Below are positions 1 through 64,000 of a DNA stretch of 64,000 nucleotides, one piece after another (position 1 is the stretch's first letter; the number at the start of each line of letters is the position of its first letter). The stretch is taken from contig JBEAYU010000072.1 in NCBI GenBank assembly GCA_041170435.1, positions 6,509-70,508 of the forward strand, written 5' to 3'. Source of the DNA: Bacteroidota bacterium. Its GTDB lineage: Bacteria > Bacteroidota > Ignavibacteria > Kapaibacteriales > Kapaibacteriaceae. Below the pieces are notes generated by a model. That model did no database searches, had not been told where the DNA came from, and saw only the letters and a list, made by a program, of their open reading frames with translations. A program made the position numbers and the translations under genes.

Positions 1-415
1 TCTCGATGACTGGCTTACGTGGCTCGAAGCACCCCAAGCCCCCTGCCAGAAACACCGTTTTGCCGTGGATGACCGTTCCCCGTGTCGTGGTCACGCGGAA
101 GGAGCCGTCTTCGAGCTTGACGAGTTCCTCGGCACGCTCACCCAGTGTGAACGACGGTTGGAACGGGGCTCCCTGCTTGATCAGATTGTCAACCAGATCA
201 CCGGCCAAGACAGATGGATAGCCGGGAATGTCATAGATCGGCTTCTTGGGATAGATCTCGGCACACTGCCCGCCGGGGATCGGCAGGTAATCGATGAGGT
301 GACACTTCCACTTCAGCAGACCGGCCTCAAACACGGTGAACAGTCCACAGGGCCCTGCACCAATGACGATCACGTCAGTGGTATGGACCGAAGAAGGTGT
401 TGTTTCCGACGTCAT
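1..415 (-). CDS. Ferredoxin--NADP(+) reductase, thioredoxin-reductase-like (YumC/Chlorobium type); N-terminal part only, gene runs off the left edge
   Basis: My reverse-strand translation from ATG (complement of 413-415) reads MTSETTPSSVHTTDVIVIGAGPCGLFTVFEAGLLKWKCHLIDYLPIPGGQCAEIYPKKPIYDIPGYPSVLAGDLV... It has a GxGxxG FAD fold plus the P.PGGQ...YP.K.IYD.PG.P signature of this FNR type. It is absent from the ORF track because no stop lies in the window. Confidence 0.75.
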   Translation of the reverse strand, partial: MTSETTPSSVHTTDVIVIGAGPCGLFTVFEAGLLKWKCHLIDYLPIPGGQCAEIYPKKPIYDIPGYPSVLAGDLVDNLIKQGAPFQPSFTLGERAEELVKLEDGSFRVTTTRGTVIHGKTVFLAGGLGCFEPRKPVIE

Positions 416-1509
416 GATGTGCCTTTCTCCTGATGTAATGTTTGCGAAAATAACCGAACGCGAACACCCGAACGCATCACGATGATCCATGCGATGCCTC
501 CAACGGCGAGCGCTACCCCTTGGTTGGCGATCCATGAAACCATGGCAAACACGAAGCCGTCATATGCCGTGGCTCCATAAAGTGAGACCACGGCGATCTG
601 TCCGGCAACGTGATACACACCGATCGCTCCGGGCGTAGGAGCAATCGTGACGGACACAGCAAGGATCACGAGGAGCAATAGCGCACTTGACAAAGAAGAA
701 TGCGCAAGAGTTCCGTAAGGCATTGAAAACAGCGTAAGCCATGTCGTGATGGCGTACAGCGTCCAGATCAAAACGGTGTGAAACGCGATATGTACCAACA
801 GTCGGGGCTGCCGTATGGCGTCAAAACCCCTGCGAAGGCGTTGTAGCACGCCTACAAGCGCGTCGGCTGAGCGCGCGTGCATCCTGCCCAATGTTGCTGC
901 AATGATCGTCTCACCCCACCGGGTAAAGAGCACCAGGATGATCAGAGCCATCAACACACCCAAGAGCGTCACCAGACTTACAAGCGTCGATCGTGCATCG
1001 GCCGCTGCAAAGGTCGACGGTGCACTGCCCTGGAGGCGCATCATGGTGGTCGTCAGTTCATCTTGGCCGTATGTCATGACCAACAATAGCGCTCCAAGCA
1101 GAGACAGCACGTCCAGCATCCGCTCTATCACGACGCTTCCAATAGCTGCCTCCGGGGCAAGTCCGATTCTTTGCGCAAGAACCAACGGACGAGCCACTTC
1201 ACCCGAGCGCGGAACCAACGCGTTGGCAGCATAACCGATCATGACGGCATTGAAGGCCGGGCTGAGTGGTACCTCAACTCCGCTCGGACGCAGCAGGATT
1301 TGCCAGCGGATGGCACGACTGACATGGGCAAGAAGACCTGTCACGATCGACGCAAGGATCCAGAACGGATCTACGCTCAGAATGTCGGAAACGATCTTCG
1401 AACGGTCAATCCCACCCATTCCGCTGAGAAGATACCTAGACGTTAGAACCAGCAATACCGCCGGGAGCAGGTATGTGGAGACCAAACGAATGATCTTACG
1501 CATGACCAT
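412..1509 (-). CDS. Flippase-like / lysylphosphatidylglycerol-synthase TM-region family (UPF0104) membrane protein
   Basis: ORF 412-1560 is polytopic and contains ...LAHVSRAIRWQILLRP..., typical of the UPF0104 family. The start is probably an internal ATG at 1509 or 1503, because the 1560 start would overlap the uvrA 3' end by 65 nt. Its stop overlaps the FNR start (ATGA at 412-415). Confidence 0.6.
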   Translation of the reverse strand: MVMRKIIRLVSTYLLPAVLLVLTSRYLLSGMGGIDRSKIVSDILSVDPFWILASIVTGLLAHVSRAIRWQILLRPSGVEVPLSPAFNAVMIGYAANALVPRSGEVARPLVLAQRIGLAPEAAIGSVVIERMLDVLSLLGALLLVMTYGQDELTTTMMRLQGSAPSTFAAADARSTLVSLVTLLGVLMALIILVLFTRWGETIIAATLGRMHARSADALVGVLQRLRRGFDAIRQPRLLVHIAFHTVLIWTLYAITTWLTLFSMPYGTLAHSSLSSALLLLVILAVSVTIAPTPGAIGVYHVAGQIAVVSLYGATAYDGFVFAMVSWIANQGVALAVGGIAWIIVMRSGVRVRLFSQTLHQEKGTS

Positions 1510-4420
1510 TCTTGGAACTCTTTCTGGCTCGACTAGGGGGCTTGGCAGCAACCCCACCATGATGCGTATAAAACTCCTTCAGTGCCGCTCCGGTGTGCGA
1601 TGTCGCATGGCTGGAGACAGCATGGGGCGTGCCGGCGGCAACGATGCGACCACCGCGTTCCCCACCCTCCGGACCAACATCAATGACCCAGTCGGCAGAG
1701 CTGATCACATGGAGGTTGTGCTCGATAATCAGGAGCGTATGACCCATGTCAACCAGCCGATCAAAGGCTACCAGAAGTTTCGAAACATCATCAACATGCA
1801 GACCGGTCGTCGGCTCGTCAAAGATGAACAAACGCGATCCCTCGGATTGTGCTTCGAGGTGCCCCGCAAGCTTGACGCGCTGAGCCTCTCCCCCGCTGAG
1901 CTGCGTCGAGGGCTGACCGAGCCGCACGTAGCCAAGTCCGACGTCGCTGAGGATCTTCAACTTGTTGACGATCCTAGGATACTCGACAAAGTGCACCATC
2001 GCCTCATCGACGGTCAGGTTTAGGACGTCGATGATCGTCTTGCCGTTATAGGTGATGGTCCGTGCATCCCTCTTGTAGCGAGTACCCTGGCACGCCTCGC
2101 ACGGAAGCGTGATATCAGGCAGGAACTGCATCTCGATGTCAACCGAGCCAGCCCCCTCACATGCTTCACAGCGGCCGCCGGCCACGTTGAACGAGAAGTA
2201 CCCAGCCTTCCAGCCAAGCTGCTTTGCCACCTGTGTCGAGGCGTACACATCACGGATGAGATCGAAGACCTTGACGTACGTGGCGGGTGTCGACCGAGTG
2301 GACCTACCGATCGGGCTTTGGTCGACCATCTCGACGCCGGTGATATGCTCCAGACCGTCGATCCTTAGGCACGGTCCGGCTTCACCCGAATACGTGCCGA
2401 AGGCTCGCTGAATTCCGGCATAGATCACGTCGTGAACAAGTGAGCTCTTACCCGATCCGGACACGCCAGTCACGACACACATCGTTCCGAGGGGGATCCT
2501 GACCGTGTCGCCCTTCAGGTTGTTATGAAGGGGCTTGATGATGACGATCTCTTGTCCGCTTCCACTGCGGAAAGACTGCTTCGGCGCAACCGTGCGGTGG
2601 CCGCGTAGATACTCGGCCGTCAACGAACTGCCCTCGTTCATCATGTCCTTGAGGCTGCCGCTGAACATCACCTGCCCACCATGCTCCCCCGCGCGAGGAC
2701 CGATGTCGATGACGTGATCGGCGGTACGGATGACGTCGAGATCGTGTTCGACCACGATGACGGTATTGCCAAGCCCCTTGAGCCGCTGAAGAATGTTCAG
2801 AAGTCGGCCCGTGTCACGCGGATGAAGACCGATGCTTGGCTCGTCGAGCACGTACAACGTGCCAACCAATGCACTGCCGAGTGAGGAAGCCAGATTGATG
2901 CGCTGCGATTCTCCTCCCGAGAGAGTATGCGAGAGTCGATCCAGGGTCAAATACTCAAGACCGATCTCACAAAGAAGCCCGAGGCGCCGACGGATCTCCG
3001 ATAGCACCTGACCGGCTATGGCCATTTCTTGATCTGTAAGACGCAGCTCGTCAAAATGCCGACGTGCCTGCTCCAGGGTCATCGATACGACCGACGGAAT
3101 GTTCTGCCCACCAACGAACACCTGCCGAGCTGCTGTGCGCAGTCTCGAGCCTTGGCATCCAGAGCACGTTGTGAACCCACGATACCGCGACAACATCACG
3201 CGGTAGTGCGTCTTGTAGGACTTATCCTCGAGCATCTGAAAGAAGCCGTCAATGCCGATGAACTTTCCAAAACCGCTCCGTACGAGTGACATCTCGTCGG
3301 ACGTCAGTTGACTGAAGGGTTTATCAACCGGTAGTCCAACTGAATCGGCCTCAGCCACGAGATACCGTTGATGGATCCCGAATGTCTCACCACGAAACGG
3401 ATGGATGGCACCACGACGGATCGAAAGCCCACGATCGGGCACAACAAGATTCATGTCCAAACCGACGCTTCTGCCGAAGCCTTGACACTTGGGGCATGCT
3501 CCGAACGGACTGTTGAAGGAAAACAGTCGTGGTTCCGGCTCGACATAGGTGGTGCGGCTTTGTGCGCTTTCGAATCGCGAGGAGAAATACTGGTCGCGTC
3601 CGGTTGCCATATCACGCAGGATCACCCGTCCGCCGCCGGCGTTGAAGGCCTGCTCGATCGAGTCGGTCAGCCGAGTGATCGTCTCGTCATCGTTCCGGAC
3701 GACGATTCGGTCGACCACGACAAAGACCTCCGTGTGCGGCCCGGGAAGCTCGCTGACATCGTCAAGCTCCTGCATCTGCGTCGATGCGCCAAAGAGCAGG
3801 CGTGAATAGCCCCTTGCCAACAGGCTTTCACGCACAATGTCAAGCGTAGCATGTTCCTTCGGTAGCTCGAACAACAGGAACAGCCGCGAGCCCAATGAAT
3901 TCTTCAGTAGATCCTCAACGACCGACTGCGGCGTATCCTTTCGGATCACTTCGCCGGTTTCTTTGTCGATGACCTGACCGATGCGACCGTAAAGCAGACG
4001 CAGATAGTCATACACTTCGGTGGTCGTTCCGATCGTCGATCGGGGATTCTTTGTGAACGTCTGCTGTTCAATGGCAACGGCAGGGGGCAACCCGGTGATG
4101 GTATCCACGTCAGGCTTGTCCATGCGATCCAAGAACTGGCGTGCATACGCGCTGAGGGACTCAACGAATCGACGCTGGCCCTCGGCATAGATCGTATCAA
4201 ATGCCAGTGACGACTTCCCGCTGCCTGAGGGACCCGTGATGACGGTCAGAGCATTTCGAGGAACGTCTACATCCACGTTCTTGAGGTTGTGAACGCGCGC
4301 TCCCCTGACCGAGATGGTCTTTGTGCGCACGGGACGGTTGGCAGGGGCCTCAGATGGTGTCGTTGAGTTCAAACCGAACAACGAAATTAGGGCTTTTCCG
4401 GCCCCAACGGTGCGGATCAT
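1496..4420 (-). CDS. uvrA: Excinuclease ABC subunit A
   Basis: [49 protein letters not shown], two ABC ATPase modules and zinc-finger CxxC pairs. The start was moved to the ATG at 4418-4420 (MIRTVGAG...) because the upstream part of the 1097-aa ORF runs antisense through rpmB. Confidence 0.95.
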
Positions 4421-4430
4421 GGCATGATAC

Positions 4431-4460
4431 TTGCTTATGTGGACAACATCCGGTAATTTG
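4431..4460 (+). promoter_or_regulatory. Candidate Bacteroidota-type sigma-A promoter of rpmB (TTG-N20-TAATTTG)
   Basis: TTG at 4431-4433 and TAATTTG at 4454-4460 match the -33 TTG / -7 TAnnTTTG architecture, 41 nt upstream of the rpmB ATG. Confidence 0.4.
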
Positions 4461-4501
4461 CCGGTCTTGTTTACGTAACTGTCAGGAAATGGAGTCCAAT
4501 C

Positions 4502-4723
4502 ATGGCTCGTCGCTGTGAACTCACGGGTGTAGGTGTGATGTACGGCAACAATGTGTCGCACGCAAACAACAAGACGCGTCGGCGCTTTATGCCCAACATC
4601 CAAAAGAAGCGCGTATGGGTGCCTGAAGAAGGCCGTTGGGTAACGGTCAAGATCACGGCCAGTGCTTTGAAGACGCTTGACAAGGTCGGCTACACGGCCA
4701 TGCGCAAGCGTGCCGCCAAGTAA
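4502..4723 (+). CDS. rpmB: 50S ribosomal protein L28
   Basis: MARRCELTGVGVMYGNNVSHANNKTRRRFMPNIQKKRVWVPEEGRWV... is the classic L28 sequence. Confidence 0.95.
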   Translation: MARRCELTGVGVMYGNNVSHANNKTRRRFMPNIQKKRVWVPEEGRWVTVKITASALKTLDKVGYTAMRKRAAK

Positions 4724-4748
4724 TCCCGCTCGTTGTTCAGCTCCCTGA

Positions 4749-4773
4749 AAGGTCGCCCATGCGGCCTTTTTTC
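4749..4773 (+). terminator. Rho-independent terminator after rpmB
   Basis: 8-bp stem AAGGTCGC / GCGGCCTT (one G-U pair), 4-nt loop CCAT, followed by a T-run (4767-4772). Confidence 0.6.
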
Positions 4774-4818
4774 GTTGATATCCTGTCATAACTTGCCGTC
4801 TCTGACGTCAACGCAACA

Positions 4819-6441
4819 GTGAATCACACGCGCATATATCGGCGACCGTATGCCCACAGTGGCATCGCCTTCCTAATCGTTACGCTTGCCTGTGCAGCGT
4901 TTGCACCGACTGCCGAAGCGCAGCGCGGCACGGCAACTTCCCGGGCTGATTCAGTTCGGAAAGCAAAGGAGTACTTCATCAATGGTACGACCCTGCAGCT
5001 GCAAGGTGGCAGAGCTGCCGAGGCCATTTTGGAGTTTCAGCAGGCCTTGCGTTTCGACACCACATCGACATGCTTGGCGGCGATCGCTCGCAGCTATGTG
5101 GAGCTTGGCAAGCTCGAGATCGCCCATGAATACGTGACGATGGCACTTGGCCGCAACAAGGAATCGACCGATAGCTGGGAACTCCTTGCCGAGATCGAAG
5201 TACAGCGTGGCCGTTATGACGAGGGGCTTCTTGCCTACGAACAGATCCTCTCTCTGAAGCCGACACGGCGTCACATACAGACACTGGCACGGTTGTACGA
5301 ACCTCGCAATGCTCGCCGTGCGATTGAGCTCTATGAACAACTCATTGAGTCAAAGTCCGACCTCTTTCTACTCGAGCGTCTGGCAGAACTCTATCAGCGA
5401 CTCAATGATGACGTCGGCCTGATCAAGACCTTCCGGCGTGCGGCAGAGATCGATCCTGCAGACGCTCAGATAGCGATCAATCTCGCTTTTGGGTACGTGC
5501 GCCAAGGAATGTTTGATGAGCTCAAAGATCTGCTCGGCCGCTGGACGGACCGTGATCCTGAGCTTAAGGGATCTGCCCGAGTATGGCTTGCAGCACTATC
5601 GGCGCTACACGAGGATACACTGGTCACGGGTATGTACGCGGACCAAACCACGGAGTTCATTGACGCATCGTTTCTGGTCCACTTATCATCATGGCCTGTG
5701 ATGTGCCTGTCTGCGGCCGTGGCCAGCCAGGTGCGGGATACATCTCGCATGATTCGTCATCTTGATGCGGCAGTCGTTGCTCCTGAGTCGATCGTAGAGA
5801 CCTATCTCGAAGCATATCGGCTTTGCATGCTCAACGACATGCATTATCAAGCACTTCGATATGTCAAGAATGGTCAGAGGAAGTATTCCGCCGACCTGAG
5901 ACTTCTCTACGCCGAAGCCTCGATACACTATGAGCAAGGGCAGGATCAACGTGCCATTGGGATCTATCGCGAGATCCTCGAAATGTCGCCCGTTCAAGTT
6001 GACGCGTGGTCTCAGCTTGGCTGGCTGTATGATCGTCGCGGTCACCTCGATAGCTCCGACGCCTGCTATGAGAGGGCCTTGCAGATCGATCCCAGAAACT
6101 CGTTCGTCTGCAACAACTATGCATACTCGCTCTGCCTTCGTGGCAACGATCTCGAGCGAGCCCTGTCACTGTCGAGAACGTCCCTCGAGACGGAACCGGA
6201 AAATCCGGCATACCTCGACACTTATGCGTGGATCCTCTATCACCTCGGTCGACTGGATCAAGCTATCGAAGCCGCAAAGGCTGCGATCATACATGGCGGC
6301 AACGCGACCCACTACGAACACTTCGGCTACATCCTTGAGGCTCGTGGCGAGACATCATTGGCCACAGAGGCCTGGATGAAATCTCTTGAACTGGATCCAA
6401 AGCGGACTCATCTGCAGGCCAAGATCGACCGATATCGCTGA
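4819..6441 (+). CDS. Secreted tetratricopeptide-repeat (TPR) protein
   Basis: GTG start and a signal-peptide-like N-terminus (IAFLIVTLACAAFAPTAEAQ). TPR-like A/Y/L-rich repeats occur throughout (e.g. AWSQLGWLYDRRGHLDSSDACYERALQIDPRN). Confidence 0.75.
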   Translation: MNHTRIYRRPYAHSGIAFLIVTLACAAFAPTAEAQRGTATSRADSVRKAKEYFINGTTLQLQGGRAAEAILEFQQALRFDTTSTCLAAIARSYVELGKLEIAHEYVTMALGRNKESTDSWELLAEIEVQRGRYDEGLLAYEQILSLKPTRRHIQTLARLYEPRNARRAIELYEQLIESKSDLFLLERLAELYQRLNDDVGLIKTFRRAAEIDPADAQIAINLAFGYVRQGMFDELKDLLGRWTDRDPELKGSARVWLAALSALHEDTLVTGMYADQTTEFIDASFLVHLSSWPVMCLSAAVASQVRDTSRMIRHLDAAVVAPESIVETYLEAYRLCMLNDMHYQALRYVKNGQRKYSADLRLLYAEASIHYEQGQDQRAIGIYREILEMSPVQVDAWSQLGWLYDRRGHLDSSDACYERALQIDPRNSFVCNNYAYSLCLRGNDLERALSLSRTSLETEPENPAYLDTYAWILYHLGRLDQAIEAAKAAIIHGGNATHYEHFGYILEARGETSLATEAWMKSLELDPKRTHLQAKIDRYR

Positions 6442-6470
6442 TCATCACCAACAACTGTTCCAACACGTAT

Positions 6471-6668
6471 ATGAAACAGCCACAAAGCACAGACCCACAA
6501 GACTACGAAGTCCTCATCCGTCGTCGTGGTGAATCTGATTACGCATCATACTGCCCGCAACTTGCACATATGATCAAGGGGCAAGCACATGAAGAAGTCG
6601 AAGAGGCAATGAAGCAGCACGTCCTTGCCTATATCGAGTCGCTGAAGAGCGCTACAACGCTTGCCTGA
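6471..6668 (+). CDS. Small HicB-like (UPF0150) protein, no adjacent HicA
   Basis: 65 aa. YEVLIRRRGESDYASYCPQLAHMIKGQAHEEVEEAMKQHV resembles the HicB N-terminal fold pattern. No DNA-binding extension and no HicA-like ORF nearby. Confidence 0.45.
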   Translation: MKQPQSTDPQDYEVLIRRRGESDYASYCPQLAHMIKGQAHEEVEEAMKQHVLAYIESLKSATTLA

Positions 6669-6690
6669 ACGTTCTTGGTTGTGAACGAGC

Positions 6691-7188
6691 ATGACATCGG
6701 ACATCGCATCTGGATACTTGCTCATGCGGCGTTGGGAGACGCGACTTGTCATCGCATGGATCGTGATGATTTCAATCGGGGTGCTTTGTCTCTTCGTATC
6801 GATGGCATTGGCACAGTGGATCTCGCTGCTGACCATTGCGATAGGCGTTCTCCTGTATCTGCTGCTGTCGTCGGCAGTTAGCCCAACCTACAGCGGAACG
6901 ACAGGCGCTGCCAAGATGATCTTTGCGTTGCCGCCCATGATGATCTCGGCACTCTTCTTTGGGGTGCTCGACCGCTGGATGCGCCGTGTGGGCTTTGGAG
7001 TCAAGATGCGCGTTGGCGTCACCTCGCTTGCTCTCGTGGCCGTCGCCACACCGTGGGCATCACCGTCTGCATTAGTGCTATTGCTCATGTGTGGACTGAC
7101 CTCCGCGCTGATGCGAGTACGGTTTTCTTCTGCCATCGCCTGCATTCCATCGGCCCTTGCCCTTCTCATCATCATGGCAGGCAGGTAA
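6691..7188 (+). CDS. Hypothetical multi-pass membrane protein
   Basis: 165 aa with 4-5 hydrophobic helices and no recognisable motif. It ends 3 nt before the CPBP gene. Confidence 0.55.
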   Translation: MTSDIASGYLLMRRWETRLVIAWIVMISIGVLCLFVSMALAQWISLLTIAIGVLLYLLLSSAVSPTYSGTTGAAKMIFALPPMMISALFFGVLDRWMRRVGFGVKMRVGVTSLALVAVATPWASPSALVLLLMCGLTSALMRVRFSSAIACIPSALALLIIMAGR

Positions 7189-7191
7189 CCG

Positions 7192-8145
7192 TTGTCGATG
7201 AACAATGAGTTTACACTGAACGGATCTACACAGTCCTGGACGCGGCACTGGGTGGTGCGTTTGCTCGTGCTCGTGGTCATCGTCGAAACAGCAACTCCGC
7301 TCATGTACGGAATGTTCATGGTTTCGGAACTACTCCACCCATGGGACCCATATCATCTGTCCGGGATAATGTGCGCACTTATTGGTTTGACCGCTCTCGG
7401 TTCGATGATCCTTCTCGAGCACCGTCATATTGGTGGACATTCGACAATGGCATCGGGACTGATTCCGACATCGCGATCGCCTCGTCTGTTCGTCGGAGGT
7501 GTGCTGTGGGCAACGGCGATGATCGCTGCCGTCGGATTGGTGGCAGTGGCTCTTGGAGCTCGACTTGTCGAGAGTCAACTCAGCTTAGGACGTTACAGCC
7601 TTGCTTTCAGCATTGCCTTGTCCACCGGCGAAGAACTTGTCTTTCGTGCGGGCATGCTCTCGATCGTGTCCGAGCGTTTTGGTTCAGTGACCGGCGTGAT
7701 TGTGACAAGCCTGGTGTTTGGTCTCATCCATCTGAGCAATCCTGATGCTGGCCTTCTGAGCACACTCAACACCGTATTGATCGGCCTCGCATTCGGTGTC
7801 ACAACCGTACGATCGGGCTCTATCTGGACGGCCGTCGGGTGCCACGCAACGTGGAATCTGCTCGTGGCACTCTTCTTCGGAACCGTCAGTGGCTTTGTTG
7901 GATCGGAAATGGGCCTGTCATGGTTCACACTGGTGACGGACGAGTCATCGTTGACCACGACGTTGTTTCCCGGCGCTTACGGAATCGAAGCAAGCCCCCT
8001 TGCCACATTGGTCATCATCATTTCTTTTCCCTTTCTTCGTCATATCTCACGGCCCGACCCATACATCATGGCAGCTCGGTATCGCGACGCATTTTCAACC
8101 AGACATTCTCCCGTCACCATCCCCCACTCCATAACACAGTCATGA
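7192..8145 (+). CDS. CPBP (CAAX/Abi) family intramembrane glutamic metalloprotease
   Basis: All three family motifs are present: EELVFRAG, FGLIHLSN and HATWNLL. The protein is polytopic. Start is TTG 7192 or ATG 7198. Confidence 0.8.
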   Translation: MSMNNEFTLNGSTQSWTRHWVVRLLVLVVIVETATPLMYGMFMVSELLHPWDPYHLSGIMCALIGLTALGSMILLEHRHIGGHSTMASGLIPTSRSPRLFVGGVLWATAMIAAVGLVAVALGARLVESQLSLGRYSLAFSIALSTGEELVFRAGMLSIVSERFGSVTGVIVTSLVFGLIHLSNPDAGLLSTLNTVLIGLAFGVTTVRSGSIWTAVGCHATWNLLVALFFGTVSGFVGSEMGLSWFTLVTDESSLTTTLFPGAYGIEASPLATLVIIISFPFLRHISRPDPYIMAARYRDAFSTRHSPVTIPHSITQS

Positions 8146-9290
8146 AGCACCGAATAGTTCTGATTCTGACTCTTCTGGTTGCGAGCACGCACATGCATGC
8201 TCAGTGGGTTGCCATGTCAACCGAGGCTGACTCGCTGGTTCAGCTCGGGACGCGGCATGTGTATAATGTCGAGTTCGAACAAGCCCAAGATGTATTCGAC
8301 GAGGTCATTCGCCGGTATCCGACGCATCCGGCAGGGTACTTTCTCGACGCGATGATCGAATGGTGGAAGATGACGATCGGACAGACCAGCCCAAGCGTCG
8401 AAGCTCGCTTTCTTGCCAAACTCGACAAGGTCATCTCGGTCTGCGACGCCAACCTGGCAGCAAGTCCAAAGGACATCGCATCTCTCTTTTTCAAAGGGGG
8501 CGCATTGGGCTATAGAGGACGGTACAACGCCACGCGCAACAACATGCTCAGTGCCGCAGAAGATGGACGCGTGGCTCTTGGAATCTTGAACGACTGCCAA
8601 AAGATCGCACCCGGGAATCACGACATTCTGCTCGGCACTGGACTCTACAACTACTGGGCAGCTGTCCTGCCGGAAAAATACCCGGCACTGAAGCCCGTGA
8701 TGATCTTTCTTCCAAAGGGCGACAAGATCATTGGTCTTGCACAGCTCAAGGCCGCGGCGCGTCAGGCACGATACGCGGCAGTCGAAGCAAAGGTGGTTCT
8801 CGTTCAGGCATACTTCGATTTCGAAAAGAATGCTCTCGAGGCTATCGAGTTTGCCCGTGACCTCCACAGATCCTACCCCCGCAATCCCGCATTTCACCGT
8901 GCCTATGGTCGATGCCTAGTATCCCTGGGTCCGATCGATTCGGCGGCAGCAGTCTGGCGCGATGTGCTCAACCGTTGCCTCGATAAGTGGCCCGGATATC
9001 ATCGCAATGCCGCTCGAGAGGCCCTCTATTACGTGGGCGTATCACTCATGATACGGGGCGATCTGGACAAGGCACTCACATACTTCTATAAGTGCGACGA
9101 GGCCTGTCGAAAGATCGACGAAGATGCATCAGGCTTCATCATCAAGACCAACCTGAAGGTCGGTCAGATCTACGATCTGCAAGGAAAGCGCGATCTGGCC
9201 ATCAAGCAATACAAGAAGATTCTGTCGTGGTCCGATAACAATGGCTCACACGCCGAGGCACAGCGCTACCTGACCACCCCATATCGATGA
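8142..9290 (+). CDS. Secreted TPR-like protein
   Basis: The internal ATG at 8142 gives the signal peptide MKHRIVLILTLLVASTHMHAQ and overlaps the CPBP stop (ATGA). The longer 7839 start lies inside the CPBP gene in another frame. Confidence 0.65.
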   Translation: MKHRIVLILTLLVASTHMHAQWVAMSTEADSLVQLGTRHVYNVEFEQAQDVFDEVIRRYPTHPAGYFLDAMIEWWKMTIGQTSPSVEARFLAKLDKVISVCDANLAASPKDIASLFFKGGALGYRGRYNATRNNMLSAAEDGRVALGILNDCQKIAPGNHDILLGTGLYNYWAAVLPEKYPALKPVMIFLPKGDKIIGLAQLKAAARQARYAAVEAKVVLVQAYFDFEKNALEAIEFARDLHRSYPRNPAFHRAYGRCLVSLGPIDSAAAVWRDVLNRCLDKWPGYHRNAAREALYYVGVSLMIRGDLDKALTYFYKCDEACRKIDEDASGFIIKTNLKVGQIYDLQGKRDLAIKQYKKILSWSDNNGSHAEAQRYLTTPYR

Positions 9291-9332
9291 GTGACGGCGT
9301 ATTTTTGTGTTTCTACCACCACGGTGAAAACA

Positions 9333-11464
<2,132 letters not shown>

Positions 11465-11468
<4 letters not shown>

Positions 11469-12361
11469 TCCGCGCCGGCATCGACATCGGCACCAACACC
11501 GCGCTGATGGTCATCGCCGATGTGTCTGCAGACGGGTCGATCGATGTTCTTGAGGACGTGCACACCTTGCCGCGTCTGGGAGAAGGCCTCATGGAATCGG
11601 GTTCGATCAGCGAATCATCGATCCTGCGCGCCATCGATTCGATGCAGACCTTCGCATCGCACCTGAACGTTGTCAAGCCCGAGCGTGTGCGCATTGTTGC
11701 CACGAGCGCCATGCGCGAGGCTCGCAACGGTTCCGACGTGCGGCGCATTCTTGAGGGCATCGTCGGATACCCGATCGAGATCATCGACGGCGGCACCGAG
11801 GCCAGGCTGACCTTTCTGGGGGCGGTTGGCAACCGGCAGACGACAGAACTTGTGATCGATATTGGAGGGGGCTCTACGGAGTATGCAGCAGGTCGCGATG
11901 GTGTGGTCTCAACTGCTCAGAGCATTCCCATCGGAGCAGTGAAGTTCACCGAGCAGTTTGCCCGGATTCGTCCCGTGCAGCCTGACGCGATGGATGAGGC
12001 ACGGCACGTGGTACGATCTCTCTTGCGCGATCGACGTGACCTTCACGGTGTGAGCAGCACATGTACCGGTGTGGCCGGCACGCCCACCGCTCTGGCGATG
12101 ATCGATGCCAAACAGCCCTCATATCGAGCCGACGTTCTCGACGGATATCAGCTTTCGCATTCTCGGATCGCTGAGCTCGGCTCATGGCTCTGCAGTCTCA
12201 CCCTTGATGAGCTTCGCTCCATCCCCGGCCTGCATGAGCGCCGCGCTGACATTGTTCCGATGGGCGCTGTGATCCTTGCCGAATCGATGGCAGTACTCGG
12301 TTGCACAACGATGACTGTCGCAGTGCGCGGTCTCCGTTTCGGTGCTATGTTGACGGCCTGA
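11465..12361 (+). CDS. Ppx/GppA family phosphatase (N-terminal ASKHA domains only)
   Basis: [17 protein letters not shown]..., [11 protein letters not shown] and DIGGGSTEY motifs. The start overlaps the mutase stop (ATGA). Confidence 0.8.
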
Positions 12362-12379
12362 ATACTGGAGGGTCCTTCC

Positions 12380-13933
12380 ATGTCTGCAATTCTCACGTCC
12401 GTCTTTTGGCGGGATCTCGCAGCAACGCTCGTTCGTACGATCCGCGACTTCCCAACCGAGAGCGTGATCGGTCTGGCCATGGCCATCAGTTTTGGTCTCA
12501 GTGCCGAGGGTGGTGATGACATTCGCCGTAGCGCGCTGCGAACCGGCTTGGGACTGATTCTGGCCCTCTGTGCCTCGATCGCAAGCACGATCGTCCGCAG
12601 GTCCGGACGCATCAACGTTGCCACGGCCGTGGTCATCACTGCAGGTGTTGCGGCAGCTGGTATCTGGCATGCTCAGAGTCTGAACTTCGATGATGTCTCC
12701 GGCATTGTCGAGTATGCATATCTGGTCGTAGCGGCTCACCTGTTGGTGGCAGTTTCATGGATGACCTACACGTCGGCCGATCGCTTTTGGATCGGTAGCA
12801 CCACAATGTTCGGTCGCATCATCGTTGCACATCTGTTTACCGGTCTGTTGCTGAGTGGTCTGACGTTGGCTGTTGGTGCGGTGCGAATTCTCTTCGGCTG
12901 GCTCACATGGTCATGGTTCGAGGTGTACCTGACGAGCTTTGGCTATTCGCTCTTCATGACGTTGTTCTTCCTAAGCGGCATGTCATCGGAAGAACGACTC
13001 AGTACGAAGCCAGACGTTCCGAAGATCACGCTGGCTTTCGTCAAGTATGTGCTCGCCCCCTTGATCGCCGTCTTCACGCTGATCCTCTACGGATATGCGG
13101 TCAAACTGCTTAGCACGCAGATATCCGAGGATATGATCCTCTACGGCGTGATCCTCTCCGGAGTTTCGATCCTTGCATCACTTCTGACCTGGCCACTGCG
13201 CAATGATGCGTTACCACTTTGGCAGTTCATCCACCGCTGGCTTTATCCTTTGCTGCTTCCGCTTCTGCTCATGGGTGCGTGGTCGCTCTGGGCGAAGATC
13301 ACGATCGACGGTATCGATCGGTACACCTTTACCCTCGGCGTGCTCGAGTCCATAGCAGTCATCACGATCGTCACAAGCCTTGTGCTTCGCTCGCGCGATC
13401 CTCGCATTCCGGCGCTCGTGGCACTGGTCGTCTTTTCGGTCACTTCCGTGGGACCGTTCGGCATCAACACTGTGGTTGCCCGATGGGTGGCATCGCATCC
13501 CAAGGTCATCGCCAAAGAGGAACTTCAAGACGCCGGCGGAATGCCGCCTGGACCGAGCAGGCTGGTCGGCATCGCCACATACAGCACGGTCGACCGGTGG
13601 ATGACCACGTTCTCGTACATCGAAGAACCGCTCCGTTCACATGAGGCCAGCCTTGATGTCGATGATGAGGGTATGCTCCGCGTCATCCACTTCGGGTTCA
13701 ACGACACACTGCGATTCAACATCCCGGAGCTGCTGAGCAGATCGGGAAAGGGCGACACGACACTGCCGCCATTGACGGTATACAGCCGCAATGGTACACG
13801 CCGAGCAACGCTCGTTGTGTCGAGGGTCTCTACCTACATCCTCACAACCGATACGACATCGCCGGGCAAGCGAAAACTGTCGAACCTTCAAGGCGCGATC
13901 TACTGCGAACCAACCTCAGCTCCGCACTACTAA
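12380..13933 (+). CDS. Polytopic membrane protein with C-terminal soluble domain (possibly DUF4153-type)
   Basis: 517 aa with about 10 predicted helices followed by a roughly 130-aa hydrophilic tail. GGAGG lies 9 nt upstream of the ATG. The family assignment is from memory only. Confidence 0.55.
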   Translation: MSAILTSVFWRDLAATLVRTIRDFPTESVIGLAMAISFGLSAEGGDDIRRSALRTGLGLILALCASIASTIVRRSGRINVATAVVITAGVAAAGIWHAQSLNFDDVSGIVEYAYLVVAAHLLVAVSWMTYTSADRFWIGSTTMFGRIIVAHLFTGLLLSGLTLAVGAVRILFGWLTWSWFEVYLTSFGYSLFMTLFFLSGMSSEERLSTKPDVPKITLAFVKYVLAPLIAVFTLILYGYAVKLLSTQISEDMILYGVILSGVSILASLLTWPLRNDALPLWQFIHRWLYPLLLPLLLMGAWSLWAKITIDGIDRYTFTLGVLESIAVITIVTSLVLRSRDPRIPALVALVVFSVTSVGPFGINTVVARWVASHPKVIAKEELQDAGGMPPGPSRLVGIATYSTVDRWMTTFSYIEEPLRSHEASLDVDDEGMLRVIHFGFNDTLRFNIPELLSRSGKGDTTLPPLTVYSRNGTRRATLVVSRVSTYILTTDTTSPGKRKLSNLQGAIYCEPTSAPHY

Positions 13934-13967
13934 AGTGCAGTGCTGTCTGCGAAAGTCGCTTTCCCCC

Positions 13968-16900
13968 TCAGCCCTCGATCGCCCTGTTGATCACCGCTGC
14001 CTGCTCAATCTCATGCTTCTTCGCTGAGCCGGTCGCGGGACTCGCAGCGGCGTCACGTCCGACGTATGACAGCTTCTGCCCAGGAGCCAGAACGTCAAGC
14101 AGGTGAGGCTGAACAAACATCCAGGCACCCATGTTCTTGGGCTCTTCCTGGCACCACACCACGTCCGTGGCGTTACCGTAGCGCGCAAGAACGGATGCCA
14201 TGGTCGCCGAGTTGAACGGATGGATCTGCTCGAGTCTCACCAAAGCGACATCGGTGCGACCGGCTTCCTGGCGTTTCTTGGCAAGCTCGTTGTGGATCTT
14301 ACCGGTTGTGATGACCACGCGGCGGACCGCCGACGCATCGACCGATTGATCGTCAATGATCTCTCGGTAGGATCCGTTGACAAGTTCATTGACATCGGAT
14401 TGGAAGATGCGCAGGTATCCTTTCGGCGTCATGACGATAAGGGGCTTGCGCCAAGCTGCCTTTACCTGACGACGCAGCGCATGGAAGTAATTCGCCGGTG
14501 ACGTGAAGTTGCACACGATCATGTTGTCCTGAGCGCACAGCTGCAGGAAGCGCTCCAAGCGCGCACTCGAGTGCTCGGGACCTTGTCCGTCGTAACCATG
14601 TGGCAGCAGTACGGTGACGTTGCTGCGTTGTTGCCACTTTTCTTCTGCACTTGAGATGAACTGATCGAAAACGATCTGTGCTCCGTTGGCAAAGTCACCG
14701 AACTGCGCTTCCCAGATCGTCAAACCATTCTTTGCGATCGTGCTATAGCCGTATTCGTATCCTAACACGGCATACTCCGACAGCGGAGAATCGTAGATGT
14801 GCAACTTCTGCGGAGCGCCCAGCTCATTCAGTGGAACATGCCGTTCCTCGGTGACGCCGTCGCGATGCACTGCCTGACGGTGATTGAACGTTCCACGACC
14901 CGAGTCCTGCCCGGTGATGCGGACAACATGTCCCTGCCGGAGCAACGAACCAAAGGCCAGAGCCTCGGCCATTCCCCACTGCACCACGCCCTGATCGAAT
15001 GATGCCTTACGCTTATCGGCTTCTGCTTTCACCTTCGAGTGGATCGTAAAGCCTTCGGGCACCGAGCAGATCACTTCGGCGATGGCGTGAAGTTCCGAAT
15101 GGGCAACTGCCGTATCGACGTGTGCGAACATATCGACGTGGTCGTGCGAGACCGGAGCCGGCAGTGCACTGGCACGATTGTCATAGGCGACATTGAGTCT
15201 GGCGAGTTCCTCAGAGGAGACCTGTGTGAGCGCATCCGCATTAGCAACACCTTCACTGATGAGCCGCTCTTCGTACACCTTCCGGACGGTCGAAATATTC
15301 TTGATCTTCTTGTACAGCAGCGGCTGTGTGGCCGTCGGATCATCCTGCTCGTTATGACCATACTTGCGATAGCACAACATGTCGATGACCACATCATCGC
15401 CGAAGCGTTCCCTGTAGGCAAAGGCAAACTGTGCCGCTGCGCGGCAAGCCTCAGGATCGTTGCCATCGACATGCAGGATCGGCACCTGCAGAAGCTTGGC
15501 AATGCCGGTGCAGTATGGGGACGAACGCGAGTCTTCGGGCGACGTCGTGAACCCGATCTGGTTATTGATCACTATGTGCATCGTACCGCCGGTGGCATAG
15601 CCGCGTAGTCGGGCCATGTTCAGCGTTTCGGGCACGACACCCTGTCCGGCAAAGGCAGCATCGCCGTGGATCAACACCGGCATGACGCGTCGGTAGGTCT
15701 CGTCACCGATCTCATCATCGAGTGCTCGGGCCATCCCCTCGACAACCGGGTTGACGGCTTCGAGGTGGCTCGGGTTCGGAGCCAAGACGAGTGATAACGA
15801 CGAGCCATCGGAGGCCACGTAGGTACCCTTGGCGCCGAGGTGATACTTCACGTCGCCCGATCCTTGGTAGGAATCCGGATCGATCTTTCCTTCAAACTCA
15901 TTGAAGATCTTCTCAAGGGGCTTGCCCATCATGTTCGCCAGCACGTTGAGACGTCCTCGGTGCGCCATGCCGAGCACCGAAGCGGCCAGCCCGCGCCGAG
16001 CACCGTCAGCCAGCATTTGGTCAAGAATGATCAGAGCGCTTTCGCCCCCTTCAAGAGAGAATCGCTTTGCACCAAGAAACTTGGTGTGTAGGAAGTTCTC
16101 GAGAGTTTCGGCACGGACAAGCTTGCGGTAGGTATCGACCTTTTGTTCGGGGCTGAGACGTGTCTTGAGATGTGTTGTCTCAACGTACTCTCGGATCCAG
16201 TTCTTTTGTTCCGGATCCTGGATGTACATGTACTCGATGCCAATGTGATCGCAGTACGTATCGCGAAGCATGTCGATGATATCGCGCAATGTCGCGCGTT
16301 TCACGCCGCCCAGACCTCCGGTATCGAATTCCCGGTCGAGGTCCCAGATCGTGAAGTTGTAATACCCCGGATCGAGCTCAGGATAATAGTATGCCTCGAG
16401 TCCGAGTGGGTTAACGTCTGCAAGAAGGTGTCCGCGAACACGATAGGCATTGATGAGCTGAACGACTCGACCTTCTTTGTCGATCTCCTCCGGCGTATCG
16501 GGCTGGGCAAAGGGGCTCGCCCCCTTTTCATGCATCCAGCGCATGGGCTCAAATGGGATCTTGATGGCGGCAAAGATCTGCTCGTAGAATCGATGCTCTC
16601 CCAGCAACAGCTGATGGATGTATTGCAGGAACTCGCCCGACTCGGCACCCTGGATCACGCGATGGTCATACGTCGACGTGATCGTCACGACCTTGGAGAT
16701 GGCAAGAGTTGAAAGCACATCCGGCATCATTGCCTGGAACTCTGCCGGATACTCGATCGCGCCGGCGGCCACGATCGTGCCTTGTCCCTCCATCAAACGG
16801 GGAACGGACATCACCGTGCCGATACCACCCGGATTGGTGAGCGTGATGTTTGCCCCAGAGAGCTCCTCTGGCGTGAGTTTGTTGGTACGGGCGCGCTTGA

Positions 16901-17555
16901 TGACGTCATCATAGGCCGCAGCATACTCTTCAAAGCTGAGGCGCTCAGCATTCTTGATGCTCGGTACAAGCAGGATTCGCGATCCATCCTTTCGCGTGGT
17001 ATCGACGGCAAGTCCAAGATTGATCCCGCCACGCTCAATGCGTACCGGCGTACCATCTTGGACGCCGTACGAGTTCTTCATGTTCGGATATCTCTCGGCG
17101 GCGCGGATGATGGCCCAGCCAAGGATGTGCGTGAACGACAACTTGTTGCGACGCTTCCGAGCAAGGAACGTGTTGGCAATGCGGCGGTTCTCTTCGAGCG
17201 CTTTGACGGGGATGTTTCGCACACTCGTGGCCGTTGGCACGCCGAGCGAGGCTTCCATGTTCTGCGCGATCTTACCGCCGATCGAAGACAACGGAACGAT
17301 CTCATCACCGGCAACCATGGGCGGAATGCGTGTGCCCGTTGTGGCTGCAAGAGTCGGCGCACTTGGAGCGACGACCACTGGTGTAGAACGTGGTGCCGGC
17401 GTGGGTGCAGACGTGCCATTGACGACTGCCGTTGGTACGGGTGCTTCGGGTGTGTAGCTGGCAAAGAAGTTTTGCCATTCGGGCGATACGGACGATGGGT
17501 CTCTGAGGTACTCGAAGTACAGTTCGTCAACGTAAGCGCTGTTCATCGACATCAT
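13968..17555 (-). CDS. kgd: Multifunctional 2-oxoglutarate decarboxylase/dehydrogenase E1 fused to an E2-type acyltransferase core (Kgd/OdhA architecture)
   Basis: The N-terminal roughly 350 aa carry an E2 catalytic core (ITSTYDHRVIQGAESGEFL) and no lipoyl domain. The remainder is E1o (GMAHRGRLNVLAN, LIHGDAAFAGQGVV, EAQFGDFANGAQ). Start candidates are ATG 17555, 17552 and 17546 (the ORF track uses TTG 17591). Confidence 0.9.
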   Translation of the reverse strand: MMSMNSAYVDELYFEYLRDPSSVSPEWQNFFASYTPEAPVPTAVVNGTSAPTPAPRSTPVVVAPSAPTLAATTGTRIPPMVAGDEIVPLSSIGGKIAQNMEASLGVPTATSVRNIPVKALEENRRIANTFLARKRRNKLSFTHILGWAIIRAAERYPNMKNSYGVQDGTPVRIERGGINLGLAVDTTRKDGSRILLVPSIKNAERLSFEEYAAAYDDVIKRARTNKLTPEELSGANITLTNPGGIGTVMSVPRLMEGQGTIVAAGAIEYPAEFQAMMPDVLSTLAISKVVTITSTYDHRVIQGAESGEFLQYIHQLLLGEHRFYEQIFAAIKIPFEPMRWMHEKGASPFAQPDTPEEIDKEGRVVQLINAYRVRGHLLADVNPLGLEAYYYPELDPGYYNFTIWDLDREFDTGGLGGVKRATLRDIIDMLRDTYCDHIGIEYMYIQDPEQKNWIREYVETTHLKTRLSPEQKVDTYRKLVRAETLENFLHTKFLGAKRFSLEGGESALIILDQMLADGARRGLAASVLGMAHRGRLNVLANMMGKPLEKIFNEFEGKIDPDSYQGSGDVKYHLGAKGTYVASDGSSLSLVLAPNPSHLEAVNPVVEGMARALDDEIGDETYRRVMPVLIHGDAAFAGQGVVPETLNMARLRGYATGGTMHIVINNQIGFTTSPEDSRSSPYCTGIAKLLQVPILHVDGNDPEACRAAAQFAFAYRERFGDDVVIDMLCYRKYGHNEQDDPTATQPLLYKKIKNISTVRKVYEERLISEGVANADALTQVSSEELARLNVAYDNRASALPAPVSHDHVDMFAHVDTAVAHSELHAIAEVICSVPEGFTIHSKVKAEADKRKASFDQGVVQWGMAEALAFGSLLRQGHVVRITGQDSGRGTFNHRQAVHRDGVTEERHVPLNELGAPQKLHIYDSPLSEYAVLGYEYGYSTIAKNGLTIWEAQFGDFANGAQIVFDQFISSAEEKWQQRSNVTVLLPHGYDGQGPEHSSARLERFLQLCAQDNMIVCNFTSPANYFHALRRQVKAAWRKPLIVMTPKGYLRIFQSDVNELVNGSYREIIDDQSVDASAVRRVVITTGKIHNELAKKRQEAGRTDVALVRLEQIHPFNSATMASVLARYGNATDVVWCQEEPKNMGAWMFVQPHLLDVLAPGQKLSYVGRDAAASPATGSAKKHEIEQAAVINRAIEG

Positions 17556-17593
17556 GGTCGAAGGACTTTCAAGGTGAGAAATGTGGTGCAAAA

Positions 17594-18367
17594 CTACGGT
17601 TTTTCGTGCATCCCGATGAACGCCAGCATCCTACCGGATCGACTGCCATCGCGCCTGAATGAATGATAGCGCGTGTTGCCGATGGTACACGATCGATCGA
17701 CCGTGATGTTGCCCTCCGACACACCCAGCTCTGTGAGCTGATGAATGATCGCTTGATGATTGTCGAAGTACCACTTCGGCGTCGACTGACGCATGTCTTG
17801 ACTCACGGAATCCGGCACTGGGGTGCAGAATTCGCCGAGGACATCGGCCACGTCGCGGCCCACCTCATAGGCACTGCCGGAAGCGCATGGCGAGAGCCAT
17901 GCACGGATGTTCTTGACCTCGCATCCGACGTCACGGAGAAGACGTTCGATCATCCTACCGCTGATATTGGCGGCAGTTCCACGCCATCCGCTGTGGACGG
18001 CGGCAATCGCGCCACGCACCGGGTCGTGTGTGAGCACACCGCAGCAATCCGCAAGCTTGACGCCCAGCAAGATTCCGCGGGTGGTCGTGTAAAGACCGTC
18101 GGCAGGTCTTCGGCGAAGCTCTGCGATGTCGTCAGCGTGTCTGACATCGACAATATCTGCCCCATGAACCTGGTTGACGGTTGCGATCATGGTTCGGCTC
18201 CATCCTACGTGAGCTGAGAGAAGCTCAAATGAACGCTCGACGCGGACAGCATCTGCCGAGTCAGACACGGAGAACGTTGCGCCCGGCCATGGAAGCACCG
18301 ACGTGTCAACGATGCTCATTCCCGAGATCACGTCCGGATGGTCAACAGCAGGTATCAGTGCGATCAT
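17594..18367 (-). CDS. pgeF: Peptidoglycan editing factor PgeF (YfiH/DUF152, laccase-domain protein)
   Basis: QVHGADIV, ADGLYTT, KLADCCGVL and AVHSGWRGTAANI motifs. Confidence 0.85.
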   Translation of the reverse strand: MIALIPAVDHPDVISGMSIVDTSVLPWPGATFSVSDSADAVRVERSFELLSAHVGWSRTMIATVNQVHGADIVDVRHADDIAELRRRPADGLYTTTRGILLGVKLADCCGVLTHDPVRGAIAAVHSGWRGTAANISGRMIERLLRDVGCEVKNIRAWLSPCASGSAYEVGRDVADVLGEFCTPVPDSVSQDMRQSTPKWYFDNHQAIIHQLTELGVSEGNITVDRSCTIGNTRYHSFRRDGSRSGRMLAFIGMHEKP

Positions 18368-20136
18368 GGTCGTGTGGTATCAGGTGGTGCCGTAAGAGCC
18401 CCCTTCATGCGACGGCCCCAGAGGCCCAAACCTACGACGGCGTCGGGTCGTTTCTCCAGTGTCCAGTTCCGTGCGGCATGATCGATCGGTCCGGCAGGGG
18501 CACCGATGAATGCCACGATGGTACGTCCTTGTCTTTGGCCGGTGACGATGAGTCCGGCCGGGCGTTCAGTGATGTGTGCAGGCAAATCGCGCCGTCCATG
18601 GTCGCGCAGGGTCATGAGCACGATGGTCACCATCAGCACGGCACCCACGCACCTGACCATGAAGCCCGGCCAGCTTCGGGCCGCCAATGGCCAACACAGG
18701 CCAAGCGTGACGATGACACTGAGCCAGATAACACTAACGACATTCATTCCTCGCGTCAGGTCGAGTGCTGCGACGGTTGCCACCACATCGGCAGAACGCA
18801 CCAGCACGGTCAGCCACCAGCCCAGGGCATTCTCCACCACTGGCAGTGGCATCAGAGCCAGCCCAAGTCCCAACACGAGGGATCCACTCATCAGAGGAAC
18901 GACCACGAGGTTTGCCAACAACGCCAGCAGACTGACGGACCCGAACAGGACTGCCGACGGGATCGTGACGCCGACGGTCGCCCCCCAGGTGACGGCCACG
19001 GCATCCACCACGAGGCTCGCTGATGGACGTCTCTTGATGACGAGCATGTGCAGCAAGCGCCGACACGGCGGAACCAGAATGATCATGGCTAGAGTTGCCG
19101 TCACCGACAGTAGAAATCCACCGCTGACAATCGACGTGGGATCGAAACCAATGATCACCAGAATGCTGAGCATCAAGTGATTGATCGGGTTCACGTCCCG
19201 TTCCCAACGCGAACCGATGAGTGCTCCGATTCCCATGATGGCGCTTCTGACGGCAGGGGGCTCGCTGCCGCTCAGGAACGTGTACAGCGCTACGGAGCCG
19301 ATGCCCAGCAGCATGAGCACCATGTTGGGACGAACGCCAATCAGAAGCATCACCAGCCATGTAACGATGGCAACATGCGAACCGCTCACCGAGAAGATAT
19401 GCGCCGTGCCGCTGAGCCGGTATGCACGCACGGATTCGACATCGATGCGCGACCTATCGCCGATCACCAGTGCCACGGCAATGGCCGAGACGTCAGCCGG
19501 AAGACATGATTCAAGCCTCCTGACCATCATCTGCCGCGCCCGGCAGAGCCATATTGTCGCATCCGACGGCGGGCCCGCGTCGAATCCCCTTCCACGCTCG
19601 AGCAGAAATGCCACCCCGATCGATCGCAGATGGTCCGGTTCAGAGAACTCTCCCGGAAGTGTTGGATGGCGCGGACGCCGAAGCAGTCCCGTCACACTCC
19701 GTCGACGTCCAACGTATATCGTGCTGTCAGCCCCCTTTTCGGTGACCAACACCCGAGCATGCGTGCACGGCGCGCATTGGGCATCGACCTCCGCGCTCAA
19801 AACGTAGCGGATCCGGTTGGGTCCACGACGGATCACCTGCTCCACGACACCGTCACAGCGGGCGGGGCTCGAGTACACCCTCGCGCAGGGACCCGAAGAG
19901 CCTCCAGCCGCCACACCGAGTTCATCGGTGATGACGCTTGCCGAGCAGGCTCCCAGAGCCATGGATGTCCAAACGATCGACGTGGCTTGCAGGCGCAGGC
20001 GCAAGGCCAATAGGCCCAAACAGAGCAATACGCCGGCCAGGGACAGTGAAATCGTCCCCTCGAGTCCGAGTGACAAGACAAGCCACGTCGAGCTCACCAT
20101 CATCACAACGGGCATCACCAGTGGAAGGCGCTGCAT
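18364..20136 (-). CDS. comEC: ComEC/Rec2 family competence membrane protein (no recognisable metallo-beta-lactamase domain)
   Basis: Polytopic, with SGTAHIFSVSGSHVAIV, the competence-domain signature. Its stop overlaps the pgeF start (ATGA). No HxHxDH motif occurs in the C-terminal tail. Confidence 0.8.
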   Translation of the reverse strand: MQRLPLVMPVVMMVSSTWLVLSLGLEGTISLSLAGVLLCLGLLALRLRLQATSIVWTSMALGACSASVITDELGVAAGGSSGPCARVYSSPARCDGVVEQVIRRGPNRIRYVLSAEVDAQCAPCTHARVLVTEKGADSTIYVGRRRSVTGLLRRPRHPTLPGEFSEPDHLRSIGVAFLLERGRGFDAGPPSDATIWLCRARQMMVRRLESCLPADVSAIAVALVIGDRSRIDVESVRAYRLSGTAHIFSVSGSHVAIVTWLVMLLIGVRPNMVLMLLGIGSVALYTFLSGSEPPAVRSAIMGIGALIGSRWERDVNPINHLMLSILVIIGFDPTSIVSGGFLLSVTATLAMIILVPPCRRLLHMLVIKRRPSASLVVDAVAVTWGATVGVTIPSAVLFGSVSLLALLANLVVVPLMSGSLVLGLGLALMPLPVVENALGWWLTVLVRSADVVATVAALDLTRGMNVVSVIWLSVIVTLGLCWPLAARSWPGFMVRCVGAVLMVTIVLMTLRDHGRRDLPAHITERPAGLIVTGQRQGRTIVAFIGAPAGPIDHAARNWTLEKRPDAVVGLGLWGRRMKGALTAPPDTTRP

Positions 20137-20332
20137 AGGCGATTCTCTGTGCCATGAAGCCCTCGAAACGTGACGCGTCGGTGTTGATAACTCGCCTGCC
20201 TCGGGCCGATGACCGCCCGTAATTTGCGCCCTCTGTAATGCGTCGCGTGGTCGAACGGCAAGCCCCCTGTCACGTTCCGGATGCCATGCCGCTCATAGAC
20301 CGTAACGACGCATTTCTTCCACGACAATATCA

Positions 20333-21418
20333 ATGGACACCATCATGAGTGCAGAAGCAAAGGCATCCAAGGATGCAAAGGAAACGTCAACGGCGGCCGC
20401 GAAGCCAGCCGATGCCAAGGTAAAGGCCGCACAGCTGGCCATGGAGCAGATCGAAAAGCAATTCGGTAAGGGCTCCATCATGCGCTTGAGTGACACCTCA
20501 TCGGTCGAGATCGACGCGATCTCCACGGGCTGCTTGTCACTTGATGCGGCGATCGGCATTGGTGGTGTTCCGCGCGGCCGGATCGTCGAGATCTACGGTC
20601 CGGAATCCTCTGGCAAAACCACGGTCTGTCTTCAAGTGATCGCCGAGGCACAAAAGGCAGGGGGCTTGGCAGCATTCGTCGATACCGAGCATGCACTTGA
20701 TGTCAAGTACGCACAGCGCCTCGGCGTGGACCTCAACAATCTGCTTCTGTCGCAACCGGAGTTTGGTGAGCAGGCCCTCGAGATCGTCGAAACACTCGTT
20801 CGCTCGGGTGCCATCGATGTGGTCGTGGTGGACTCCGTGGCCGCATTGACGCCGCGTGTGGAGATCGAGGGCGACATGGGCGATGCGCAGATGGGCTCGC
20901 AGGCCCGCCTCATGAGTCAGGCCATGCGCAAGCTCAATGCTGCCATCGGACGGTCGAACACGACAGTGATCTTTACCAACCAGTTGCGCTCAAAGATCGG
21001 CGTCATCTACGGTAATCCCGAGACGACCACCGGCGGTAACGCCCTCAAGTACTACGCGTCACTGCGCATCGATGTGCGCCGTAAGGACGTCATCAAGGAT
21101 GGACAGGATATCGTTGGCAACCGTGTACGGGCCAAGGTGGTCAAGAACAAGGTCGCCCCGCCGTTTCGTGAGGCAGAGTTCGACATCATGTACAACGAGG
21201 GCATCTCGCGTCTTGGCGACATGATCGATGTGGCCGTCGAAACGGGAATCATCACCAAGTCAGGTTCGTGGTTCTCCTTCAACGAAGAACGCGTTCAAGG
21301 CCGTGACGGTATGCGTAAGCTCCTTACAGAGAATGCCCCACTGTATGCTGCACTCGACGCTGCCGTGCGTCAGGCACTGCACCTGCCAAGCACGATCGCG
21401 TCGAACGGCAAGAAGTGA
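20333..21418 (+). CDS. recA: Recombinase RecA
   Basis: [24 protein letters not shown] (Walker A), [10 protein letters not shown]-like VVVDSVAAL and FINQLR-like [10 protein letters not shown]. It has a Lys/Ala-rich N-terminal extension of about 25 aa. Confidence 0.97.
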
Positions 21419-21421
21419 CGC

Positions 21422-23602
21422 ATGGGCGTGATCACGTCCATCCGCCGTAATGTGAAGAACGCCGGACGCTGTTCGGTCTATGTCGACGATGTGTTCTTTG
21501 CCGCTTGCCCGATCGACGTCGCTCTGTCGTTAGGCTTGCGCAAGGGACTGGCGATGTCCGAAGACCTGGAACGCCGTCTTCGGAGTGAGGATCGACGCAT
21601 GGTACTTCGGCAAAAAGCCTATCGTTTTGCGACCTACAAGCCGCGAAGCGAACGGGACATCGCGCGGTTTCTATCCAAGCACGAGGCCACTGACGAAGAA
21701 TCGGTGGACGTGATGCTGTGGCTCAAGGATTTTCGTTTGATCGATGATGCGGATTACGCCCGACGCTTCATTGATGCATCGAAGCAGCGCAAGCCCCTTT
21801 CCCCATCGATGTTGCGAAGAGCACTTCTGGGCAAGGGGCTGAGTGAAGCCATTGTCGACTCAGCAATGGCAGCCGAAACCTTGCCGGATGATGCATTGCA
21901 TGCAGCACGACATGTGGCTCGCAAGAAACTGCGCATGCTTGCGTCCGATGATGCCCGAACGACCGAGGACAAGCTTGTGCGATTCTTACAGTACCGTGGC
22001 TACAGCTGGGAGGTCATCAAGTCCGTCATCGCCGAATGGAAAGGCGGAGCTCTCGGCATTGCCGCTTCGTTTCTCTTGATGCTCTCGGTGATGTCCGCGC
22101 AGGTCGATACTTCATGCAGTAAGTCACGCATGGGAGACGCCATCAATCAGTTTCAGCCTACGACGTTGCCGGTGAAAGGTGCGGAGGGCGAACTGTATCT
22201 CGACAGGAAGAACCATCCAGAGAACGCCGGTGGAACACAGGACCCTGATGACGTCTGGGTCTCCCGCCGGCAGGGCGCCGGCTGGTCAACGGCTCGTCCG
22301 GCTGGGCTTGTGGCATACGACTCACTACAGCGACGATTGCTACGAGCGAAGGTGATGTTCGGCATGAGTTACGACGGTCTCACCGCACTCGTTGCCGGCC
22401 CCTTCGGATCGCATGCTGACGTGATGTCGTTGGGGATCTTCATGCGGGTTCGACGCGACGGTCCTTTTACCAGGGCCGCAGTGGTGATACCCGACCTTGG
22501 CAAGAACTTCTTTGCCTCGATGTCGGAGGACAGGCAGGCCATCATCGTGGCCCTTGAGCGTCCCGAGGGCATGGGTGACTTAGACTTGTACGTCATTTCA
22601 GCGAACCTCTGCACGATGGAATTCGGTCAACCGGTTCCACTGGGACCCGTCATCAATACACCTGGTTTTGAAGGTTCGCCATGGATTGCGTGTGATAACA
22701 CGACGCTCTATTTCGCTTCATCCGGACGTGAAGATCGTCGGGGTAAGGCCGACCTCTACATGACACGCCGGCTTGATGCCACGTGGACGTCGTGGAGTGC
22801 ACCCATCAATCTTGGTTCATGCATCAACTCGTCCGGCGATGAGACGACCTTCTCTCTTCCGTGCGGTGAGTCCCGTGCCTTCATCACGTCTTGGGATCCC
22901 GACTCAGACCGATCGGGCATCTACACGACTGACCTGCCGATGCATCTCCGTCCTCAGCCGACGAACGAGCTCACGGTACGTTTCCACGATCTCGACGGCA
23001 ACCCTGTTAATGTCCCGAATGTCATGCTGGGCATAGGCCCGGCCAATGCTTTGCCACGTGCAACGGAGTGTCCCGAACGGACTCAGTTCATCTCCACCGA
23101 CGCCGTCAGCGGAACCGCACGGACGGTCGTGGCCCGAGATTCGGCGTACTGGATTTTCCCGGCCCGATCGAGCGTGGAGTCATGGTTCATCGCGCCTTCA
23201 GGCTGCTCAAGCACAGCGGCGCCGCTCAGTGTTGATCTGCTGGCTGTTCCGACGAAGAAGCCGGTACTGAGCGTGTTCTTTGAAAAGGGGCGGTCGGATC
23301 TTTCGGAAACAGCACTGGCGTTGATCGCAGAACTTTCTGTCAAGATCACCAAGGGTTCGGTGCCAGTGATTCGCGTGGTGGGCTTCGCCGATGCCTCGGG
23401 CTCGGCATCACTAAATGAGGAGCTCTCGCAGGCGCGGGCTGAGGCCGTTGCTCGAAGGTGCCTCGACCTCGTCGCAGCCGCGGACGGTCGGCGCATCGAC
23501 GTCACCACGACCGGTATGGGTGTCGAGCGGACCTCCAATGCATCGGTGCCATCGGACTCCCCCACCAGCCGACGGGTGGACATTTACATCGGACCGAGGT
23601 AA
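21422..23602 (+). CDS. recX: RecX regulatory domain fused in frame to a TM/signal-anchor segment, PD40-type repeats and an OmpA-like peptidoglycan-binding domain
   Basis: Residues 1 to about 205 are RecX-like (three helical repeats: YRFATYKPRSERDIARFL..., RRFIDASKQRKPLSPSMLRRALLGKGL, LVRFLQYRGYSWEVI). Next comes GALGIAASFLLMLSVMSAQ. Then PD40-like INTPGFEGSPW...LYFASSGR...ADLYMT...W..APINLGSCINSSGDE. The C-terminus is OmpA-like: VVGFADASGSASLNEELSQARAEAV...SRRVDIYI. Confidence 0.8.
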   Translation: MGVITSIRRNVKNAGRCSVYVDDVFFAACPIDVALSLGLRKGLAMSEDLERRLRSEDRRMVLRQKAYRFATYKPRSERDIARFLSKHEATDEESVDVMLWLKDFRLIDDADYARRFIDASKQRKPLSPSMLRRALLGKGLSEAIVDSAMAAETLPDDALHAARHVARKKLRMLASDDARTTEDKLVRFLQYRGYSWEVIKSVIAEWKGGALGIAASFLLMLSVMSAQVDTSCSKSRMGDAINQFQPTTLPVKGAEGELYLDRKNHPENAGGTQDPDDVWVSRRQGAGWSTARPAGLVAYDSLQRRLLRAKVMFGMSYDGLTALVAGPFGSHADVMSLGIFMRVRRDGPFTRAAVVIPDLGKNFFASMSEDRQAIIVALERPEGMGDLDLYVISANLCTMEFGQPVPLGPVINTPGFEGSPWIACDNTTLYFASSGREDRRGKADLYMTRRLDATWTSWSAPINLGSCINSSGDETTFSLPCGESRAFITSWDPDSDRSGIYTTDLPMHLRPQPTNELTVRFHDLDGNPVNVPNVMLGIGPANALPRATECPERTQFISTDAVSGTARTVVARDSAYWIFPARSSVESWFIAPSGCSSTAAPLSVDLLAVPTKKPVLSVFFEKGRSDLSETALALIAELSVKITKGSVPVIRVVGFADASGSASLNEELSQARAEAVARRCLDLVAAADGRRIDVTTTGMGVERTSNASVPSDSPTSRRVDIYIGPR

Positions 23603-25548
23603 TGTGAGCGCCCGTCACCGCGGAGTTCGATGCTCGTGGTACGACGTTTACTCCCATCGACATCCTCCGTGAACTGCATCACCCACCGAGCGCCCGCGTG
23701 CACGTACAGGGCCAGCTCGTTCTCAGCGATCCATTCGGTGTTCTCATCGTGCAGAGGCGACCTCCACAGGACTTCACCTTCGGCAACCAGGCATGCGCGT
23801 TCGATTCCGTCATCCCCCACGGCTTGGATCACAAGCTCCTCCGGACCCAACGGACGTCGCTCAAGCCGAACTCTGAGCCGTTGCCACGAGTTCGAGGTTT
23901 CCATGGCCACATCGCGCACGAGTGCATCGCTTCTGTGCATTGACGTTGTGCCAAAGGTGATCGGCTGACGCAACATCGAGCCCCCTTCTTGCTCAGTCAG
24001 GGGGCGATCCAACTCAGCCGGGACGTCACATTGACATCGTTCGAACACTGCTCTCAAGCGAGCTCGAAATGTCGCATCAAACTCCTCGCGGTGCGGTGCC
24101 TGATGTCGTTCGTCATACCACCAGAACCAGTCAGATGCCTCGAGTACCTCGAGTTGCTCGGCTACTGATTCTTCGTCAAGACCGCTCTCGAGCAGGGCCT
24201 GCCGTGCTCGACGCAGCAGACTCCAGGCAAGGTTCTTGGTCGGTGTTCCGATCCACACACCAAAGTCGGCATTGATCCATGAACCGGCGCGCAGGCGTGC
24301 CAAACGTCGGGCGTGCCCTGAGGCAACGACCTCGGAACAGGTCACGCATGTGAAGCGATCATCATCTACCAGGTGCTGCATCAATGCGCGAAGGAACGGT
24401 TCGCCATTTTGGTGATAGAACTCCCAGCAATTTTCACCGTCGAGCATGATCGGGATCACGGCACTGTCGAGAGCTGCAGCACCTTGTTCGTGAATGATGA
24501 GCTGACGTCGCTCTTCGAGGCGGCGTATGAAGTCAGCAGCTGCACGTGCCGCATCCCACGATGCATATTCAAAACCGATGGCATCACTCAGACCATGGTC
24601 GCGAAACAAGATCGTGATCGGACCCGAGCTGGTCTCGACCTCGTATGGAAAATACACGTCACTTCGAACGAACAATCCGTCCGCCGACGCGTGCAGGACC
24701 CCTTCATCTGTGGCCGTCCAGCAAATTCCGTTCCGAGCGAAGATCTCCAGGGCGTCCAGCGAGAGCGACCCCTCGGCAGGCCACATGCCCAGCGGCTTTG
24801 ATCCGCTGCGTTTCTTCCAATCGTTGAGTGACCGCCGAACGTGACGGTCAGCATCATAGGGGGCTCGATAGGGCGGGTCGGGCAAGACCGATGCAGGCAT
24901 GCATTCACGAGCAACATCCGTATCGATGATCAACGGAAGGATCGGGTGATGGTATGGAGTGACACTGATCTCAAAGTGACCTGTCGTATGAAGCTCAACC
25001 ATCCGGCGTGCCGCTTGGGCCACGATGCGGCGGATCTCATTCATGAGCTCGTACTTCTGCGCCTCCGCATACTGCTCGCCTTGGTCCACAAAACGCGCGA
25101 TCAAGGGATTTGTCCTGCGCTGCAAGGGCCCACACCAGGCCAAGTGAAACAGAACGATCGCGTCCCGCCAGTCCTGTTCCGAAAGCACCGGTCGATCATG
25201 GGTACGCAGCTGCGCCATGATGGCCTGCAATCGCGGCAACTGCTCAATCATCGGGTCGCGCAACGTCAGCATCCAGCGCGTCAGCTCACCATGCTGATGC
25301 TCTGTCAGCGACGCAGTATTGAATTCGGCCAGTTCCTCAAGCGGATCACGCACGCCCCCTGCATAGGCGTCGAGCTGCTCCAGCATCGACGGCACGAGGT
25401 TGATGGTATGACGCACCGGATACTCGGCCAAAATGCCGGGAAGATCGAGATAGTCTTTGATGGCATGCAGCCGCACCCACGGAAGAACAAAACGACCATC
25501 AAGCCGATACTCGGGCTGATGCTGATGCCAAAGGAAGCAGATTCTCAT
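23584..25548 (-). CDS. Glycoside hydrolase family 57 protein (alpha-glucan-active)
   Basis: MRICFLWHQHQPEYR...LPWVRLHAIKDYLD is the GH57 N-terminal signature. Start set at ATG 25548. The 3' end overlaps the recX-fusion 3' end by 19 nt (convergent). Confidence 0.8.
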   Translation of the reverse strand: MRICFLWHQHQPEYRLDGRFVLPWVRLHAIKDYLDLPGILAEYPVRHTINLVPSMLEQLDAYAGGVRDPLEELAEFNTASLTEHQHGELTRWMLTLRDPMIEQLPRLQAIMAQLRTHDRPVLSEQDWRDAIVLFHLAWCGPLQRRTNPLIARFVDQGEQYAEAQKYELMNEIRRIVAQAARRMVELHTTGHFEISVTPYHHPILPLIIDTDVARECMPASVLPDPPYRAPYDADRHVRRSLNDWKKRSGSKPLGMWPAEGSLSLDALEIFARNGICWTATDEGVLHASADGLFVRSDVYFPYEVETSSGPITILFRDHGLSDAIGFEYASWDAARAAADFIRRLEERRQLIIHEQGAAALDSAVIPIMLDGENCWEFYHQNGEPFLRALMQHLVDDDRFTCVTCSEVVASGHARRLARLRAGSWINADFGVWIGTPTKNLAWSLLRRARQALLESGLDEESVAEQLEVLEASDWFWWYDERHQAPHREEFDATFRARLRAVFERCQCDVPAELDRPLTEQEGGSMLRQPITFGTTSMHRSDALVRDVAMETSNSWQRLRVRLERRPLGPEELVIQAVGDDGIERACLVAEGEVLWRSPLHDENTEWIAENELALYVHAGARWVMQFTEDVDGSKRRTTSIELRGDGRSHYLGPM

Positions 25549-25639
25549 GTGGGAATCTACATCCCAGCCGCCCACGAAACACTACGTGTTTCCTCCGCCG
25601 TGGCGCACAACAACGGGCGCAAAACAATTGGCAAGATGA

Positions 25640-25667
25640 AACCTGTAACCTGCAACCTGTAACCTGA
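25640..25667. repeat. Tandem heptanucleotide repeat (AACCTGN)x4, immediately 3' of the tmRNA gene
   Basis: aacctgt aacctgc aacctgt aacctga, read directly. In the other phase this is TGTAACC/TGCAACC, one base away from the dnaE-leader unit TGTCACC. Confidence 0.85.
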
Positions 25668-25670
25668 TTG

Positions 25671-26034
25671 TGGAGATGCCGGGAGTCGAACCCGGGTCCG
25701 AAGTGAACGAATCGAAGCCTACCACGTGCGTCTTCGATCTACGGTGTCTCGCTGTTCCGGTAACCGATCGACAGGTCCGAAGCAGCCAGCATCAGTGTTG
25801 TCTCACGTTAGGTCCTGGTGCACGACTTCACGCCAGTCTGTTTAAGGGCAACACCGAGTTAGAGGGGAACAGACACCCGTCTAGTCGATGGCATAGCGGC
25901 CTAAGCTTAGGCGGCCATGCGATAACCGAAGTTATCGCCAGTTGTTATTCGCCGGTTGTATTAACGAGCTCCACCAGCGTAGCTCGGCACGCATCTTCGT
26001 AAACGCTTCACCCCGTCGAGACCGTTACATCCCC
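25671..26034 (-). ncRNA. ssrA: tmRNA (SsrA)
   Basis: The minus-strand 5' end is GGGGATGTAACGGTCTCGACGGGG and the 3' end is GGACCCGGGTTCGACTCCCGGCATCTCCA. The acceptor stem GGGGATG/CATCTCC has the G3-U pair, and a T-arm-like GGTTCGACTCC is present. An internal candidate tag ORF ends GCC GCC TAA. The + strand ORF 25670-26002 is therefore spurious. Confidence 0.93.
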
Positions 26035-26055
26035 AGTGACTAGTGGCTAGTGAGC
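26035..26055. repeat. Tandem heptanucleotide repeat (AGTGNNY)x3 abutting the mature tmRNA 5' end
   Basis: agtgact agtggct agtgagc. In tmRNA sense this reads GCTCACT AGCCACT AGTCACT, followed directly by GGGG of the tmRNA. Confidence 0.8.
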
Positions 26056-26068
26056 TTTTCAGAAGGCA

Positions 26069-26076
26069 CAAATCTA
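26069..26076 (-). promoter_or_regulatory. Candidate -7 box (TAGATTTG) for ssrA
   Basis: The reverse complement of caaatcta is TAGATTTG, which matches TAnnTTTG, 34 nt upstream of the mature tmRNA 5' end. No clear -33 TTG at canonical spacing. Confidence 0.3.
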
Positions 26077-26126
26077 GCGCTTTGACGAAGAAGTACAGGA
26101 AACCGTGTATTCACGCCCCTACTAGG

Positions 26127-26154
26127 GCGTCACTCGTCACTTGTCACTCGTCAC
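26127..26154. repeat. Tandem heptanucleotide repeat (NYGTCAC)x4 spanning the ispH stop codon
   Basis: gcgtcac tcgtcac ttgtcac tcgtcac. The last codons of ispH (..LVTSDK*) are encoded by the repeat. It lies in inverted orientation relative to the 26035-26055 array. Confidence 0.8.
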
Positions 26155-27054
26155 TAGACTCTGTCTTTCCAGCCACGACTTCACCTCTTCCATATACCAC
26201 TGTGGTGTACTGGTAGCTCCCGAGATTCCCACGTTTTCGGCACCCTGGAGCCACGAGGGGTCTATCTCTTCGGTGGTTTCCACGAAGTAGGTGCGGGGGT
26301 TGGCTGTGCGAGCCACGTCGTAGAGGACTTTGCCGTTGGAGGAGGCGCGGCCGGCAACGAAGATGATCACGTCGTTTGCGCGGGCAAAGTTGGCCAGTTG
26401 TGCTTCCCGGCCGCTGACCTGACCGCAGATCGTGTCTTTGACATGGAACTCGGTGGCGATCTCCTCCATGGTATCGACGATGAGTTCACTGATGCGCCCC
26501 TTGAGTGCATCGCGGATCTCCAAGAAGGTTGGCCTGTCCATGGTGGTCTGTGAAAACAGCACCGTTTTCTTATCGAGGTGCACATGATCAAGTGCATCCT
26601 GTACGGACTTGACCACTATGCACTCATCGCGCACAACGCCGCGCACGCCAAGGACTTCGGCATGGTCTTTCTTGCCGAAGATCACGATCTGGTATCCCTG
26701 ATCCCAGAACTTCCGCACGCGCTCCTGGAGCTTGGTCACCACCGGACACGTGGCATCGACGATCTCAATGCCGTTGTCCCATGCTTTGCGATAGGTTTCA
26801 GGGGGCTCACCATGCGCACGAATGATCACCTTTGCTCCGCTGTGGGCAAGCCGAGGAAAGTCATCCACAGAGATCGTTTCCAGCCCCTTATCGGCCAGCC
26901 GCTGGATCTCCTTCGGGTTGTGGATGATATGTCCGAGAACATACACGTTGCGCTTGTTGGTCGGTTCCTTTTGGGCCAACTGATCTTCGGCGATCTGCAC
27001 AGTGCGCACCACGCCCCAGCAGAACCCGCTGAACTTGTCGATGGAAACGTTCAT
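26137..27054 (-). CDS. ispH: 4-hydroxy-3-methylbut-2-enyl diphosphate reductase
   Basis: FCWGVVRTVQIAE, VLGHIIHNPKE, ATCPVVTKLQ and SQTTM motifs carry the conserved Cys ligands of IspH/LytB. Confidence 0.92.
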   Translation of the reverse strand: MNVSIDKFSGFCWGVVRTVQIAEDQLAQKEPTNKRNVYVLGHIIHNPKEIQRLADKGLETISVDDFPRLAHSGAKVIIRAHGEPPETYRKAWDNGIEIVDATCPVVTKLQERVRKFWDQGYQIVIFGKKDHAEVLGVRGVVRDECIVVKSVQDALDHVHLDKKTVLFSQTTMDRPTFLEIRDALKGRISELIVDTMEEIATEFHVKDTICGQVSGREAQLANFARANDVIIFVAGRASSNGKVLYDVARTANPRTYFVETTEEIDPSWLQGAENVGISGATSTPQWYMEEVKSWLERQSLVTSDK

Positions 27055-27078
27055 GAACTCAGTCCTTAAAAGAACACA

Positions 27079-27786
27079 TCAAAAACCAAGGTGCGCCGAG
27101 ACGATCGAATGCGTGGTTTGGTATGCCTTCACCAATTCCAGGATCCTCTGCACCTGCTCGTCGATCGTGCAGGATGTGGTGTCGACCTCCACGGCACCGG
27201 TTGCCTTTACAAGGGGGCTTTCGGCGCGGGTGCTGTCGTACTCATCGCGACTCATGATCTGCATTCGCACATCTTCTTCAGTGATGTTCTCGCCCCGTGC
27301 CTGCGCCTCCAAGAGTCGACGTCGAACCCGCTCATCGGTGCCGGCCACGAGAAAGACCTTCACCTCGGCATGGGGGAACACCACCGAACCGATGTCGCGT
27401 CCATCCATGACCACCCCACCAGCACTGCCGATGTCGCGCTGGCGTTGCACCAGAGCGCGGCGTACAGCCGGAAATGCGCTCACCTGGCTGACGATGGCCG
27501 TGACGTCTGCCTGCCGGACTGCCAGAGACACGTCTTCTCCATTGAGCAGAACCTTCTGGGCTCCTTCGGTGGGTTCTAGTCGAATGTCGGATGCCTGGGC
27601 CAGAGCCCCGAGAGCATCATCGGTCATGGCGCACCCCGAGCGGAGAGCGGCAAGCGAGACCGCCCGATACATGGCACCAGTATCGATGTAAATGTATCCG
27701 AGACGTTCGGCAACACGACGTGCGGTCGTGCTCTTTCCGGCACCGGCCGGACCATCGATGGCGATGATGATCGGTTTTGCAGACAT
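27079..27786 (-). CDS. cmk: Cytidylate kinase
   Basis: IIAIDGPAGAGKSTTARRVAERLGYIYIDTGAMYRAV. Confidence 0.93.
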   Translation of the reverse strand: MSAKPIIIAIDGPAGAGKSTTARRVAERLGYIYIDTGAMYRAVSLAALRSGCAMTDDALGALAQASDIRLEPTEGAQKVLLNGEDVSLAVRQADVTAIVSQVSAFPAVRRALVQRQRDIGSAGGVVMDGRDIGSVVFPHAEVKVFLVAGTDERVRRRLLEAQARGENITEEDVRMQIMSRDEYDSTRAESPLVKATGAVEVDTTSCTIDEQVQRILELVKAYQTTHSIVSAHLGF

Positions 27787-27863
27787 TCGTGCGAATTTAC
27801 TGAAACCCTCGGGCCGTTGGCTCGGTCAAAGCTCGGTACGAAAAAGTATTCCCTGGACACCAC

Positions 27864-28433
27864 ATGAACATCATCCTCACCTCGGCGAGCGAGATCCAAC
27901 AGCAGATTGTTGGAATCGTGCGCCTCATGATCCCAAAGGTCGTCTCGGCCACGCCAAGTGTCGACACGGTGCGGAAGGGAGCATCAGCCGGCAGTGATTC
28001 GCTAAAGGATCTACCCCAACTTGGCCCTACCACTGCACAGGCCGCATCGAATGTTCACGTCCCCGATGCCTTGCAGGTCATTACGACGATGATCGAAATG
28101 CTCCTTCCAGTGGCCTTCATCCTCGCCGCTAGCATACTGCTCTGGAAACGCATGGAAACGCGCAAATCCGTCGAGCTGGCCATGATCGAGAAGGGGCTCG
28201 ACCCACGCTCGAATCTTGAACGGAATGATTCAACGCGGAAGTTTCGAGCACTGCGCTTCGGGACACTTCTTCTTGGCATTGGACTTGGCCTTGCCGCATC
28301 GTTGATCGTGCTCTCGTTCTGGAACGTTCCCGACGACTATCGTCCACTGGTGATCTGGTCGTCGATGGCATTTTCAGCTGGTCTTGCCCTGACGATCTAT
28401 CATATCATCGCAACAAGTCTCGAGAAGCTTTGA
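27864..28433 (+). CDS. Small membrane protein upstream of an ECF sigma factor (DUF6249-like C-terminal half); start uncertain
   Basis: The C-terminal part MIEMLLPVAFILAASILLWKRMETRKSVELAMIEKGLDP...FGTLLLGIGLGLAASLIV has the two-helix layout I associate with DUF6249. An alternative start is ATG 28089. The stop overlaps the sigma-factor TTG start. Confidence 0.5.
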   Translation: MNIILTSASEIQQQIVGIVRLMIPKVVSATPSVDTVRKGASAGSDSLKDLPQLGPTTAQAASNVHVPDALQVITTMIEMLLPVAFILAASILLWKRMETRKSVELAMIEKGLDPRSNLERNDSTRKFRALRFGTLLLGIGLGLAASLIVLSFWNVPDDYRPLVIWSSMAFSAGLALTIYHIIATSLEKL

Positions 28434-28990
28434 CCGAGTCGGAGATCATTGATCGCATCATTGCCGGCGAGACTGAGGCGTTTGCCATCCTTGTCGGACA
28501 GCATCAGCGGCGAGCCCTGTCTCTTGCCGAGCGCATGTTGCAGGACGTCGAGGAGGCGCGCGACGCTGTGCAGGATGCTTTCGTAAAGGCGTATCGTTCG
28601 CTGGCGAAGTTCAACCGCGACGCGAGCTTCTCGACGTGGTTCTATCGCATCGTGTATACGACCTGCCTGAACGTGCTCGAGCGACGCAAGCGCTTGCCCA
28701 AGCACGATGAATTGGACGAGGAGAGCTCGCAAGCGTGGATCGAGCCATCTGTTTTTAAGTCGATGGAAGCATCCATGGTTGACGAAGTCATTGCCGATGA
28801 AATGAAGACCATGAATCCTATGTACTCCACCGTGCTGGAGTTGTTCTATGTTGACGATCGATCGTACGAGGAGATCGTCACGATCACCGGTATGCCCCTT
28901 GGCACAGTAAAGACCCGCTTGAACCGGGGACGCAATCTGCTGCGCAAGGCCCTTTTGAAACGTTGCCCTGACCTCGAGGTTCCATCATGA
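28430..28990 (+). CDS. RNA polymerase ECF-type sigma-70 factor
   Basis: Region 2 is DAVQDAFVKAYRSLAKFNRDASFSTWFYRIVYTTCLN. Region 4 is ELFYVDDRSYEEIVTITGMPLGTVKTRLNRGR. Confidence 0.9.
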   Translation: MTESEIIDRIIAGETEAFAILVGQHQRRALSLAERMLQDVEEARDAVQDAFVKAYRSLAKFNRDASFSTWFYRIVYTTCLNVLERRKRLPKHDELDEESSQAWIEPSVFKSMEASMVDEVIADEMKTMNPMYSTVLELFYVDDRSYEEIVTITGMPLGTVKTRLNRGRNLLRKALLKRCPDLEVPS

Positions 28991-29370
28991 GTACACACCC
29001 CAACACCCCGCTCAATTCGGATCGACAGGACGAGTTTGTTGAGTCCGAGATCCTGCTGCGCTCGCACATTCGGCGCAGTGTGGAATCCCATGACGATCCG
29101 ATCTTCACCATTGACGTCATGCGCGCCGTGATGCAGGAGAACCGCAAGCCGTCATTCCTTCGACGACTCTGGAAGCGCACCCCGATGATCGGCCTTGTGA
29201 TTGGACTGTTTTCCATCGGATTCATCTCCGGGCACGTTGCCGCTACCGACACCAACTACATCGAGATACTCCAGTCGATCCCGTGGTCCTCGCTTGCCAA
29301 CAGCTCCCTTGCTTGGGTAGCCGCTGGAGCGGCAATCTTCGGTGTCGGAGTATGGCAAATGGAGCGGTAA
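28987..29370 (+). CDS. Putative anti-sigma factor / membrane protein
   Basis: Its start overlaps the sigma stop (ATGA). It has a cytoplasmic N-terminus followed by two TM helices. No zf-HC2 motif was recognised, so the call rests on position only. Confidence 0.45.
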   Translation: MSTHPNTPLNSDRQDEFVESEILLRSHIRRSVESHDDPIFTIDVMRAVMQENRKPSFLRRLWKRTPMIGLVIGLFSIGFISGHVAATDTNYIEILQSIPWSSLANSSLAWVAAGAAIFGVGVWQMER

Positions 29371-29427
29371 GGGTCGCAGTGAGAGCCACCCGGCACGGCT
29401 AGCCGCTTGCCTCTCCTATCTTTGTAG

Positions 29428-30192
29428 ATGCCTTTACTCTCGGTCCGAAACCTCTCGCATACGTATCCCAACGGATACAAGGCATTGCATGACATCTCGT
29501 TCGAGGTTCATGCCGGGGAATTCCTCGTCATCATCGGCCTTTCCGGGTCGGGCAAGAGCACGCTCCTACGGTGCCTGAACCGTCTGATCGAGCCCACGCA
29601 AGGGACGATACTGATGAATGGGCAGGACGTGACCCATGTGACCGATACCGCCCTCCGGTCACATCGGGCCGGTATCGGGATGATCTTTCAGCACTTCAAC
29701 CTCATTCCCCGGCACAGCGTCGTCAAGAATGTGCTTTACGGCACTCTCGGATCGACCCCCACGGTGGGATCGATCCTCGGCCGATTCTCCCCCGATCAGC
29801 AACGGCGCGCGCTGGAAGCACTCGAGGTTGTCGGGATCGCAGACAAGGCACAGGTGCGCGCCGATGCGCTCTCCGGTGGCCAGCAGCAGCGGGTGGCCAT
29901 TGCCCGAGCGCTTATGCAGAACCCGGCCTTGCTGCTTGCCGATGAACCGGTCGCGTCGCTGGATCCAGCTACCTCACACTCGGTGATGGATTACCTCGAG
30001 CGCATCAACAAAGACCTCGGGACAACCGTGATCTGCAACCTGCACTTTCTTTCCTTGGTGCGCCGCTACGCCACGCGCGTGATCGCCCTCAAAGGCGGTC
30101 GGATGGTCTTTGACGGGCAACCTCATGAGATCACCGATGCGTGGTTCCGGACCATCTACGGCGAAGAAGCCATGGAAGTGGAGATCCGATGA
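29428..30192 (+). CDS. phnC: Phosphonate ABC transporter ATP-binding protein
   Basis: LSVRNLSHTYPNGYKALHDISFEVHAGEFLVIIGLSGSGKSTLLRCLNRL, LSGGQQQRVAIARAL and LLLADEPVASLDP. Confidence 0.85.
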   Translation: MPLLSVRNLSHTYPNGYKALHDISFEVHAGEFLVIIGLSGSGKSTLLRCLNRLIEPTQGTILMNGQDVTHVTDTALRSHRAGIGMIFQHFNLIPRHSVVKNVLYGTLGSTPTVGSILGRFSPDQQRRALEALEVVGIADKAQVRADALSGGQQQRVAIARALMQNPALLLADEPVASLDPATSHSVMDYLERINKDLGTTVICNLHFLSLVRRYATRVIALKGGRMVFDGQPHEITDAWFRTIYGEEAMEVEIR

Positions 30193-31172
30193 AGACTCTA
30201 CTGGCCATTCTGCTCGACGTGGTTCTGGGCTGTGCCGTGACGTCCATGATCCTGCTGATCATCGTCCCCGAACTGACGGGTCTGTCTGTCGAGCCCCTTT
30301 GGATCATCGTGGCAACACTTGCCTGGGTTGCCGTCGGAACCCTGCGCGGAGCATCGATCGGACAGTTGGTTGTGAGTGCCAAGACGCATCGGCCCGAGCC
30401 AAGCAGCCTGCGCGCTCACATGGGCTGGATCGCCTTCTGTTCAAGCATCGTTGCCGGCTGGATCGTCACGGATATCTCCCCCATCGAGTTCTTCTCCGGC
30501 GAGGGCCTCAAAGGGGCTGGCCGGATCTTTGGCGCTCTCTTCACCCCCGAGTTCGATATCCTGGGAGCGGCTCTGGATGCGATGGTCGTGACGGTGTTCA
30601 CAGCTCTGATGGCCACGATCGTGGCCGTTCCGATGAGTTTCCTGCTCAGCTTCGCCGCCGCCCGCAACGTCATGACCGGCGGTGCCCACGAACGCGTCAT
30701 CTATGTTCTCCTGCGGGCCGTGCTGAACATCATGAGGTCCATGGAACCGATCATCTGGGCCATCATCTTCTCGGTCTGGGTCGGAATCGGCCCCTTTGCC
30801 GGTATGCTCGCACTGGTGGTTCATACCATCGCCTCGCTCACCAAACAATACAGCGAACAGATCGAAGACGTCGACCACGGGCCCCTTGAAGCAATTTCAG
30901 CTACCGGCGCCAAGCGCTTGCAAGTATTGTGGTTTGCGATTGTTCCGCAGTGTGTCATTCCCTTCCTGTCGTTCACGATCTATCGTTGGGACATCAACGT
31001 CCGTATGGCCACGATCATCGGCTTTGTCGGAGGGGGCGGCATCGGCACTCTGCTGACGCAGTATCAGGGACTTGCCAAGTACAACGAGGTTGGCACCTTG
31101 GTGATCATGATCACGCTGGTGGTATGGATTCTGGACGTGATCAGCGCGCGGGTGCGCGAGGCCCTGCGATGA
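30189..31172 (+). CDS. phnE: Phosphonate ABC transporter permease PhnE with N-terminal two-helix extension
   Basis: The ATG at 30189 overlaps the phnC stop (ATGA). The PhnE-like core contains ALDAMVVTVFTALMATIVAVPMSFL and EAISATGAKRLQVLWFAIVPQ. Confidence 0.8.
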   Translation: MKTLLAILLDVVLGCAVTSMILLIIVPELTGLSVEPLWIIVATLAWVAVGTLRGASIGQLVVSAKTHRPEPSSLRAHMGWIAFCSSIVAGWIVTDISPIEFFSGEGLKGAGRIFGALFTPEFDILGAALDAMVVTVFTALMATIVAVPMSFLLSFAAARNVMTGGAHERVIYVLLRAVLNIMRSMEPIIWAIIFSVWVGIGPFAGMLALVVHTIASLTKQYSEQIEDVDHGPLEAISATGAKRLQVLWFAIVPQCVIPFLSFTIYRWDINVRMATIIGFVGGGGIGTLLTQYQGLAKYNEVGTLVIMITLVVWILDVISARVREALR

Positions 31173-31199
31173 ACCATCGGTCGACGGAACGCTAACGCT

Positions 31200-32492
31200 A
31201 TGAGGCAGTCCTACCGCCTCGGAATGTTTGACCTCGTGATGTTGGTGATCAGCCTGGTCATCGGCATGGGCATCTTCCGAACGCCCGCCACGGTGGCGGC
31301 AAAGTCAGGTTCGGAAACGATCTTCTACCTCGCTTGGCTCGCCGGAGGCGTCATCGCTCTGTGCGGAGCGTTGACCTTCGCCGAGATCGGCCGCAGAATG
31401 CCGGTCACAGGCGCCTACTACAGAGTGTTTGCCAAGGCATATCATCCGCTGTTGGCCTTTGGCGTGAACATCATCATCGTGATATCCAACGCGGCATCAG
31501 CCGCGGGTGTCTCCATCATCGGAGCAGAGTACCTTGGACGTATCTGGCCTGAAGCGAACGTCGTTCTCATGGCGTGCACATTCGTTGCCGTGCTCTTTGG
31601 CGTGAATCTGATCGGACTGCGCACAAGCGTCACCATGCAGAACGTTCTGATCGGCATAAAGCTACTTCTACTGGCGGCGATCATCAGTGCCCCATTCCTG
31701 GCAGAGCCTGCCACCGCGGCAGTCCCGGCAGCGGCCAATGCGGTCAGTGACAACTGGTTGACGGCGTTGGGCGTTTCCCTGATTGCCGTTGCCTTCACCT
31801 ACGGGGGATATCAGCAGACCATCAACTTTGGCGGTGAATCGTCGGGATCCCACAACACACATGTCTCCCGCGCGATCATCGTGGGGGTGGCCTGCATTAC
31901 GGGCATCTACCTACTCGCCACGTGGTCCTATGTGCAGGTCCTCGGTTTCTCATCGCTCGCCGGCTCATCGGCCATCGCATCCCTTGTCATGGAACGTCTC
32001 CTGGGGCCAACAGGTGAACGCGTCGTCTCGATAGCGATGCTGATCTCCGTCTTCGGGTACGTCAACGTCTCGATGCTCTCCAATCCACGAGTGGTCGCTG
32101 CCATGGCCGAAGACGGCATGGTCTCGAAGCGGCTTGTGGGTCATGATCTGGCCAAGAGGCGTGGCGTGAACGTCATGACGCTGACGCTGTACACCGCGCT
32201 GGTGATGCTGTGTGTTTTCTTCGGCCGCTCGTTCGAAACGATCCTGAACTACACCATCTTTCTCGACTGTATCGGAATGGCCACGGCAGCAGGGGCACTT
32301 TTCCTGCTCGGCTCGACTCAGCCCCTTTCTCGGGGCATCGTCGCCACGGCCGTGGTGTTCATTGCTTCGTACCTCTTCATCGCCTCGAGTATCTATGCCG
32401 ATGACCCAATGGCTGCGCTCGCCGGATTGCTCTTGCTGGCCGCCGTGATCGGAATCAAGTTCTTGAGCGGTGTGCTTCGGTCGCGCACCTAA
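31200..32492 (+). CDS. APC-superfamily amino acid permease
   Basis: 430 aa and about 12 TM. The N-terminal GMGIFRTP motif is typical of APC transporters. Confidence 0.75.
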   Translation: MRQSYRLGMFDLVMLVISLVIGMGIFRTPATVAAKSGSETIFYLAWLAGGVIALCGALTFAEIGRRMPVTGAYYRVFAKAYHPLLAFGVNIIIVISNAASAAGVSIIGAEYLGRIWPEANVVLMACTFVAVLFGVNLIGLRTSVTMQNVLIGIKLLLLAAIISAPFLAEPATAAVPAAANAVSDNWLTALGVSLIAVAFTYGGYQQTINFGGESSGSHNTHVSRAIIVGVACITGIYLLATWSYVQVLGFSSLAGSSAIASLVMERLLGPTGERVVSIAMLISVFGYVNVSMLSNPRVVAAMAEDGMVSKRLVGHDLAKRRGVNVMTLTLYTALVMLCVFFGRSFETILNYTIFLDCIGMATAAGALFLLGSTQPLSRGIVATAVVFIASYLFIASSIYADDPMAALAGLLLLAAVIGIKFLSGVLRSRT

Positions 32493-32513
32493 CTGACCGC
32501 CGTGCGGTGCGCG

Positions 32514-34712
32514 ATGCCGTACCTATCTTCGCTCATGAACGTCAGCACACCGATTGGTACACTTGTGATGGCACTGCTGTGCCTCTTCGTCGCATCTCCG
32601 GCGCAAAAGCGAGCCTACGTTCCGGCATACATTCGGGACACGTCCACTGTCGAAGGGCGACAGTTCAGCTGGGACAAGACCGCGCAAAGCGCGAACTTCT
32701 TCATGATATGGGGCGACTCTGTCGGCACCGATCCGTCGAAGTTCACCGCCGAGGATCTGCGATTCGATCCTAAGCAGGTGCTCGATACCATGGAGTACAT
32801 CTATGCCCGGTGCAATGAGATGGGCATGATCAACCGCTCGCCCGACTCCAAGGCCAACCTCTACAAGTACGTCATCGTGATGTACAACACCTACCGCGGC
32901 AACGGCCCCACCGGATGGGCCAATGGCTGGGCAGTGGATGATTCGATCGGCGCTTTCTGGGTGCATCCGTCGGCCACGCGCGACGGAGGTGTGATCGCCC
33001 ACGAATTCACCCATTCTCTGCAGGCGATGTTTCACATCGACAACCAGAACTCGGCGCGTGGCTCCAAGGCCATCTATGAGAACGATGGCCTTTTCTATGA
33101 GACGCATGCCAACTTCGTCCGCAATGTGATCTATCCGCAAGCCGTGACGTCGGACATCGATGCGCACCATTACCTCATGCTCGAGCCCGACTGGAAATTC
33201 AACTACGAAGGGTACCACTTCCTTCTCTACGTGCATTCGACACTTGGCCTGGATATGGTGAGCCGGCTTTGGACCGAGTGGCGACCTTTGGAGTATCCGC
33301 TGCAGACGCTGCGCCGCCTCAATGGAATGACGCAAGCCGACTTCAACGACTACATGTTCGACTATGCACGCAGGGCCGCTTCGTGGAACTATCCAGAAAA
33401 TGACTGGGGCCGGTACCTGCGGGAGTCGAGACGTCTGCGAATGAATGCCGATTGGGGGCGCATCTGGGCGCAGCGCACCTTTGATGTTCTCCGCGCGATC
33501 GATACGTCGGCTCGACGGTTCTACTCCGCCCCCTACAATGCACCTCAAGACTACGGCTACAACATCGTGCCACTGTATCCGGATGATCCCACCAAGCCAG
33601 TCGTGGTGGACTTCGTTGGGCATACAGAGGTAAATGACCATGCCGGATGGCGGTATGGCTTCGTGACCGAAAAGGCTGACGGCACGCCCGGACGCGTTGG
33701 ACAGATGTATCGCGATGATCGTCGGCGCATTGAGCTGACGCTGAACCCCGACGAACAGGGGCTCTTTCTGGTCGTGCTCGGTGCACCGACTGACAGCATG
33801 CACGCCGATCCTGAGGTACACAACACGTGGAATGGAAACCCCAAACGATTCCATTATCCGTACGAGATCAGGCTCATAAACGCCATGCCCGAGGGTCATC
33901 AGCGGCCCGACCTCGTGCGTCCTCAGCTTCGCACAGCACCGGGTAAGCGGCACATCAATGGAGGGGGCTGGGTGGACGATCGTGCGTTGGTGGAAGCGAG
34001 CGTTTATGTTGGCCCAAGGGCCATGGTCCTTGGCACATCGAAGATCACCGGCACGGCGCGTATCGACGGCTGCGCGTTTGTTGAAAACGCCACCATCAGT
34101 GGGGCCGCACAAGTTCTGGATAATGCCGTTGTCAGAGCAGGAACGATGCGAGATTCGGCGATCGTGCGCGATCAGTGCATTGCCGAGAACAACACACTTG
34201 GTGGCAGGGCTCTGCTCGGTGGCTGTTCGATCGTGCAGAACTACAAGCTAGCCGGTGATATTAAGATCGACGGCGACCTGGTGGTGTACAACGACCAGGG
34301 AGAGTGTAACACCGGCGAGTACCACGTGCTGACGCAGTACTATCGAAATGAGCTCCTGCCATGCGGCCAACGCGATGCACTGCATCCGGAGAACATCTCC
34401 GTCAACCGCCCCATTCGATTCGATCTCGTCAGCGTTGAGCACGATCCAATGGTGGCCAGCGAGATTTCGCTACACCCCCATCCGGTGACCGGCGATGCAG
34501 TCGAGATTCGCATCCCGGCAGGGGGCGATGGCAGTTCAAGAGTTGAGTTTGTGGACCTTTTCGGACGTAAAGTTCTTGCGTACGATGCCTTCGGTCCAGC
34601 TGCAGCAGCTCTTCAGATTGACGTCACGAACCTGCCCCCAGGATGGTATACCATGCGCCTGATGTCACGCTCAGGCACTTGTTATGCACAACGATCTATG
34701 TTGAGGCAATAG
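32514..34712 (+). CDS. Secreted zincin-like protein (HEXXH) with a beta-helix repeat region and a T9SS C-terminal sorting domain
   Basis: Signal peptide (IGTLVMALLCLFVASPAQ) and HEFTHSLQ. A hexapeptide-like run follows: GTSKITGTARIDGCAFVENATISGAAQVLDNAVVRAGTMRDSAIV. The C-terminal roughly 80 aa (VEFVDLFGRKVL...LPPGWYTMRLMS) have the T9SS type A CTD pattern. Confidence 0.7.
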   Translation: MPYLSSLMNVSTPIGTLVMALLCLFVASPAQKRAYVPAYIRDTSTVEGRQFSWDKTAQSANFFMIWGDSVGTDPSKFTAEDLRFDPKQVLDTMEYIYARCNEMGMINRSPDSKANLYKYVIVMYNTYRGNGPTGWANGWAVDDSIGAFWVHPSATRDGGVIAHEFTHSLQAMFHIDNQNSARGSKAIYENDGLFYETHANFVRNVIYPQAVTSDIDAHHYLMLEPDWKFNYEGYHFLLYVHSTLGLDMVSRLWTEWRPLEYPLQTLRRLNGMTQADFNDYMFDYARRAASWNYPENDWGRYLRESRRLRMNADWGRIWAQRTFDVLRAIDTSARRFYSAPYNAPQDYGYNIVPLYPDDPTKPVVVDFVGHTEVNDHAGWRYGFVTEKADGTPGRVGQMYRDDRRRIELTLNPDEQGLFLVVLGAPTDSMHADPEVHNTWNGNPKRFHYPYEIRLINAMPEGHQRPDLVRPQLRTAPGKRHINGGGWVDDRALVEASVYVGPRAMVLGTSKITGTARIDGCAFVENATISGAAQVLDNAVVRAGTMRDSAIVRDQCIAENNTLGGRALLGGCSIVQNYKLAGDIKIDGDLVVYNDQGECNTGEYHVLTQYYRNELLPCGQRDALHPENISVNRPIRFDLVSVEHDPMVASEISLHPHPVTGDAVEIRIPAGGDGSSRVEFVDLFGRKVLAYDAFGPAAAALQIDVTNLPPGWYTMRLMSRSGTCYAQRSMLRQ

Positions 34713-34750
34713 GCGACCAACGGCGTCGGGCGAGCGTGTAAATTCGCCCC

Positions 34751-35029
34751 ATGGCACGGATACATCAGACCATTGAATCCTCCAAGTCAGCCTTGGAGAT
34801 GCGCTTGCTGATCGACAGCAAGGTGCTCAACCGACCCGAAGTGGCCCTCCTTCTTTCCGAGCACCGGTGGGAAGGGAACGTTCTCCATGCTCGCGGTAGG
34901 ATGGGGCACGGAACGATCACGTTGGCAGACAATCTCGTGACGGTCGACATCGAGCTGAGCATGTTCGGTGCCGCCGCCAAGGGGGCGATCGAACAGACGC
35001 TGACCGAAAAGATCAAGATGCTGAAATAG
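34751..35029 (+). CDS. Polyhydroxyalkanoic-acid-system family small protein (TIGR02610-like)
   Basis: 92 aa. W.GN.LH..G....GTITL.DN.VTVDIEL....AA.KG.IE..L...I matches the family pattern from memory. Confidence 0.5.
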   Translation: MARIHQTIESSKSALEMRLLIDSKVLNRPEVALLLSEHRWEGNVLHARGRMGHGTITLADNLVTVDIELSMFGAAAKGAIEQTLTEKIKMLK

Positions 35030-35030
35030 G

Positions 35031-35080
35031 GCTCACTGTCACCTGTCACCTGTCACCTGTCACCTGTCACCTGTCACCTG
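35031..35080. repeat. Tandem heptanucleotide repeat (TGTCACC)x6 filling the intergenic leader of dnaE
   Basis: Six perfect copies at 35037-35078, preceded by the degenerate gctcac and followed by tg. The dnaE ATG is at 35082. Confidence 0.95.
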
Positions 35081-35081
35081 A

Positions 35082-38531
<3,450 letters not shown>

Positions 38532-38545
38532 TCTCTCAGCACCCG

Positions 38546-39805
38546 ATGCTTCCAGTACAGTCAGCCATCGGCATCATTGTGATCATGCTCATCGCCGTTG
38601 CGTGGTCCTCGGGGCGTCGGCACATCCCGTGGCGCACGGTTCTGTGGGGTCTGCTCCTACAAGTTGCCCTGTGCCTTCTGGTCATCGTCTTCCCCCCGGG
38701 AGTCGAAGCATTTCGTCGGCTTGGGGATGGCATCACGTGGTTTCTGGGATTTGCCACCGAAGGTGCCTCGTTTCTCTTCGGCGACCTTCCCCTGCCCAAG
38801 GGCCAAGCCGTGGTCGGCTTTCAGTTTGCGCTGACCATCACATCAGTGATCGTATTCTTCTCGTCCTTCATGGCGATCCTGTATCACTATGGCATCATGC
38901 AGCGGATCGTGCGTTTCACGGCCGGTCTGCTGCAGCGCACCATGCGCACCTCCCCTATCGAGTCGATCAATGCCGTTGGCGAGATCTTCCTCGGACAGAC
39001 CGAATCACCACTTCTGGTTCGGCACTATATCCCGCACATCACCGCATCGGAGTTGTTTGCGATGATGGTCGGCGGTTTTGCGACCATCGCCGGTTCGACC
39101 ATGGGTGTGTACATCGCTCGTGGCATCTCGGCCACGGATCTGATGATCGCCTCCATCCTTGCTGCCCCGGCGGCCTTGGTCCTTGCCAAGGTGGCTGAGC
39201 CACAAGCCCCGGTGGCGGATGAGGACGCCCCCTCCCATGCAGCGAGTGTTGACCTCGATCCGGTGATCGGAGCGGGTAATGTGCTGGATGCCATCGCCCG
39301 CGGAGCACTCGACGGGGCCAAGCTTGCACTGAACGTGATCGTGGTCCTGATCGCCTTCAAGGCCCTCGTGGCTGCGTTCGATGCGATGATGGGGATCGGG
39401 GCAACCTCACTGATGTCGTGGGGACTTCCCTGGGCGCCGCGGTCGATCGAAGAACTGCTTGGCGTGCTCTTTCTGCCGTTTGCCTGGTTGGCGGGCATTC
39501 CGGCACAGGAGGCGCAGACATTTGCTTCGCTGCTCGGCACCAAGATCTCACTGACAGAGTTCATCGCCTACGACCGGCTTGCAGACCTTGTTGCGCAGGG
39601 GGCTCTCAGTGAACGCACCGTCCGTTTGGCCACGATCGCGCTGTGCGGCTTCGCGAACGTGATGTCCATCGGCATCCAGATCGGCGGTTACGGCATGATG
39701 GCGCCCGGCAGGCGCGCCGATGTTGCGCGCTTTGGCTTCAAGGCCATGTGCATTGGTGCCCTGGCAAACCTCCTGACGGCCTGCCTGGTGGGACTCTTTA
39801 TCTAG
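38546..39805 (+). CDS. NupC/NupG-family (CNT) nucleoside transporter
   Basis: The ATG at 38546 gives MLPVQSAIGIIVIMLIAVAWSS.RRHIPWRTVLWGLLLQ. GEIFLGQTESPLL and GFATIAGS are CNT-family motifs. Confidence 0.85.
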   Translation: MLPVQSAIGIIVIMLIAVAWSSGRRHIPWRTVLWGLLLQVALCLLVIVFPPGVEAFRRLGDGITWFLGFATEGASFLFGDLPLPKGQAVVGFQFALTITSVIVFFSSFMAILYHYGIMQRIVRFTAGLLQRTMRTSPIESINAVGEIFLGQTESPLLVRHYIPHITASELFAMMVGGFATIAGSTMGVYIARGISATDLMIASILAAPAALVLAKVAEPQAPVADEDAPSHAASVDLDPVIGAGNVLDAIARGALDGAKLALNVIVVLIAFKALVAAFDAMMGIGATSLMSWGLPWAPRSIEELLGVLFLPFAWLAGIPAQEAQTFASLLGTKISLTEFIAYDRLADLVAQGALSERTVRLATIALCGFANVMSIGIQIGGYGMMAPGRRADVARFGFKAMCIGALANLLTACLVGLFI

Positions 39806-39813
39806 CTCTTCGT

Positions 39814-40275
39814 CTAGTTCGCAGAGAGATCAACGTCGTCCTCTCCGAGCAACAGATCGACATCGGACTCGGTAATGATCCACCCTGACGGGCTTGCGGT
39901 ATTGCGCCTCACGAGGGCATCGACCAGACCATCAACATCGCTCTGCGGCAAAGCCGCCGTGCGAGTGTTTGCCACCACCGTGTCGGCCAACTCAGTTGTG
40001 GAACGCTCACCTGCACCAAAGGAGATGAACAGCACCACGGCCGCCGTTGTCATGCTCAGCGCAAAGGCCATGGGCGCCAGCCGACGTTTGGTTGACGCAA
40101 CGGAGGACTCGCTCAGCTGACGATGTACGCGCATGCTCATCTGTGATGTGGCTGTCTCGACCGACGCATCCCGACGCGATTTGTGCGCAGAAAGCAGAGA
40201 CAGGACGGTTTCTGACTCCATACCGTCGTTGGAGAGCTGCTCGCGCAATTCACTTTGTGTCTCATTCGGCGTCAT
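39814..40275 (-). CDS. Putative anti-sigma factor (single TM)
   Basis: The ATG at 40275 (MTPNETQSEL...) overlaps the upstream ECF sigma stop by 14 nt. One TM helix is present (LAPMAFALSMTTAAVVLFISF). The longer 294-aa ORF start lies inside the sigma gene. Confidence 0.5.
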   Translation of the reverse strand: MTPNETQSELREQLSNDGMESETVLSLLSAHKSRRDASVETATSQMSMRVHRQLSESSVASTKRRLAPMAFALSMTTAAVVLFISFGAGERSTTELADTVVANTRTAALPQSDVDGLVDALVRRNTASPSGWIITESDVDLLLGEDDVDLSAN

Positions 40276-40906
40276 GTCTGGCACTCCAGTGAGCATAATA
40301 CTCTGATTGCTGTAGTTGTTCGGCGATCTTCTTGACCGCCCAATGATAGTTAGCCTTGAGAGCCCCCTGACTGGTTCCGGTGATTGCGCTGATCTGCTCG
40401 TACGACAACTCATCATAGAACCGCAAGCAGAAGGTCTCGCGTTGTTTCGGCGGTAGCTTCGCGAGCACACGCTGCATGTATGCATCAAAATCTCGCCCCT
40501 CTGCGTGCTCGCTTGGAAGGGGGCTCGCCGATGCCACGTCGATCTCGTGCTCTTCGTTGCCAATTCCGAAGAGGCTCTTGATTCGGCGACGGCGAAACTC
40601 ACTCCGGCACTGGTTGATGGTGATCCGATAAAGCCAGGTCTGTAGTGAACTCTGCTGTTCGAAGCCATCGATGAAGCGAGCTGCGCGAAGCAAGACATCC
40701 TGCGTGATGTCTTGGGCGTCTTCGACGTGATTCATCTGTCGTAGTGCCACCGAGTAAACAAAGCGCTGGTACCGCCGCACCAAGGTCGTAATCGCGCGAT
40801 CCCTTTGGCCGGCTCTCAGCGCAGCAAGGATCTCGTCGTCACCATCCTGGACATCGGTCATGGCTATCGTCGCACGTTGAAACATCGGGAACCTGTTACT
40901 CTGCAT
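40262..40906 (-). CDS. RNA polymerase ECF-type sigma-70 factor
   Basis: DAQDITQDVLLRAARFIDGFEQQSSLQTWLYRITINQC (region 2) and RFYDELSYEQISAITGTSQGALKANYHWAVKKI (region 4). Confidence 0.9.
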   Translation of the reverse strand: MQSNRFPMFQRATIAMTDVQDGDDEILAALRAGQRDRAITTLVRRYQRFVYSVALRQMNHVEDAQDITQDVLLRAARFIDGFEQQSSLQTWLYRITINQCRSEFRRRRIKSLFGIGNEEHEIDVASASPLPSEHAEGRDFDAYMQRVLAKLPPKQRETFCLRFYDELSYEQISAITGTSQGALKANYHWAVKKIAEQLQQSEYYAHWSARHDAE

Positions 40907-40976
40907 CTATGGACTGCACATCAGATGCTACAGACGCCCTGCACCCTTCAAAGGTTTAACGGCCTGTAGCCGGGGT

Positions 40977-42341
40977 TTAGACCACGGCGCGCATCCAGCG
41001 ACCCCGCTGCAGGACAATGATGGCGATGGTGCAAAAGATCCCATAGCCTGCAACGATGCCTATCCAGATACCTGTCGGACCCATCGCAGCCTGATGCGAC
41101 AGCACGTAGCACAGTGGCAGCTGAATGCCAACCAACGTACCTGCTGTGATGGTCATGGCCAGCATCGACGAGCCGGCACCGGAGATCACGCGCACGGCCA
41201 CGAGCCCCACGGCAAAGAAGGCGTATCCAAAGACCGTGATGTGCAGGTACTGCGTGGCAGCTTCGATGGTTGCACTCGAGTGCGTGTATGCCGAGACAAA
41301 CTCACGACCCAGGATCCAGACGACCACAGCCAATGAGACCATCAACACCGTCAGCTGAAGCGCAGCGCTTCGGAAGAACTCCCAGACGCGATTCGGTTTG
41401 CCCGCGCCGAGGTTCTGTCCGGCTGCGGTCTGCACGGCAATGCCCACGGCAAACACCGTCATGAACACCATCATGTCAACGTTCAGTCCAAGCGTATAGG
41501 CAGCCGTTGCGCTCGTACCAAACGCCCCGACCATCGAGAAGATGAAGGCGCGATTGACGCTCACTGACAGCATCTGCAAGGATGCCGGAAGCCCCTGCTT
41601 GATCACCCTCAGGAGCAGATCGCCATCAAGTCTGAACTGCGTGAAATCAAATCGAAGGTTTGTCTTTCCCTTTGCGATGGCCACCAGCGAGATCATTGTT
41701 CCGCTGATCTGCGATAGAGCTGTGGCCAAGCCCGCCCCTTGCATGCCCATCATGGGAAATGGCCCGATACCAAAGATCAGGAAGGGGGCGATCAATGCGT
41801 TGAGGATCACGGTAGTGATCAGCACAGTGGTGGGAAACATCGCATTCCCACTGGAGCGTGACAACGAGAAGATGTGGAAGTTCAGAAGGTTGAACGTGAA
41901 ACCGATCAGCAACGTCTGCAGATACTCTATTCCATACGTGGCCACTTCCGGTGGCATGCGCATCAGCTCAGGGATCATCGGCACGAATGCATACACGATC
42001 ACATTTGCGGTGCCAGCCATGATGGCCATGCCGACAAGCGACTGTGTTGCCGTGCGTTGAGCACCGTGCGAGTCGCCCTCTCCAAAGCGGCGAGCGACAA
42101 TGATCCCGGCACCAACGGCGATTCCGCTGACGAGCGTGAAGAGAAAGAAAACGATCTGATCCGTCGATCCGATCGCTGCCGTTGCGGCATCGCCAAGTCT
42201 CGAGACATAGTATCGATCGACCAGCGAGTAGAGCATGTTGATGATGAAGCTCAGCGCGATCGGTATCGAGAACAGCCGCAACGCACGACCGACGGGATCA
42301 TTGATCAGATCGACTCTGCGTCTGACAAAGTTTGAGTTCAC
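40977..42341 (-). CDS. MATE family efflux transporter
   Basis: 454 aa, 12 TM, GTG start. The N-terminal LFSIPIALSFIINMLYSLVDRYYVSRLG pattern is typical of MATE/NorM. Confidence 0.85.
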   Translation of the reverse strand: MNSNFVRRRVDLINDPVGRALRLFSIPIALSFIINMLYSLVDRYYVSRLGDAATAAIGSTDQIVFFLFTLVSGIAVGAGIIVARRFGEGDSHGAQRTATQSLVGMAIMAGTANVIVYAFVPMIPELMRMPPEVATYGIEYLQTLLIGFTFNLLNFHIFSLSRSSGNAMFPTTVLITTVILNALIAPFLIFGIGPFPMMGMQGAGLATALSQISGTMISLVAIAKGKTNLRFDFTQFRLDGDLLLRVIKQGLPASLQMLSVSVNRAFIFSMVGAFGTSATAAYTLGLNVDMMVFMTVFAVGIAVQTAAGQNLGAGKPNRVWEFFRSAALQLTVLMVSLAVVVWILGREFVSAYTHSSATIEAATQYLHITVFGYAFFAVGLVAVRVISGAGSSMLAMTITAGTLVGIQLPLCYVLSHQAAMGPTGIWIGIVAGYGIFCTIAIIVLQRGRWMRAVV

Positions 42342-42427
42342 AGAGCTCCTTGGGTCGCACCCGCCGCCGTCAGCATGGCAGAGGTGTCGATGAACATTTC
42401 GTAATGAAGTGCAAAGCTACGACGAGG

Positions 42428-42434
42428 TAATTTG
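42428..42434 (+). promoter_or_regulatory. Candidate -7 box (TAATTTG) upstream of the GT2 gene
   Basis: ggTAATTTGg lies 18 nt before ATG 42453 and matches TAnnTTTG. This is the reason the TTG start at 42432 was not chosen. Confidence 0.3.
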
Positions 42435-42452
42435 GCAGACTGCATTGCGACA

Positions 42453-43556
42453 ATGAATCCCATCCTCCTTCTATCTGCACTGGCGTATCTGACGCGGCTG
42501 AGCTATTTCTGGCTTGGACAGTTGCGAAGTCAGCGGGTTAGCCCGACAAATGACGTCTCGCATGCCGCGGTATCGGTCATCGTGCCGGCACGCAACGAGG
42601 AACGCAACATCTCTGTGTGCATCGAATCACTCGTCAACAGTGACTACCCCGCCTCTCTGTTGGAGATCATCGTGGTGAACGATCGCAGCACGGACGGCAC
42701 TGCAGCCATCATCGATCGTCTTGCATCCGAGCACTCGCAGGTGCGCGCCATTCACCGCACTGAATCTGACGCGCGAGACAACCTTCGTGGCAAGCCCGGC
42801 GCCTTGCAGTTCGGGATCGATCATTCTGCCGGAACGCTCATCCTCATCACCGATGCCGACTGCCGCGTCCACCCTCAGTGGATTCGCACCATGGTGCGCC
42901 CCTTTACCAATCCGCAGGTGGAATTGGTTGCGGGCTTCACGGCCGTGCGACCAGCAGGCATGTTTGCCCGCATTCAGGACATCGAGTGGATCTATACCGC
43001 CAGTATGGCGCAGGCGGCAAACTCCCATGGTCATCCCCTTGGTTGCTACGGTAACAACCTCGCCGTGCGCAGATCGGCCTTCGAAGAGGTGGGTGGTTAC
43101 CGGGGTATTCCGTTTAGCGTGACCGAGGATCTTGCACTCATGCAGGCCATCGACGCCCGCGCAGGTACGATCGTTTTCCTCTGCGAGCCCACGGGCCGCG
43201 TTGAAACCGAGCCCTGCGAAACGGTCGGCGAGTACCTCCGTCAAAAGCAACGCTGGGTGCGCGGCGGGCTGGGTCTTGGTTGGCGGGGCTTCACATTCAT
43301 CGCATCGAGTGTGATCTACTGGATTGGCCTCGTGACGTCGATCATCAGCGGTAACTGGTGGTGGATTGGCACGTTCCTTGCGCTTCGCATGCTTGGAGAC
43401 GGAATCCTCGTTGCAATGTCGGCCATTCGATTGCGCAGATGGTACCATCTGTGGGCCGGCGGCCCCGTGTTGGTTCTCCTTCTTCTGCTCGAGCTACTGC
43501 TGCCGGTACTGGTCATGAAGCGCACGGTGCGCTGGAAGGATCAGTCCTTCAGCTGA
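42453..43556 (+). CDS. Membrane-anchored family 2 glycosyltransferase
   Basis: VSVIVPARNEERNISVCIESLVNSDYP..LEIIVVNDRSTDGT, a DxD-type ITDADC and QRWVRG (the QxxRW motif). TM helices lie at both ends. Confidence 0.85.
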   Translation: MNPILLLSALAYLTRLSYFWLGQLRSQRVSPTNDVSHAAVSVIVPARNEERNISVCIESLVNSDYPASLLEIIVVNDRSTDGTAAIIDRLASEHSQVRAIHRTESDARDNLRGKPGALQFGIDHSAGTLILITDADCRVHPQWIRTMVRPFTNPQVELVAGFTAVRPAGMFARIQDIEWIYTASMAQAANSHGHPLGCYGNNLAVRRSAFEEVGGYRGIPFSVTEDLALMQAIDARAGTIVFLCEPTGRVETEPCETVGEYLRQKQRWVRGGLGLGWRGFTFIASSVIYWIGLVTSIISGNWWWIGTFLALRMLGDGILVAMSAIRLRRWYHLWAGGPVLVLLLLLELLLPVLVMKRTVRWKDQSFS

Positions 43557-43566
43557 TACCTCTGCG

Positions 43567-45102
43567 TCAGTGATGACGTCGACGAGAGATAATGCCGCCC
43601 GATGTGTCCTTGATGGCACTGGCAAAAACAAAGGCATTGGGATCGACTTCAGAGATCAAGTTTTTAAGCTTGCGCAGTTCAAGTCGCGTGATCACGGTAA
43701 AGATGATGTCGCACTGCGTGCTCACGTGAAAGCTCTCCGGCAGAAAGCCCCGTTCGCCCTTATACACGGTAATGCCCCGACCGAGGTTATTGACGAGCTG
43801 ATGTTTGATCTCTTCGCTCTTTGCCGAGATGATCGTCACGCCGGTAAACGCTTCCAAGCCCTCGACCATGTAGTCGATACAGCGCGATGCAGTGAAGTAC
43901 GTCAGGATCGAATACAAGGCCGTCTCGATCCCAAACACGAAGCCGGCGACAACGAAGATCATCACATTGATGGCCAGTATGATCTCGGCGATGGTGAAGC
44001 TTGTTCGGCGCAACGTGTACAGGGCCAGCACCTCGATTCCGTCAAGTGCGGCGCCGGCACGCATCACGAGCCCGACGCCAATTCCGAGAAACGCCCCACC
44101 GAAGACGGCGACAAGGAGTTTATCGCCCGTGGCAGAAACAGACGGGATGACCTCCAGACAAATGCCCAGAAGCAGGACTCCAAAGGACATCCCAATGGCA
44201 AACCGCTTCCCCGCCGAAAGATAACCGGCGATGATCAGCGGCACATTCAATAGGACGATCAGAAGACCAAGTGGCCAGTGATTCAGCTCATGAATCAATA
44301 GCGAGATGCCGGTGACGCCACCGTCGACGAAGTGATTCGGCACAAGAAAGTCCTTGAGCGCGATACTCGCCATCACGACACCGACAATGGTCAGAAGCAT
44401 ATCTCGGCCGTATTCATTCCACAGTGAACCACTGGCAGGGGGCTCAGCACTGACGTGCGTGCCTGTCGACATTTCTGCGTTGAGCTGACGGCGTATGTTC
44501 TCTAGGTTGACAGCTTTCTGAGCATCGAACATCCGGCGCGCCGCGTCTGTATGGTAGGAGTGCTGTGAGATAAAGCCGACCTGCTGTCTACGCCATGCGT
44601 GGTCGGTCAGTTCCGGCTGAGTGATCCGATACTCTTCGTACATACGGTCAGCGTATGATTGATATGCCGCACTTGCAAGGGGTGCTAGATCAGCGTCGCA
44701 CACGACCATGCTTATGTGATCTGTAGGATTTTGGGGAACCTGCGTGCTGCGAATAGCTCGGCAGACCGCCTCGATCGCTTGAACATCGTAACCGAATGAA
44801 GGAAGATTCTCTCGCGCCCACGCACAAGAACGCTCTTCATGTCCTGCGCGCCCATCCCTATACCCCACGTCATGCAAGAGGGCCGCCGTTTGCGCAAGAA
44901 TCATCGAGCGCTCATCAAGACCCTCCGCCTGTGCGATGCGCTCCGCGTCAGCGAGTACCTGCAGGGCATGTTCAGCATTGTGATAGGCATACTCCTTGCC
45001 GATGTGGCGTTGCATGTATGCGATAACGACGTCTTTTAGGTCAAGAAACTGCATTGGTACGTTTGCCAGTAATGATGGATGGTGAGTTCCTAGAAGTATC
45101 AC
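43567..45102 (-). CDS. HD-domain phosphohydrolase fused to a YitT-family (DUF2179) membrane protein
   Basis: The N-terminal roughly 200 aa contain YHNAEHALQV and AALLHDVGY (H...HD). The C-terminal roughly 290 aa contain FVDGGVTGISLLI, five TM helices and the DUF2179-like tail GVTIISAKSEEIKHQLVNNLGRGITVYKGERGF. The GTG start at 45102 overlaps the cyclase stop; an alternative ATG is at 45054. Confidence 0.75.
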   Translation of the reverse strand: MILLGTHHPSLLANVPMQFLDLKDVVIAYMQRHIGKEYAYHNAEHALQVLADAERIAQAEGLDERSMILAQTAALLHDVGYRDGRAGHEERSCAWARENLPSFGYDVQAIEAVCRAIRSTQVPQNPTDHISMVVCDADLAPLASAAYQSYADRMYEEYRITQPELTDHAWRRQQVGFISQHSYHTDAARRMFDAQKAVNLENIRRQLNAEMSTGTHVSAEPPASGSLWNEYGRDMLLTIVGVVMASIALKDFLVPNHFVDGGVTGISLLIHELNHWPLGLLIVLLNVPLIIAGYLSAGKRFAIGMSFGVLLLGICLEVIPSVSATGDKLLVAVFGGAFLGIGVGLVMRAGAALDGIEVLALYTLRRTSFTIAEIILAINVMIFVVAGFVFGIETALYSILTYFTASRCIDYMVEGLEAFTGVTIISAKSEEIKHQLVNNLGRGITVYKGERGFLPESFHVSTQCDIIFTVITRLELRKLKNLISEVDPNAFVFASAIKDTSGGIISRRRHH

Positions 45103-46394
45103 GTGTTCTCTGCTTCACTCGATGCGCCATCAGCCGGTGTTGCATCAGATACAACAAAGACATCGATCTCTCCGCGATTCTTGGCCATCACTGTCCCTGA
45201 GTGCGTGCACGGCACCTCGCCTCGCACGAGTTCGTGCGTCACCGAGCTCATGCTGATACGGTTGACCTGGCCAAGTTGCTGAAGTCTTGCCGCTACATTG
45301 ACAGTGTCTCCCCAAATATCGTAGGCAAACTTCTTCTTACCCACGATGCCGGCGACAACCGGACCGGAGTGAACGCCAATGCGCACGTCAAACCCTGTTC
45401 CGCTCTGCTGCACTTCCTGCTGATGCATCTCTTCAACCACAGCCAACATCTCACGAGCGGCGGCGATGATGCGCAGGGCATGCTCTTCAGACTCGACAGG
45501 CAAACCAGCGACGCACATGTAGCTATCGCCCATGGTCTTGATCTTCTCTATCCCATGCCGATCCATGATCGAGTCGAACCTCGTGAAATACCGGTCGATG
45601 TGCGTGACCAGTTCAGTTGCCGTCATGGTCTGGCTGATGCGCGTGAAGCTGACGAAGTCTGCGAAGAGCACCGATACCATCTCGTAAGCGCGAGGTCGCG
45701 CCACGCCAACAGATTTCAACTCCTGCACGGTAGCTTCAGGAAGAATATTCAATAGAAGACTGTCACTGAGCTCCTGCTCCCTGCGCAGCTCCTCCTGCTT
45801 TTCTTCGAGAAGTCTCAGGGCATCGTTCTTGGTCTGTTCGTAGGTGTTCGTCACAAGAAACATGATGATCACAAGCCCGCTCAATGCCAACGTCAAAAAG
45901 ATGGTGTGAAATGACGGGATGTAGGTAACTGGTATGGATGCGATCGAATCATGCATGAGTACCATCACGATGACGTAGGCCACCGACACCACGACGAAAA
46001 CAATGGCGGTTCGCACGTTGCAGAAGATCAGTGCAAAGATCGCAGGTAAAATGATGAAGGGGGTGACGGGCGACGTGAAGAGTCCGCCCGAAAATGTCAC
46101 AAGGATAATGTTCAGCGCGAGGATAAACGACGCGAAGATCACTCCAAGGAGCCAAATCGAGCGGCCGCTTCGAAGCACAAACGGCAGCGCCGCAAACATC
46201 ACCACCGAGGCAATCATTGCGTAAAGGCCCACCGTGAAGTTGATAAAGTAGCTCATCACTCCGTAGGTGCCGGCAAAGAGGGCAACAATCAGGCTGGTTG
46301 CTACGAAGATCTTGTGACGACGGATGGTATCCGGCCGCTGCGCCAGATCGGCAGGCAGAAAGCTGTCGAGCCAAGCTGAGAGACTTAACTTCAT
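45099..46394 (-). CDS. Membrane-bound class III adenylate cyclase (6 TM plus catalytic domain)
   Basis: VSVLFADFVSFT and KTMGDSYMCVAGLP supply the metal Asp residues and the adenine-specifying Lys. FAYDIWGDTVNVAARL supplies the specifying Asp and the transition-state Asn/Arg. The start overlaps the upstream 7-TM gene stop (ATGA at 46391-46394). Confidence 0.85.
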   Translation of the reverse strand: MKLSLSAWLDSFLPADLAQRPDTIRRHKIFVATSLIVALFAGTYGVMSYFINFTVGLYAMIASVVMFAALPFVLRSGRSIWLLGVIFASFILALNIILVTFSGGLFTSPVTPFIILPAIFALIFCNVRTAIVFVVVSVAYVIVMVLMHDSIASIPVTYIPSFHTIFLTLALSGLVIIMFLVTNTYEQTKNDALRLLEEKQEELRREQELSDSLLLNILPEATVQELKSVGVARPRAYEMVSVLFADFVSFTRISQTMTATELVTHIDRYFTRFDSIMDRHGIEKIKTMGDSYMCVAGLPVESEEHALRIIAAAREMLAVVEEMHQQEVQQSGTGFDVRIGVHSGPVVAGIVGKKKFAYDIWGDTVNVAARLQQLGQVNRISMSSVTHELVRGEVPCTHSGTVMAKNRGEIDVFVVSDATPADGASSEAENT

Positions 46395-47095
46395 GTCGAG
46401 ACACCAACCTTCTGCGATCGTTGCAGCAGGATCAGGTACAGTACATCAAAGAATGCGACCGTCAAGTAGAGTGTGGTCAAGAAGAGATTGTCGGGGTACT
46501 TCGTTTGGAACATCACACTGATGATCCCCGTGCCCACAAATTTTGTCCAGGCCAGCAGCCTCGAGGACTCTTGTGAACCTTTGGACAGCAGGAGTCCGAT
46601 GAATGCAATGGACATGACTACGTTGACGAGGTAGTTGGTTATCACGGCCATCGGCAGGTCATACTGCACCATGAAAGATGAGCACAGGGATATGCTGAAG
46701 ATGAAACTCACGGTGATAAGCCATCCGAAGTTCTGCCTCACGAAGCTTGCTTTGAACTGATCGCGACCGTAACGAAAGAGATTGAGGATGATCACGATAT
46801 CAAGCAACATCCACATCCAATAGGCAAGAACAAGTGCCTTTCCCATGTCCGGTACAAAGAAGATTGCCGCCCCAACCTCTGCTCCGAAATTGCAGATCAC
46901 TGCGGCAACAGGAATGATGAGTTCTTTCTTTCTGAATGCCGCACGCAGAATGATGACGTATGCAATGATCCAGGCCACAGCTCCGATGGTAAAGAGCGCG
47001 ATCTGCCATGGATGGTAGTTCGTCGTGTCAAACCATGGATGCTGACTCTGTAGATACTCCCAGATTGGCATGCTAACCCCGCTGATACGTGTCAT
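46391..47095 (-). CDS. Hypothetical 7-TM membrane protein; possible PaxB/Pyr4-like integral-membrane terpenoid cyclase
   Basis: 234 aa with seven hydrophobic helices. TM1-TM2 read WIIAYVIILRAAFRKKELIIPVAAVICNFGAEVG, and an acidic residue sits in the last helix (AFFDVLYL). An alternative start is ATG 47071. Confidence 0.6.
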   Translation of the reverse strand: MTRISGVSMPIWEYLQSQHPWFDTTNYHPWQIALFTIGAVAWIIAYVIILRAAFRKKELIIPVAAVICNFGAEVGAAIFFVPDMGKALVLAYWMWMLLDIVIILNLFRYGRDQFKASFVRQNFGWLITVSFIFSISLCSSFMVQYDLPMAVITNYLVNVVMSIAFIGLLLSKGSQESSRLLAWTKFVGTGIISVMFQTKYPDNLFLTTLYLTVAFFDVLYLILLQRSQKVGVST

Positions 47096-47109
47096 ATCTC
47101 AACCAGCCT

Positions 47110-48825
47110 TCAGGCCGGTGTGCGTCCGAAACGATGACGCAGAAAGGAAAGAACGGACAGTCCGAATTCGACCAGGCAGTTCATGGGTGGACGCCATGGT
47201 AGCCCCCTATCATAGCGTCGCTTGTCGAGCGCTCTCAGCGCCTGCAGGGCAACTGGCTCGTGGATGTCCCAGACCGCACATTGTTGGGCCCTATTGCCTG
47301 TAGACTCGAGAATTGCATTGACGGCCCGTCGTGCAGCTTCGTTAGCTGCCTCCATGGTGGCCAGGTCCGTATTGGTCCGTACGTAGTCAGAAGCGAGAAA
47401 GAGATTATCGATCGCCGAATAGGCCTCTGGCCGGTCGTCCCATGATCGCACGGTATTGACAAGCAGCGGCTCTTCATTCATCTCGCGTTCGTGCGGCAGC
47501 GCCCTGATATCTCCATCAATATGCCAGTACTCGATCATGTCGTCAGACAAGACAACGGTACCATCCACATTGAGAGCATCACAGAGTTGCTTCCATACCT
47601 CTATGCGGATATCCTCGTGCGAGCATTCGCGGGCGATCTTTCCGTTCGAACCCGGAGTGTCCCATGCCGAAACATCAACCGACAGGATGCATCGTACCCG
47701 ACCGTTGCCGCGTTGTTCGATATTATATCCCGGCCAGAACTGCAGCTGGGATATTGACGTCAGTGCCCACGGGGAATCTGAATAAATGGCATGCCCGTGT
47801 ACGATTGGTCTATCGGTGTTCAGGTAGTACTGCACGCCATTCATCCAGGCCACGCTGGGAGCCAAGCGCACGATTCCCTGTAGGTTGGAATCAAGCGCCA
47901 TCAATTCTTCGGTCATCAGTTTGGCTGCGCGCTCAACCGGAACCGCGAGCACGTAGATGTCGGCTTGAACTTCATGAAGGTGGTTTGAGGAATCCTTGAC
48001 CGTTGCCGATGCGATGGTGGATCCGCCAACGGTGAGCTTCTCAACGGTATGGCCAAGATGAAAGCGCACTCCGCACTGTTCAAGATACTCTCTCCAAGGC
48101 GTGAGCCACGCATCATTCGTTGGTCCATTCAGAACCCTGTCCGTGTGCACTCCCGGACTGGACATGTTGAAGAGCAATTGAAGGAAAATGTTCCCGCCTG
48201 TCTTTGTACTTGCCGAGTGGGCATTGGCGGCAACCAGCGTTCGTGTTAACCCCTGAACAAGCAATGCCCGATAGGTGTCACTGAACCGATCAGCCTGCAA
48301 GAAGTCCCACCAGGCAATTCTCTCGTACTCATCGCGACGCCGCTCCCGGCAGCTGGTCATCAACTGCCACACTCTCTCGGCGAAGAAATCCATCTCCTCG
48401 TCGGAGAGACCGGTATCAGCCGTCAGGTCGCCAAAAAGTACTCTTACGTCTGCGATGGTCTTTGGAAAATTGACGATCGCCGTGAGCGATGGTTTCCCCT
48501 TTCGCGCAACGAGTACCCGATCTGTCGGCGTAAGGTTGTCGAACACGGTTGCAACCTTTCCGTCGGCCCGGCGATAAGGGATGCGTGACATGGTATCTGT
48601 CACGTGACGATAGAAGCCGGGAAAGAATCGGAAGCCGTGCTCTCCCGGAAGAGACCTATCAGCATGCATCTGATTCGTCCCCGGCACATCAACACTGCGC
48701 GCCTTGCCACCGACATACACATGATGCCGGTCATAGACGTCAACAGTGAAGCCCCGCTCAACGAGCTCATGCGCTGCGCTCAGGCCGGCCACTCCGCCGC
48801 CAAGCACAGCAACTCTATGTGCCAT
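47110..48825 (-). CDS. FAD-dependent oxidoreductase, amine-oxidase / phytoene-desaturase-like
   Basis: VAVLGGGVAGLSAAHELVERGFTVDVYD....GGKARS is a Rossmann dinucleotide fold. GEHGFRFFPGFY parallels the PDS/ZDS segment. The ATG at 48825 is preceded by GGGGAGG. The 57-nt upstream extension in the ORF track was not used. Confidence 0.75.
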   Translation of the reverse strand: MAHRVAVLGGGVAGLSAAHELVERGFTVDVYDRHHVYVGGKARSVDVPGTNQMHADRSLPGEHGFRFFPGFYRHVTDTMSRIPYRRADGKVATVFDNLTPTDRVLVARKGKPSLTAIVNFPKTIADVRVLFGDLTADTGLSDEEMDFFAERVWQLMTSCRERRRDEYERIAWWDFLQADRFSDTYRALLVQGLTRTLVAANAHSASTKTGGNIFLQLLFNMSSPGVHTDRVLNGPTNDAWLTPWREYLEQCGVRFHLGHTVEKLTVGGSTIASATVKDSSNHLHEVQADIYVLAVPVERAAKLMTEELMALDSNLQGIVRLAPSVAWMNGVQYYLNTDRPIVHGHAIYSDSPWALTSISQLQFWPGYNIEQRGNGRVRCILSVDVSAWDTPGSNGKIARECSHEDIRIEVWKQLCDALNVDGTVVLSDDMIEYWHIDGDIRALPHEREMNEEPLLVNTVRSWDDRPEAYSAIDNLFLASDYVRTNTDLATMEAANEAARRAVNAILESTGNRAQQCAVWDIHEPVALQALRALDKRRYDRGLPWRPPMNCLVEFGLSVLSFLRHRFGRTPA

Positions 48826-48914
48826 CAGTGTGCCTCCCCATGCGGTCACGTAAGACGAATGAAAATATAGCTTAATCGACAATCCGAAACATCATCGGGT
48901 CCGCGACGTCAGCG

Positions 48915-49184
48915 TTATGATCGTCTCCAGCGTTCCAGGCGTGGTATACTTCGTGTTGCCAGCCATGCAACGAAACCATTGTATCCGCTCTTCTTCATTT
49001 GCTCGATGCAGAACATCTGCATCTTGGCAGGAGTATCAATGAAAGTTGGCGTAAGAAACACGCCACCTTGATAGCACATGGAACAGAACTTTTCACTTTT
49101 TGTTCCGTCGGCTTCAGTCCCACCACCTTGGCGATCCTTTTTCAACGGAAAACCGCAACTCTGACAATACTTGAAGGTTGACAT
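48915..49184 (-). CDS. Putative zinc-ribbon domain protein (Zn_ribbon_2-like)
   Basis: YCQSCGFPL....KFCSMCYQGG gives two CxxC pairs. The overall pattern matches the small zinc-ribbon family from memory. Confidence 0.6.
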   Translation of the reverse strand: MSTFKYCQSCGFPLKKDRQGGGTEADGTKSEKFCSMCYQGGVFLTPTFIDTPAKMQMFCIEQMKKSGYNGFVAWLATRSIPRLERWRRS

Positions 49185-49256
49185 GAAAGCGCTTCCTCAG
49201 TAATGGACGACGAACATATCGAATTGAGCTCTTGTCTTCGATACGTCATCCTTCGG

Positions 49257-51980
49257 TTAAGGGGCTTCCAAGGCTGAACTTGCCTGGACTGGACTGTTCT
49301 CGCGTTCCAGACGTTCGGCAACCAGATCCAGCAGCCCCCTGAATGGGATGCCAAGACTGTGGCACAGAGCTGATTCACAAAGTGTATTAACGCCGATACC
49401 CATCGCCGTCGCATCATAGAATGGATGTGATGCCACCTCAATGCGCACGTCATCATTGGCAGACGAGACAACGTCGGGATGCCTCAGTCCGTGTATGCCT
49501 CCCATTCCGCAACAGGTGGCAGTGGATGGCACAATGACGTTAAAGGCAAGTTGCCTTACCACGGCAATGAGTCTGTCGGTGCTTCCCTGTTTTGCGGCAC
49601 CGCAGCCGGCATGCACGACGATCGGGTGCACAGACTTACTGATCGGTACTCGCGGCAGGACCATCTCTGCAAATCCCACTTGGTCGATGACGCGGAGACC
49701 GCGGCGGCGCGCATCTTCTGCAAGCGCGGCTGCACATGTCGAGGCATCTATCAATACCGGAACATTCCGTCCTCCCATAGCGGCAAGAACATCCTCGAGA
49801 AGCACTCTGCGGGAAACGTTGGCGGCATCGTCAAAGCCCTTTGACGAAAGGGGCTGTCCACAGCAGCCTCCCGACGTCGAAAGCACACGAAGTGCGATTC
49901 CGGCTGCTCGAGACAGGGCTATAATCGACTCCTGCAGTGAGCGCTGCGAGGAGCCGTGTTTCACCACGGAGCACACGCACGAAGGAATGTAAAGCACGTC
50001 GAACGCCCCGGCCGCCGATCCCGCGACGCCGTTCGGAGCGGTAAGACCACGCATGAATCCCGGCGCCCGAGCGCCAACCTTCTCGCTGAGTCGAAGCATC
50101 GTGCGTGCCGCCATACGAAGGATGTTCATGTTCCTGGCTGCTACGCCGGCCACGAGGACAGTCATGCGGCGAGGCCGTCTGCGTTGTCTGACCATTTTTC
50201 CGGTGTCAATTCCCACCGGACAGACAGTGGCACAAATTCCGTCGACTGCACATGAGTCAACAACATCGTGCTTGGCCTCGCGCCGTAGCTCGCTACGCAG
50301 TGCCGGATCATCGGCATTGATCACCATCTCGCGCTCGATCACGATACGCTGACGCGGAGTGAGCGTAAGCTGCCGGGTCGGACATACGTGCTCGCAGAAT
50401 CCGCACTCAATGCAGGCATCCGCCACAGCACCGAGCTCGGTATCAAGCACTGGCACGGGTTTGATGTTTCGCACATGCACCAGCGGATCGGCATTGATGA
50501 TCACATCAGGATTCAGCACGTTCATTGGGTCAAGTACTGACTTGATGCGGCACATGATCCGGTAGGCCCGCGTGCCCCATTCTCGCCCGACAAACGGTGC
50601 CATGTTTCGACCCGTGCCGTGCTCGGCTTTGAGCGATCCACCGTGACAGCCGACAACAATCTCGGCGATGCGTTCCATGAAGGCGGCATATCGATCGATC
50701 TCTCCCGCCTGGGAGAAGTCCTGGCACACGACAAAGTGGATGTTGCCATCCTTGGCGTGTCCGAACACGATTCCGTCGTGGTACCCGAACTCCCGAAAGG
50801 CCCCTTGCACATCTCTGACCAGCATGGCAAGTCGTTCCGGAGGAGCTGCGATGTCTTCGTTGATCATCGTACTTCCCGGCGGACGCATCGCTCCAACCGT
50901 TGGCATCAGCCCCTTGCGGAGCTTCCACAGAATCGCCTGCTGGCGCGGGTCCGACGTCCACCTGACCCCATCCAATTCAGGGGGCTCACAATCATGAAAC
51001 TCAACGAGCAGTGCGGCCGATCCCTCTTGGTCAACTCGATACTCATCGGGCGTAGTCGCTAGGTGGGCAAAGGAACGCAATGATGCATCGTCCATGAGCT
51101 CAATTGCAGCCGCACCGGCCGCACGCCAAAACTCAACGCTATGGCATGCACCATCGAGGGAGTCATAGACAATCAGTGCCGTCTGTTTGCGCTGCGCATC
51201 AGCCACAGTGCGCAACGTGACGTGTTCGATGAATCCGAGTGTGCCCTCACTGCCAACCAACAGTCGTGCGATAATGCGGGCAGGCTGGTCTTCATCGAGT
51301 ACGGCGTTCAGCGAGTACCCAATGGTGTTCTTGATCCGATACTTGCGTCGGATCAGCGCAACCAGCTCGTCATCGGCCCTGACTTCGTCTCGCAGAGCAG
51401 CAATGGCAGTATGCAGTGTTGGATGTGATTCGCGCAGATGTTCATCGGCTTGGTCTGACGACGTATCGATACGAGTTCCGTCCGCCAACACATAGGCCAT
51501 CGAATCAAGCGTATGATAGGAGTTCTGCGCCGTTCCGCAGCACATTCCGCTGGCGTTGTTGGCAACGATCCCTCCAACCATGGCGGCCATCAGAGATGCC
51601 GGATCAGGACCGAGTTTACGTCCGTACCGATGCAGTTGTGCGTTCACGCGCGCGCCCGTTACGCCGGGCTGCATGCGCACGCGCTTGCCATCGTCGAGGA
51701 TCTGCACATCAGACCAGCCCCTTGACAGGTCGACAATGATGCCGTCGGTGACGGCCTGACCCGACAGACTTGTCCCACCGGTGCGGAAGGTGCAATGACG
51801 ACCGTGGCGATGACACCATGCAAGAAGCGTGCGCAGCTCCTGAAGATCCCTCGGACGGACAATCGCTTGTGGCACAAGCCGGTAGAGCGAAGCGTCGTGA
51901 GCATACGCCAGACGATCAATGATACGTCTGGTTACCGATGAGCCGAGCAGTGCTTGCAGCTCGTCAAGGGGCTCACTCAT
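49257..51980 (-). CDS. FAD-binding oxidase fused to 4Fe-4S and CCG domains (GlcD/GlcF- or D-lactate-dehydrogenase-like)
   Basis: N-terminal FAD-binding PCMH-type region (FRTGGTSLSGQAV). A central ferredoxin-like CIECGFCEHVCP and a second Cys cluster (CAVDGICATVCP). C-terminal CCG-type cysteine motifs (GGCCGQP, ATCCGMGG). Confidence 0.85.
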   Translation of the reverse strand: MSEPLDELQALLGSSVTRRIIDRLAYAHDASLYRLVPQAIVRPRDLQELRTLLAWCHRHGRHCTFRTGGTSLSGQAVTDGIIVDLSRGWSDVQILDDGKRVRMQPGVTGARVNAQLHRYGRKLGPDPASLMAAMVGGIVANNASGMCCGTAQNSYHTLDSMAYVLADGTRIDTSSDQADEHLRESHPTLHTAIAALRDEVRADDELVALIRRKYRIKNTIGYSLNAVLDEDQPARIIARLLVGSEGTLGFIEHVTLRTVADAQRKQTALIVYDSLDGACHSVEFWRAAGAAAIELMDDASLRSFAHLATTPDEYRVDQEGSAALLVEFHDCEPPELDGVRWTSDPRQQAILWKLRKGLMPTVGAMRPPGSTMINEDIAAPPERLAMLVRDVQGAFREFGYHDGIVFGHAKDGNIHFVVCQDFSQAGEIDRYAAFMERIAEIVVGCHGGSLKAEHGTGRNMAPFVGREWGTRAYRIMCRIKSVLDPMNVLNPDVIINADPLVHVRNIKPVPVLDTELGAVADACIECGFCEHVCPTRQLTLTPRQRIVIEREMVINADDPALRSELRREAKHDVVDSCAVDGICATVCPVGIDTGKMVRQRRRPRRMTVLVAGVAARNMNILRMAARTMLRLSEKVGARAPGFMRGLTAPNGVAGSAAGAFDVLYIPSCVCSVVKHGSSQRSLQESIIALSRAAGIALRVLSTSGGCCGQPLSSKGFDDAANVSRRVLLEDVLAAMGGRNVPVLIDASTCAAALAEDARRRGLRVIDQVGFAEMVLPRVPISKSVHPIVVHAGCGAAKQGSTDRLIAVVRQLAFNVIVPSTATCCGMGGIHGLRHPDVVSSANDDVRIEVASHPFYDATAMGIGVNTLCESALCHSLGIPFRGLLDLVAERLERENSPVQASSALEAP

Positions 51981-51989
51981 GACACGACC

Positions 51990-53654
51990 TCAGACCTGGA
52001 AGACACCCGTCTTGAGTTCCGGCAACGTGCCCTGGTGAGAGGCAACGGCAATACCACGAGAGATCATCTGACGCGTATCACTCGGGGCGATGATTCCGTC
52101 CACCCAGAGCCGCGAGGCGGCGTACACCGGTGTGGTGGTGGCATCATAGCGCTTCTGGATCTCGGCCAGCATCGACTTTTGACGCTCGGGTGTGAGCTGC
52201 TCACCCTGCTTTTCCAGCTGGGCGACCTTGATCGTAAGCAAGGTCTTGGCTGCTTGAGCACCTCCCATGACGGCGATCTGAGCCGTTGGCCAGGCATAGA
52301 TCAGTCGGGGATCGTAGGCCTTGCCGCACATCGCGTAATTGCCGGCACCATAGGAGTTGCCTATGATGACGGTAAACTTCGGTACCACACTGTTGGCTAC
52401 GGCGTTCACGAGTTTGGCGCCGTCCTTGATGATACCTCCCTGCTCGGCGCGTGTGCCCACCATGAAGCCCGTCACGTCTTGTAGGAAGACCAGCGGAATC
52501 CCCCGCTGATTACAGTTCAGGATGAATCGTGCGGCCTTGTCGGCAGAGTCGGAATAGATCACGCCCCCTACCTGCATCTCGCCTTTGCCCGAGCGCGTGA
52601 TCTCACGATTGTTGGCAACGAGACCGACCGACCAACCATCGATGCGAGCATAGCCGCAGATGATGCTCTGTCCATACTCAGCCTTGTATTCATCGAAGTC
52701 CGACGCATCGATAAGCCGAGCGATGATCTGACGCGTATTGTAGGGCTTGGCCCGGTCTGCCGGAATGATGCCATAGATCTCTTCCACGTCGAAGGCTGGT
52801 TCGCGGGGCTCGACGCGAGAGAACAGCGGCGATGGCCCCTTCGTCGGAGAGAACTTATCGACTAGTGACCTGATCGTATCGATGGCCTCCTGATCGGACT
52901 CAACCTTGTAGTCGACCACACCGCTGACCGTGCTGTGCATTGTTGCACCGCCAAGGGGCTCGATACCGGTCTTTTCTCCGATGGCAGCCTCGACGAGGGC
53001 CGGACCAGCAAGAAAGACGCTACCGGTACCATTCACGATGATGGCCTCGTCGCACATGATCGGCAGGTACGCGCCTCCGGCCACGCACGGGCCCATGATG
53101 GCGGCGATCTGCGGAATCCCCAAGGCGCTCATCATCGCATTGTTGCGGAACTGACGTCCGAAGTGCTCCTTGTCGGGAAAGATCTCGTCCTGCATCGGCA
53201 AGAACACGCCGGCCGAATCGACAAGGTAGATGATCGGAAGTCGGTTCTCGAGGGCGATCTCCTGAGCGCGCATGTTCTTTTTGGCAGTCATCGGGAACCA
53301 CGCGCCGGCCTTGACGGTGGCATCGTTGGCCACGATCATGCACTCGCGTCCGTGAATGATGCCGATACCCGATACCACACCGGCCCCGGGACAGCCACCT
53401 TCCTCCTCATACATGCCATGCGCCGTTAGCAGCCCCACCTCGAGAATGGTCGTTCCCGGATCGACCAACGCTTCGATGCGCTCGCGTGCCGTCATCTTTC
53501 CCTTGGCGCGATGGCGCTCAATGGCCTTCTTCCCGCCGCCAAGTTTTACGGCTGCGCTGATGCCCTCGATCACGCGAAGCGTCTGCCGATTGGCATCAGC
53601 ATTGGCCTCATAGGCAAGGTCGTGGTTTATCGGTGAACCGATGGTGCGTGCCAT
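51990..53654 (-). CDS. Acyl-CoA carboxylase carboxyltransferase (beta) subunit
   Basis: KGKMTARERIEALVDPGT, IVANDATVKAGAW and GPCVAGGAYLP are carboxyl_trans domain signatures. Substrate (methylcrotonyl-, propionyl- or glutaconyl-CoA) is not resolved. Confidence 0.85.
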   Translation of the reverse strand: MARTIGSPINHDLAYEANADANRQTLRVIEGISAAVKLGGGKKAIERHRAKGKMTARERIEALVDPGTTILEVGLLTAHGMYEEEGGCPGAGVVSGIGIIHGRECMIVANDATVKAGAWFPMTAKKNMRAQEIALENRLPIIYLVDSAGVFLPMQDEIFPDKEHFGRQFRNNAMMSALGIPQIAAIMGPCVAGGAYLPIMCDEAIIVNGTGSVFLAGPALVEAAIGEKTGIEPLGGATMHSTVSGVVDYKVESDQEAIDTIRSLVDKFSPTKGPSPLFSRVEPREPAFDVEEIYGIIPADRAKPYNTRQIIARLIDASDFDEYKAEYGQSIICGYARIDGWSVGLVANNREITRSGKGEMQVGGVIYSDSADKAARFILNCNQRGIPLVFLQDVTGFMVGTRAEQGGIIKDGAKLVNAVANSVVPKFTVIIGNSYGAGNYAMCGKAYDPRLIYAWPTAQIAVMGGAQAAKTLLTIKVAQLEKQGEQLTPERQKSMLAEIQKRYDATTTPVYAASRLWVDGIIAPSDTRQMISRGIAVASHQGTLPELKTGVFQV

Positions 53655-53683
53655 ACTGCTAGGTTGATGGTGGGACTCGAAAC

Positions 53684-53710
53684 AAAAAAGGCGCCCGTTG
53701 GGACGCCTTT
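53684..53710 (-). terminator. Rho-independent terminator after secG
   Basis: In minus sense the stem is GGCGTCC-CAAC-GGGCGCC (7 bp, one G-U), followed by TTTTTTG. On the plus strand the same stem would carry a C-A mismatch. Confidence 0.6.
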
Positions 53711-53756
53711 GGGAAGATTCAGATGTGACACTACCCTGCCTGCAAACGATCGCCGA

Positions 53757-54116
53757 TCACTTACCAGCAGGCGCACTGGCTGGAGCAGGCTGCTGAGCCG
53801 GTTGTGGTGCCTGACGCGTTGGTGCGGGCAGCGTTGGTTGCGGTGCATCCTTGGCAACGGATTCGCGTTGCGCCCCACCGGTGGTATCCAAGAACACACT
53901 GTTGATGAGGATCGCAAACACAGCAATGGTACCGAGCAGCACCATCGTGGCTGTTTGCAGAACGTTGCGCGACTGGCGAACGCCAAAGAGGTTGTTCATT
54001 TGTCCGCCGAGACCGCTCATACCGGAAATCATGTCGGCCTTACCAGGCTGAATGATCACCACCAGCACGAGCAGGACGGCAGCGATGAGAGAGATGACTG
54101 AGAGAAGCGTATCCAT
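53757..54116 (-). CDS. secG: Preprotein translocase subunit SecG with Pro/Ala/Gln-rich C-terminal tail
   Basis: MDTLLSVISLIAAVLLVLVVIIQPGKADMISGMSGLGG is the SecG signature. Start set at ATG 54116. Confidence 0.85.
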   Translation of the reverse strand: MDTLLSVISLIAAVLLVLVVIIQPGKADMISGMSGLGGQMNNLFGVRQSRNVLQTATMVLLGTIAVFAILINSVFLDTTGGAQRESVAKDAPQPTLPAPTRQAPQPAQQPAPASAPAGK

Positions 54117-54163
54117 GGGGCTTGCTTTGGTGAATGGGACGGCAAAGATAACATCCGTGCCCG

Positions 54164-55267
54164 TTACGGACAACCGAGACCGACGCAGATGGGCTTGGTG
54201 AACGACAAACCGTTTTCGGCAAACCAGACAAGGAAGGTGTCGTATCGGTCCTCATTCTTGCGGAAGTAGAGATTCATCTCCCGTTTGTCGCCGTATGAAT
54301 AGAGCCACCACAGGTAGTCCTTGAGACGGCCCTGCTTGAGGAGCCAAGCATTCCAGTCGAGTAGATCATTGCGATACGTGCTATCCTTTCCGGAGCTGAT
54401 CCAGCCCCGCATGAAGCGGTACCGTAGATCGACGAGCTGTTCAATTCCCAGCCGGTTGAGTACCGTGTCCTTTGACAGCAGCGTCTGTGCTGCCTGGGCC
54501 ATCGTGAACTCGAAGGCTTCGAGGAAGGACATCATGCTGCCGCCGCGCCGGTCCGGAACTTCGCGCGCCTCGTCGGAACAAAATCGCATTGGGTCGGTGG
54601 AATCTCCCACACGCATCGAGAGGTTCCACATGTCAAAGACCAGCTTCGACATCTCACGTGTGCGCGGCGAATTACGCTCGATGTTCAGAAACAGTTCGGC
54701 ATAGAAGGCCGCCCAGATGCGCTCTCGCGTTTCGGAGAAGAACTTTGCCAGCCAATAGTAATTGGTGGCAAACGACGGTTCTGCACGCGTGCCATCGAGC
54801 CACCACTTCTGCGCCTGTGCTCGATCGTTGTTGCGATAGTAGAGCTGACCGACCTCAAAGTGAAGACGTCCGGAGGACGGGAACTGCCGCACCCCCTCCT
54901 CGTAGTACCAGCGGGCCTTCCCCGTGTCCTGCAGGATGTCGTAGCAGTTGCCCAGAAGCTGGAAACCCCGATCGCGGAGCATCGTGTCACGATAGATCGG
55001 AGCAAGGATCTCGACGGCCTGCTGATGCCGGTCGGCCATGACAAGGGCCACGGCCTTTTCGTAGATGTATGGCACGTAGCCAGGAACTTCCTTCAACGCC
55101 TGATCCCACAGACCAATGGCCATTTCGGGAAGGTTGCCGTCCATGTACTGCATGGCCTGACGTGCCAGCGAGTCGGCCCTGGGGTTTTCACGACCTTGAC
55201 ACAACGCTCTCGCGGGGTTCAGCAGGACAAACAAACAGAGGATGATCACAATGAGGTACCGTCGCAT
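54164..55267 (-). CDS. Secreted hypothetical protein with TPR-like N-terminal half
   Basis: ATG 55267 gives the signal peptide MRRYLIVIILCLFVLLNPARALCQ. No catalytic motif was recognised. Confidence 0.55.
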   Translation of the reverse strand: MRRYLIVIILCLFVLLNPARALCQGRENPRADSLARQAMQYMDGNLPEMAIGLWDQALKEVPGYVPYIYEKAVALVMADRHQQAVEILAPIYRDTMLRDRGFQLLGNCYDILQDTGKARWYYEEGVRQFPSSGRLHFEVGQLYYRNNDRAQAQKWWLDGTRAEPSFATNYYWLAKFFSETRERIWAAFYAELFLNIERNSPRTREMSKLVFDMWNLSMRVGDSTDPMRFCSDEAREVPDRRGGSMMSFLEAFEFTMAQAAQTLLSKDTVLNRLGIEQLVDLRYRFMRGWISSGKDSTYRNDLLDWNAWLLKQGRLKDYLWWLYSYGDKREMNLYFRKNEDRYDTFLVWFAENGLSFTKPICVGLGCP

Positions 55268-55457
55268 GACGTACAAATTGTGAAACTTGTAGGGAAATCC
55301 TCTTCACGTCTCATGCGCCATCATGCAGCAGGATCGTTGCAATAGAAGTCGATACGGACGCGTCTAGAATCTTAGTTCAAACAATCAACACACCGCATGA
55401 CCATTTAGACCTCTTGCAGTACCGGTAGTTCTTTCACCCTGAACACAGGAGGTCACC

Positions 55458-56420
55458 ATGCGACGGATCATCATTGGAGTGCTCGGGCTCTTTCTGCCCT
55501 TCCAATTCCTTACGGCACAACCTCGCACGGGCCCGGTAGCTGGCCCGGAGTGCGGCGACGCGCCGCTGCGACGTGCACTGGGTCTGCTCTTTGACTCTAC
55601 CAGTCAGGGTATCGTTGTCGTTGAGGTTTTCGAGAACATGCCGGCCTACGCGGCTGGTATATGCCGAGGAGACATTCTCCTTGCGATCGATCATCAACCG
55701 ATTCTGTCATTAATGCAGGCCGTCAGGCAGACACATGACATCAAGGCCGAGTTTGTGATGCTTGATGTTCAGCGGCGAGACATGCACATCTGCCGGAGAA
55801 TAGGTGTTCACGACGGCGCTCCTATGCAGGCGGCCTGCATTCGCTCCGGTGGTGCCATGGCCATTGCCATCAGGCGTGTCGACCACACGCTGCCAGAGCA
55901 CCTGGCAAAGGTGCTGAAGCATTCGAGTTCGCATTCTGTTGATACGATGATCATGGATCTGCGCAGGTGGCGATCTAATCAGAGCGAGGCAGATGTGCGT
56001 CCGATCGAACTGCTGCTTGCCTTGCTCAGACGCGATGTCGACAAAGCGGTCCATGTCGTGATCTTGCCTCCGGTCGATCAGGCTGATCCTTCGTGGCGAA
56101 TGGCACAACGTCTTGCCGAGCAATGTGCAGCCGAGCTTTGGGATGAACCGGTGGATGCACAAACATCCCAAGTCGCTGCACCTACATTCGGCTTCGTGTA
56201 CGGCAACACCGGACAACGGCGGGCACCAGCGATGGTGCCCTCGGTTCAACAGGCACCTGTACACTGGAACATGGCTGATTTCCGGACACGTTTTCCGGTG
56301 CCATCTGACCGGGCCATGTCCCACCCAATGATGAGTCAGCACTCAGGTATGGCTCCGATAGCATGGGGCCTGGCTGGTGATGCGTGGAATGCGATCGAGC
56401 ACGTGCGCCGGCGGATCTGA
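55458..56420 (+). CDS. Secreted protein with a PDZ-like segment
   Basis: AGGAGG lies 6 nt upstream. There is a signal peptide, and GIVVVEVFENMPAYAAGICRGDILLAIDHQPI is PDZ-like. Confidence 0.5.
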   Translation: MRRIIIGVLGLFLPFQFLTAQPRTGPVAGPECGDAPLRRALGLLFDSTSQGIVVVEVFENMPAYAAGICRGDILLAIDHQPILSLMQAVRQTHDIKAEFVMLDVQRRDMHICRRIGVHDGAPMQAACIRSGGAMAIAIRRVDHTLPEHLAKVLKHSSSHSVDTMIMDLRRWRSNQSEADVRPIELLLALLRRDVDKAVHVVILPPVDQADPSWRMAQRLAEQCAAELWDEPVDAQTSQVAAPTFGFVYGNTGQRRAPAMVPSVQQAPVHWNMADFRTRFPVPSDRAMSHPMMSQHSGMAPIAWGLAGDAWNAIEHVRRRI

Positions 56421-56453
56421 TCCGAAAGGACGCAGAGCAATATTCAATACGGC

Positions 56454-56492
56454 AAGGGGGCTGTGATTTCACTGCCCCCTTTCTCGTTTCTT
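56454..56492 (+). terminator. Rho-independent terminator built from an inverted pair of the AAGGGGGC motif
   Basis: AAGGGGGC (56454-56461), a 12-nt loop, then GCCCCCTT (56474-56481), followed by the T-rich tctcgtttcttc. Confidence 0.55.
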
Positions 56493-56515
56493 CGGGATTA
56501 TTGAGATTTGCCCCA

Positions 56516-57424
56516 ATGAACGGATGGATTCCTCGACGAGCTCCGCTATTGGTACTGCTTTGGGTGATCATTCACCATCATTGCCTAGGCGCTGCCGATA
56601 CCGTCAGACAACAAAGCCTGCTCTGGAGGATCACCTCGGAGGCTGGCGCAGTGAGCCATGTTTTTGGTACAATTCACCTGGCTGACACGGCGGCGTTTCG
56701 TCAGCGCGACACGGTACTGAAGATTCTCGACGCCTCACGCGTGCATGTCTCGGAGTTGAATCTCGATTCAGTACTCACTGGCATGCGGCCAGAAATCCTC
56801 CTTCTGCCTGCAGGAACGTTGTACGACATCTACGACTCGGCCTCGGTATCGATGATATGCGATCGGCTGACAGCCGTAAACGCGATACTGGCCAAGGCAT
56901 GTATACGATTGAAGCCGGGAGCGATCATGATGCTTGTCTCTATGGGTTCGTTCGAGCGATCTGCTCCGACGTCGATCGACGAGTTCCTCTGGGCCCGTGC
57001 CAAGGTGGGCAAACTCGAGAGAAGGGGCTTGGAGACACTTGCTGAGCAGATCGGTATCATGGACTCGATCCCGGCAGGCCTTGTACTCGAGCAGATCAGA
57101 AGTACCGACTCGCTCGAGGAGGATATTGCGGAGTTGCGCAGTGCGTACGTGCGCGAAGACTTACTCGGACTTGATAGTCTTGCTCAGAGCGACGTGACGG
57201 TGCCTGCGGAGACCATGCAGATGTTAAACGATCGGCGCAACGAGCGCATGGTCGAACGAATGATCCCGATGATCGAGAGCGGCGGCGCTTTCATCGCCGT
57301 CGGTGCGTTGCACCTGACCGGCCGCAGCAGCATCATCGATCTTCTGCGAGGCCGTGGCTATGCCGTCACGCCCGTCCTGGGAGGCACTCGTCGGTCGTGG
57401 CTTGAGTCCGGTCCAAAGCGCTGA
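56516..57424 (+). CDS. TraB/GumN family protein
   Basis: ATG 56516 gives a signal peptide. LLWRITSEAGAVSHVFGTIHL and FIAVGALHLTG are TraB/GumN hallmarks. Confidence 0.75.
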   Translation: MNGWIPRRAPLLVLLWVIIHHHCLGAADTVRQQSLLWRITSEAGAVSHVFGTIHLADTAAFRQRDTVLKILDASRVHVSELNLDSVLTGMRPEILLLPAGTLYDIYDSASVSMICDRLTAVNAILAKACIRLKPGAIMMLVSMGSFERSAPTSIDEFLWARAKVGKLERRGLETLAEQIGIMDSIPAGLVLEQIRSTDSLEEDIAELRSAYVREDLLGLDSLAQSDVTVPAETMQMLNDRRNERMVERMIPMIESGGAFIAVGALHLTGRSSIIDLLRGRGYAVTPVLGGTRRSWLESGPKR

Positions 57425-58314
57425 TGCACATCCATGGCGATGCGATATAGGTTGCATTGTGCGCGGATCGTGTCCTCTATAGGATCGGCGTAGCCCCCTC
57501 CCAAAGCAAGCATAACGGGAATCCCACGCCGGCGGAAGGTCTCCAATACCAGTCGGTCGCGCCGTGCAACGCCCTCAAAGCTGAGCGAAAGACGTCCAAG
57601 AGCGTCTGAGGCCAGCACGTCGACGCCGCACTGGTAGAACACGATGTCCGGCCGGAATTCTACGATCGGGATGAGTTCACGTTCGACCACTGCGAGATAT
57701 TCGGCATCGCCCGTTGCGTCGGGCATGTCAACGTCAACGGTCGACGGAACCTTGCGAAATGGATAGTTCTTGGCGCCATGCACCGAGAGTATGTAAACAT
57801 CCGGTCGGCCTCCGAGGATATCGCTGTTGCCGTTGCCCTGATGAACATCCAGATCGACAATTGCTACGCGGCCAATGACTCCTTCCGCCTGAAGACGCAA
57901 CGTCGAGACGGCTATGTCATTGAACACGCAAAATCCTTCGCCGGCATCGCGCAGAGCATGATGCGTGCCCCCTGCAAGGTTCCCGCTCAGACCATCTTCG
58001 AGAGCTGCTCGTGCCGAGGCCAAGCACCCACCAACGGTAGCCAGCGATCGGTCGACAAGGCCCGGACTCCAGGGGAACCCAATGCGACGTTGCTCCAGGC
58101 GCTCAAGCGTGCCGTTGAGCACACCATCGACGTACCGTTCTGTATGAGCCAACAGCACGTCCTGCCGCGAGGCCAGATCGGGTGCTATCAGTTGGCGCTC
58201 ATCAATGATCCCTTCACGAACGAGCGCATGTCGCAGCATACTATACTTGCGCATCGGGAAGCGATGTCCCTCGGGCAGTTCGATGGTGTAATGATCTGAG
58301 TAAAAAACCCGCAT
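57358..58314 (-). CDS. Histone deacetylase-family (arginase/deacetylase superfamily) protein
   Basis: GGTHHALRDAGEGFCVFNDIAV, VAIVDLDVHQGNG and LALGGGY. Confidence 0.85.
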   Translation of the reverse strand: MRVFYSDHYTIELPEGHRFPMRKYSMLRHALVREGIIDERQLIAPDLASRQDVLLAHTERYVDGVLNGTLERLEQRRIGFPWSPGLVDRSLATVGGCLASARAALEDGLSGNLAGGTHHALRDAGEGFCVFNDIAVSTLRLQAEGVIGRVAIVDLDVHQGNGNSDILGGRPDVYILSVHGAKNYPFRKVPSTVDVDMPDATGDAEYLAVVERELIPIVEFRPDIVFYQCGVDVLASDALGRLSLSFEGVARRDRLVLETFRRRGIPVMLALGGGYADPIEDTIRAQCNLYRIAMDVHQRFGPDSSHDRRVPPRTGVTA

Positions 58315-58325
58315 GTCTGGCTAGG

Positions 58326-59105
58326 TCAGCCGGGGCGGAATTCTATCGGCACACGCACCCAAAGTCGGGCAGGCCCACCATGAAGCTGTCCCGGCCGAAA
58401 CCGGAGGCACTTGATGGCTCGGGCAGCCGAAAGGTCGTAGACCGGGTCGGTCGATTCAAGAATCACCACATCTTCTACATGCCCATCTGGTCCGACAAGT
58501 GCCGCAACCAGAACTCGGCCGGTCATGTTGCGCCCCCTGGCCGCCGCGGGATAAAAGATATAGGAACCGAGTCGATCGAAATCAAACATCGGATCAGTAG
58601 ATGCCGACACGAAGTCGTTAATGCTTGGCCGCAATGCCGTACGAACAGTATCACGGTCTTTCACGCCCCTGTGAAACCAGGGTTCCCGTGAGACAAGACG
58701 CGTATTGGGATTACCGAGGACTTTCGACTCCTCAACAATGGCCTGACGCAGAGGGATAACCCGGAGTGCCACAGCATAGGTATCGACGGCCATGGGATTG
58801 AAGGGCACCAGCCACTCAACAAGCGAGTCGAGCAATGCCTTGGGGATCTCGGGTCGCGTACGCAAGACGCTGTCTTTGCCATTGACGCGTCGGAACACGA
58901 TCGACAACTCATTTGGCCGCATCAGGGACACGGGAAAGTACGATTCAAACTCTGTGATGAACTGAATAAGCTTGACCGAGGCATTGCTTGTTCGGGCATA
59001 GACGATATGTACGGTCTCGACGCCTTGCGCAGCTTTAATGCTGCTATGCCCGAAACCAGGCAGTGCGAGCACGACAAGCAGGGTGATCAGTCCACGAGCG
59101 GACAT
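58326..59105 (-). CDS. TonB C-terminal-domain protein
   Basis: The C-terminal YPAAARGRNMTGRVLVAALVGPDGHVEDVVILESTDPVYDLSAARAIKCLRFRP matches the TonB_C pattern. Start set at ATG 59105 to limit overlap with the upstream ATPase gene. Confidence 0.6.
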   Translation of the reverse strand: MSARGLITLLVVLALPGFGHSSIKAAQGVETVHIVYARTSNASVKLIQFITEFESYFPVSLMRPNELSIVFRRVNGKDSVLRTRPEIPKALLDSLVEWLVPFNPMAVDTYAVALRVIPLRQAIVEESKVLGNPNTRLVSREPWFHRGVKDRDTVRTALRPSINDFVSASTDPMFDFDRLGSYIFYPAAARGRNMTGRVLVAALVGPDGHVEDVVILESTDPVYDLSAARAIKCLRFRPGQLHGGPARLWVRVPIEFRPG

Positions 59106-60094
59106 GCGACAAACGCTCCCGATGACTTGATCGACTGTGGAGGAACGGTTTGACTGCAATCTGCAATTGCCATCGGACAGCGGGTGCGAAAACCACAGCC
59201 GCTCGGCTTACTGAGCGGCGTCGGAATATCACCCTGCAGCACGATCCGTTTCTTCTCACGACGCGTCGGGTCAGGTTCCGGAACGGCCGAGAGCAGTGCT
59301 CGCGTGTACGGATGCGTCGGCTCGAAATACACGCTGTCAGCCGAACCGATCTCGACCATGCTGCCGAGATACATCACGGCGATACGCTGCGAGATATGAT
59401 ACACCACCGACAGGTCGTGCGCGATGAACAGGTAGGACATGCCGAACTCCTTCTGCAGGTCCTCCATGAGATTAATCACCTGGGCCTGCACCGACACGTC
59501 GAGCGCCGAGACGGGCTCATCACAAATGATCAGATCAGGATTGGTCGAGAGTGACCGGGCAATGCCGATGCGCTGGCGCTGGCCCCCTGAGAACTCATGC
59601 GGGTAGCGTCCTGCATACTCGGGCTGAAGTCCCACACGTTCGAGAAGCCACATCACCTTGTCATCGATCTCGGCACGAGACATTTCCGGGTGATGGATCT
59701 CAAGGGGCTCACCCACGATCTGCTTGACCGACATGCGGGCATTGAGCGACGAATATGGGTCCTGGAAGATCATCTGGATCTTGGAGCGATACCGAACCAT
59801 GTCGCTCTTGGACAAGGCAAGAAGATCGGTTCGCGTGCCATCCTTTTCTACATAGATCACTTCGCCATCGATCTCAACGCCCGGGGAGATGTGACGAAGG
59901 ATGTTGATCAGAGCACGTCCGACCGTGGTCTTGCCGCATCCGGACTCACCGACAAGTCCCACCGTCTCGGCGCGATTGATGGTGAACGACACATCGTCCA
60001 CGGCGCGCACCTCGGCAACTTTCCGTTGGAAGACCCCGCCGTGGACCGGGAATCGCACGCTTAGGTTTTTGACTTCGAGAAGGGGCTGACTCAT
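59087..60094 (-). CDS. Oligopeptide/dipeptide ABC transporter ATP-binding protein (OppF/DppF-like)
   Basis: [38 protein letters not shown] and the C-terminal oligopeptide-type extension. The start overlaps the OppD-like stop (ATGA). Confidence 0.88.
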
Positions 60095-61092
60095 TGCTGG
60101 ACTCCTTCCGGTTCGACCAGGTGGCATCGCACGACATGACCGGGTGAAACCTCCCGCAGCTCAGGCTCTTGCGTGTCACAGATGTCGATCTTGCGTTCGC
60201 ATCGCGTGCAGAACTTACAGCCGGCCGGCAAGTTCATGATGCTCGGCACGTTTCCGGGAATGGCCTTGAGTCGTTCATGGCCCTTGCGCTCCCGAGACGG
60301 ACGCGGGATCGAGGCCATCAGGCCCTGGGTATAGGGATGCATCGGGTTGGCAAAGAGTTCTTCGACCGAGGCCACTTCCTGGATCTTGCCACCGTACATG
60401 ACGATCACGCGCTGACACATTTCGGCGACCACCGCAAGGTCGTGCGTGATGAGCACGATGGCCGCTTCACTGCGACGTTGCTTCAGCTCCATCATAAGGT
60501 CCAGGATCTGCGCCTGGATCGTCACATCCAAGGCCGTCGTCGGCTCGTCGGCGATGAGCACCGACGGATTACAGGCCAGAGCAATGGCGATCATCACGCG
60601 CTGGCGCATGCCCCCTGAAAACTGATGCGGATAGTCGCTGACGCGCCGCTCTGCATCGGGAATGCCAACGGCACGGAGCATCTCAACGGCCTTCTCGGCG
60701 GCCTCCTGCTCGGTGCACTTTGTATGGGCCTGAACGACCTCGGCGATCTGCATTCCGATCGGGAACACGGGATTGAGAGACGTCATCGGCTCCTGGAAGA
60801 TCATGGCGATCTCTTTGCCGCGGATCGAGTACATCTCCTCGTACGACAGCGATACGATATCGCGCCCCTTGAAGTGGATCTCTCCGCCCATGATCCTACC
60901 TGGCGGATCAGGGATGAGCTTCATGAGCGACAACGCCGTGACGGACTTACCGGAGCCCGACTCGCCCACAATGCCGAGCACCTCGCCACTGTAGATGTCG
61001 AAAGACACTCCGTCCACGGCCTTGGCCCACGTTCCTTCAATGTTGAAGTACGTCTTGAGGTCTTTGACTTCGACGAGTTTTTCCTGTGACAC
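60091..61092 (-). CDS. Oligopeptide/dipeptide ABC transporter ATP-binding protein (OppD/DppD-like)
   Basis: [26 protein letters not shown] and [14 protein letters not shown] start. Confidence 0.88.
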
Positions 61093-61128
61093 GAATTCGT
61101 TCCGATGGTTCGGTGAAAGTGAGAACGA

Positions 61129-62253
61129 TTAGCGAAGTCGCGAGAACACCTTCGGATCGAAGGCCTCGCGAATTCCTTCTCCAATGAAGACAACGAGCGT
61201 GAGCGTAATGAACATGGCACTAAATGGCACAACGACCAGCCAGTACCGGGTGATGTTTGCCAGACCGACATTGATCATCTGTCCCCACGACGGCGTCGGA
61301 GGGGGCAGGCCAAACCCGAGATAGTCGAGCGACACCAGCGCACTGATTCCCCCAACGAGTGCAAATGGGAAGAATGTGATGATCGGCACCAGCGTGTTGG
61401 GCAGAATGTGCTTGAGGATGATCGAGCGAGTTGGTACTCCGATCGAGATGGCCGCCGCGACATAGTCGCGCAAACGCTCTCGGTAGAACTGTGCCCGCAT
61501 CTGGGCAGCAATGCCCATCCAAGAGAAGATCACCAAGAGGAAGACCAAGAGCGTGAAGGTGGGGTTGACGAACGACACGATGATGATGATCAGGAACAGG
61601 AACGGCAGCGCCGTCCAGATCTCCATGAATCGCTGCATAAGCAGGTCAAACACCCCGCCGAAGTACCCCATCATGGCACCAATGGGGATGCCGATGAGAT
61701 ATTCCAGGATGGCGATCAGAATCGCGAACGACATTGACACCTGAAAACCATAGGCCATGCGTGCCAGCACGTCACGCCCATTATCATCAGTGCCAAACAG
61801 GCGCATGGCTCCGTTGCCATCCTCAGAAAACGGTTCGAGGAAACTCTCATTTCCCTCGACCCCAATGTCCTCATTCGGGCTGAACGGATACAGCGGCATG
61901 ATGATGAAGTTCTCACTCCCCTGCTCGTCCCACCGCGCCTTGAGCTCACGGTAGTTCGCCTCGCCCTGATTGCCCACCTCTCCGTATTGTTCGGCCGGAT
62001 CGAAGCTCGACGGAGCGATGGCCGAGACCAGAGGCAGCGAGGCCAGAAAGTCGCGTCCAGCCGGAGAGTACCACTGCCCTTCATAGCTGATGAGCAAGGC
62101 CTTGTTGTTCACCAACAGCGGGAGGAAGAACGACAGTGCGTAGGCCGAAAGCAGGATGACCATCGAGTAGTAGCCTCGACGCATGCCCTTGAACTTGCGC
62201 CAGCGGCGCTGATTGATCGATAGAGAACTCGATGAAGGGGCTGCCATGATCAA
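61129..62253 (-). CDS. Peptide ABC transporter permease (OppC/DppC-like)
   Basis: The BPD_transp_1 core contains AAISIGVPTRSIILKHILPN. Start is TTG 62253 (overlapping the upstream stop) or ATG 62247. Confidence 0.85.
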   Translation of the reverse strand: MIMAAPSSSSLSINQRRWRKFKGMRRGYYSMVILLSAYALSFFLPLLVNNKALLISYEGQWYSPAGRDFLASLPLVSAIAPSSFDPAEQYGEVGNQGEANYRELKARWDEQGSENFIIMPLYPFSPNEDIGVEGNESFLEPFSEDGNGAMRLFGTDDNGRDVLARMAYGFQVSMSFAILIAILEYLIGIPIGAMMGYFGGVFDLLMQRFMEIWTALPFLFLIIIIVSFVNPTFTLLVFLLVIFSWMGIAAQMRAQFYRERLRDYVAAAISIGVPTRSIILKHILPNTLVPIITFFPFALVGGISALVSLDYLGFGLPPPTPSWGQMINVGLANITRYWLVVVPFSAMFITLTLVVFIGEGIREAFDPKVFSRLR

Positions 62254-63488
62254 GAGAAGCGAATGCGTGGATCGACCAGCGCGAGCATGAAGTCAGAAAT
62301 GATCGAACCGATAAGGTTGATCGTGATCGTGATAACGGCAAAGGCGAAGGCAACGTTGGTATCACGCGTTCCAATGGCCTCGAACGAGAGTCGTCCGATC
62401 CCATCAATGTTGAACGCCGTTTCCACCAGATAGCCCCCTGCCAAGAAGATGCCGATGACGCCGCCGATGGAGGCCACGAGTGGAATGATGGAGTTGCGCA
62501 TGGCATGCAGCCAGATCACGCGGTCCTCACGCAGCCCCTTTGCATAGGCGGTCCGAACGAAGTCCTGACCAAGCGTTTCCATGAGCGAGTTCTTCATCAG
62601 CAACGTGATGGAGGCGAACCCACCGAGCGTGTAGGCCACCGTGGGCAGAACGAAGTACCATGCACGGTCGATGATCTGTTCCATGGCCGAGAGCTCTGCG
62701 TAGTCGCCCGACTGGAAGCCACCTGTCGGAAAGAGATCGATGCCCGAGCCACCACCGAGGATCACCAGCAGCACGCCGCCGAGGGCCCAACCGGGCACGG
62801 AGAATGCGATAAAGACGATGCTCGACGAAACGACGTCAAACCGACTACCGTGGCGCAGGGCCTTTTGTGTGCCGAGGTAGAAGCAGACCACGTACGTGAT
62901 CACGAAACTCATCAACCCGAACTGCATCGAAACCGGTAGACGTTCACTGATAAGTTCGGTGACGGGCTTGCGGTACCGGAACGAGTCGCCAAAGTCAGCC
63001 GTGAAGATCCCGGCCACTTCGCGTTGGTACAACCACACGCTATTGGGCTTCTGCGACGGATCCACAAACCAGTCCTCAAGTGGCTTGCCGGGATCACTGA
63101 CGGCATAGACCATGATCTGTCCGCTGGCAGGGTCCTTCCGGGGAATGACGCGCAGACCGGAGCCAACGTTGCGTTCTTCTCCGAGTACGGCAAGGTAGTC
63201 GTTGACCGGACGCGGGAACAGGCCCAGCCACATGAGGTAGCGCTTCCAGATAGGTTCATTCACCTGGTAGTAGCGCTGCAGGGCTTCGAGCTGACTTGGC
63301 GGGATGGACATCGACTCGGTTCCGAGTGCCGAGCCACCGCCCTCAGCCCCCTGCCCTTTGCGAAGGGCATTGAGCTGTTGATCATACGGTCCGCCCGGAG
63401 CAAACTGCACGATGAAGAACACGACGAAGGTGGCGCCCAAGAACGTTGGGATCGCCAGCAGCAGACGACGGATGATATACTGGAGCAT
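62250..63488 (-). CDS. Peptide ABC transporter permease (OppB/DppB-like) with a large periplasmic insertion
   Basis: MLQYIIRRLLLAIPTFLGATFVVFFIV and DFVRTAYAKGLREDRVIWLHAMRNSIIPL. Confidence 0.85.
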   Translation of the reverse strand: MLQYIIRRLLLAIPTFLGATFVVFFIVQFAPGGPYDQQLNALRKGQGAEGGGSALGTESMSIPPSQLEALQRYYQVNEPIWKRYLMWLGLFPRPVNDYLAVLGEERNVGSGLRVIPRKDPASGQIMVYAVSDPGKPLEDWFVDPSQKPNSVWLYQREVAGIFTADFGDSFRYRKPVTELISERLPVSMQFGLMSFVITYVVCFYLGTQKALRHGSRFDVVSSSIVFIAFSVPGWALGGVLLVILGGGSGIDLFPTGGFQSGDYAELSAMEQIIDRAWYFVLPTVAYTLGGFASITLLMKNSLMETLGQDFVRTAYAKGLREDRVIWLHAMRNSIIPLVASIGGVIGIFLAGGYLVETAFNIDGIGRLSFEAIGTRDTNVAFAFAVITITINLIGSIISDFMLALVDPRIRFS

Positions 63489-63497
63489 GCCGCGTTC

Positions 63498-64000
63498 TTA
63501 CTTGCCGTCCTTGAAATCACGCCAGAAGCGGAACTCGGTCACGCCCTTGTTGCCACCAACATCCTTTTTGCCTTTCTGGGCTTCGGCAAGGGCATCTGCC
63601 TTATCGGGGTCATACCACCAGGACAGGCCGGCGGTGCCGTAGATGTAGCTTAGTTGCGTATAGCGGGGCACTCCGTATTCAGGCATGCCGAACTTGTCCC
63701 AGACAGCCAGGCGGATGCCCTTTGGATTCCACCAGTGACTCTTCATGTGGGAATCATAGACGATACGATCGATCTCCTTGATGATCTTGATCTGTTCGGC
63801 CACACTGAAAGTAGAGTCATAGATCGGCAGGAGCTCATCGACCCGGGCGTTCTTGAATCCTTGGATGTTGTTGTTGTCGTTCTTATCGGCCAGGGAGCTC
63901 TGCAGCGAGGTCTCAGGATTCGGCGTCAGAAGTCCGGAGTAGCCGTAGCTGAAGATCTGGAAGTTGCGCTCATCGATGTTCTTGATGATGGAATTGAAGT
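63498..64000 (-). CDS. Peptide ABC transporter substrate-binding protein (family 5 SBP); C-terminal part only, gene runs off the right edge
   Basis: I followed the frame upstream of the listed GTG to position 64000 with no stop: ...NARVDELLPIYDSTFSVAEQIKIIKEIDRIVYD... This is the typical SBP_bac_5 C-terminal region. Confidence 0.7.
   Translation of the reverse strand, partial: FNSIIKNIDERNFQIFSYGYSGLLTPNPETSLQSSLADKNDNNNIQGFKNARVDELLPIYDSTFSVAEQIKIIKEIDRIVYDSHMKSHWWNPKGIRLAVWDKFGMPEYGVPRYTQLSYIYGTAGLSWWYDPDKADALAEAQKGKKDVGGNKGVTEFRFWRDFKDGK

Follow-up and report, generated by a model that had tools for sequence, protein, structure and literature searches.

ARGGGGC, an abundant oriented word spaced separately on each strand in a Kapabacteria-like lineage of Bacteroidota

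The seven-base word ARGGGGC is about ten times commoner than chance on both strands of the genome studied here and in most of the family to which its host belongs. Two copies of like orientation tend to keep apart, a repulsion that extends to about 1 kb; copies of opposite orientation are independent. The word appears to be a DNA-level signal under selection or recombination-linked drive, which maintains about one copy per 1.4 kb, each strand being filled on its own. It looks like a selected signal that is read on one strand and needed about once per 1–3 kb per strand. Tentatively, we regard it as a lineage-specific "self" tag for recombination or uptake and assign to this reading a probability of roughly 0.38.

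To our knowledge, hyper-abundant "genome tags" are understood in few cultured groups only, where they serve DNA uptake (USS/DUS), recombination (Chi) or segregation (KOPS). ARGGGGC is a very clear new example, this time in an uncultured, Kapabacteria-like lineage of the Bacteroidota. The independent filling of the two strands, combined with exclusion on the same strand, was not found described for other genome tags in the literature searched, and nothing relevant was found on the word itself or on Kapabacteria.

Abundance and definition of the word

In the window, i.e., the whole stretch of 64,000 nt that was analysed, the octamer AAGGGGCT and its complement occur 25 times (15 +, 10 −); dinucleotide shuffles yield 0.89 copies on average and never more than 3. 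An earlier note on this DNA had reported the over-representation of this octamer, and its copies lie where the note had placed them, the sole difference being a start at 2528 instead of 2527. A form with five G, said to be about as common, indeed is: AGGGGGCT has 28 copies (15 +, 13 −), and the approximate positions given for it agree to within about 20 bp. Both octamers count among the copies of the core heptamer ARGGGGC, of which the window has 90 (41 +, 49 −; Table 1). The whole genome (2.48 Mb) holds 3,486 copies of this core.

Table 1. Copies of ARGGGGC and related features in the window (nucleotide positions)
Feature	Position	Strand	Remarks
ARGGGGC, starts 1–21	1535, 2528, 4082, 6576, 8495, 10505, 11866, 14439, 15915, 16510, 19255, 20659, 21833, 23285, 23999, 24858, 26800, 27212, 28191, 30511, 31031	+	
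ARGGGGC, starts 22–41	33962, 34520, 34980, 37252, 38191, 39597, 40518, 41783, 44437, 49259, 49848, 50979, 51966, 52953, 56455, 57022, 59702, 60080, 61300, 62235	+	
GCCCCYT, starts 1–25	38, 2151, 2773, 3809, 7994, 9389, 10242, 11173, 13055, 16044, 16519, 18398, 19730, 20262, 21793, 22398, 23980, 25354, 26496, 26883, 28894, 30293, 30790, 30881, 32321	−	ARGGGGC copies of the − strand
GCCCCYT, starts 26–49	33528, 37505, 37887, 39227, 40362, 41734, 42898, 47202, 49334, 50800, 50909, 51717, 52563, 52835, 56474, 57493, 57967, 58532, 59582, 60610, 60864, 62433, 62534, 63346	−	ARGGGGC copies of the − strand
kgd (oxoglutarate dehydrogenase) copy, antisense	14439–14445	+	conserved in 14/20 species (column 3236)
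kgd copy, antisense, read K-P-L	15915–15921	+	same aligned position in 18/20 species (column 1760)
kgd copy, sense strand, read E-G-G	16044–16050	−	same aligned position in 17/20 species (column 1631)
kgd adjacent opposite-orientation pair	16510–16516 and 16519–16525	+ and −	aligned columns 1165− and 1156+
comEC-like gene	18364–20136	−	match confined to the competence-domain part of the family model
AGGGGGC in recA (20333–21418)	20659–20665	+	holds the only GGG glycine codon of recA
Motif-poor stretch	44444–49258		one copy (47202, − strand) in 4.8 kb

The word is sharply defined as A-(A/G)-GGGG-C, with an eighth base preferred in the order T~G>A>C. Position 2 is the only one that tolerates alternatives (A or G). 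Any change at the six fixed positions reduces the ratio of observed to expected counts (O/E) to 0.4–1.2, the exception being AAGGGGG, which overlaps the motif. The flanks carry no more than 0.07 bit per position beyond ±3.

Genome-wide and with both strands summed, a third-order Markov model predicts 48 copies of AGGGGGCT and 61 of AAGGGGCT, whereas 890 and 780 are observed; for AGGGGGC and AAGGGGC the numbers are 2,002 versus 274 expected and 1,484 versus 352 expected. The core word exceeds this model 4- to 19-fold and synonymous-codon shuffles 6- to 17-fold. In coding DNA the two octamers occur 656 and 747 times, compared with 69 and 45 after synonymous shuffling within genes. The Markov count and the codon-aware null, both of which the earlier note had called for, leave the enrichment standing. 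The excess is similar whatever the reading frame, on the sense and the antisense strand, and inside as well as outside coding DNA, as the note had claimed for frame and strand. Non-coding DNA makes up 14.7% of the genome and contains 15.2% of the copies; 85% of the copies are within genes. In recA, glycine is encoded by GGC (17), GGT (10), GGA (3) and a single GGG, and this GGG at 20660 lies inside a motif copy, as had been noticed before.

Could codon or dipeptide usage, a dispersed repeat element or the assembly have created the excess artificially? Some copies do sit in favoured peptide contexts; the [K/Q/E]-G-A sites, for instance, carry the motif in 67% of cases. Synonymous and codon-order nulls are, however, exceeded 6- to 22-fold, and Markov orders 1–4 together with these shuffles rule out codon, dipeptide and composition effects. 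A REP- or MITE-like element is ruled out by the near-informationless flanks and by the predominance of genic over intergenic copies. Furthermore, over 40 genomes that were assembled independently share the word. The chance of an artefact is negligible. That selection acts on the DNA, not on codons or peptides, is strongly supported by the codon nulls, the frame independence, the conservation of sites and their occupancy (see below).

Spacing and orientation

The pair correlation of copies in the same orientation is 0.09 at less than 25 bp, 0.3–0.7 up to 500 bp and 1 from 1 kb upwards. For copies in opposite orientation it is 0.8–1.4. Therefore, neighbouring copies alternate between the strands: in the genome 2,213 adjacent copies change strand versus 1,180 that share it (p = 2.5e-71), and in the window the ratio is 62 to 27, with a median same-strand gap of 1.1–1.2 kb. 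The alternation is also seen in a second congeneric species and in one further genus.

The same behaviour is seen at 13,233 potential sites, i.e., those where synonymous codons could spell ARGGGGC. Their occupancy rises from 3% to 38% with growing distance to the nearest copy of the same orientation, but stays flat at about 24% with distance to copies of opposite orientation. Interference is confined to true ARGGGGC words and absent for one-off variants and control words.

The independent filling of the strands leaves few kinds of reader, namely those that act on a single strand or travel one way. The tag would be recognised in an orientation-specific manner, presumably by a protein, and the nearest correctly oriented copy would suffice. 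A second copy nearby in the same orientation would then bring no benefit and not be maintained, while copies on the other strand would be counted separately. Same-strand exclusion is also a purely computational test for any genome: it could serve to find such signals in metagenomes and to define them by their behaviour, not by their abundance.

The earlier note had further seen inverted pairs at a terminator. This part did not survive: genome-wide, close inverted pairs (up to 30 bp) number 72 versus about 74 expected from density, there is no terminator-type excess, and the example pair at 21792/21833 lies inside the recX frame, not at a terminator. With opposite pairs at chance level, a role in terminators or as inverted pairs is ruled out.

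The absence of strand skew reported in the note, in turn, was confirmed in three ways. Motif orientation does not correlate with GC skew in the host genome. Forward and reverse counts are balanced per contig and under-dispersed (chi2 42.4 on 75 df). In a complete relative, which was sampled, the motif is co-oriented with GC skew 57:43, which equals the prediction from base skew alone. Long-range compositional asymmetry around oriented copies was not seen either. A skew of the Chi or KOPS type, beyond base skew, is ruled out by these data.

Conservation of sites and distribution in the family

Individual sites are kept at orthologous positions across 20 species that share only 68–81% nucleotide identity. 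The copies in kgd are examples (Table 1). Control heptamers are conserved in 17.5% of the species on average, and in 25% where the amino acids are invariant. Close sites of the same orientation exclude one another when species are compared. Four other species have, instead of the kgd copy at 16510, one of the same orientation 32 bp away, and no species has both of these alternatives (columns 1165− versus 1133−); a second pair of alternatives is 1156+ versus 1154+.

This exclusiveness bears on another possibility, namely that the word has no function of its own and results from mutation or repair biased by sequence context, as in very-short-patch repair. The slight depletion of one-off variants (O/E 0.4–0.9) would be expected if near-matches were converted to the motif, and a bias would explain why the enrichment disregards coding constraints. 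Such a bias, however, acts site by site. It can neither produce a 1-kb repulsion confined to copies of the same orientation nor make neighbouring sites mutually exclusive between species, and no conserved methylase or Vsr-type system was found. We consider it highly improbable.

ARGGGGC is enriched in all 28 other species searched of the host genus and in four further genera. In the comparison with relatives, which the earlier note had suggested, most genera of the family thus bear the word, five carrying it and one lacking it, and it is absent from 12 genomes of 10 other, neighbouring families. The genus without ARGGGGC has a word of its own: GGCGGCAWGG is found in 3 of its 4 genomes at 15–21 times the control, with one copy per about 11 kb per strand. 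At the low density of this dialect, same-strand interference is undetectable (G046). The density of ARGGGGC differs six-fold among species, the spacing being 2–3 kb in sparser relatives; a parallel variation has been reported for DUS dialects (PMC3630211). A separate dialect in a low-count species of the host genus was considered and rejected, since G002 has the same motif at lower density.

A possible role in uptake and recombination

The DUS of Neisseriaceae and the USS of Pasteurellaceae are, like ARGGGGC, short lineage-specific words that occur about once per kb, strand-balanced and without replichore bias, within genes in all frames, and more rarely in acquired DNA. DUS dialects are paralleled by the different word of the sister lineage. 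The likeness to uptake sequences proposed in the earlier note accordingly holds as far as density, strand balance, restriction to one lineage and the second dialect of the sister genus are concerned. In other respects it breaks down. DUS and USS comprise 9–12 bases plus flanks versus only 7–8 here; their enrichment is hundreds-fold or more versus 10–30-fold; and they show an intergenic and a terminator-pair excess, both absent for ARGGGGC, which weighs against the tag. Even spacing was reported for USS (PMC1939737). Orientation may be a further difference: the spacing of ARGGGGC is constrained separately for each orientation, and uptake by H. influenzae was reported to be independent of USS orientation (PMC1939737).

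The machinery differs, too. DUS and USS depend on a type IV pilus with the PilQ secretin, the ATPases PilT and PilF and a receptor pilin such as ComP; no type IV pilus machinery, secretin or PilT was found in the host. In its genome, rated 100% complete, neither a secretin (Pfam PF00263) nor a member of the PilT family (TIGR01420) was matched, nor any PilT/PilB-type ATPase. The host thus lacks the one type of machinery known to take up DNA by its sequence, a further point against the tag. We know of no uptake sequence in the Bacteroidota (Kapabacteria), the phylum of the host.

In favour of the tag, the host does encode RecA, DprA, a ComEC-like protein and a helicase-nuclease resembling AddA. 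The ComEC-like match (G000:C72:25121-26056, window 18613–19548) reaches 98.6 bits, which is below the family cut-off. The AddA-like protein has 1,126 residues, without an adjoining AddB gene. The ComEC-like, DprA and AddA-like genes are, however, not limited to motif-bearing lineages, which again does not favour the self tag. The earlier note had counted comEC in favour of uptake; as homologues occur in related families without the motif, the gene is no evidence for it.

Chi, the signal of RecBCD and AddAB, shares other features with ARGGGGC. It is an asymmetric word (5–8 bases) with an excess of copies in the core genome. The enzyme reads it on one strand while moving, and what counts is the first copy met in the right orientation. 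Characterised Chi sites are mostly oriented one way relative to replication, whereas ARGGGGC is balanced on every contig and in the complete relative; every characterised Chi has a replication-related skew that the self tag would lack. ARGGGGC is also denser and more strongly enriched. The Chi sequence of the AddAB of Bacteroidota is unknown (PMC2887965).

The self tag we favour would combine traits of an uptake sequence with those of Chi and be recognised on single-stranded DNA. It would aid homologous recombination of single strands or DNA ends derived from incoming or broken DNA. Against it stands, in addition, that a motif of seven bases separates self from foreign DNA only about ten-fold, and that no reader protein was identified among the genes examined.

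A possible role in mismatch repair

The self tag also leaves the family-wide decay of the MutL nuclease unexplained. The CPHGRP metal-binding motif of MutL is missing in 15 of 15 family genomes examined, and most of them also lack DQHA(X)2E(X)4E; in other families of the order both motifs are kept in 19 of 21 genomes. In the host (G000), RPASATERIFFE stands in place of DQHA(X)2E(X)4E and THHTPFGQP in place of CPHGRP. In G027 and G075 the motifs were lost independently. MutS1 is intact, and no match to MutH (Pfam PF02976) was found in G000. In bacteria without MutH the nick normally comes from the C-terminal domain of MutL (PMC11840563, PMC2965676). The coincidence of this loss with the motif raises the question of how the new strand is nicked during mismatch repair.

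One answer, somewhat unlikely in our judgement, is that mismatch repair enters or cuts the DNA at ARGGGGC, which would then play the part that GATC has in the MutH system. On a call from MutS-MutL, a putative nickase would cut one defined strand at the word. Since each orientation would serve one nascent strand only, a copy would have to lie within reach of excision at every point of both strands, regardless of replication direction. The model predicts spacing that saturates strand by strand, no skew between replichores and the same coverage inside and outside coding DNA, and all of these are observed. There is a precedent in E. coli and relatives, where MutL is also devoid of endonuclease motifs, hence needs an external source of nicks, and sites would be required no farther than about 1–2 kb from any mismatch, on whichever strand is new, again without replichore bias. 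GATC, however, is palindromic and not enriched, while ARGGGGC is asymmetric and highly enriched; and of MutH, Dam or another conserved methylase, on which the GATC system or strand marking would rely, none was found in the host.

Further points tell against repair. No candidate for the nickase was found, and mutS and mutL are flanked by housekeeping genes, with no nuclease among them. MutL motifs are also lost in family members without ARGGGGC (G043, G049), and DQHA is retained in the motif-rich G054 and G051. A strict link between decay and word is therefore rejected, the decay being family-wide. The association essentially rests on one evolutionary event. A repair range of 1–2 kb would call for denser copies than those of the sister dialect, with one per about 11 kb per strand, or those of the sparse species. 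That the family swapped the MutL endonuclease for a sequence- and strand-specific incision system with ARGGGGC as its site is rather doubtful. If true, evolution would have arrived independently, for a second time, at a "MutH-like" way of incising the strand, and the need for an asymmetric word to carpet both strands would account for the extreme enrichment and the even spacing strand by strand.

The earlier note had named repair and restriction as alternatives. The former gained some ground through the loss of the MutL motifs; the latter is unlikely, given the sporadic occurrence of the one methylase module that is complete. Its β-class methylase (contig C45), the single complete one, was rejected as a reader for belonging to a sporadic restriction module, as its partner of 172 aa is found in only 4 of the 51 genomes of the family. 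A γ-class methylase is sporadic, too, and represented in the host by a fragment at a contig edge; methylases of the C5 or Dam class were not found.

Other possible tracking proteins, and motif-poor DNA

The word could finally be where some other DNA-tracking protein binds or stops. Such a protein might organise the nucleoid or be of the SMC type, or it might be a nuclease or translocase of a defence system that leaves DNA with correctly oriented "self" words alone. The oriented, saturating spacing, the restriction to one lineage with a second dialect and the rarity in probably acquired DNA would suit any directional tracker. KOPS and other architecture-imparting sequences, which are oriented G-rich octamers read by the translocases FtsK and SpoIIIE, resemble ARGGGGC in kind; they are strongly skewed towards the terminus, though, whereas ARGGGGC has no skew beyond base composition. 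Ordinary double-strand binding proteins would not treat the orientations independently, and a candidate gene was not found. We consider a tracker of this type improbable.

Low-GC bins of the genome are poor in ARGGGGC, and such DNA has probably been acquired. The motif-poor stretch of the window (Table 1) comprises its longest motif gaps on both strands and has a GC content of 53.5%, compared with 57.3% for the window.

Abundance and definition of the motif

The earlier note had counted about 25 copies of the octamer AAGGGGCT and its complement AGCCCCTT. A pattern search of the window finds exactly 25, at the same positions apart from one that starts at 2528 instead of 2527, and dinucleotide shuffles of the window contain 0.89 copies on average. 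The five-G form AGGGGGCT, which had been thought to be about as frequent, occurs 28 times. The core common to both forms, ARGGGGC (GCCCCYT on the opposite strand), is found 90 times, 41 on the plus and 49 on the minus strand. The sole GGG codon of recA indeed lies inside a motif copy. Contig C72, to which the window belongs, comes from a 2.48-Mb assembly (93 contigs, 56.7% GC; here called the source genome), in which the words of the first table lead the list of over-represented 7- and 8-mers under Markov models of order 1 and 3. At order 4, AGGGGGC and AGGGGGCT are in the lead and AAGGGGC and AAGGGGCT come fourth.

Counts of the motif words in the source genome and in sampled relatives (g1, genus of the source genome; g14–g20, other genera of its family; control, reversed word)
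Word	Genomes	Observed	Expected or control
AGGGGGC	source genome, both strands summed	2,002	274 (third-order Markov)
AAGGGGC	source genome, both strands summed	1,484	352 (third-order Markov)
AGGGGGCT	source genome, both strands summed	890	48 (third-order Markov)
AAGGGGCT	source genome, both strands summed	780	61 (third-order Markov)
AGGGGGCT	g1, first sample, 18 species	142–981	10–45 (control)
AGGGGGCT	ten other families of the order, 12 genomes	control level	
any comparable word	G020, from one of these ten families	not found	
ARGGGGCT	g1 (28/28), g14, g16, g18 (10/10)	strongly enriched	
ARGGGGCT	g19	moderately enriched	
ARGGGGCT	g20 and one g15 genome	weakly enriched	
ARGGGGCT	g17 and second g15 genome	absent	
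GGCGGCAWGG	g17, 3 of 4 genomes (G046, G047, G048)	601, 342, 618	34, 23, 30 (control)

The motif is sharply bounded. It begins with A, continues with either A or G, and ends in GGGG and C. With C or T at position 2 the enrichment is just 1.5–1.8-fold, and a substitution at any other position yields observed/expected ratios of 0.4–1.2; the sole exception is AAGGGGG, which overlaps AAGGGGGC. As eighth base T and G are about equally preferred, followed by A and then C, and runs of six G are avoided in the genome. The flanks display a weak preference for GGC upstream and nothing more, which rules out that the motif stems from a dispersed repeat element.

Low-GC DNA is poor in the motif: in the source genome, bins of 48–52% GC contain 1.9 copies per 5 kb, those of 58–61% GC 8.6. 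The stretch of the window that is emptiest on both strands, with one copy in 4.8 kb at 53.5% GC, may be more recently acquired DNA. It overlaps a four-gene membrane module that had already been pointed out.

Coordinates of the features discussed
Feature	Location	Remark
sole GGG codon of recA	window 20660	in motif copy at 20659
emptiest stretch	window 44444–49258	
kgd	window 13968–17591	
726-codon frame	window 21422–23602	directly after recA
β-class DNA methylase	C45:27610–28903	outside the window
MutL	C88:68681–70576	outside the window

Coding context

Gene calls were our own and rough (1,697 ORFs, which take up 85% of the genome). By these calls, non-coding DNA makes up 14.7% of the genome and holds 15.2% of the copies. 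In coding DNA all three frames are occupied, with 1,541 copies in sense and 1,383 in antisense direction. Shuffling synonymous codons within genes leaves 480 core copies, as compared to 2,928 observed, and 69 and 45 copies of the two octamers instead of 656 and 747; shuffling the codon order leaves still fewer. Since both shuffles stay far below the observed numbers, dipeptide and codon usage, which the earlier note had named as an explanation that would undo its case, do not account for the excess. The word is carried by 22% of the 13,233 coding positions with synonymous potential for it and by 67% of the [K/Q/E]-G-A sites, yet GGG represents only 14% of the glycine codons.

Interference between copies on the same strand

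A new property of the motif is that each strand is filled independently and that copies on the same strand exclude one another. Between adjacent copies of the source genome orientation alternates 2,213 times and repeats 1,180 times (p=2.5e-71). The pair correlation of copies in the same orientation is 0.09–0.10 at 0–25 bp, close to what the neutral background would give; it increases to 0.3–0.55 within 200 bp, to 0.5–0.7 within 500 bp and to about 0.8 between 500 and 700 bp, and reaches 1 at about 1 kb, whereas that of opposite orientations is 0.8–1.4 at all distances. Same-strand gaps (mean 1,386 bp, CV 0.82) are too rarely short and too rarely long for an exponential distribution. Of the synonymous-permissive sites, 3% are occupied at less than 50 bp from the nearest copy in the same orientation and 38% beyond 1 kb; relative to the nearest copy in opposite orientation, occupancy is flat, 21–27%, to 1 kb. 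Between 25 and 150 bp, divergent opposite pairs (GCCCCYT ... ARGGGGC) outnumber convergent ones, 199 versus 152, a small and unexplained asymmetry.

The interference can also serve as a functional assay of candidate words. The extensions of ARGGGGC by T, G, A and C all show it (0.35, 0.44, 0.56 and 0.52, respectively). No interference is seen with ACGGGGC or ATGGGGC (0.91–0.92), with one-off variants (0.93–1.05) or with unrelated abundant words. In the g1 species G033 (51% GC) alternation prevails by 227 to 134 (CV 0.70), in G050 of another genus by 127 to 66 (CV 0.76), and more weakly in the sparse G002, by 133 to 109. In these three genomes the spacing scale increases with the mean gap, which looks like gap-filling with diminishing returns, not like a fixed ruler.

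The absence of strand skew suspected earlier was borne out in three ways. In 10-kb bins of the source genome motif orientation is not linked to GC skew (rho 0.11). On individual contigs the forward and reverse counts lie closer together than a coin toss would place them (chi2 42.4 on 75 df). In twenty 20-kb pieces sampled around the complete genome of G050, from a sister genus, the motif is co-oriented with GC skew 122:91, and these 57% are predicted by a base skew of ±4% alone for a word of five G and one C. Chi and KOPS, in contrast, are skewed with respect to replication; ARGGGGC is not, beyond base skew.

Mutation bias acts site by site, and the interference pattern is therefore hard to obtain from it. 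With a probability of roughly 85%, we consider ARGGGGC a selected signal that is read strand-specifically. A copy would be worth the gap that it fills on its own strand. The interference fits such a value and suggests a reader that acts on one strand or moves one way, for which the first correctly oriented copy would suffice.

Conservation of individual sites

A codon alignment of kgd from 20 species of g1 (68–81% nucleotide identity) comprised 17 sites in all. The word stands in the same columns in 18, 17, 14, 11, 11, 9 and 9 species. The five motif sites of the source genome are conserved in 42–89% of the species; its control heptamers are kept in 17.5% on average, and those with invariant amino acids in 25%. 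By this alignment, individual sites are old. Species that lack a given site often have a copy in the same orientation at a distance of a few bases up to 32 bp, and in none of the species do both members of the pairs 1133-/1165-, 1361+/1370+ or 1154+/1156+ occur together. What is preserved, therefore, is "a copy here on this strand".

Distribution and a second dialect

In a RecA comparison the source genome falls among Kapabacteria/"Kapaibacterium" MAGs at 75–78% identity. Its relatives were sampled at 200–600 kb each. The g17 word GGCGGCAWGG is even on both strands (e.g., loci L174–L205), is often extended to A-N-GGCGGCA-W-GG, and reads as G-G-K, or as L-A-A from the opposite strand. It is at background level in the ARGGGGC genomes, that of the source included. 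At its one copy per 5.5 kb, same-strand interference was not detected. The split among genera parallels the dialects of uptake sequences.

Candidate readers

A "self" tag for recombination or uptake, recognised on single strands or starting from DNA ends, is our tentative proposal. It agrees with how dense the motif is and how this density differs six-fold between species, with the existence of dialects, and with the low numbers in acquired DNA; against it stand the lack of Chi-like skew and of known uptake machinery. The source genome has DprA and the ComEC-like gene cited earlier, but the latter occurs also in families without the motif. Neither a secretin (PF00263) nor a PilT/PilB/GspE-family ATPase (TIGR01420) has a match in this genome, which is rated 100% complete. 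An AddA/RecB-like helicase-nuclease (1,126 aa, with C-terminal nuclease motif) is found across the order; no AddB gene adjoins it. The Chi of Bacteroidota AddAB is not known (PMC2887965).

The methylase search revealed no enzyme of the C5 or Dam class. A β-class N6/N4 DNA methylase of 270 aa overlaps a 172-aa ORF without Pfam match. As the latter is confined to 4 of 51 family genomes, the two probably form a small mobile restriction-modification module. The γ-class methylase is a contig-edge fragment, and its class is sporadic in the family.

MutS1 is intact. MutL carries RPASATERIFFE in place of DQHA(X)2E(X)4E and THHTPFGQP in place of CPHGRP and, judged from these replacements, has lost its endonuclease signature. 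Among 36 genomes (the source and 35 relatives, L208–L280), CPHGRP is missing in 15 of 15 family members, with DQHA degraded in most, and both motifs are kept in 19 of 21 genomes of other families; in G027 (family f10) and G075 (f9) the loss seems to be independent. This family-wide loss of the MutL nuclease would match a role of ARGGGGC as mismatch-repair incision site, which would also account for the need on both strands and the scale of about 1 kb in the source genome. Several points tell against such a role: nickase and strand-marking methylase are both missing (MutH is absent by search, and the neighbourhoods of mutS and mutL contain no nuclease candidate), and sparse species and the sparse dialect match poorly. 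Moreover, the loss extends to family members without ARGGGGC (G043, G049), and DQHA is retained in motif-rich ones (G054, G051); the link is therefore one at family level, a single evolutionary event. We rank the self tag slightly above the incision site.

Other repeats and oddities

The source genome also contains a tandem heptamer family, (GGTTACA)n, with words such as GGTTACAGGT at 100–150 copies. In its k-mer tables GTCTCGCACC, ACCTGCGGTG and AGGTCTCGCA reach 127–163 copies each; such numbers hint at a long family of repeats, which could be a CRISPR array or interspersed elements of another kind. Finally, the 726-codon frame after recA matches RecX in its N-terminus (residues 1–206) and models of OmpA-like peptidoglycan-binding lipoproteins in its C-terminus, a predicted fusion that is odd for a cytoplasmic RecA regulator.

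Follow-up and report, generated by a model that had tools for sequence, protein, structure and literature searches.

A recX gene fused to a downstream gene of the recA operon in uncultured Kapaibacteria and Ignavibacteria probably encodes one precursor for two proteins

RecX is usually viewed as a small soluble modulator of RecA. In the 64,000-nucleotide stretch of Bacteroidota DNA analyzed here (the window), the gene behind recA does not end with RecX. It is a single uninterrupted ORF with an ATG start and 726 codons plus stop, which runs from RecX (aa 1–205) through a hydrophobic segment (approximately aa 207–226) into a PD40 β-propeller, a CRD-like sandwich, and an OmpA_C-like peptidoglycan-binding domain, with the C terminus ...SRRVDIYIGPR (Table 1). 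How can a cytoplasmic regulator share one polypeptide with domains predicted to bind the cell wall? The initial annotation had described RecX, a membrane anchor, PD40 repeats, and an OmpA-like domain in one frame 3 nt past the recA stop, and this description is borne out by the ORF, Pfam, NCBIfam, AlphaFold2, and Foldseek results.

Table 1. Features of the recA–recX::PD40/OmpA locus, in window coordinates
Feature	Position	Strand	Basis
recA	20333..21418	+	361-aa ORF; Pfam RecA 448.6 bits, RecA_C 58.9 bits
Spacer CGC, 3 nt, from recA stop (TGA) to fused-ORF ATG	21419..21421	+	sequence read directly
Fused ORF recX::PD40/OmpA, 726 codons + stop	21422..23602	+	ORF list, Pfam, homologs, AlphaFold2 model
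RecX N-terminal domain, aa 1–60, three β-strands + helix	21422..21601	+	PF27462 RecX_N listed for homologs; NCBIfam long-RecX models align from residue 1; model strands E3-9, E16-21, E24-30
RecX core, three tandem three-helix repeats, aa 61–205	21602..22036	+	Pfam RecX_HTH1/2/3; Foldseek 3d5l, 3c1d, 3e3v
Internal signal-peptide-like segment, aa 206–226, WKGGALGIAASFLLMLSVMSA	22037..22099	+	basic n-region K207, h-region of ~15 residues, small/polar c-region ending M-S-A
Predicted signal peptidase I site, Ala226/Gln227 (gcg cag)	22097..22102	+	motif retention across junctions
Mature N-terminal motif + PD40 (TolB-like) β-propeller, aa 227–510	22100..22951	+	Pfam PD40; Foldseek TolB 7mx5; model
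Invariant Cys232, opens conserved mature N terminus C-x-K-x-R-L...N-x-F-Q-P-T-T-x-P-V	22115..22117	+	alignments A1, A2 including unfused homologs P0072–P0074
CRD-like β-sandwich linker domain, aa 511–612	22952..23257	+	model β-strands 514–610
OmpA_C-like peptidoglycan-binding domain (predicted), aa 613–726	23258..23599	+	Pfam OmpA 36.9 bits vs cut-off 27.2; Foldseek 3td3, 4b5c

The fused ORF and recA share one reading frame, and the sequence at their boundary is TGA-CGC-ATG. A spacing of 2–3 nt between the recA stop and the recX start was found in 23 of 42 related loci, and every complete related locus has recA immediately ahead of the fused gene. The 3-nt spacer suggests that translation of the two genes is coupled. 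Their neighbors in the window are comEC, which is divergent, and GH57. No LexA-type box (GAAC-N4-GTTC, CTGT-N8-ACAG, GTTC-N7-GTTC, or either of two other patterns) was found in the 260 nt upstream of recA in 44 loci, so DNA-damage (SOS) control of the operon is unsupported, although a phylum-specific box may differ from these patterns.

The first 205 residues have the sequence and fold of RecX. Pfam placed RecX_HTH1 (aa 63–97), RecX_HTH2 (aa 108–149), and RecX_HTH3 (aa 159–203) above the gathering score, with 28.1, 29.0, and 42.1 bits against a cut-off of 26. The full-length AlphaFold2 model (mean pLDDT 86.8) contains nine helices within residues 47–207, and a Foldseek search of the PDB returned the RecX structure 3d5l with E = 8e-12 and a target-normalised TM-score of 0.76 over 202 columns; the range for 3d5l, 3c1d, and 3e3v was 0.76–0.82. 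The N-terminal domain is the best conserved region of the whole protein (mean pairwise identity 64%), and the core has 49%. This conservation fits, indirectly, a RecX that would bind RecA and block filament extension. The NCBIfam RecX models align to aa 1–206. As whole-protein equivalogs (e.g. NF010733 and NF001058) they score below cut-off, with up to 97.8 bits against cut-offs of 146–351 bits (97.8 versus 240 and 92.4 versus 194). With 726 aa and no stop behind the RecX part, the ORF also falls outside the 150–270 aa of a small free RecX. Among the best 150 representatives from an exhaustive search, nearly all RecX proteins outside the fused clade are 200–240 aa long.

In the C-terminal 500 residues, Pfam recognized PD40 (aa 407–447) and OmpA (aa 619–707), both above the gathering score, and Foldseek against the PDB confirmed the domains through a TolB propeller (7mx5), an OmpA-like domain (3td3), and Pal (4b5c). 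The propeller region is modeled as all-β with a pLDDT of ~90 and has a mean pairwise identity of 48–51%. The CRD-like domain is more variable (25%); PF13620 (CarboxypepD_reg) is listed for homologs P0028, P0052, P0053, and P0065. Asp-657, Asn-665, and Arg-672 are invariant in 25 homologs, and their D-8-N-7-R spacing is that of the peptidoglycan-contacting residues Asp576/Asn584/Arg591 of PorE (PMC7192894). The domain match and the Asp/Asn/Arg triad that contacts diaminopimelate identify the domain as OmpA_C-like (PF00691), with peptidoglycan binding as a prediction. Four cysteines are conserved, Cys-232 and Cys-467 invariantly and Cys-397 and Cys-550 in at least 90%. These cysteines and the invariant triad fit a mature protein that would be periplasmic and bind peptidoglycan.

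We rejected membership in two named families because of their scores and absent features. PorE (NF052230) reached 52.6 against a cut-off of 600, and the protein has no TPR match, no lipobox, and the neighbors comEC, recA, and GH57. The CHU_0125 OmpA-like outer membrane integrity protein (NF053607) reached 64.6 against 620, with a local match to aa 316–490. The similarity to both models is only local. Literature searches for RecX with OmpA and fusion, or for RecX with Ignavibacteria or Kapabacteria, found no description of the fused protein; a “RecX” match in an Ehrlichia paper was the unrelated word rEcxR. Proteins of the fused family carry automatic names such as “RecX family transcriptional regulator,” “OmpA-OmpF porin,” or “hypothetical protein,” which are misleading.

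The initial annotation had suggested, as one of two alternatives, that a stop codon between two ancestral genes was either lost or misassembled. An independent ENA assembly encodes a 726-aa protein (P0001) that is 98% identical to that of the window. About 70 further protein clusters cover 97–100% of the query; at this coverage, 69 clusters have lengths of 690–737 aa and 35–98% identity. Such recurrence goes far beyond what chance would give. A genome scan of related loci was made with an alignment of fused homologs (A1; a second alignment, A2, mixed fused and unfused sequences). It located the same single ORF behind recA in about 35 species-representative metagenome-assembled genomes from many studies, with identities down to 28–35%. 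Because the single ORF recurs in about 35 genomes and 70 clusters, misassembly and sequencing error are excluded.

The comparison of recA–recX loci also recovered the unfused state. Four loci (L001, L045, L047, and L057) fall outside the fused clade and have three distinct genes, recA, recX (210–226 aa, ending in a stop of its own), and PD40/OmpA; this polarity is taken from a neighbor-joining tree without support values. In L056, L059, and L060 the recX stop overlaps the PD40/OmpA start, and the unfused junctions range from an 11-nt overlap to a gap of 191 nt. Stop loss is thus supported as a real evolutionary event, since in the outgroups recA is followed by a separately terminated recX and by a PD40/OmpA gene that encodes a signal peptide, with the genes adjacent or overlapping. 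Of the two suggested origins, loss stands and misassembly falls. Judged from these comparisons, the fusion of recX with the downstream gene of the recA operon is genuine and anciently fixed in a clade of uncultured Kapaibacteria/Ignavibacteria.

Not all lineages within the fused clade have kept the full fusion: in some the two genes are separate again, in others the periplasmic half is gone, and in others still only the propeller is missing. Two loci (L042 and L043), placed among the basal fused lineages, likewise have recA, recX, and PD40/OmpA as distinct genes, with a 9-nt gap and a new ATG. In L046 and P0126–P0139, recX stands alone, 50–58% identical and with no hydrophobic tail, and in L048, L051, and P0147–P0155 the propeller is lost and the A/Q junction is kept. 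The RecX and periplasmic halves are therefore separable in nature, inside or beside the fused clade. The locus offers a full evolutionary series of adjacent, overlapping, fused, re-split, and partly or fully deleted forms, and with it a clean example for studying the fusion of genes whose products lie on either side of the cytoplasmic membrane.

What has become of the junction? The unfused PD40/OmpA proteins have classical N-terminal signal peptides, located where the hydrophobic segment lies in the fused proteins. Examples are MRFPLATLCLSLVTLHTSLLC/QPNGC, ...GGASAA/EQPSVRC, ...FLFG/QSVEQTC, and ...MVEA/QQSFYC (the slash marks the end of the signal peptide), each of which ends a few residues ahead of the same invariant cysteine. 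In the window, Lys-207 is followed by ALGIAASFLLMLSVM and then S-A/Q, so that a hydrophobic stretch from Gly-208 to Ala-226 precedes Gln-227 (nt 22043–22102). The segment has the basic n-region, the h-region of about 10–15 residues, the small/polar c-region, and the −1/−3 pattern of a Sec/signal peptidase I type signal peptide. It departs from one in its placement, since residue 207 is its first and a folded domain of 205 aa lies ahead of it.

An [AGSC]-Q motif is kept in 75 of 82 distinct junctions, which are related sequences and hence not independent events; 1000 shuffles gave a mean of 17.9 ± 3.6 and a maximum of 30. Seven junctions lack the motif. In the 75 that have it, position −1 is Ala in 54, Ser in 15, and Gly in 4, and position −3 is Ala (21), Val (17), Leu (13), Ser (8), Met (6), or Gly (6); the Met at −3 in the window is thus a minority choice. 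Positions −4 to −6 are small or polar, and the distance from +1 to the cysteine is 4–5 residues in 71 of the 75. Mean identity of the junction among fused homologs is only 17%, compared with 49–64% for RecX and 48% for the propeller. These data indicate that selection has preserved a signal peptidase I site in a junction that has otherwise drifted, and from them we infer cleavage after Ala-226.

The Gln at +1 in 75 of 82 junctions, Gln-227 in the window, agrees with the Q-rule of Bacteroidota. A Q-value of 77% has been reported for Ignavibacterium album (PMC5837995), and the signal peptides of four other secreted ORFs of the window also end in A/Q. A lipoprotein (signal peptidase II) reading of the invariant cysteine was rejected: there is no lipobox, the cysteine lies 4–5 residues past A/Q, and the spacing is the same in unfused orthologs.

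Together, these data are best explained, with a probability of roughly 0.6, by an ancient stop-loss fusion that created a two-in-one precursor, in which the C-terminal half is exported by an internal signal peptide with cleavage behind Ala-226, and RecX keeps a membrane-embedded remnant. The gene would thus most probably give rise to two proteins, not to a RecX bound to the wall. The fusion would have taken away the recX stop and a short or overlapping intergenic junction, and the downstream protein's type I signal peptide would thereby have become an internal element of a precursor of 726 aa. RecX would be made first and stay in the cytoplasm. The hydrophobic segment (aa 207–226) would then engage the Sec/SRP machinery in an N-in orientation, and the C-terminal 500 residues would be exported. 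Signal peptidase I would cut after Ala-226 and release a mature periplasmic protein with an N-terminal Gln-227, of the Q-rule type typical of this bacterial group, that would bind peptidoglycan through Asp-657/Asn-665/Arg-672. RecX would be left with a signal-peptide remnant of about 20 residues. It would hence stay, at least transiently, on the inner surface of the membrane and come free once the remnant slides out or once signal-peptide peptidase or a site-2 protease clips it. The ORF with its domains and their conservation, the unfused arrangement of ancestral type, and the retention of the cleavage motif by selection are established by the comparisons above; export, cleavage, and the fate of the remnant are what we infer from sequence in this scheme.

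As a counterpoint to the two-protein reading, the fusion persists over deep divergence, even where the periplasmic part decays (forms of 430–437 aa). The link itself could be useful.

The hydrophobic segment may instead be a permanent N-in signal anchor. RecX would then stay on the cytoplasmic side of the inner membrane, the propeller and OmpA domains would attach the protein to peptidoglycan, and RecA regulation would be confined to a membrane-proximal zone, e.g. near the DNA-uptake channel ComEC. This tether to membrane and cell wall had been proposed in the initial annotation; we regard it as possible, on balance unlikely, and not the best reading. The uninterrupted ORF and the retention of the fusion across 28–98% identity are consistent with a tether, as are the shortened forms, in which RecX is still joined through the hydrophobic segment to a degenerate periplasmic domain, so that the link was not lost at once. 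The segment is hydrophobic enough for a membrane helix (model helix 210–223, at low pLDDT), and about 2 Lys/Arg in the 12 residues upstream fit an N-in topology. Its Kyte–Doolittle mean of ~1.8 over 19 residues, calculated by hand, would also pass as a transmembrane helix, and we did not use it as evidence because hydrophobicity cannot separate a cleavable signal peptide from a signal anchor. The length of the uncharged run argues against a stable bilayer span: its median is 17 aa including the c-region, it reaches at least 20 aa in only 8 of 75 junctions, some runs of 10–12 aa are too short, and it is no longer in fused junctions than in unfused orthologs. The tether is also disfavored because the segment holds the position of the unfused orthologs' signal peptides, because a signal peptidase site is retained far above expectation in an otherwise unconstrained segment, and because some lineages of the fused clade lack the link. 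Since close relatives have a tail-less standalone RecX or re-split genes, tethering is not needed for RecX function. As for ComEC, its gene adjoins recA in the window and in L004–L006; this neighborhood is missing at the unfused outgroup locus L001, and we rejected a functional tie to competence on this ground.

A different possibility, in our view quite unlikely, is that RecX is a membrane-bound pro-form whose release would depend on envelope processing. A signal peptidase cut, possibly gated by the peptidoglycan-binding domain, followed by clipping by a site-2 protease or signal-peptide peptidase would let secretion or cell-wall status set the brake on RecA filaments. In a weaker version, RecX would stay tail-anchored and act only at the membrane, e.g. 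on DNA entering through ComEC.

Regulated release would work as in RsiV, the Bacillus subtilis protein whose site-1 cleavage is reportedly done by signal peptidase: the precursor would stay intact until a periplasmic change (e.g. peptidoglycan binding or envelope damage) exposes the signal peptidase site, a site-2 protease would free RecX, and RecA control would be coupled to the envelope state. The architecture, a cytoplasmic regulator followed by one hydrophobic segment and an extracytoplasmic ligand-binding domain, and the conserved signal-peptidase-type site are compatible with this, and site-2 proteases clear signal-peptide remnants. We nevertheless consider it improbable. The same site belongs to an ordinary constitutive signal peptide in the unfused orthologs, the sequence gives no sign of a masked site, and close relatives have a RecX free of the module. 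By analogy with the unfused orthologs, cleavage of the fused precursor is probably constitutive.

Could the secreted protein be started separately, at an in-frame codon upstream of the hydrophobic segment, so that the long ORF would only represent RecX read-through? Among 32 fused loci, 20 use GTG for the Val that is conserved in the RecX motif W-x-V-I-K/R, 10–11 codons ahead of the h-region (33% of Val codons overall are GTG), and initiation there would give a plausible pre-protein, M-I-K-x-L-R.... These GTG loci are largely close kin of one another, 9 of the 32 loci lack any candidate codon, and ribosomes translating RecX would run on, as there is no stop codon. In the window, this Val is GTC. 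As the initial annotation had noted, every in-frame ATG, GTG, or TTG codon close to the junction falls within the hydrophobic core (ttg atg ... gtg atg, codons 219–224). It had rightly ruled out a separately initiated secreted protein here, as no candidate start codon near the junction precedes the h-region interior. We therefore rejected internal initiation for the window and consider it very improbable as a general explanation, although it could operate in some relatives. An artefact or decaying pseudogene, which the single sequence of the window might by itself have suggested, is hardly credible given the recurrence of the ORF in independent genomes, the purifying selection on all domains, and the confident full-length model.

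This clade, in which RecX and an exported wall-binding protein are always synthesized as a single polypeptide, is a natural experiment. It raises the question of whether the Sec/signal peptidase pathway can handle a signal peptide behind a folded cytoplasmic domain of 205 residues and so act as a polyprotein splitter, and whether membrane sequestration or strict 1:1 co-production affects RecA regulation. If cleavage is constitutive, the biology is modest, with two ordinary proteins made from one gene. If RecX is a pro-form, the fused clade would have a regulated-proteolysis switch for the control of recombination.

Among known systems, a precedent for the two-protein reading is the FbcH cytochrome b-c1 precursor of Bradyrhizobium japonicum, said to be a case of “one gene, two proteins” split at an internal signal peptide. 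In FbcH, as predicted here, the upstream moiety stays on the cytoplasmic or membrane side, and the downstream moiety is exported through an internal signal sequence that signal peptidase cleaves. The two halves of FbcH are subunits of one complex, and its upstream half is an integral membrane protein, whereas RecX, the upstream half here, is soluble, regulates DNA repair, and has no known connection with the exported half. RsiV and RseA, anti-sigma factors governed by regulated intramembrane proteolysis, share the topology of cytoplasmic regulator, one hydrophobic segment, and extracytoplasmic domain, and in RsiV signal peptidase cuts first; the fused system has no sigma-factor partner.

Canonical RecX (OraA), the inhibitor of RecA filaments, has the same RecX_N domain and three three-helix repeats in its long Firmicutes-type form (PRK14135; PDB entries 3d5l, 3c1d, and 3e3v), and its gene also lies directly behind recA. 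It is a free cytoplasmic protein of 150–270 aa, whereas in the fused ORF no stop separates RecX from a signal peptide and 500 residues predicted to be exported. The periplasmic half resembles TolB and Pal in its PD40 propeller (7mx5) and Pal-like OmpA_C domain (4b5c), here joined as two modules of one periplasmic chain; it differs from them in lacking the TolB N-terminal domain, a lipid anchor, and a tol gene context. With the PD40/OmpA proteins of the PorE (PG1058)/CHU_0125 type in Bacteroidota, it shares the order of β-propeller, CRD-like fold, and OmpA_C-like domain (PMC7192894, PMC12773672) and the D-8-N-7-R peptidoglycan-binding triad. In contrast to these, the fused protein has no TPR domain and no lipoprotein signal, its conserved cysteine lies at +5/+6 of the predicted site with no lipobox, and its gene is linked to recA–recX rather than to type IX secretion genes.

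The gene directly downstream of recA is a single ORF of 726 codons; its ATG lies 3 nt past the recA stop codon (TGA-CGC-ATG, 21416–21424), and it shares the reading frame of recA. The long-RecX models of NCBIfam aligned over residues 1–206, and the middle of the protein showed only local, sub-threshold similarity to the PorE and CHU_0125 proteins; membership in these two families was rejected, with scores of 52.6 (cut-off 600) and 64.6 (cut-off 620), respectively. Residues 207–226, with the sequence K-GGALGIAASFLLMLSVMSA, precede Gln-227 and Cys-232. An AlphaFold2 model built from 25 homologs was confident (mean pLDDT 86.8) and weak solely at residues 210–230, the hydrophobic helix and the residues after it. 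In Foldseek searches against the PDB, the RecX module matched 3d5l (TM-score 0.76, 202 columns), 3c1d, and 3e3v and the TolB propeller module matched 7mx5; the OmpA-like and Pal domain matches were 3td3 and 4b5c. The RecX, hydrophobic, PD40, and OmpA parts described in the initial annotation were all recovered by these analyses.

Features of the window and domains of the fused protein
Feature	Position	Strand	Remark
Secreted ORF	4819–6441	+	signal peptide end ...PTAEA/QRG
comEC-like competence channel gene	18364–20136	−	divergent from recA
Fused recX-PD40/OmpA ORF	21422–23602	+	ATG start
RecX_HTH1, RecX_HTH2, RecX_HTH3	aa 63–203		Pfam, above gathering score
PD40 repeat	aa 407–447		Pfam, above gathering score
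OmpA domain	aa 619–707		Pfam, above gathering score
GH57 glycoside hydrolase gene	23584–25575	−	convergent; 19-nt overlap with 3' end of fused ORF
tmRNA gene, full-length	25668–26034	−	Rfam RF00023, 148.7 bits; just downstream of GH57
Secreted ORF	32502–34712	+	signal peptide end ...ASPA/QKR
Secreted ORF	55458–56420	+	signal peptide end ...FLTA/QPR
Secreted ORF	58326–59105	−	signal peptide end ...IKAA/QGV

Among 82 distinct fused junctions, the sequence of the hydrophobic segment is essentially unconstrained (17% pairwise identity), and the form of a type I signal peptide is retained across it. About two Lys/Arg residues occur among the 12 residues upstream, and the uncharged run, including the c-region, has a median length of 17 residues (at least 20 in just 8 of 75; several merely 10–12). 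Ser, Ala, Thr, and Pro are frequent at positions −4 to −6; position −3 is Ala, Val, Leu, Ser, Met, or Gly (Met in the window), position −1 is Ala (54), Ser (15), or Gly (4), and Gln occupies +1. In the fused genes, the h-region is not longer than in unfused orthologs. An [AGSC]-Q pair no more than 13 residues from the invariant Cys was present in 75 of the 82 junctions, whereas 1000 shuffles gave 17.9 ± 3.6 on average and never more than 30; the distance from +1 to this Cys was 4–5 residues in 71 of the 75.

Signal peptidase I substrates in Bacteroidetes follow a “Q-rule,” with Gln at +1; the Q-value reported for Ignavibacterium album is 77% (PMC5837995). Classical N-terminal signal peptides of four other clearly secreted ORFs in the window also end in Ala/Gln, and the organism appears to obey this rule. 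A permanent anchor does not need small residues at −1 and −3 or Gln at +1. Because these survive in an otherwise saturated stretch, which is the main argument, the predicted signal peptidase I site at Ala-226/Gln-227 is probably still in use.

The nearest proteins without RecX (P0072–P0074; 430–511 residues, 31–36% identity) each have an ordinary signal peptide at the N terminus, ending a few residues short of the invariant Cys, which lies in the same motif as in the fused forms, C-x-K-x-R-L...N-x-[FY]-Q-P. We classed 85 fetched loci using HMMs for the three modules and inspected their junctions, which revealed a series of arrangements. In L001, L045, and L047, recA, recX, and PD40/OmpA are separate, with gaps of 60–191 nt; in L001, the P0072 gene lies downstream of recA and a standalone recX (212 aa). 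In L056, L057, L059, and L060, the recX stop overlaps the PD40/OmpA start; in L042 and L043, the genes are separate, with a new ATG 9 nt past the recX stop; the remaining arrangement is the fusion. In a neighbor-joining tree of RecA and RecX, which carries no support values, L001, L045, L047, and L057 fell outside one large clade holding the fused forms, and L042 and L043 were among its basal lineages. Based on this series and the tree placement, the most plausible origin of the fusion is that the recX stop codon was lost between two already tightly coupled genes. The PD40/OmpA gene would have accompanied recA-recX since before the fusion. A lost stop codon, the second alternative in the initial annotation, therefore holds as a fixed evolutionary event, given the unfused adjacent or overlapping genes of relatives.

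Within the fused clade, other lineages have lost the link or part of the exported half. Standalone RecX proteins from L046 and clusters P0126–P0139 are 50–58% identical to the RecX part of the window protein and lack a hydrophobic tail, terminating just past the final RecX helix. In L046, a Kapaibacterium MAG, recA and a standalone recX (5995–6624, 53% identical) are followed directly by the GH57 gene (6642–8627, − strand); the locus is otherwise syntenic, and it appears to have lost the entire periplasmic half by deletion. A shorter fusion family of 430–437 residues (L048, 5977–7302; L051, 5839–7305; P0147, P0149–P0152, and P0155) comprises RecX, a signal-peptide-like junction with Ala/Gln, the CRD-like β-sandwich, and an OmpA-like end; the propeller is lost, and the D/N/R peptidoglycan-binding motif is degenerate. 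In P0148 (590 aa), the propeller is partly deleted. These re-split, standalone, and shortened forms suggest that RecX function is independent of the link and that the exported half can change or be lost.

Together, these data favor, with a probability of about 60%, a fused gene that makes a cleaved two-in-one precursor. RecX would fold in the cytoplasm, with N-in insertion of the internal signal peptide and export of the last 500 residues. Signal peptidase I would then cut at Ala-226/Gln-227, the mature protein would bind the wall, and a remnant of ~20 residues on RecX would stay in the membrane until extracted or clipped. This reading is based on the anatomy, the conservation, the coincidence in position with the signal peptide of unfused orthologs, and the retention of the motif. 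There is precedent in the cleavage of the Bradyrhizobium japonicum cytochrome b-c1 precursor at an internal signal peptide and in that of the anti-sigma factor RsiV by signal peptidase.

Permanent tethering of RecX to the membrane and wall, the first alternative in the initial annotation, is unlikely, although an anchor and a signal peptide are not separable by hydrophobicity alone, the window carries Met at −3, and the fusion is retained even where the periplasmic part decays. The retained Ala/Gln site, the signal peptides of unfused orthologs, and the link-free relatives make it less likely than a cleaved precursor. The annotation was thus partly supported, in that a real stop-loss fusion stands and mis-assembly does not. 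Regulated, RsiV-like release of RecX, the most interesting reading that the data permit, is improbable; the most probable outcome is that one gene yields two ordinary proteins.

Separate production of the secreted protein by internal initiation is very improbable. In the window it is impossible, as no start codon lies upstream of the h-region; inspection of the in-frame codons confirmed the annotation on this point. The Val of the RecX motif W-x-V-I-K/R, 10–11 codons upstream of the h-region, is encoded by GTG in 20 of the 32 fused loci, whereas this triplet makes up 33% of all Val codons (loci listed: L004, L009–L020, L023, L028, L030–L032, L035, L038, and L040), and could be an internal start in some relatives. 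This bias may reflect phylogenetic inertia, and the window codon is GTC.

Among 5.8 billion clustered proteins searched, 69 clusters of 690–737 residues span 97–100% of the query at 35–98% identity, all with RecX, PD40, and OmpA Pfam domains. An independent assembly supplied one of them, a protein 98% identical to the fused product. When one genome per bacterial species was scanned, the uninterrupted ORF lay directly 3' of recA in ~35 MAGs of the Kapaibacterium/Ignavibacteria type, so an artefact is scarcely credible. MAGs of this group come from freshwater and wastewater samples. Mean pairwise identity fell from 64% in RecX_N through 49% in the RecX repeats and 48% in the propeller to 38% in OmpA, and purifying selection acts on all domains. 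When the RecX part served as query for an exhaustive HMMER search (6240 representatives), only the closest matches (~22 at E ≤ 1e-30) were mostly long fusions and the remainder of the top 150 were nearly all 200–240 residues long. This indicates that the architecture is limited to this clade, apart from a handful of long forms at greater distance, P0168 and P0235 among them. The literature searched contained no description of this protein, for which database names include “hypothetical protein” and “RecX family transcriptional regulator.” The architecture is unusual, is shared across the clade, and lends itself to clean testing.

Some database entries were irregular. P0122 (293 aa, 461-kb contig) matches the P0022 N terminus and then ends; it is a truncated or frameshifted fused-gene allele. 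In P0070 (583 aa), a Rieske-like C terminus replaces the sequence after the propeller, possibly as a chimeric contig product. The Kapaibacteria/Ignavibacteria-type recA-recX locus also occurs in MAGs whose contigs are titled Patescibacteria, Chitinophaga pinensis, Hyphomicrobiales, Bradyrhizobiaceae, or Didemnitutus (L008, L010, L017, L023, L032, L039, L045, L047, L048, L051, and others); such bins are probably mislabelled or contaminated.

The order comEC-like gene, recA, fused ORF, and GH57 gene recurs in the Ignavibacteria MAG loci L004–L006 and not in L001. Among related loci L004–L053, the recA stop lies 2–3 nt from the recX start in 23 of 42, a tight spacing that suggests translational coupling. 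Because recA and the fused ORF share a frame in the window, suppression of one stop codon would be enough to link RecA with the precursor. The arrangement differs from that in Escherichia coli, where RecX is held at low levels by a terminator located between the two genes. The regions 5' of recA in the window (20137–20332) and in 43 related loci (n = 44) contained no canonical LexA box of the common types.

The periplasmic half is predicted to be a PorE-like peptidoglycan binder. Four cysteines are conserved (Cys-232 and Cys-467 invariant; Cys-397 and Cys-550 in at least 90% of homologs), which would fit an oxidizing compartment. The known elements are RecX, a PorE-like peptidoglycan binder, and an internal signal peptide, and their combination is a new variant. 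The invariant residues Asp-657, Asn-665, and Arg-672 follow a D-8-N-7-R spacing, which in PorE is that of the three residues that hold the peptidoglycan diaminopimelate. PorE likewise has the order propeller, CRD-like fold, and OmpA_C, but adds a TPR domain and a lipid anchor (PMC7192894, PMC12773672).

What the first reader, a model, noticed from the sequence alone, without database searches (positions are those of the whole stretch)
43567..48825. Translationally coupled four-gene membrane module: PDS-like flavoprotein, 7-TM protein, 6-TM adenylate cyclase, HD-YitT fusion
Seen in the sequence: four minus-strand genes are packed with almost no spacing. The flavoprotein stop (47110-47112) lies 14 nt from the 7-TM ATG (47095). 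The 7-TM stop and cyclase start overlap as ATGA (46391-46394). The cyclase stop and a GTG start of the HD-YitT gene overlap as GTGA (45099-45102). The first gene has its own GGGGAGG Shine-Dalgarno and a TATATTTT box about 50 nt upstream. The module is bounded by a convergent GT2 gene on the left and a 90-nt gap on the right. Three of the four products are integral membrane proteins, and the flavoprotein ends in a hydrophobic tail. I do not know of a described operon that links a lipid- or terpenoid-type redox/cyclase pair to a cAMP synthase and to a nucleotide-hydrolase domain welded to a YitT/DUF2179 membrane protein. Inference only: this may be a membrane-lipid or terpenoid-sensing cAMP circuit whose output or turnover is handled by the HD-YitT protein.
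Basis: partly seen in the sequence, partly recalled or inferred. Interest (0 to 1): 0.7.

Follow-up and report, generated by a model that had tools for sequence, protein, structure and literature searches.

The report
Terpenoid enzyme pair locked to cAMP sensor
A phytoene-desaturase-like flavoprotein and a membrane terpene cyclase are encoded immediately before a six-helix membrane sensor that makes cAMP, and this three-gene unit is conserved across two bacterial phyla, which suggests a testable case of a membrane adenylate cyclase whose lipid signal is made by its own operon partners.

Summary
The four tightly packed minus-strand genes are real. Comparative genomics shows a three-gene core with a fourth, accessory gene.

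- **Core:** the order PDS-like flavoprotein, then Pyr4-type 7-TM terpene cyclase (TMTC), then 6-TM sensor recurs in about 50 loci from Bacteroidota and Acidimicrobiia with unrelated flanks.
- **Adjacency:** the flavoprotein is adjacent in 39 of 40 genome loci. A sensor follows in 36 of 42, and its start almost always overlaps the TMTC stop.
- **Sensor input:** the 6-TM domain belongs to a MASE6-like sensor family whose members carry HK, cyclase, PP2C, MCP or GGDEF outputs.
- **Sensor output:** next to the TMTC the output is an adenylate cyclase (30 loci) or a histidine kinase (at least 4 separate clades). Three of the HK loci also encode a REC-adenylate cyclase.
- **Cyclase:** all catalytic residues are invariant, so it should be active and ATP-specific.
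- **Context:** no prenyl-synthase genes recur, so this is a signalling module, not a biosynthetic cluster.
- **HD-YitT:** it is lineage-specific, though related HD proteins recur nearby in three architectures. Its real start is probably ATG 45054, so the GTGA overlap is likely spurious.

Best reading, inferred and not shown: the two enzymes make or convert a membrane isoprenoid that the 6-TM domain senses. I found no description of this coupling in the literature.

The parts
47110..48825 (-). PDS-like FAD flavoprotein (571 aa), first gene of the conserved trio. It is peripheral rather than integral to the membrane.
   Evidence: Pfam Amino_oxidase 7.9e-16 and NAD_binding_8. NCBIfam best hit is HpnE at 85 bits, far below its 283-bit cutoff. 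AF2 model pLDDT 84.3, pTM 0.86. Foldseek top hit is rice phytoene desaturase 5mog, E 8.5e-24, TM 0.82. It lies directly upstream of the TMTC in 39 of 40 genome loci. No TM segment is predicted.
46391..47095 (-). Pyr4-type 7-TM terpene cyclase (TMTC), 234 aa. Orthologues suggest the start may be ATG 47071 (Met9).
   Evidence: PF25129 at 50.9 bits against a cutoff of 27. The AF2 model shows 7 helices, pLDDT 84. Invariant polar and acidic residues across 24 homologues include E73, D99, D146, D217, N69 and K185. 122 homologues were found, mostly Bacteroidota and Acidimicrobiia.
46391..46394 (-). ATGA overlap between the TMTC stop and the sensor-cyclase start.
   Evidence: Seen in the sequence. The same 4-nt overlap occurs in 28 sensor-bearing loci, and candidate starts overlap by 1-29 nt in the rest.
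45750..46394 (-). 6-TM membrane sensor input domain (residues 1-215 of the cyclase), MASE6-like family.
   Evidence: Exhaustive phmmer found 335 representative clusters, always with the domain at the N-terminus. Outputs among 95 of them: HATPase_c 42, Guanylate_cyc 25, SpoIIE 14, MCPsignal 8, GGDEF 2; 13 match Pfam MASE6. The same domain is fused to HisKA-HATPase at the same genomic position in L019, L031, L044, L045, L047, L050, L059 and L061; L062 also has an HK in that slot, but its 6-TM region gave no match. The window copy itself does not reach the Pfam MASE6 model and has no relative in the PDB.
45150..45692 (-). Class III (IIIa-like) adenylate cyclase catalytic domain (residues 235-415).
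   Evidence: Guanylate_cyc 5.2e-49. D246, K286, D290, R338, D359, N366, R370 and K405 are invariant in 25 TMTC-linked cyclases; the K/D pair specifies ATP. Closest solved relatives are AC8, AC9, AC5 and M. tuberculosis Cya/Rv1625c 7yzi.
43567..45054 (-). HD-YitT-DUF2179 fusion (495 aa from ATG 45054). A lineage-specific accessory gene, not part of the conserved core.
   Evidence: HD 2.8e-08, YitT_membrane 8.5e-58, DUF2179 1.8e-12. Present in L001/L005/L053 but absent from L002/L003/L007 and most other loci. HD homologues at 28-38% identity lie near the trio in L004, L017, L028 and L036. Closest PDB entry is 2pq7, a 'predicted HD superfamily hydrolase', at 1.1e-06.
48826..48914 (-). Upstream intergenic region with a Shine-Dalgarno-like GGGGAGG (48839-48833) and TATATTTT (48869-48862).
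   Evidence: Seen in the sequence. The sigma-70 consensus scan found nothing above chance. Any resemblance of TATATTTT to a Bacteroidota-type -7 element (TAnnTTTG) is my recollection and was not tested.

Best explanation
The functional unit is a three-gene membrane signalling module.

Proposed mechanism:
1. A phytoene-desaturase-like flavoprotein docks on the membrane. Together with a Pyr4-type 7-TM terpene cyclase it converts a resident membrane isoprenoid, made elsewhere in the genome, into a desaturated and cyclised terpenoid.
2. That lipid, or the substrate/product balance, is read inside the bilayer by the MASE6-like 6-TM domain of the protein encoded next. The gene for this protein is translationally coupled to the cyclase gene.
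3. In this window the sensor drives a catalytically intact class III adenylate cyclase, so the output is cAMP.
4. In other lineages the same input domain drives a histidine kinase. That kinase signals to a LuxR-type regulator or to a REC-adenylate cyclase.
5. The HD-YitT gene is a lineage-specific add-on. Its HD phosphohydrolase domain probably acts in the nucleotide branch, for example in cAMP turnover.

Shown: the gene order and its conservation, the domain identities, the intact catalytic residues and the output swapping.

Inferred: that the enzymes make the ligand, what the substrate is, and what the HD domain does.
For: 1. Conservation with unrelated flanks. The FLAV-TMTC-sensor order holds in Kapabacteria, Lacibacter, Algoriphagus, Aquiflexum, Ilyomonas, Saprospiraceae, Flavobacteriales, Saccharicrinis and seven or more Acidimicrobiia MAGs. 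FLAV is adjacent in 39 of 40 loci and a sensor follows in 36 of 42.
2. An unbiased ORF-family census finds only these three families recurring broadly: 50, 49 and 38+ loci. The next family is HD at 6 loci.
3. The sensor start overlaps the TMTC stop in essentially all loci, by 4 nt in 28 of them.
4. The input domain is constant while the output varies. There are 30 AC and 6 HK among the genome loci, plus L059, L061 and L062. HK types fall in at least 4 separate TMTC clades. This places the coupling at the membrane-input level, not at the output.
5. cAMP recurs as the end output even in HK loci. REC-Guanylate_cyc genes are present in L044, L045 and L062.
6. The 6-TM domain belongs to a sensor family with HK, AC, PP2C, MCP and GGDEF outputs.
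7. The enzymes look competent. The FLAV model best matches phytoene desaturase. The TMTC passes the Pfam cutoff and keeps invariant intramembrane acidic residues. All AC catalytic residues are invariant.
8. A FLAV-DUF6989 fusion protein (P0372) shows that the flavoprotein works together with the membrane protein encoded after it.
9. Published work proposes that the 6-TM anchors of class III ACs act as receptors and has shown lipid regulation for mammalian ACs and Rv1625c (PMC4821796, PMC11606603, PMC12505454; seen).
Against: - There is no biochemical evidence. The substrate and product are unknown, and no prenyl-synthase, phytoene-synthase or squalene-synthase gene is linked.
- One clade keeps FLAV-TMTC without an adjacent sensor (L037, L041, L042, L043, L046). 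The enzyme pair therefore has a function that does not strictly require the sensor.
- In Hufsiella the TMTC slot is filled by DUF6989, which is not detectably homologous. Cyclase chemistry may therefore not be the constant feature.
- MCP-type and other members of the 6-TM family sit in unrelated contexts.
- Gene adjacency cannot tell 'the enzymes make the ligand' apart from 'the sensor regulates the pathway'.
- The window's 6-TM domain does not reach the Pfam MASE6 model.
Confidence: 0.5

Rival explanations
1. Feedback homeostasis. The flavoprotein and TMTC are ordinary biosynthetic enzymes for a structural membrane terpenoid, such as a carotenoid-like or polycyclic lipid. The 6-TM sensor monitors membrane state or envelope stress and, through cAMP or phosphorelay, controls expression of the pathway. 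The sensor is the pathway's regulator, not the receiver of a dedicated signal.
For: Two-component and cAMP genes often sit next to the operons they control. L019 and L031 have a REC-LuxR transcription factor right after the kinase. A clade keeps FLAV-TMTC without the sensor, which fits a stand-alone biosynthetic role. The FLAV model resembles a carotenoid desaturase.
Against: What is conserved is the input domain and its translational coupling to the TMTC, while outputs vary between cAMP, LuxR-type RR and REC-AC. A regulator-target relationship would be expected to conserve the output. No other pathway genes are linked. The two readings are not mutually exclusive, because a product-sensing feedback loop would satisfy both.
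Confidence: 0.25
2. Protein-level redox sensing. The flavoprotein acts as an FAD/quinone-linked redox or oxygen sensor. It signals by protein contact through the 7-TM protein to the 6-TM sensor, and no lipid product serves as messenger. The TMTC-like or DUF6989 protein is a membrane adaptor.
For: The middle protein can be replaced by the unrelated DUF6989 while the flavoprotein and sensor stay. A flavoprotein-DUF6989 fusion exists. Translational coupling suggests stoichiometric complexes. By established knowledge, PDS-type enzymes use quinones as electron acceptors.
Against: The TMTC keeps invariant intramembrane acidic residues typical of Bronsted-acid cyclases, and it passes the Pfam cutoff. 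The flavoprotein keeps a full PDS-like substrate domain, not just an FAD module. No interaction was modelled here.
Confidence: 0.12
3. One reading: an obligate four-gene operon in which HD-YitT is an integral, translationally coupled output or turnover component of the circuit.
For: All four genes are syntenic in the closest Kapabacteria genome. HD homologues recur near the trio in Chitinophagaceae, alongside cNMP-binding and HEAT genes. In L028 the HD gene sits next to a separate YitT gene. No terminator lies in the 44-nt gap.
Against: HD-YitT is absent from a 75%-identical relative and from about 85% of loci. The GTGA overlap depends on a GTG start that orthologues and gene callers contradict. 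HD orientation and partners differ between lineages.
Confidence: 0.1
4. A cryptic meroterpenoid or secondary-metabolite cluster, or a Pycsar-like defence cyclase, whose adjacency to signalling genes is incidental.
For: In fungi and actinomycetes, Pyr4-like cyclases are known from natural-product clusters (PMC13307353). Weak PycC hits were found, the best at 57.7 bits.
Against: No prenyltransferase, polyprenyl synthase, P450 or other tailoring gene recurs. The cyclase scores 167 bits on the general class III model, has the ATP-specifying K/D pair, and no Pycsar effector is nearby. Adjacency with overlapping codons across two phyla is not incidental.
Confidence: 0.03

Closest known systems
CqsA/CqsS (Vibrio) and LqsA/LqsS (Legionella): an autoinducer synthase gene next to a 6-TM sensor kinase that binds a lipophilic signal in the membrane
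   Same: An enzyme that makes a hydrophobic small molecule is encoded beside a six-helix membrane receptor. A 6-TM receptor of this design can drive a class III cyclase when swapped in (PMC4821796). Here the same input domain naturally carries either HK or AC outputs.
   Different: The enzymes are a PDS-like flavoprotein plus a terpene cyclase, not a PLP-dependent acyl-CoA transferase. Homology of this 6-TM domain to CqsS was not tested. Whether the product is released between cells is unknown.
Rv1625c/Cya of M. tuberculosis and mammalian membrane adenylyl cyclases (class IIIa, 6-TM anchors proposed to be lipid receptors)
   Same: The architecture is 6-TM followed by a helical linker and a class III catalytic domain. 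The catalytic domain is most similar to AC8, AC9, AC5 and 7yzi. All catalytic residues are present. Lipid regulation through the membrane domain has been reported for these enzymes (PMC11606603, PMC12505454).
   Different: The membrane domain here shows no detectable sequence similarity to Rv1625c or any PDB chain and belongs to a MASE6-like family. Unlike those cyclases, it is genetically locked to lipid-modifying enzymes.
Pyr4-like transmembrane terpene cyclases (PF25129; Pyr4, XiaH, TylF, GroF, the zigralone cyclase)
   Same: It passes the Pfam family threshold, has seven TM helices and keeps conserved intramembrane acidic residues.
   Different: Known members sit in natural-product clusters with prenyltransferases, polyprenyl synthases and epoxidases or P450s (PMC13307353). 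This clade has none of those. It is paired with an amine-oxidase/PDS-type flavoprotein and a sensor. The 2026 survey of bacterial Pyr4-like cyclases kept only those with terpenoid genes nearby and does not mention this clade.
Plant-type phytoene desaturase PDS, zeta-carotene desaturase and HpnE (amine-oxidase superfamily polyene oxidoreductases)
   Same: PDS 5mog is the best structural match (E 8.5e-24, TM 0.82). The N-terminal FAD-binding fold and the Amino_oxidase domain are present. The best NCBIfam hits are HpnE and the carotene desaturases.
   Different: Scores are far below every equivalog cutoff: HpnE 85 against 283, PDS 35 against 569. Identity to PDS is about 15%. It is about 100 residues longer than PDS. 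The substrate is unknown.
MASE6 (PF20966) and other MASE-type integral-membrane sensor domains
   Same: It is an N-terminal polytopic membrane domain fused to HK, AC, PP2C, MCP or GGDEF outputs. 13 of 95 relatives reach the MASE6 model.
   Different: The window protein itself does not reach the model. To my knowledge no ligand is established for MASE6, and I found no literature on it.

Membership tests
Pyr4-like transmembrane terpene cyclase (PF25129) | Sequence match to the family model above the curated threshold | tested here: met
   50.9 bits against a cutoff of 27, E 2.2e-13, model positions 10-188 of 227. Homologues carry the precomputed PF25129 label.
Pyr4-like transmembrane terpene cyclase (PF25129) | Compact seven-helix integral membrane protein | tested here: met
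   The AF2 model has 7 long helices, pLDDT 84.2, pTM 0.80. Six or seven hydropathy peaks are present.
Pyr4-like transmembrane terpene cyclase (PF25129) | Conserved intramembrane acidic residue acting as Bronsted acid (Pyr4 E63/D218, from memory) | tested here: inconclusive
   E73, D99, D146 and D217 are invariant in 24 homologues. I could not align to Pyr4 itself, so the correspondence rests on position only.
Pyr4-like transmembrane terpene cyclase (PF25129) | Genomic association with prenyltransferase, polyprenyl synthase, and epoxidase or P450 (meroterpenoid BGC context) | tested here: not met
   No such family recurs in about 50 loci. Pfam annotations of the neighbours show none.
Pyr4-like transmembrane terpene cyclase (PF25129) | Terpene cyclisation activity | not testable with these tools
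   This requires an enzyme assay or heterologous expression.
Class III adenylate cyclase (PF00211), membrane-bound 6-TM type | Catalytic domain match plus two metal Asp, substrate-specifying Lys/Asp, and transition-state Asn/Arg | tested here: met
   166.8 bits. D246, D290, K286, D359, N366, R370, R338 and K405 are invariant in 25 sequences.
Class III adenylate cyclase (PF00211), membrane-bound 6-TM type | Membrane domain homologous to that of Rv1625c or mammalian ACs | tested here: not met
   Residues 1-215 find no PDB chain at E<=10.
Phytoene desaturase / HpnE (amine-oxidase superfamily) | Score above the equivalog cutoff of a named enzyme family | tested here: not met
   HpnE 85 against 283, zeta-carotene desaturase 52 against 622, PDS 35 against 569, CrtD 28 against 550.
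Phytoene desaturase / HpnE (amine-oxidase superfamily) | FAD-binding Rossmann fold plus PDS-like substrate domain | tested here: met
   Amino_oxidase spans residues 12-506. Foldseek top hit is 5mog at E 8.5e-24, with the next hits near 1e-19.
MASE6 sensor domain (PF20966) | Match to the Pfam model | tested here: inconclusive
   The window domain gives no hit at E<=1. The L061 homologue hits at E 0.2 over 9-164 of 170. 13 of 95 phmmer relatives hit at E<=1e-4.
MASE6 sensor domain (PF20966) | N-terminal polytopic domain combined with diverse signalling outputs | tested here: met
   HK 42, AC 25, SpoIIE 14, MCP 8 and GGDEF 2 among 95 relatives; the domain is always N-terminal.
YitT/DUF2179 membrane protein with N-terminal HD domain | Pfam matches above threshold for all three domains | tested here: met
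   YitT_membrane 195.6 bits, DUF2179 47.3 bits, HD 34.5 bits.
Cyclic-nucleotide phosphodiesterase (for the HD domain) | Homology to a characterised cAMP phosphodiesterase | tested here: not met
   The best PDB hit is the uncharacterised HD hydrolase 2pq7 (1.1e-06). Class I PDEs hit only at E 0.25, over the YHNxxHA/HD motifs.
Pycsar anti-phage cyclase system | PycC cyclase with an adjacent cNMP-activated effector (PycTM/PycTIR) | tested here: not met
   PycC hits are weak (57.7 bits or less), and the other three proteins give no PADLOC hit to any Pycsar effector or other defence component; the flavoprotein has one marginal N-terminal Rossmann-fold hit to a desaturase model. The K/D pair specifies ATP.

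The most novel reading that the evidence does not exclude
The trio may be a self-contained terpenoid signalling system. In this reading a desaturase-cyclase pair synthesises a dedicated cyclic isoprenoid messenger, possibly exchanged between cells as in CqsA/CqsS quorum sensing or formed in response to oxygen, quinone redox state or photo-oxidative stress. The 6-TM domain of an adenylate cyclase or histidine kinase would be its specific intramembrane receptor. That would be the first natural, genetically defined ligand-synthesis/receptor pair for a membrane adenylate cyclase anchor and for a MASE-type sensor domain. It would also be the first signalling role for a Pyr4-type terpene cyclase.
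Probability: 0.2. Interest if true: 0.9.

Novelty: new variant of a known kind. Interest (0 to 1): 0.72.

Why it matters
What the six-helix membrane anchors of class III adenylate cyclases sense is a long-standing open question. Recent work argues they are lipid receptors, but the ligands were found by screening and are not defined genetically. MASE-type membrane sensor domains also largely lack known ligands.

This locus, and about 50 like it in two phyla, offers a natural experiment. A 6-TM sensor is translationally coupled to two lipid-modifying enzymes, and its output domain has been swapped repeatedly while that coupling was kept. The question can therefore be tested with three genes in an E. 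coli cya-minus reporter strain, or in cultured hosts such as Lacibacter sp. H407, Algoriphagus aestuarii, Aquiflexum lacus, Ilyomonas limi and Saccharicrinis.

It also extends Pyr4-type terpene cyclases, so far known from natural-product pathways, to a probable signalling role. It marks a large uncharacterised PDS-like flavoprotein family that genome annotation currently mislabels as 'phytoene dehydrogenase' or 'hydroxysqualene dehydroxylase'.

Tried and rejected
1. The word-indexed homologue search with the 6-TM domain alone gave only 3 hits. I replaced it with the exhaustive phmmer search.
2. GTG 45102 as the HD-YitT start is rejected in favour of ATG 45054.
3. DUF6989 as a divergent TMTC: hhalign gave probability 0.5%, E 0.13, so no homology is detectable.
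4. Homology of the 6-TM domain to Rv1625c or any solved membrane domain: none at E<=10.
5. Direct MASE6 membership of the window domain: no hit.
6. The idea that MASE6-like sensors are generally paired with flavoproteins. One hybrid HK (L055) has an abutting FAD_binding_3-type flavoprotein. A related hybrid HK (L063) and two MCP-type members do not. The idea is not general.
7. A defence (Pycsar) reading is rejected.
8. Sigma-70 promoter and intrinsic-terminator scans found nothing above chance and nothing intergenic.
9. A solved structure for the TMTC: none by sequence. By fold there is only weak SWEET/PQ-loop/KDEL-receptor similarity, E about 0.02, TM about 0.5.
10. Literature searches for Pyr4/terpene cyclase with adenylate cyclase or histidine kinase, for MASE6 and for DUF6989 found nothing relevant.

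Full report
**Observation**

The region holds four minus-strand ORFs at 47110-48825, 46391-47095, 45099-46394 and 43567-45102.
- The TGA at 47112-47110 is 14 nt before the ATG at 47095.
- ATGA is at 46394-46391 and GTGA at 45102-45099.
- GGGGAGG lies 7 nt before the ATG at 48825, and TATATTTT is at 48869-48862.

Pfam assigns the following:
- Gene 1: Amino_oxidase/NAD_binding_8.
- Gene 2: PF25129, 'Pyr4-like transmembrane terpene cyclase' (50.9 bits against a cutoff of 27).
- Gene 3: Guanylate_cyc (residues 235-415).
- Gene 4: HD + YitT_membrane + DUF2179.

The neighbours are a convergent GT2 glycosyltransferase, a MatE transporter, a Zn-ribbon protein and a large FAD/Fe-S oxidase.

Three details need correcting:
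- The HD-YitT gene most likely starts at ATG 45054. Gene callers and the Kapabacteria orthologue give 495 aa, and residue 1 of the stand-alone HD homologues aligns there. The 'GTGA coupling' is therefore probably spurious and a 44-nt gap remains. That gap contains no terminator-like hairpin.
- TMTC orthologues start at the window's Met9.
- The flavoprotein has no TM-grade hydrophobic tail.

**Source organism**

The window matches a Bacteroidota/Kapabacteria MAG. P0001 is 100% identical to the TMTC.

**Synteny**

Contexts of TMTC homologues separate a core from an accessory gene:
- A Kapabacteria genome (82% identity) keeps all four genes and the flanks.
- A 75%-identical relative keeps only flavoprotein-TMTC-cyclase, in rearranged surroundings and without HD-YitT.
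- Lacibacter sp. H407 (62% identity) keeps the trio in entirely different surroundings.

A scan of one genome per species returned 48 loci. They come from Kapabacteria, Chitinophagales, Cytophagales (Algoriphagus, Aquiflexum), Saprospiraceae, Flavobacteriales and at least seven Acidimicrobiia MAGs.

tblastn with the window proteins gave these counts:
- The flavoprotein lies directly upstream of the TMTC in 39 of 40 loci with room.
- A homologue of gene 3 lies directly downstream in 36 of 42.

The sensor's start codon overlaps the TMTC stop in essentially every case, by 4 nt in 28 loci.

An all-against-all census of ORF families across the loci finds only three real families recurring broadly: TMTC in 50 loci, flavoprotein in 49, sensor in 38 or more. 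The HD family follows in 6 loci, then cNMP-binding and HEAT proteins in 4 each. No prenyl-synthase, phytoene-synthase or squalene-synthase, prenyltransferase or P450 family recurs.

**The sensor**

In L019, L031, L044, L045, L047 and L050 the gene after the TMTC has the same N-terminal 6-TM domain (22-30% identity to the window's). Its C-terminal half is HisKA-HATPase_c instead of a cyclase. The same holds in L059 and L061. L062 also has an HK in this slot, but its 6-TM region gave no blastp match, so that case is unconfirmed.

The kinases are accompanied by:
- A REC-LuxR regulator in L019 and L031.
- A REC-adenylate cyclase in L044, L045 and L062.

On a neighbour-joining tree of the TMTCs, HK-type loci fall in at least four separate clades among AC-type loci. 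The tree has no bootstrap support, so this is indicative only.

An exhaustive phmmer search with residues 1-215 against 1.84 billion representatives found 335 clusters, and the domain was always N-terminal. Among 95 of these, the fused domains were:

| Fused domain | Members |
|---|---|
| HATPase_c | 42 |
| Guanylate_cyc | 25 |
| SpoIIE | 14 |
| MCPsignal | 8 |
| GGDEF | 2 |
| Pfam MASE6 match | 13 |

The window copy itself does not reach the MASE6 model, and it has no sequence relative in the PDB. More distant family members (MCP-type, some hybrid kinases) sit in unrelated contexts. Only one clade of the family is therefore tied to the enzyme pair.

A constant input domain with varying outputs is the signature of a sensor module. 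It places the link to the enzymes at the membrane-input level.

**The enzymes**

The cyclase keeps every canonical class III residue in all 25 TMTC-linked sequences:
- Metal-binding D246 and D290.
- ATP-specifying K286 and D359.
- Transition-state N366 and R370.
- R338 and K405.

Its closest solved relatives are mammalian AC8, AC9 and AC5 and M. tuberculosis Cya/Rv1625c.

The flavoprotein falls far below every NCBIfam equivalog cutoff; the best is HpnE at 85 bits against 283. It has no close PDB relative by sequence. A confident AF2 model (pLDDT 84.3, pTM 0.86) matches rice phytoene desaturase best, at E 8.5e-24 and TM 0.82. That is about four orders of magnitude ahead of oleate hydratases, monoamine oxidases and protoporphyrinogen oxidase. 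Its family is large, with at least 7995 hits, and carries only generic or automatically assigned names.

The TMTC model is a seven-helix bundle (pLDDT 84) with only weak SWEET/PQ-loop/KDEL-receptor resemblance. E73, D99, D146 and D217 are invariant.

In Hufsiella the TMTC slot is taken by a DUF6989 protein with no detectable homology to the TMTC. P0372 is a flavoprotein-DUF6989 fusion.

**HD-YitT**

The HD domain is a generic HD phosphohydrolase. Its best PDB hit is 2pq7 at 1.1e-06, and class I phosphodiesterases match only at E 0.25.

Homologues at 28-38% identity occur near the trio in three architectures:
- Fused to YitT (window, L001).
- As adjacent YitT and HD genes divergent from the flavoprotein (L028).
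- In a cNMP-binding + HEAT-repeat + HD set convergent with or following the cyclase (L004, L012 partial, L017, L036).

This suggests a recurrent but optional link to the cyclic-nucleotide branch. The function is inferred only.

**Interpretation**

What is shown: a conserved, translationally coupled three-gene unit. It consists of a PDS-like flavoprotein, a Pyr4-type membrane terpene cyclase, and a MASE6-like 6-TM sensor whose output is cAMP here and phosphorelay, often ending in cAMP, elsewhere.

What is inferred: the two enzymes convert a common membrane isoprenoid into a cyclised product that the 6-TM domain senses.

Points that keep my confidence in the specific mechanism near 0.5:
- One clade has the enzyme pair without the sensor.
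- The DUF6989 substitution exists.
- No product has been identified.

I consider functional linkage of the three genes very likely (about 0.9).

The rival readings are:
- A feedback regulator of a structural-lipid pathway.
- Protein-level redox signalling.
- A natural-product or defence locus, which the data disfavour.

**Relation to the literature**

The 2026 survey of bacterial Pyr4-like cyclases retained only those with terpenoid genes nearby. It does not mention Bacteroidota, adenylate cyclases or kinases. Searches combining terpene cyclase or Pyr4 with adenylate cyclase or histidine kinase, and searches for MASE6 and DUF6989, returned nothing relevant.

The nearest conceptual precedents, all seen, are:
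- Synthase-plus-6-TM-receptor pairs such as CqsA/CqsS (PMC4821796).
- The proposal that AC membrane domains are lipid receptors (PMC11606603, PMC12505454).

**Verdict**

I rate the module as a new variant of a known kind: a ligand-synthesis genes plus membrane-receptor arrangement with previously unlinked parts. Interest is 0.72, because it offers a direct three-gene test of what a 6-TM adenylate cyclase anchor senses.

Noticed in passing
L036:6199-15953: A Chitinophagaceae MAG carries a tandem duplication: flavoprotein, TMTC', AC', TMTC, AC. These are followed by a 913-aa HEAT-repeat protein, a 151-aa cNMP-binding protein and a 205-aa HD protein. One flavoprotein appears to serve two cyclase-sensor pairs.
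   Followed up: partly
L061:7001-11466 and protein P0372: In Hufsiella ginkgonis the slot between the flavoprotein and the 6-TM kinase holds a DUF6989 (PF22497) membrane protein that is not detectably homologous to the TMTC. P0372 (806 aa) is a natural flavoprotein-DUF6989 fusion. A cNMP-binding gene lies convergent downstream.
   Followed up: partly
L064:3745-8240: A FadL/TodX-type outer-membrane channel gene for hydrophobic compounds (Toluene_X) overlaps by 4 nt the start of a MASE6-like PAS hybrid histidine kinase. This fits the idea that this 6-TM family senses lipophilic molecules. It is a single case.
   Followed up: no
L055:459-5648: A 455-aa FAD_binding_3/Pyr_redox_3 flavoprotein, with a weak N-terminal Lycopene_cycl hit, abuts a MASE6-like hybrid histidine kinase that is followed by REC-GGDEF. 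The pairing was not seen in a related hybrid kinase (L063).
   Followed up: partly
L037, L038, L041, L042, L043, L046 (around 6000-10750 in the 20-kb loci): One Bacteroidota clade keeps flavoprotein and TMTC separated by a 200-500 nt gap and has no adjacent sensor. It consistently has a SIS-domain (GKRP-like) gene and a giant 1500-1800-aa ORF upstream.
   Followed up: partly
window:46391-47095 (model m235c587ce28c): The predicted TMTC fold weakly resembles the 7-TM SWEET/PQ-loop (cystinosin)/KDEL-receptor fold (Foldseek E about 0.02, TM about 0.5). No Pyr4-family structure was found in the PDB copy, by sequence profile or by fold.
   Followed up: no
window:49257-51980 and 51990-53654: A 907-aa fusion of FAD_binding_4/FAD-oxidase_C with Fe-S and CCG domains (a GlcD/GlcF-like or D-lactate-dehydrogenase-like fusion) sits next to an acyl-CoA carboxyltransferase. 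The pair is conserved in Kapabacteria relatives even where the trio has moved (L002).
   Followed up: no
window:39814-40906: An ECF-type sigma factor (Sigma70_r2/r4) is followed by an overlapping ORF that could be an anti-sigma factor. It lies just beyond the MatE gene and is conserved in the Kapabacteria relative.
   Followed up: no
L005 and L006: The same Kapabacteria MAG (ZLKRG19) holds two contigs, each with a copy of the trio. The copies are similarly related to the window (about 80% identity) and are close sisters on the TMTC tree. This could be a paralogous second copy or strain heterogeneity in the bin.
   Followed up: no

Follow-up and report, generated by a model that had tools for sequence, protein, structure and literature searches.

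A Pyr4-family membrane terpene cyclase homologue encoded between a carotenoid-desaturase-like flavoprotein and a membrane adenylate cyclase in Bacteroidota

Membrane terpene cyclases of the Pyr4 family (PF25129) include fungal Pyr4, PaxB, AusL and MacJ and bacterial XiaH/XiaE, DmtA1, TylF, GroF and the zig cyclase. To our knowledge, such cyclases are known only as natural-product enzymes. The window analyzed here (the whole stretch of 64,000 nt from a Bacteroidota genome) encodes a member of this family, termed TMTC1. What is new is the gene context: the cyclase has a carotenoid-desaturase-like flavoprotein on one side and a membrane adenylate cyclase on the other. The context suggests control of cAMP by an isoprenoid lipid that is either produced or perceived within the membrane. 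The features are listed in Table 1.

Table 1 Genes of the cassette and conserved residues of TMTC1 (positions refer to the window)
Feature	Position	Strand	Remarks
HD phosphohydrolase fused to YitT/DUF2179 membrane protein (HD-YitT)	43567..45102	(-)	511 aa; fourth cassette gene
Membrane class IIIa adenylate cyclase	45099..46394	(-)	431 aa; 6-TM sensor domain, coiled linker, catalytic domain
Pyr4-family 7-TM terpene-cyclase homologue (TMTC1)	46391..47095	(-)	234-aa ORF; probably 226 aa from ATG 47071
PDS/ZDS/HpnE-clade FAD flavoprotein	47110..48825	(-)	571 aa from ATG 48825; mechanical ORF to TTG 48882
TMTC1 residues			N69 and E73, TM2; D99, TM3; D146, after TM4; K185, TM6; D217, TM7

The seven-helix protein and the Pyr4 family

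The initial annotation had described TMTC1 as a 234-aa protein with seven hydrophobic helices. The reading frame was recovered at the same position and strand, and an AlphaFold2 model (pLDDT 87.9) places the helices at residues 29-55, 63-79, 86-113, 123-145, 149-172, 179-199 and 204-233. The second ATG (M9) is the likely start, since homologues begin with MTIWEYL. The proposed relation to Pyr4 and PaxB is supported by a Pfam search, in which TMTC1 matches PF25129 (Pyr4-TMTC) with an E-value of 2.2e-13 and 50.9 bits, above the curated gathering score of 27. The match covers residues 27-200 and profile positions 10-188, and a six-frame search of the whole genome with PF25129 gave the same TMTC1 result. 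Nearly all of the 122 TMTC1 homologues carry PF25129 as well, and an orthologue with 62% identity is named 'transmembrane-type terpene cyclase' by NCBI. The Pyr4-type signature is far beyond chance. By its sequence, this bacterial protein is genuinely related to the membrane terpene cyclases of the fungal Pyr4 type, and it has a putative catalytic function.

A PDB sequence search with the 7-TM profile yielded no significant match, and no solved Pyr4 structure was found. In a fold search, the nearest solved folds were cystinosin, SWEET/PQ-loop proteins and the KDEL receptor, all of them weak matches (TM 0.5-0.57, E ~1e-2). These are transporters and receptors.

The Glu of an NFxxE motif and an Asp in the last helix had been singled out as potential catalytic residues, and both are kept among homologues. 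The stretch AWIIAYVIILRAAFRKKELIIPVAAVICNFGAEVG corresponds to residues 41-75 of the TMTC1 ORF and contains E73, the Glu of NFGAE, within helix 63-79. AFFDVLYL corresponds to residues 214-221 and contains D217, within helix 204-233. No variation occurs at N69, E73, D99, D146, K185 or D217 across all 34 sequences compared, with identities down to 42%. All of 31 more distant members from Bacteroidota have N69, D99 and D217, and 28 of them have E73. Membrane terpene cyclases including Pyr4 share two conserved catalytic acids, E60 and D214 in DmtA1 numbering, and DmtA1 has an additional Asp, D94, which matters if the group to be protonated is an olefin and not an epoxide (PMC6173783). Counted from M9, the acids of TMTC1 are E65, D91, D138 and D209, a spacing similar to that of E60, D94 and D214, with the extra Asp in TM3 paralleling D94 of DmtA1. 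As the Pfam match ends at residue 200, D217 would be the counterpart of the Pyr4 TM7 Asp by position and conservation only.

The flavoprotein and the signalling proteins

The upstream neighbour had been described as an FAD enzyme of the PDS/amine-oxidase type rather than the PaxM type, and both parts of this description stand. The flavoprotein matches the Pfam families Amino_oxidase (E 9e-16) and NAD_binding_8 and has a PDS fold, whereas FAD_binding_3, with 15.9 bits, stays below its cut-off of 22. The starts of homologues and a GGGGAGG box point to the ATG at 48825 as the likely start codon. An AlphaFold2 model (pLDDT 83.7) has rice phytoene desaturase (5mog) as its best match (TM 0.82, E 8e-23). 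The fold (TM 0.82 to PDS) and a dinucleotide-binding motif are common to the flavoprotein, PDS and HpnE, but the window protein is about 100 residues longer than PDS and HpnE, and its scores fall well short of the equivalog cut-offs for HpnE, PDS and ZDS. Like PDS and HpnE, the flavoprotein probably has a long, lipophilic isoprenoid chain as its substrate and passes the electrons to a quinone. PDS-type flavoproteins are dehydrogenases or isomerases and not epoxidases, so that the fungal logic of an epoxidase followed by a cyclase is not directly transferable.

The best NCBIfam match of the flavoprotein is HpnE (TIGR03467) with 85 bits against a cut-off of 283, and some of its orthologues carry the NCBI name 'hydroxysqualene dehydroxylase'. 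This name is doubtful because of the scores below the cut-offs and because the genome has separate HpnE, CrtI and CrtD-like genes. The squalene genes comprise a tandem HpnC/HpnD and a bona fide HpnE of 372 bits on contig C1, and the flavoprotein was rejected as the HpnE of this genome. CrtI (621 bits) and the CrtD-like gene (356-363 bits) are both located outside the cassette. A CruF-like protein paired with a CrtD-like desaturase had been suggested as an alternative. This suggestion fails on both partners: PF25129 is the sole Pfam match of TMTC1 at E<=1, with none to Caroten_synth (CruF), and the CrtD and CrtI models of NCBIfam give the flavoprotein at most 28 bits at cut-offs of 550-580.

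The start codon of the adenylate cyclase gene overlaps the stop codon of TMTC1 (ATGA). The encoded protein matches Guanylate_cyc (Pfam, E 5e-49), and the active site is intact at the level of its residues, as the canonical set is complete (D246 and D290 for metal, K286 and D359 for adenine, N366 and R370 as the transition-state pair). The N-terminal 6-TM domain comprises about 205 aa, with six hydrophobic segments within residues 29-182, and has no Pfam model. A single predicted 6-TM domain with swappable outputs is common to the adenylate cyclase and to histidine kinases that replace it elsewhere: an HMM of the domain matches the N-termini of these kinases with E-values of 1e-47 to 1e-52. The domain is also found beside a DUF6989 partner and beside TMTC2, a paralogue of TMTC1. 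In its TM3-TM4 loop, GG is invariant. The quinone sensor RegB/PrrB has a GGxxNPF loop. A RegB/PrrB-like nature of the 6-TM domain is a lead only, as NF033792 matches the window domain with an E-value of 0.02 but is matched by only 1 of 15 family members.

Residues 23-412 of the adenylate cyclase align with Cya/Rv1625c of M. tuberculosis (7yzi). The layout of 6-TM domain, helical linker and catalytic domain is the same in Rv1625c and in the mammalian membrane adenylyl cyclases. In contrast to Rv1625c and the mammalian enzymes, the window protein has a 6-TM domain of a distinct family. Histidine kinases carry this domain as well, and the window protein is linked genetically to a putative lipid-modifying enzyme pair. 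We know of no dedicated ligand-making partner of Rv1625c. For class IIIa cyclases, Rv1625c among them, the 6-TM domains are reported to be lipid receptors (PMC11606603, PMC12505454).

The GTG start of HD-YitT overlaps the stop codon of the adenylate cyclase gene. HD-YitT matches the Pfam families HD, YitT_membrane and DUF2179, and the HD part shares 32% identity (E 6e-33) with the product of a stand-alone HD gene beside the module of Lacibacter.

Gene order, fusions and mobility

Gene order was compared across 47 related loci from Kapaibacteria, other Bacteroidota and Acidimicrobiia. Culturable carriers include Algoriphagus aestuarii KCTC 42199, Aquiflexum lacus CUG 91378, Ilyomonas limi and Lacibacter sp. 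H407. In 45 of the 47 loci, the flavoprotein gene precedes the cyclase gene, and in 43 the two directly abut. Nine loci end at a contig end. Of the 38 with room downstream, 34 encode a signalling enzyme there (29 adenylate cyclases and five histidine kinases). The four exceptions all come from one clade and contain the flavoprotein and cyclase genes but no signalling gene.

The same linkage is found within single proteins. The cyclase domain is fused to Guanylate_cyc, to HisKA/HATPase_c, to GGDEF and EAL, and to an MpaB oxygenase, and an FAD protein is fused to DUF6989. A further fusion of the cyclase domain is called a PAS-domain protein by its source. The signalling fusions have soluble outputs that follow the cyclase domain without an intervening 6-TM domain, and the acid residues are retained in the TMTC fusions as well. 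A second module in the same genome consists of an MpaB/Lcp-type oxygenase, TMTC2 and an STK-AAA-GAF-adenylate cyclase protein; this module recurs in other genomes. More distant Pyr4-TMTC genes from small Bacteroidota genomes have heterogeneous and uninformative contexts.

The four genes of the cassette (flavoprotein, cyclase, adenylate cyclase and HD-YitT) are absent as one 5.3-kb block in four of five readable congeners, and the fifth has unrelated DNA at this site. The cassette was not found in any of the seven congeners searched. It is an accessory unit that is horizontally mobile, and synteny gives its extent as exactly four genes. Its GC content of 54.2% (vs 57.3%) fits an acquisition, which is weak evidence because membrane proteins bias composition.

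With the Pyr4 family, TMTC1 shares its size (~226-234 aa), the seven TM helices, a profile match above threshold, the TM2 Glu of N-F-x-x-E, the TM7 Asp and an adjacent gene for an oxidising enzyme. It differs in the nature of this partner, which is a PDS-fold dehydrogenase (an MpaB/Lcp-type oxygenase for TMTC2) and not a PaxM/Pyr5 epoxidase or a P450. Other differences are a locus without a prenyltransferase or scaffold-forming enzyme, a signalling enzyme as conserved third partner, and domains of the TMTC1 type fused to adenylate cyclase, histidine kinase and GGDEF-EAL. The TMTC1 type is found in Bacteroidota and Acidimicrobiia and not in actinomycete natural-product clusters. No UbiA prenyltransferase, polyprenyl synthase, PKS, P450 or epoxidase is encoded within the four-gene cassette. 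Because the signalling partner is conserved and prenyltransferase, polyprenyl synthase, PKS and P450 are all missing, the cassette bears little resemblance to a meroterpenoid pathway of the fungal kind.

A survey from 2026 comprised 1107 bacterial homologues, of which the 264 adjoining terpenoid genes were kept and the rest set aside (PMC13307353). The locus described here shows part of that remainder, namely a conserved mobile cassette in which the cyclase is coupled to second-messenger enzymes. No description of the module was found in the literature on DUF6989, PF25129, or Pyr4 with cyclase or kinase.

Possible roles of the cassette

In the reading considered moderately probable, the 6-TM adenylate cyclase responds to a ligand that the flavoprotein and the cyclase produce from a membrane isoprenoid. 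The monotopic PDS-like flavoprotein would desaturate or otherwise oxidise the polyprenyl chain of a membrane isoprenoid, with a menaquinone-type prenylquinone, a carotenoid or a squalene-derived lipid as candidate substrates. The 7-TM enzyme would then protonate the chain via the buried acids E73 and D217, with D99 as an extra acid, and cyclise it within the bilayer. Next to it, the 6-TM domain of the Rv1625c-type adenylate cyclase would detect the cyclic lipid or the lipid-loaded enzyme; in other species, the same domain on a histidine kinase would do so. This detection would set cAMP synthesis, and the HD protein is a candidate off-switch of the nucleotide signal. We infer the sequential action of the two enzymes, a cyclised isoprenoid as their product, its function as the 6-TM ligand and the role of the HD protein.

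Regarding the substrate, no SQS_PSY gene was found in 9 of 35 module-bearing genomes (MAGs whose completeness is not established), and HpnCD is restricted to Kapaibacteria among the module carriers. For these reasons, neither squalene nor C40 carotenoids would be the general substrate. Squalene had been a candidate, as this genome has HpnCDE and no match to a squalene-hopene cyclase, and was rejected since other carriers have one or no SQS_PSY gene. Counting against the ligand-making reading are also the lack of a prenyltransferase or polyprenyl synthase in the cassette, the four loci without a signalling gene, the fact that PDS-type flavoproteins are not epoxidases, and the weak fold similarity of the cyclase to transporters and receptors. 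The fusions without a 6-TM domain fit a 7-TM domain acting as sensor at least as well as one that makes a ligand.

A somewhat unlikely alternative is that the 7-TM protein acts mainly as a sensor or co-receptor, which binds a membrane isoprenoid and signals by helix-helix contact to the 6-TM adenylate cyclase. The bound isoprenoid could be modified by the flavoprotein and could be turned over. An N-terminal membrane module with varied outputs is the usual architecture of bacterial sensor domains, and the 7-TM domain occurs as such a module with three outputs (adenylate cyclase, histidine kinase and GGDEF-EAL). No 6-TM domain intervenes in the signalling fusions, including the PAS-named one. 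The KDEL receptor and transporters among the nearest solved folds and the translational coupling of the TMTC1 and adenylate cyclase genes through the ATGA overlap point in the same direction. However, the acids needed for catalysis are strictly kept, also in the fusions, and the oxidising enzyme attached upstream or by fusion points to chemistry beyond binding. The sensor and enzyme readings are compatible, as turnover by the enzyme could itself be the signal.

It is unlikely that flavoprotein and cyclase are an ordinary lipid-tailoring pair whose adjacent cyclase or kinase only regulates it or was co-inherited. The product of such a pair would be a cyclic isoprenoid of the membrane, such as a squalene-derived, hopanoid-like surrogate, or a menaquinone or carotenoid whose end group has been cyclised. 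The squalene genes of this genome and the lack of a squalene-hopene cyclase match are consistent with this, as is the clade that keeps the two genes without a signalling gene. Fungal Pyr4-type enzymes also cyclise triterpenes (PMC11109268). In contrast, the signalling linkage holds across phyla and is strengthened by gene fusions, and the distribution of HpnCD and SQS_PSY among the carriers also speaks against such a pair. A structural lipid would also be expected to be kept more uniformly than a cassette that was not found in the congeners.

A CruF/CrtD-type pair of hydratase and 3,4-desaturase, or a meroterpenoid natural-product cluster of the fungal or actinomycete style, is very improbable and largely refuted already: the flavoprotein does fall into the broad carotenoid-desaturase superfamily, and XiaH, TylF, GroF and the zig cyclase do operate in natural-product clusters (PMC13307353), but the profile scores, the separate CrtI and CrtD-like genes and a synteny-defined set of four genes without the biosynthetic enzymes named above all stand against it.

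As a tentative though plausible generalization, bacteria may have recruited Pyr4-type 7-TM cyclases as the core of a lipid-signalling system not described before. An oxidase (PDS-like or MpaB-like) and the cyclase would generate or detect a cyclic isoprenoid within the bilayer. Adenylate cyclase, histidine kinase or c-di-GMP outputs would receive this event through the dedicated 6-TM receptor domain or through direct fusion. If the coupling is functional, terpene-cyclase chemistry would extend from metabolite production to the generation or perception of signals, and a new 6-TM sensor domain would be common to adenylate cyclases and histidine kinases. The cassette would also make it tractable to study, in bacteria, which molecules are bound by class IIIa adenylyl cyclases in their membrane domains, with the genome itself nominating the enzymes that make a candidate 6-TM ligand. 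If true, this would be the first 6-TM class IIIa adenylate cyclase encoded with enzymes that make its membrane ligand.

DUF6989 was tried as a divergent Pyr4 domain and rejected, as hhalign with a single DUF6989 sequence gave a probability of 0.3 and no relationship was detectable. In Hufsiella, DUF6989 is found in place of the cyclase beside the same flavoprotein.

The cyclase and its flavoprotein partner

The 234-aa open reading frame was confirmed, and both motifs quoted for it in the initial annotation were found in the protein (residues 41-75 and 214-221). The translation start is most likely the second ATG (47071, M9), which gives 226 aa, since homologs begin with MTIWEYL. The seven hydrophobic helices noted from the sequence appear as seven long helices in an AlphaFold2 model built on 34 homologs (pLDDT 87.9, pTM 0.83). 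Pyr4-TMTC (PF25129) was the sole match in a Pfam search (E 2.2e-13, 50.9 bits, gathering score 27), no NCBIfam model matched, and a Lacibacter ortholog with 62% identity carries the NCBI name 'transmembrane-type terpene cyclase'. The solved folds nearest to the model are cystinosin, SWEET and the KDEL receptor (TM 0.5-0.57, E about 1e-2); a sequence search for solved relatives found none. An exhaustive profile search covering 1.84 billion representatives retrieved 948 clusters with E<=1e-3, and 49 clusters reached E<=1e-30; the family is therefore modest.

N69, E73, D99, D146, K185 and D217 are invariant in 34 cyclase sequences, down to 42% identity. In a set of 31 that reaches far more distant Bacteroidota, N69, D99 and D217 are still fully conserved and 28 sequences retain E73. 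Membrane terpene cyclases including Pyr4 conserve E60 and D214 (DmtA1 numbering), which were proposed to catalyze cyclization, and the additional D94 of DmtA1 matters where the protonated group is an olefin instead of an epoxide (PMC6173783). Numbered from M9, the window cyclase closely resembles this pattern with E65, D91, D138 and D209. The proposed Pyr4/PaxB assignment is supported by the PF25129 match, the conserved acids and the seven-helix fold; the alternative of a CruF-like protein received no Pfam profile support.

Pfam and NCBIfam searches agree that the upstream neighbor is an FAD enzyme of the amine-oxidase/phytoene desaturase (PDS) type. It probably starts at position 48825 with an ATG that follows a GGGGAGG box, and would comprise 571 aa. 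The best structural match of its model (pLDDT 83.7) is rice phytoene desaturase 5mog (TM 0.82 on target, E 8e-23), followed by amine oxidases, protoporphyrinogen oxidase and oleate hydratases. HpnE is the best NCBIfam model (85 bits vs. a cut-off of 283), and scores for the CrtD, CrtI, PDS and ZDS models are far under their cut-offs. The source genome encodes its own HpnE (372 bits), a tandem HpnC/HpnD, a CrtB-like gene, CrtI and a CrtD-like gene; a squalene-hopene cyclase had zero matches in this genome, which is rated 100% complete. Given separate HpnE, CrtI and CrtD-like genes and sub-cut-off scores, the flavoprotein is thus a separate subfamily of the PDS clade, and it was ruled out as the squalene or carotenoid enzyme of the genome. 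The subfamily is strongly conserved (61% mean column identity). NCBI and UniRef name the orthologs P0198, P0207 and P0188 'hydroxysqualene dehydroxylase', a name that looks over-transferred because the HpnE model stays far below cut-off on the window protein.

Features of the cyclase cassette and related loci
Feature	Location	Strand	Remark
Cyclase	window 46391-47095	-	234-aa ORF
Cyclase residue sites	E73, D99, D146, D217		NFGxE in TM2; TM3; YDLPM after TM4; FD in TM7
Flavoprotein	window 47110-48825	-	
6-TM adenylate cyclase	window 45099-46394	-	
6-TM domain	window 45800-46394	-	adenylate cyclase residues 1-205; no Pfam model
HD phosphohydrolase-YitT/DUF2179 fusion	window 43567-45102	-	in the same indel cassette
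Four-gene block	window 43567-48825	-	
HpnC, HpnD, HpnE (squalene route)	G000 C42:90087-91949, C1:4487-5821		source genome
TMTC2 module	G000 C78:24114-32017 (locus L053 5141-12017)	-	source genome
DUF6989 module, Hufsiella ginkgonis	L049 9748-11842		
Other DNA at junction, congener G438	L090 2347-8236		~6 kb
Pyr4-TMTC + Guanylate_cyc			717 aa; exhaustive profile search, long matches
Pyr4-TMTC + HisKA + HATPase_c			806 aa; same search
Pyr4-TMTC + GGDEF + EAL			909 aa; same search
Pyr4-TMTC fusion named PAS-domain protein by source			693 aa; fourth signaling fusion
Pyr4-TMTC + MpaB/Lcp oxygenase			623 aa; same search
Flavoprotein + DUF6989 (P0222)			806 aa; same search

Genomic context and cassette boundaries

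A pattern scan with one genome per species yielded 47 loci with the window cyclase subfamily, spanning Kapaibacteria, Chitinophagaceae, Cytophagales, Saprospiraceae, Flavobacteriales and Acidimicrobiia. Of these, 45 have the flavoprotein gene upstream, in two cases separated by 0.6-2 kb instead of directly adjoining; the other two loci are on cut or short contigs. Directly downstream, 29 loci encode an adenylate cyclase and five a histidine kinase, four loci from a single clade have nothing there, and nine further loci reach the contig end. Genes for cNMP-binding and HD proteins recur near the modules. The whole module is present on two contigs of one MAG, Candidatus Kapaibacterium sp. ZLKRG19, with cyclases 80% and 79% identical to that of the window and assigned to different clusters at 90% identity; either a duplication or a bin of mixed strains could explain this.

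Of 401 genomes sampled from the phylum, 25 carry the cyclase family; it was found in none of the seven congeners. The backbone in four same-genus genomes consists of carboxyltransferase, GlcD-like, in part Zn-ribbon, GT2, MATE and sigma factor genes; here GT2 abuts GlcD or the Zn-ribbon gene and the four cassette genes are missing as one block. On this basis, flavoprotein, cyclase, adenylate cyclase and HD-YitT together form the functional unit. A fifth congener carries DNA without similarity to the cassette genes at the GT2/GlcD junction, which may be a recurrent insertion point; in a sixth, the contig ends short of it. GC content is 54.2% in the cassette vs. 57.3% in the window.

Signaling partners, fusions and a second module

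The window adenylate cyclase has all canonical class III residues (D246, D290, K286, D359, N366, R370), and its residues 23-412 align with M. tuberculosis Cya/Rv1625c. An HMM of the first 215 residues of the adenylate cyclases matches the N-termini of the downstream histidine kinases over the whole length (E 1e-47 to 1e-52), therefore defining one ~205-aa 6-TM domain with alternative outputs. An invariant GG marks its TM3-TM4 turn ([ST]GG[LI]x(3-6)P[WF]). A weak match to RegB/PrrB-type redox kinases came from the window member alone. HD-YitT may serve as the system's phosphodiesterase. A stand-alone HD gene beside the Lacibacter module, close to a cNMP-binding gene, shares 32% identity with the HD part of HD-YitT.

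A paralog in the source genome, TMTC2 (221 aa, PF25129 E 3e-17, motif CGNFAWE), matches the first cyclase family with an hhalign probability of 99.9. On one side it has an MpaB/Lcp-type oxygenase (406 aa), and on the other a 1677-aa signaling protein that combines Ser/Thr kinase, AAA_16, GAF and adenylate cyclase domains; a bestrophin-like gene comes next. Six further genomes in the phylum sample show the order MpaB-TMTC2-signaling. Thus, two different isoprenoid-type oxidizing enzymes each have a Pyr4-type cyclase and a signaling protein as partners. In two other genomes, one kinase and one cyclase adjoining TMTC2 also carry the 6-TM domain. Beside a member of the window flavoprotein's subfamily, Hufsiella ginkgonis has in place of the Pyr4-type cyclase a DUF6989 membrane protein, without detectable similarity to the cyclase, and a histidine kinase with the same 6-TM domain comes next.

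Direct fusions of the Pyr4-TMTC domain were also found (P0282, P0322, P0257, P0263 and P0313). The four signaling fusions share an unannotated ~300-aa soluble linker, are devoid of the 6-TM domain, and retain the NFxWE, LD and LD motifs.

Possible roles of the cassette

As in fungal Pyr4-type pathways, a prenyl chain would be oxidized and then cyclized in the membrane, so that the logic is kept in outline. Unlike these pathways, the cassette has a different oxidase, no scaffold-building genes and a signaling enzyme as conserved third partner. We slightly favor a reading in which flavoprotein and cyclase would act on a resident membrane isoprenoid, and the resulting cyclic lipid would be detected by the 6-TM domain. 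Published evidence for 6-TM domains of class IIIa cyclases, including Rv1625c, as lipid receptors agrees with this reading (PMC11606603, PMC12505454). Since squalene and phytoene synthases seem to be missing from some carriers, a prenylquinone would be the most general candidate substrate.

The direct fusions to signaling outputs make it a serious, if less probable, reading that the 7-TM domain itself is the sensor, and sensing may then take place through catalysis. A purely structural-lipid role is improbable: HpnCDE without a hopene cyclase in the source genome speaks for it, but the patchy distribution and the nine of 35 carriers without SQS_PSY (all MAGs) fit it poorly.

Family membership of the cyclase is already covered by Pfam and NCBI naming; a literature search found no paper on the cyclase-signaling linkage, DUF6989 or the 6-TM domain. 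DmtA1, a known bacterial member, is a natural-product enzyme. The same holds for XiaH, TylF, GroF and the zig cyclase, and a 2026 survey retained only homologs adjoining terpenoid genes (PMC13307353).
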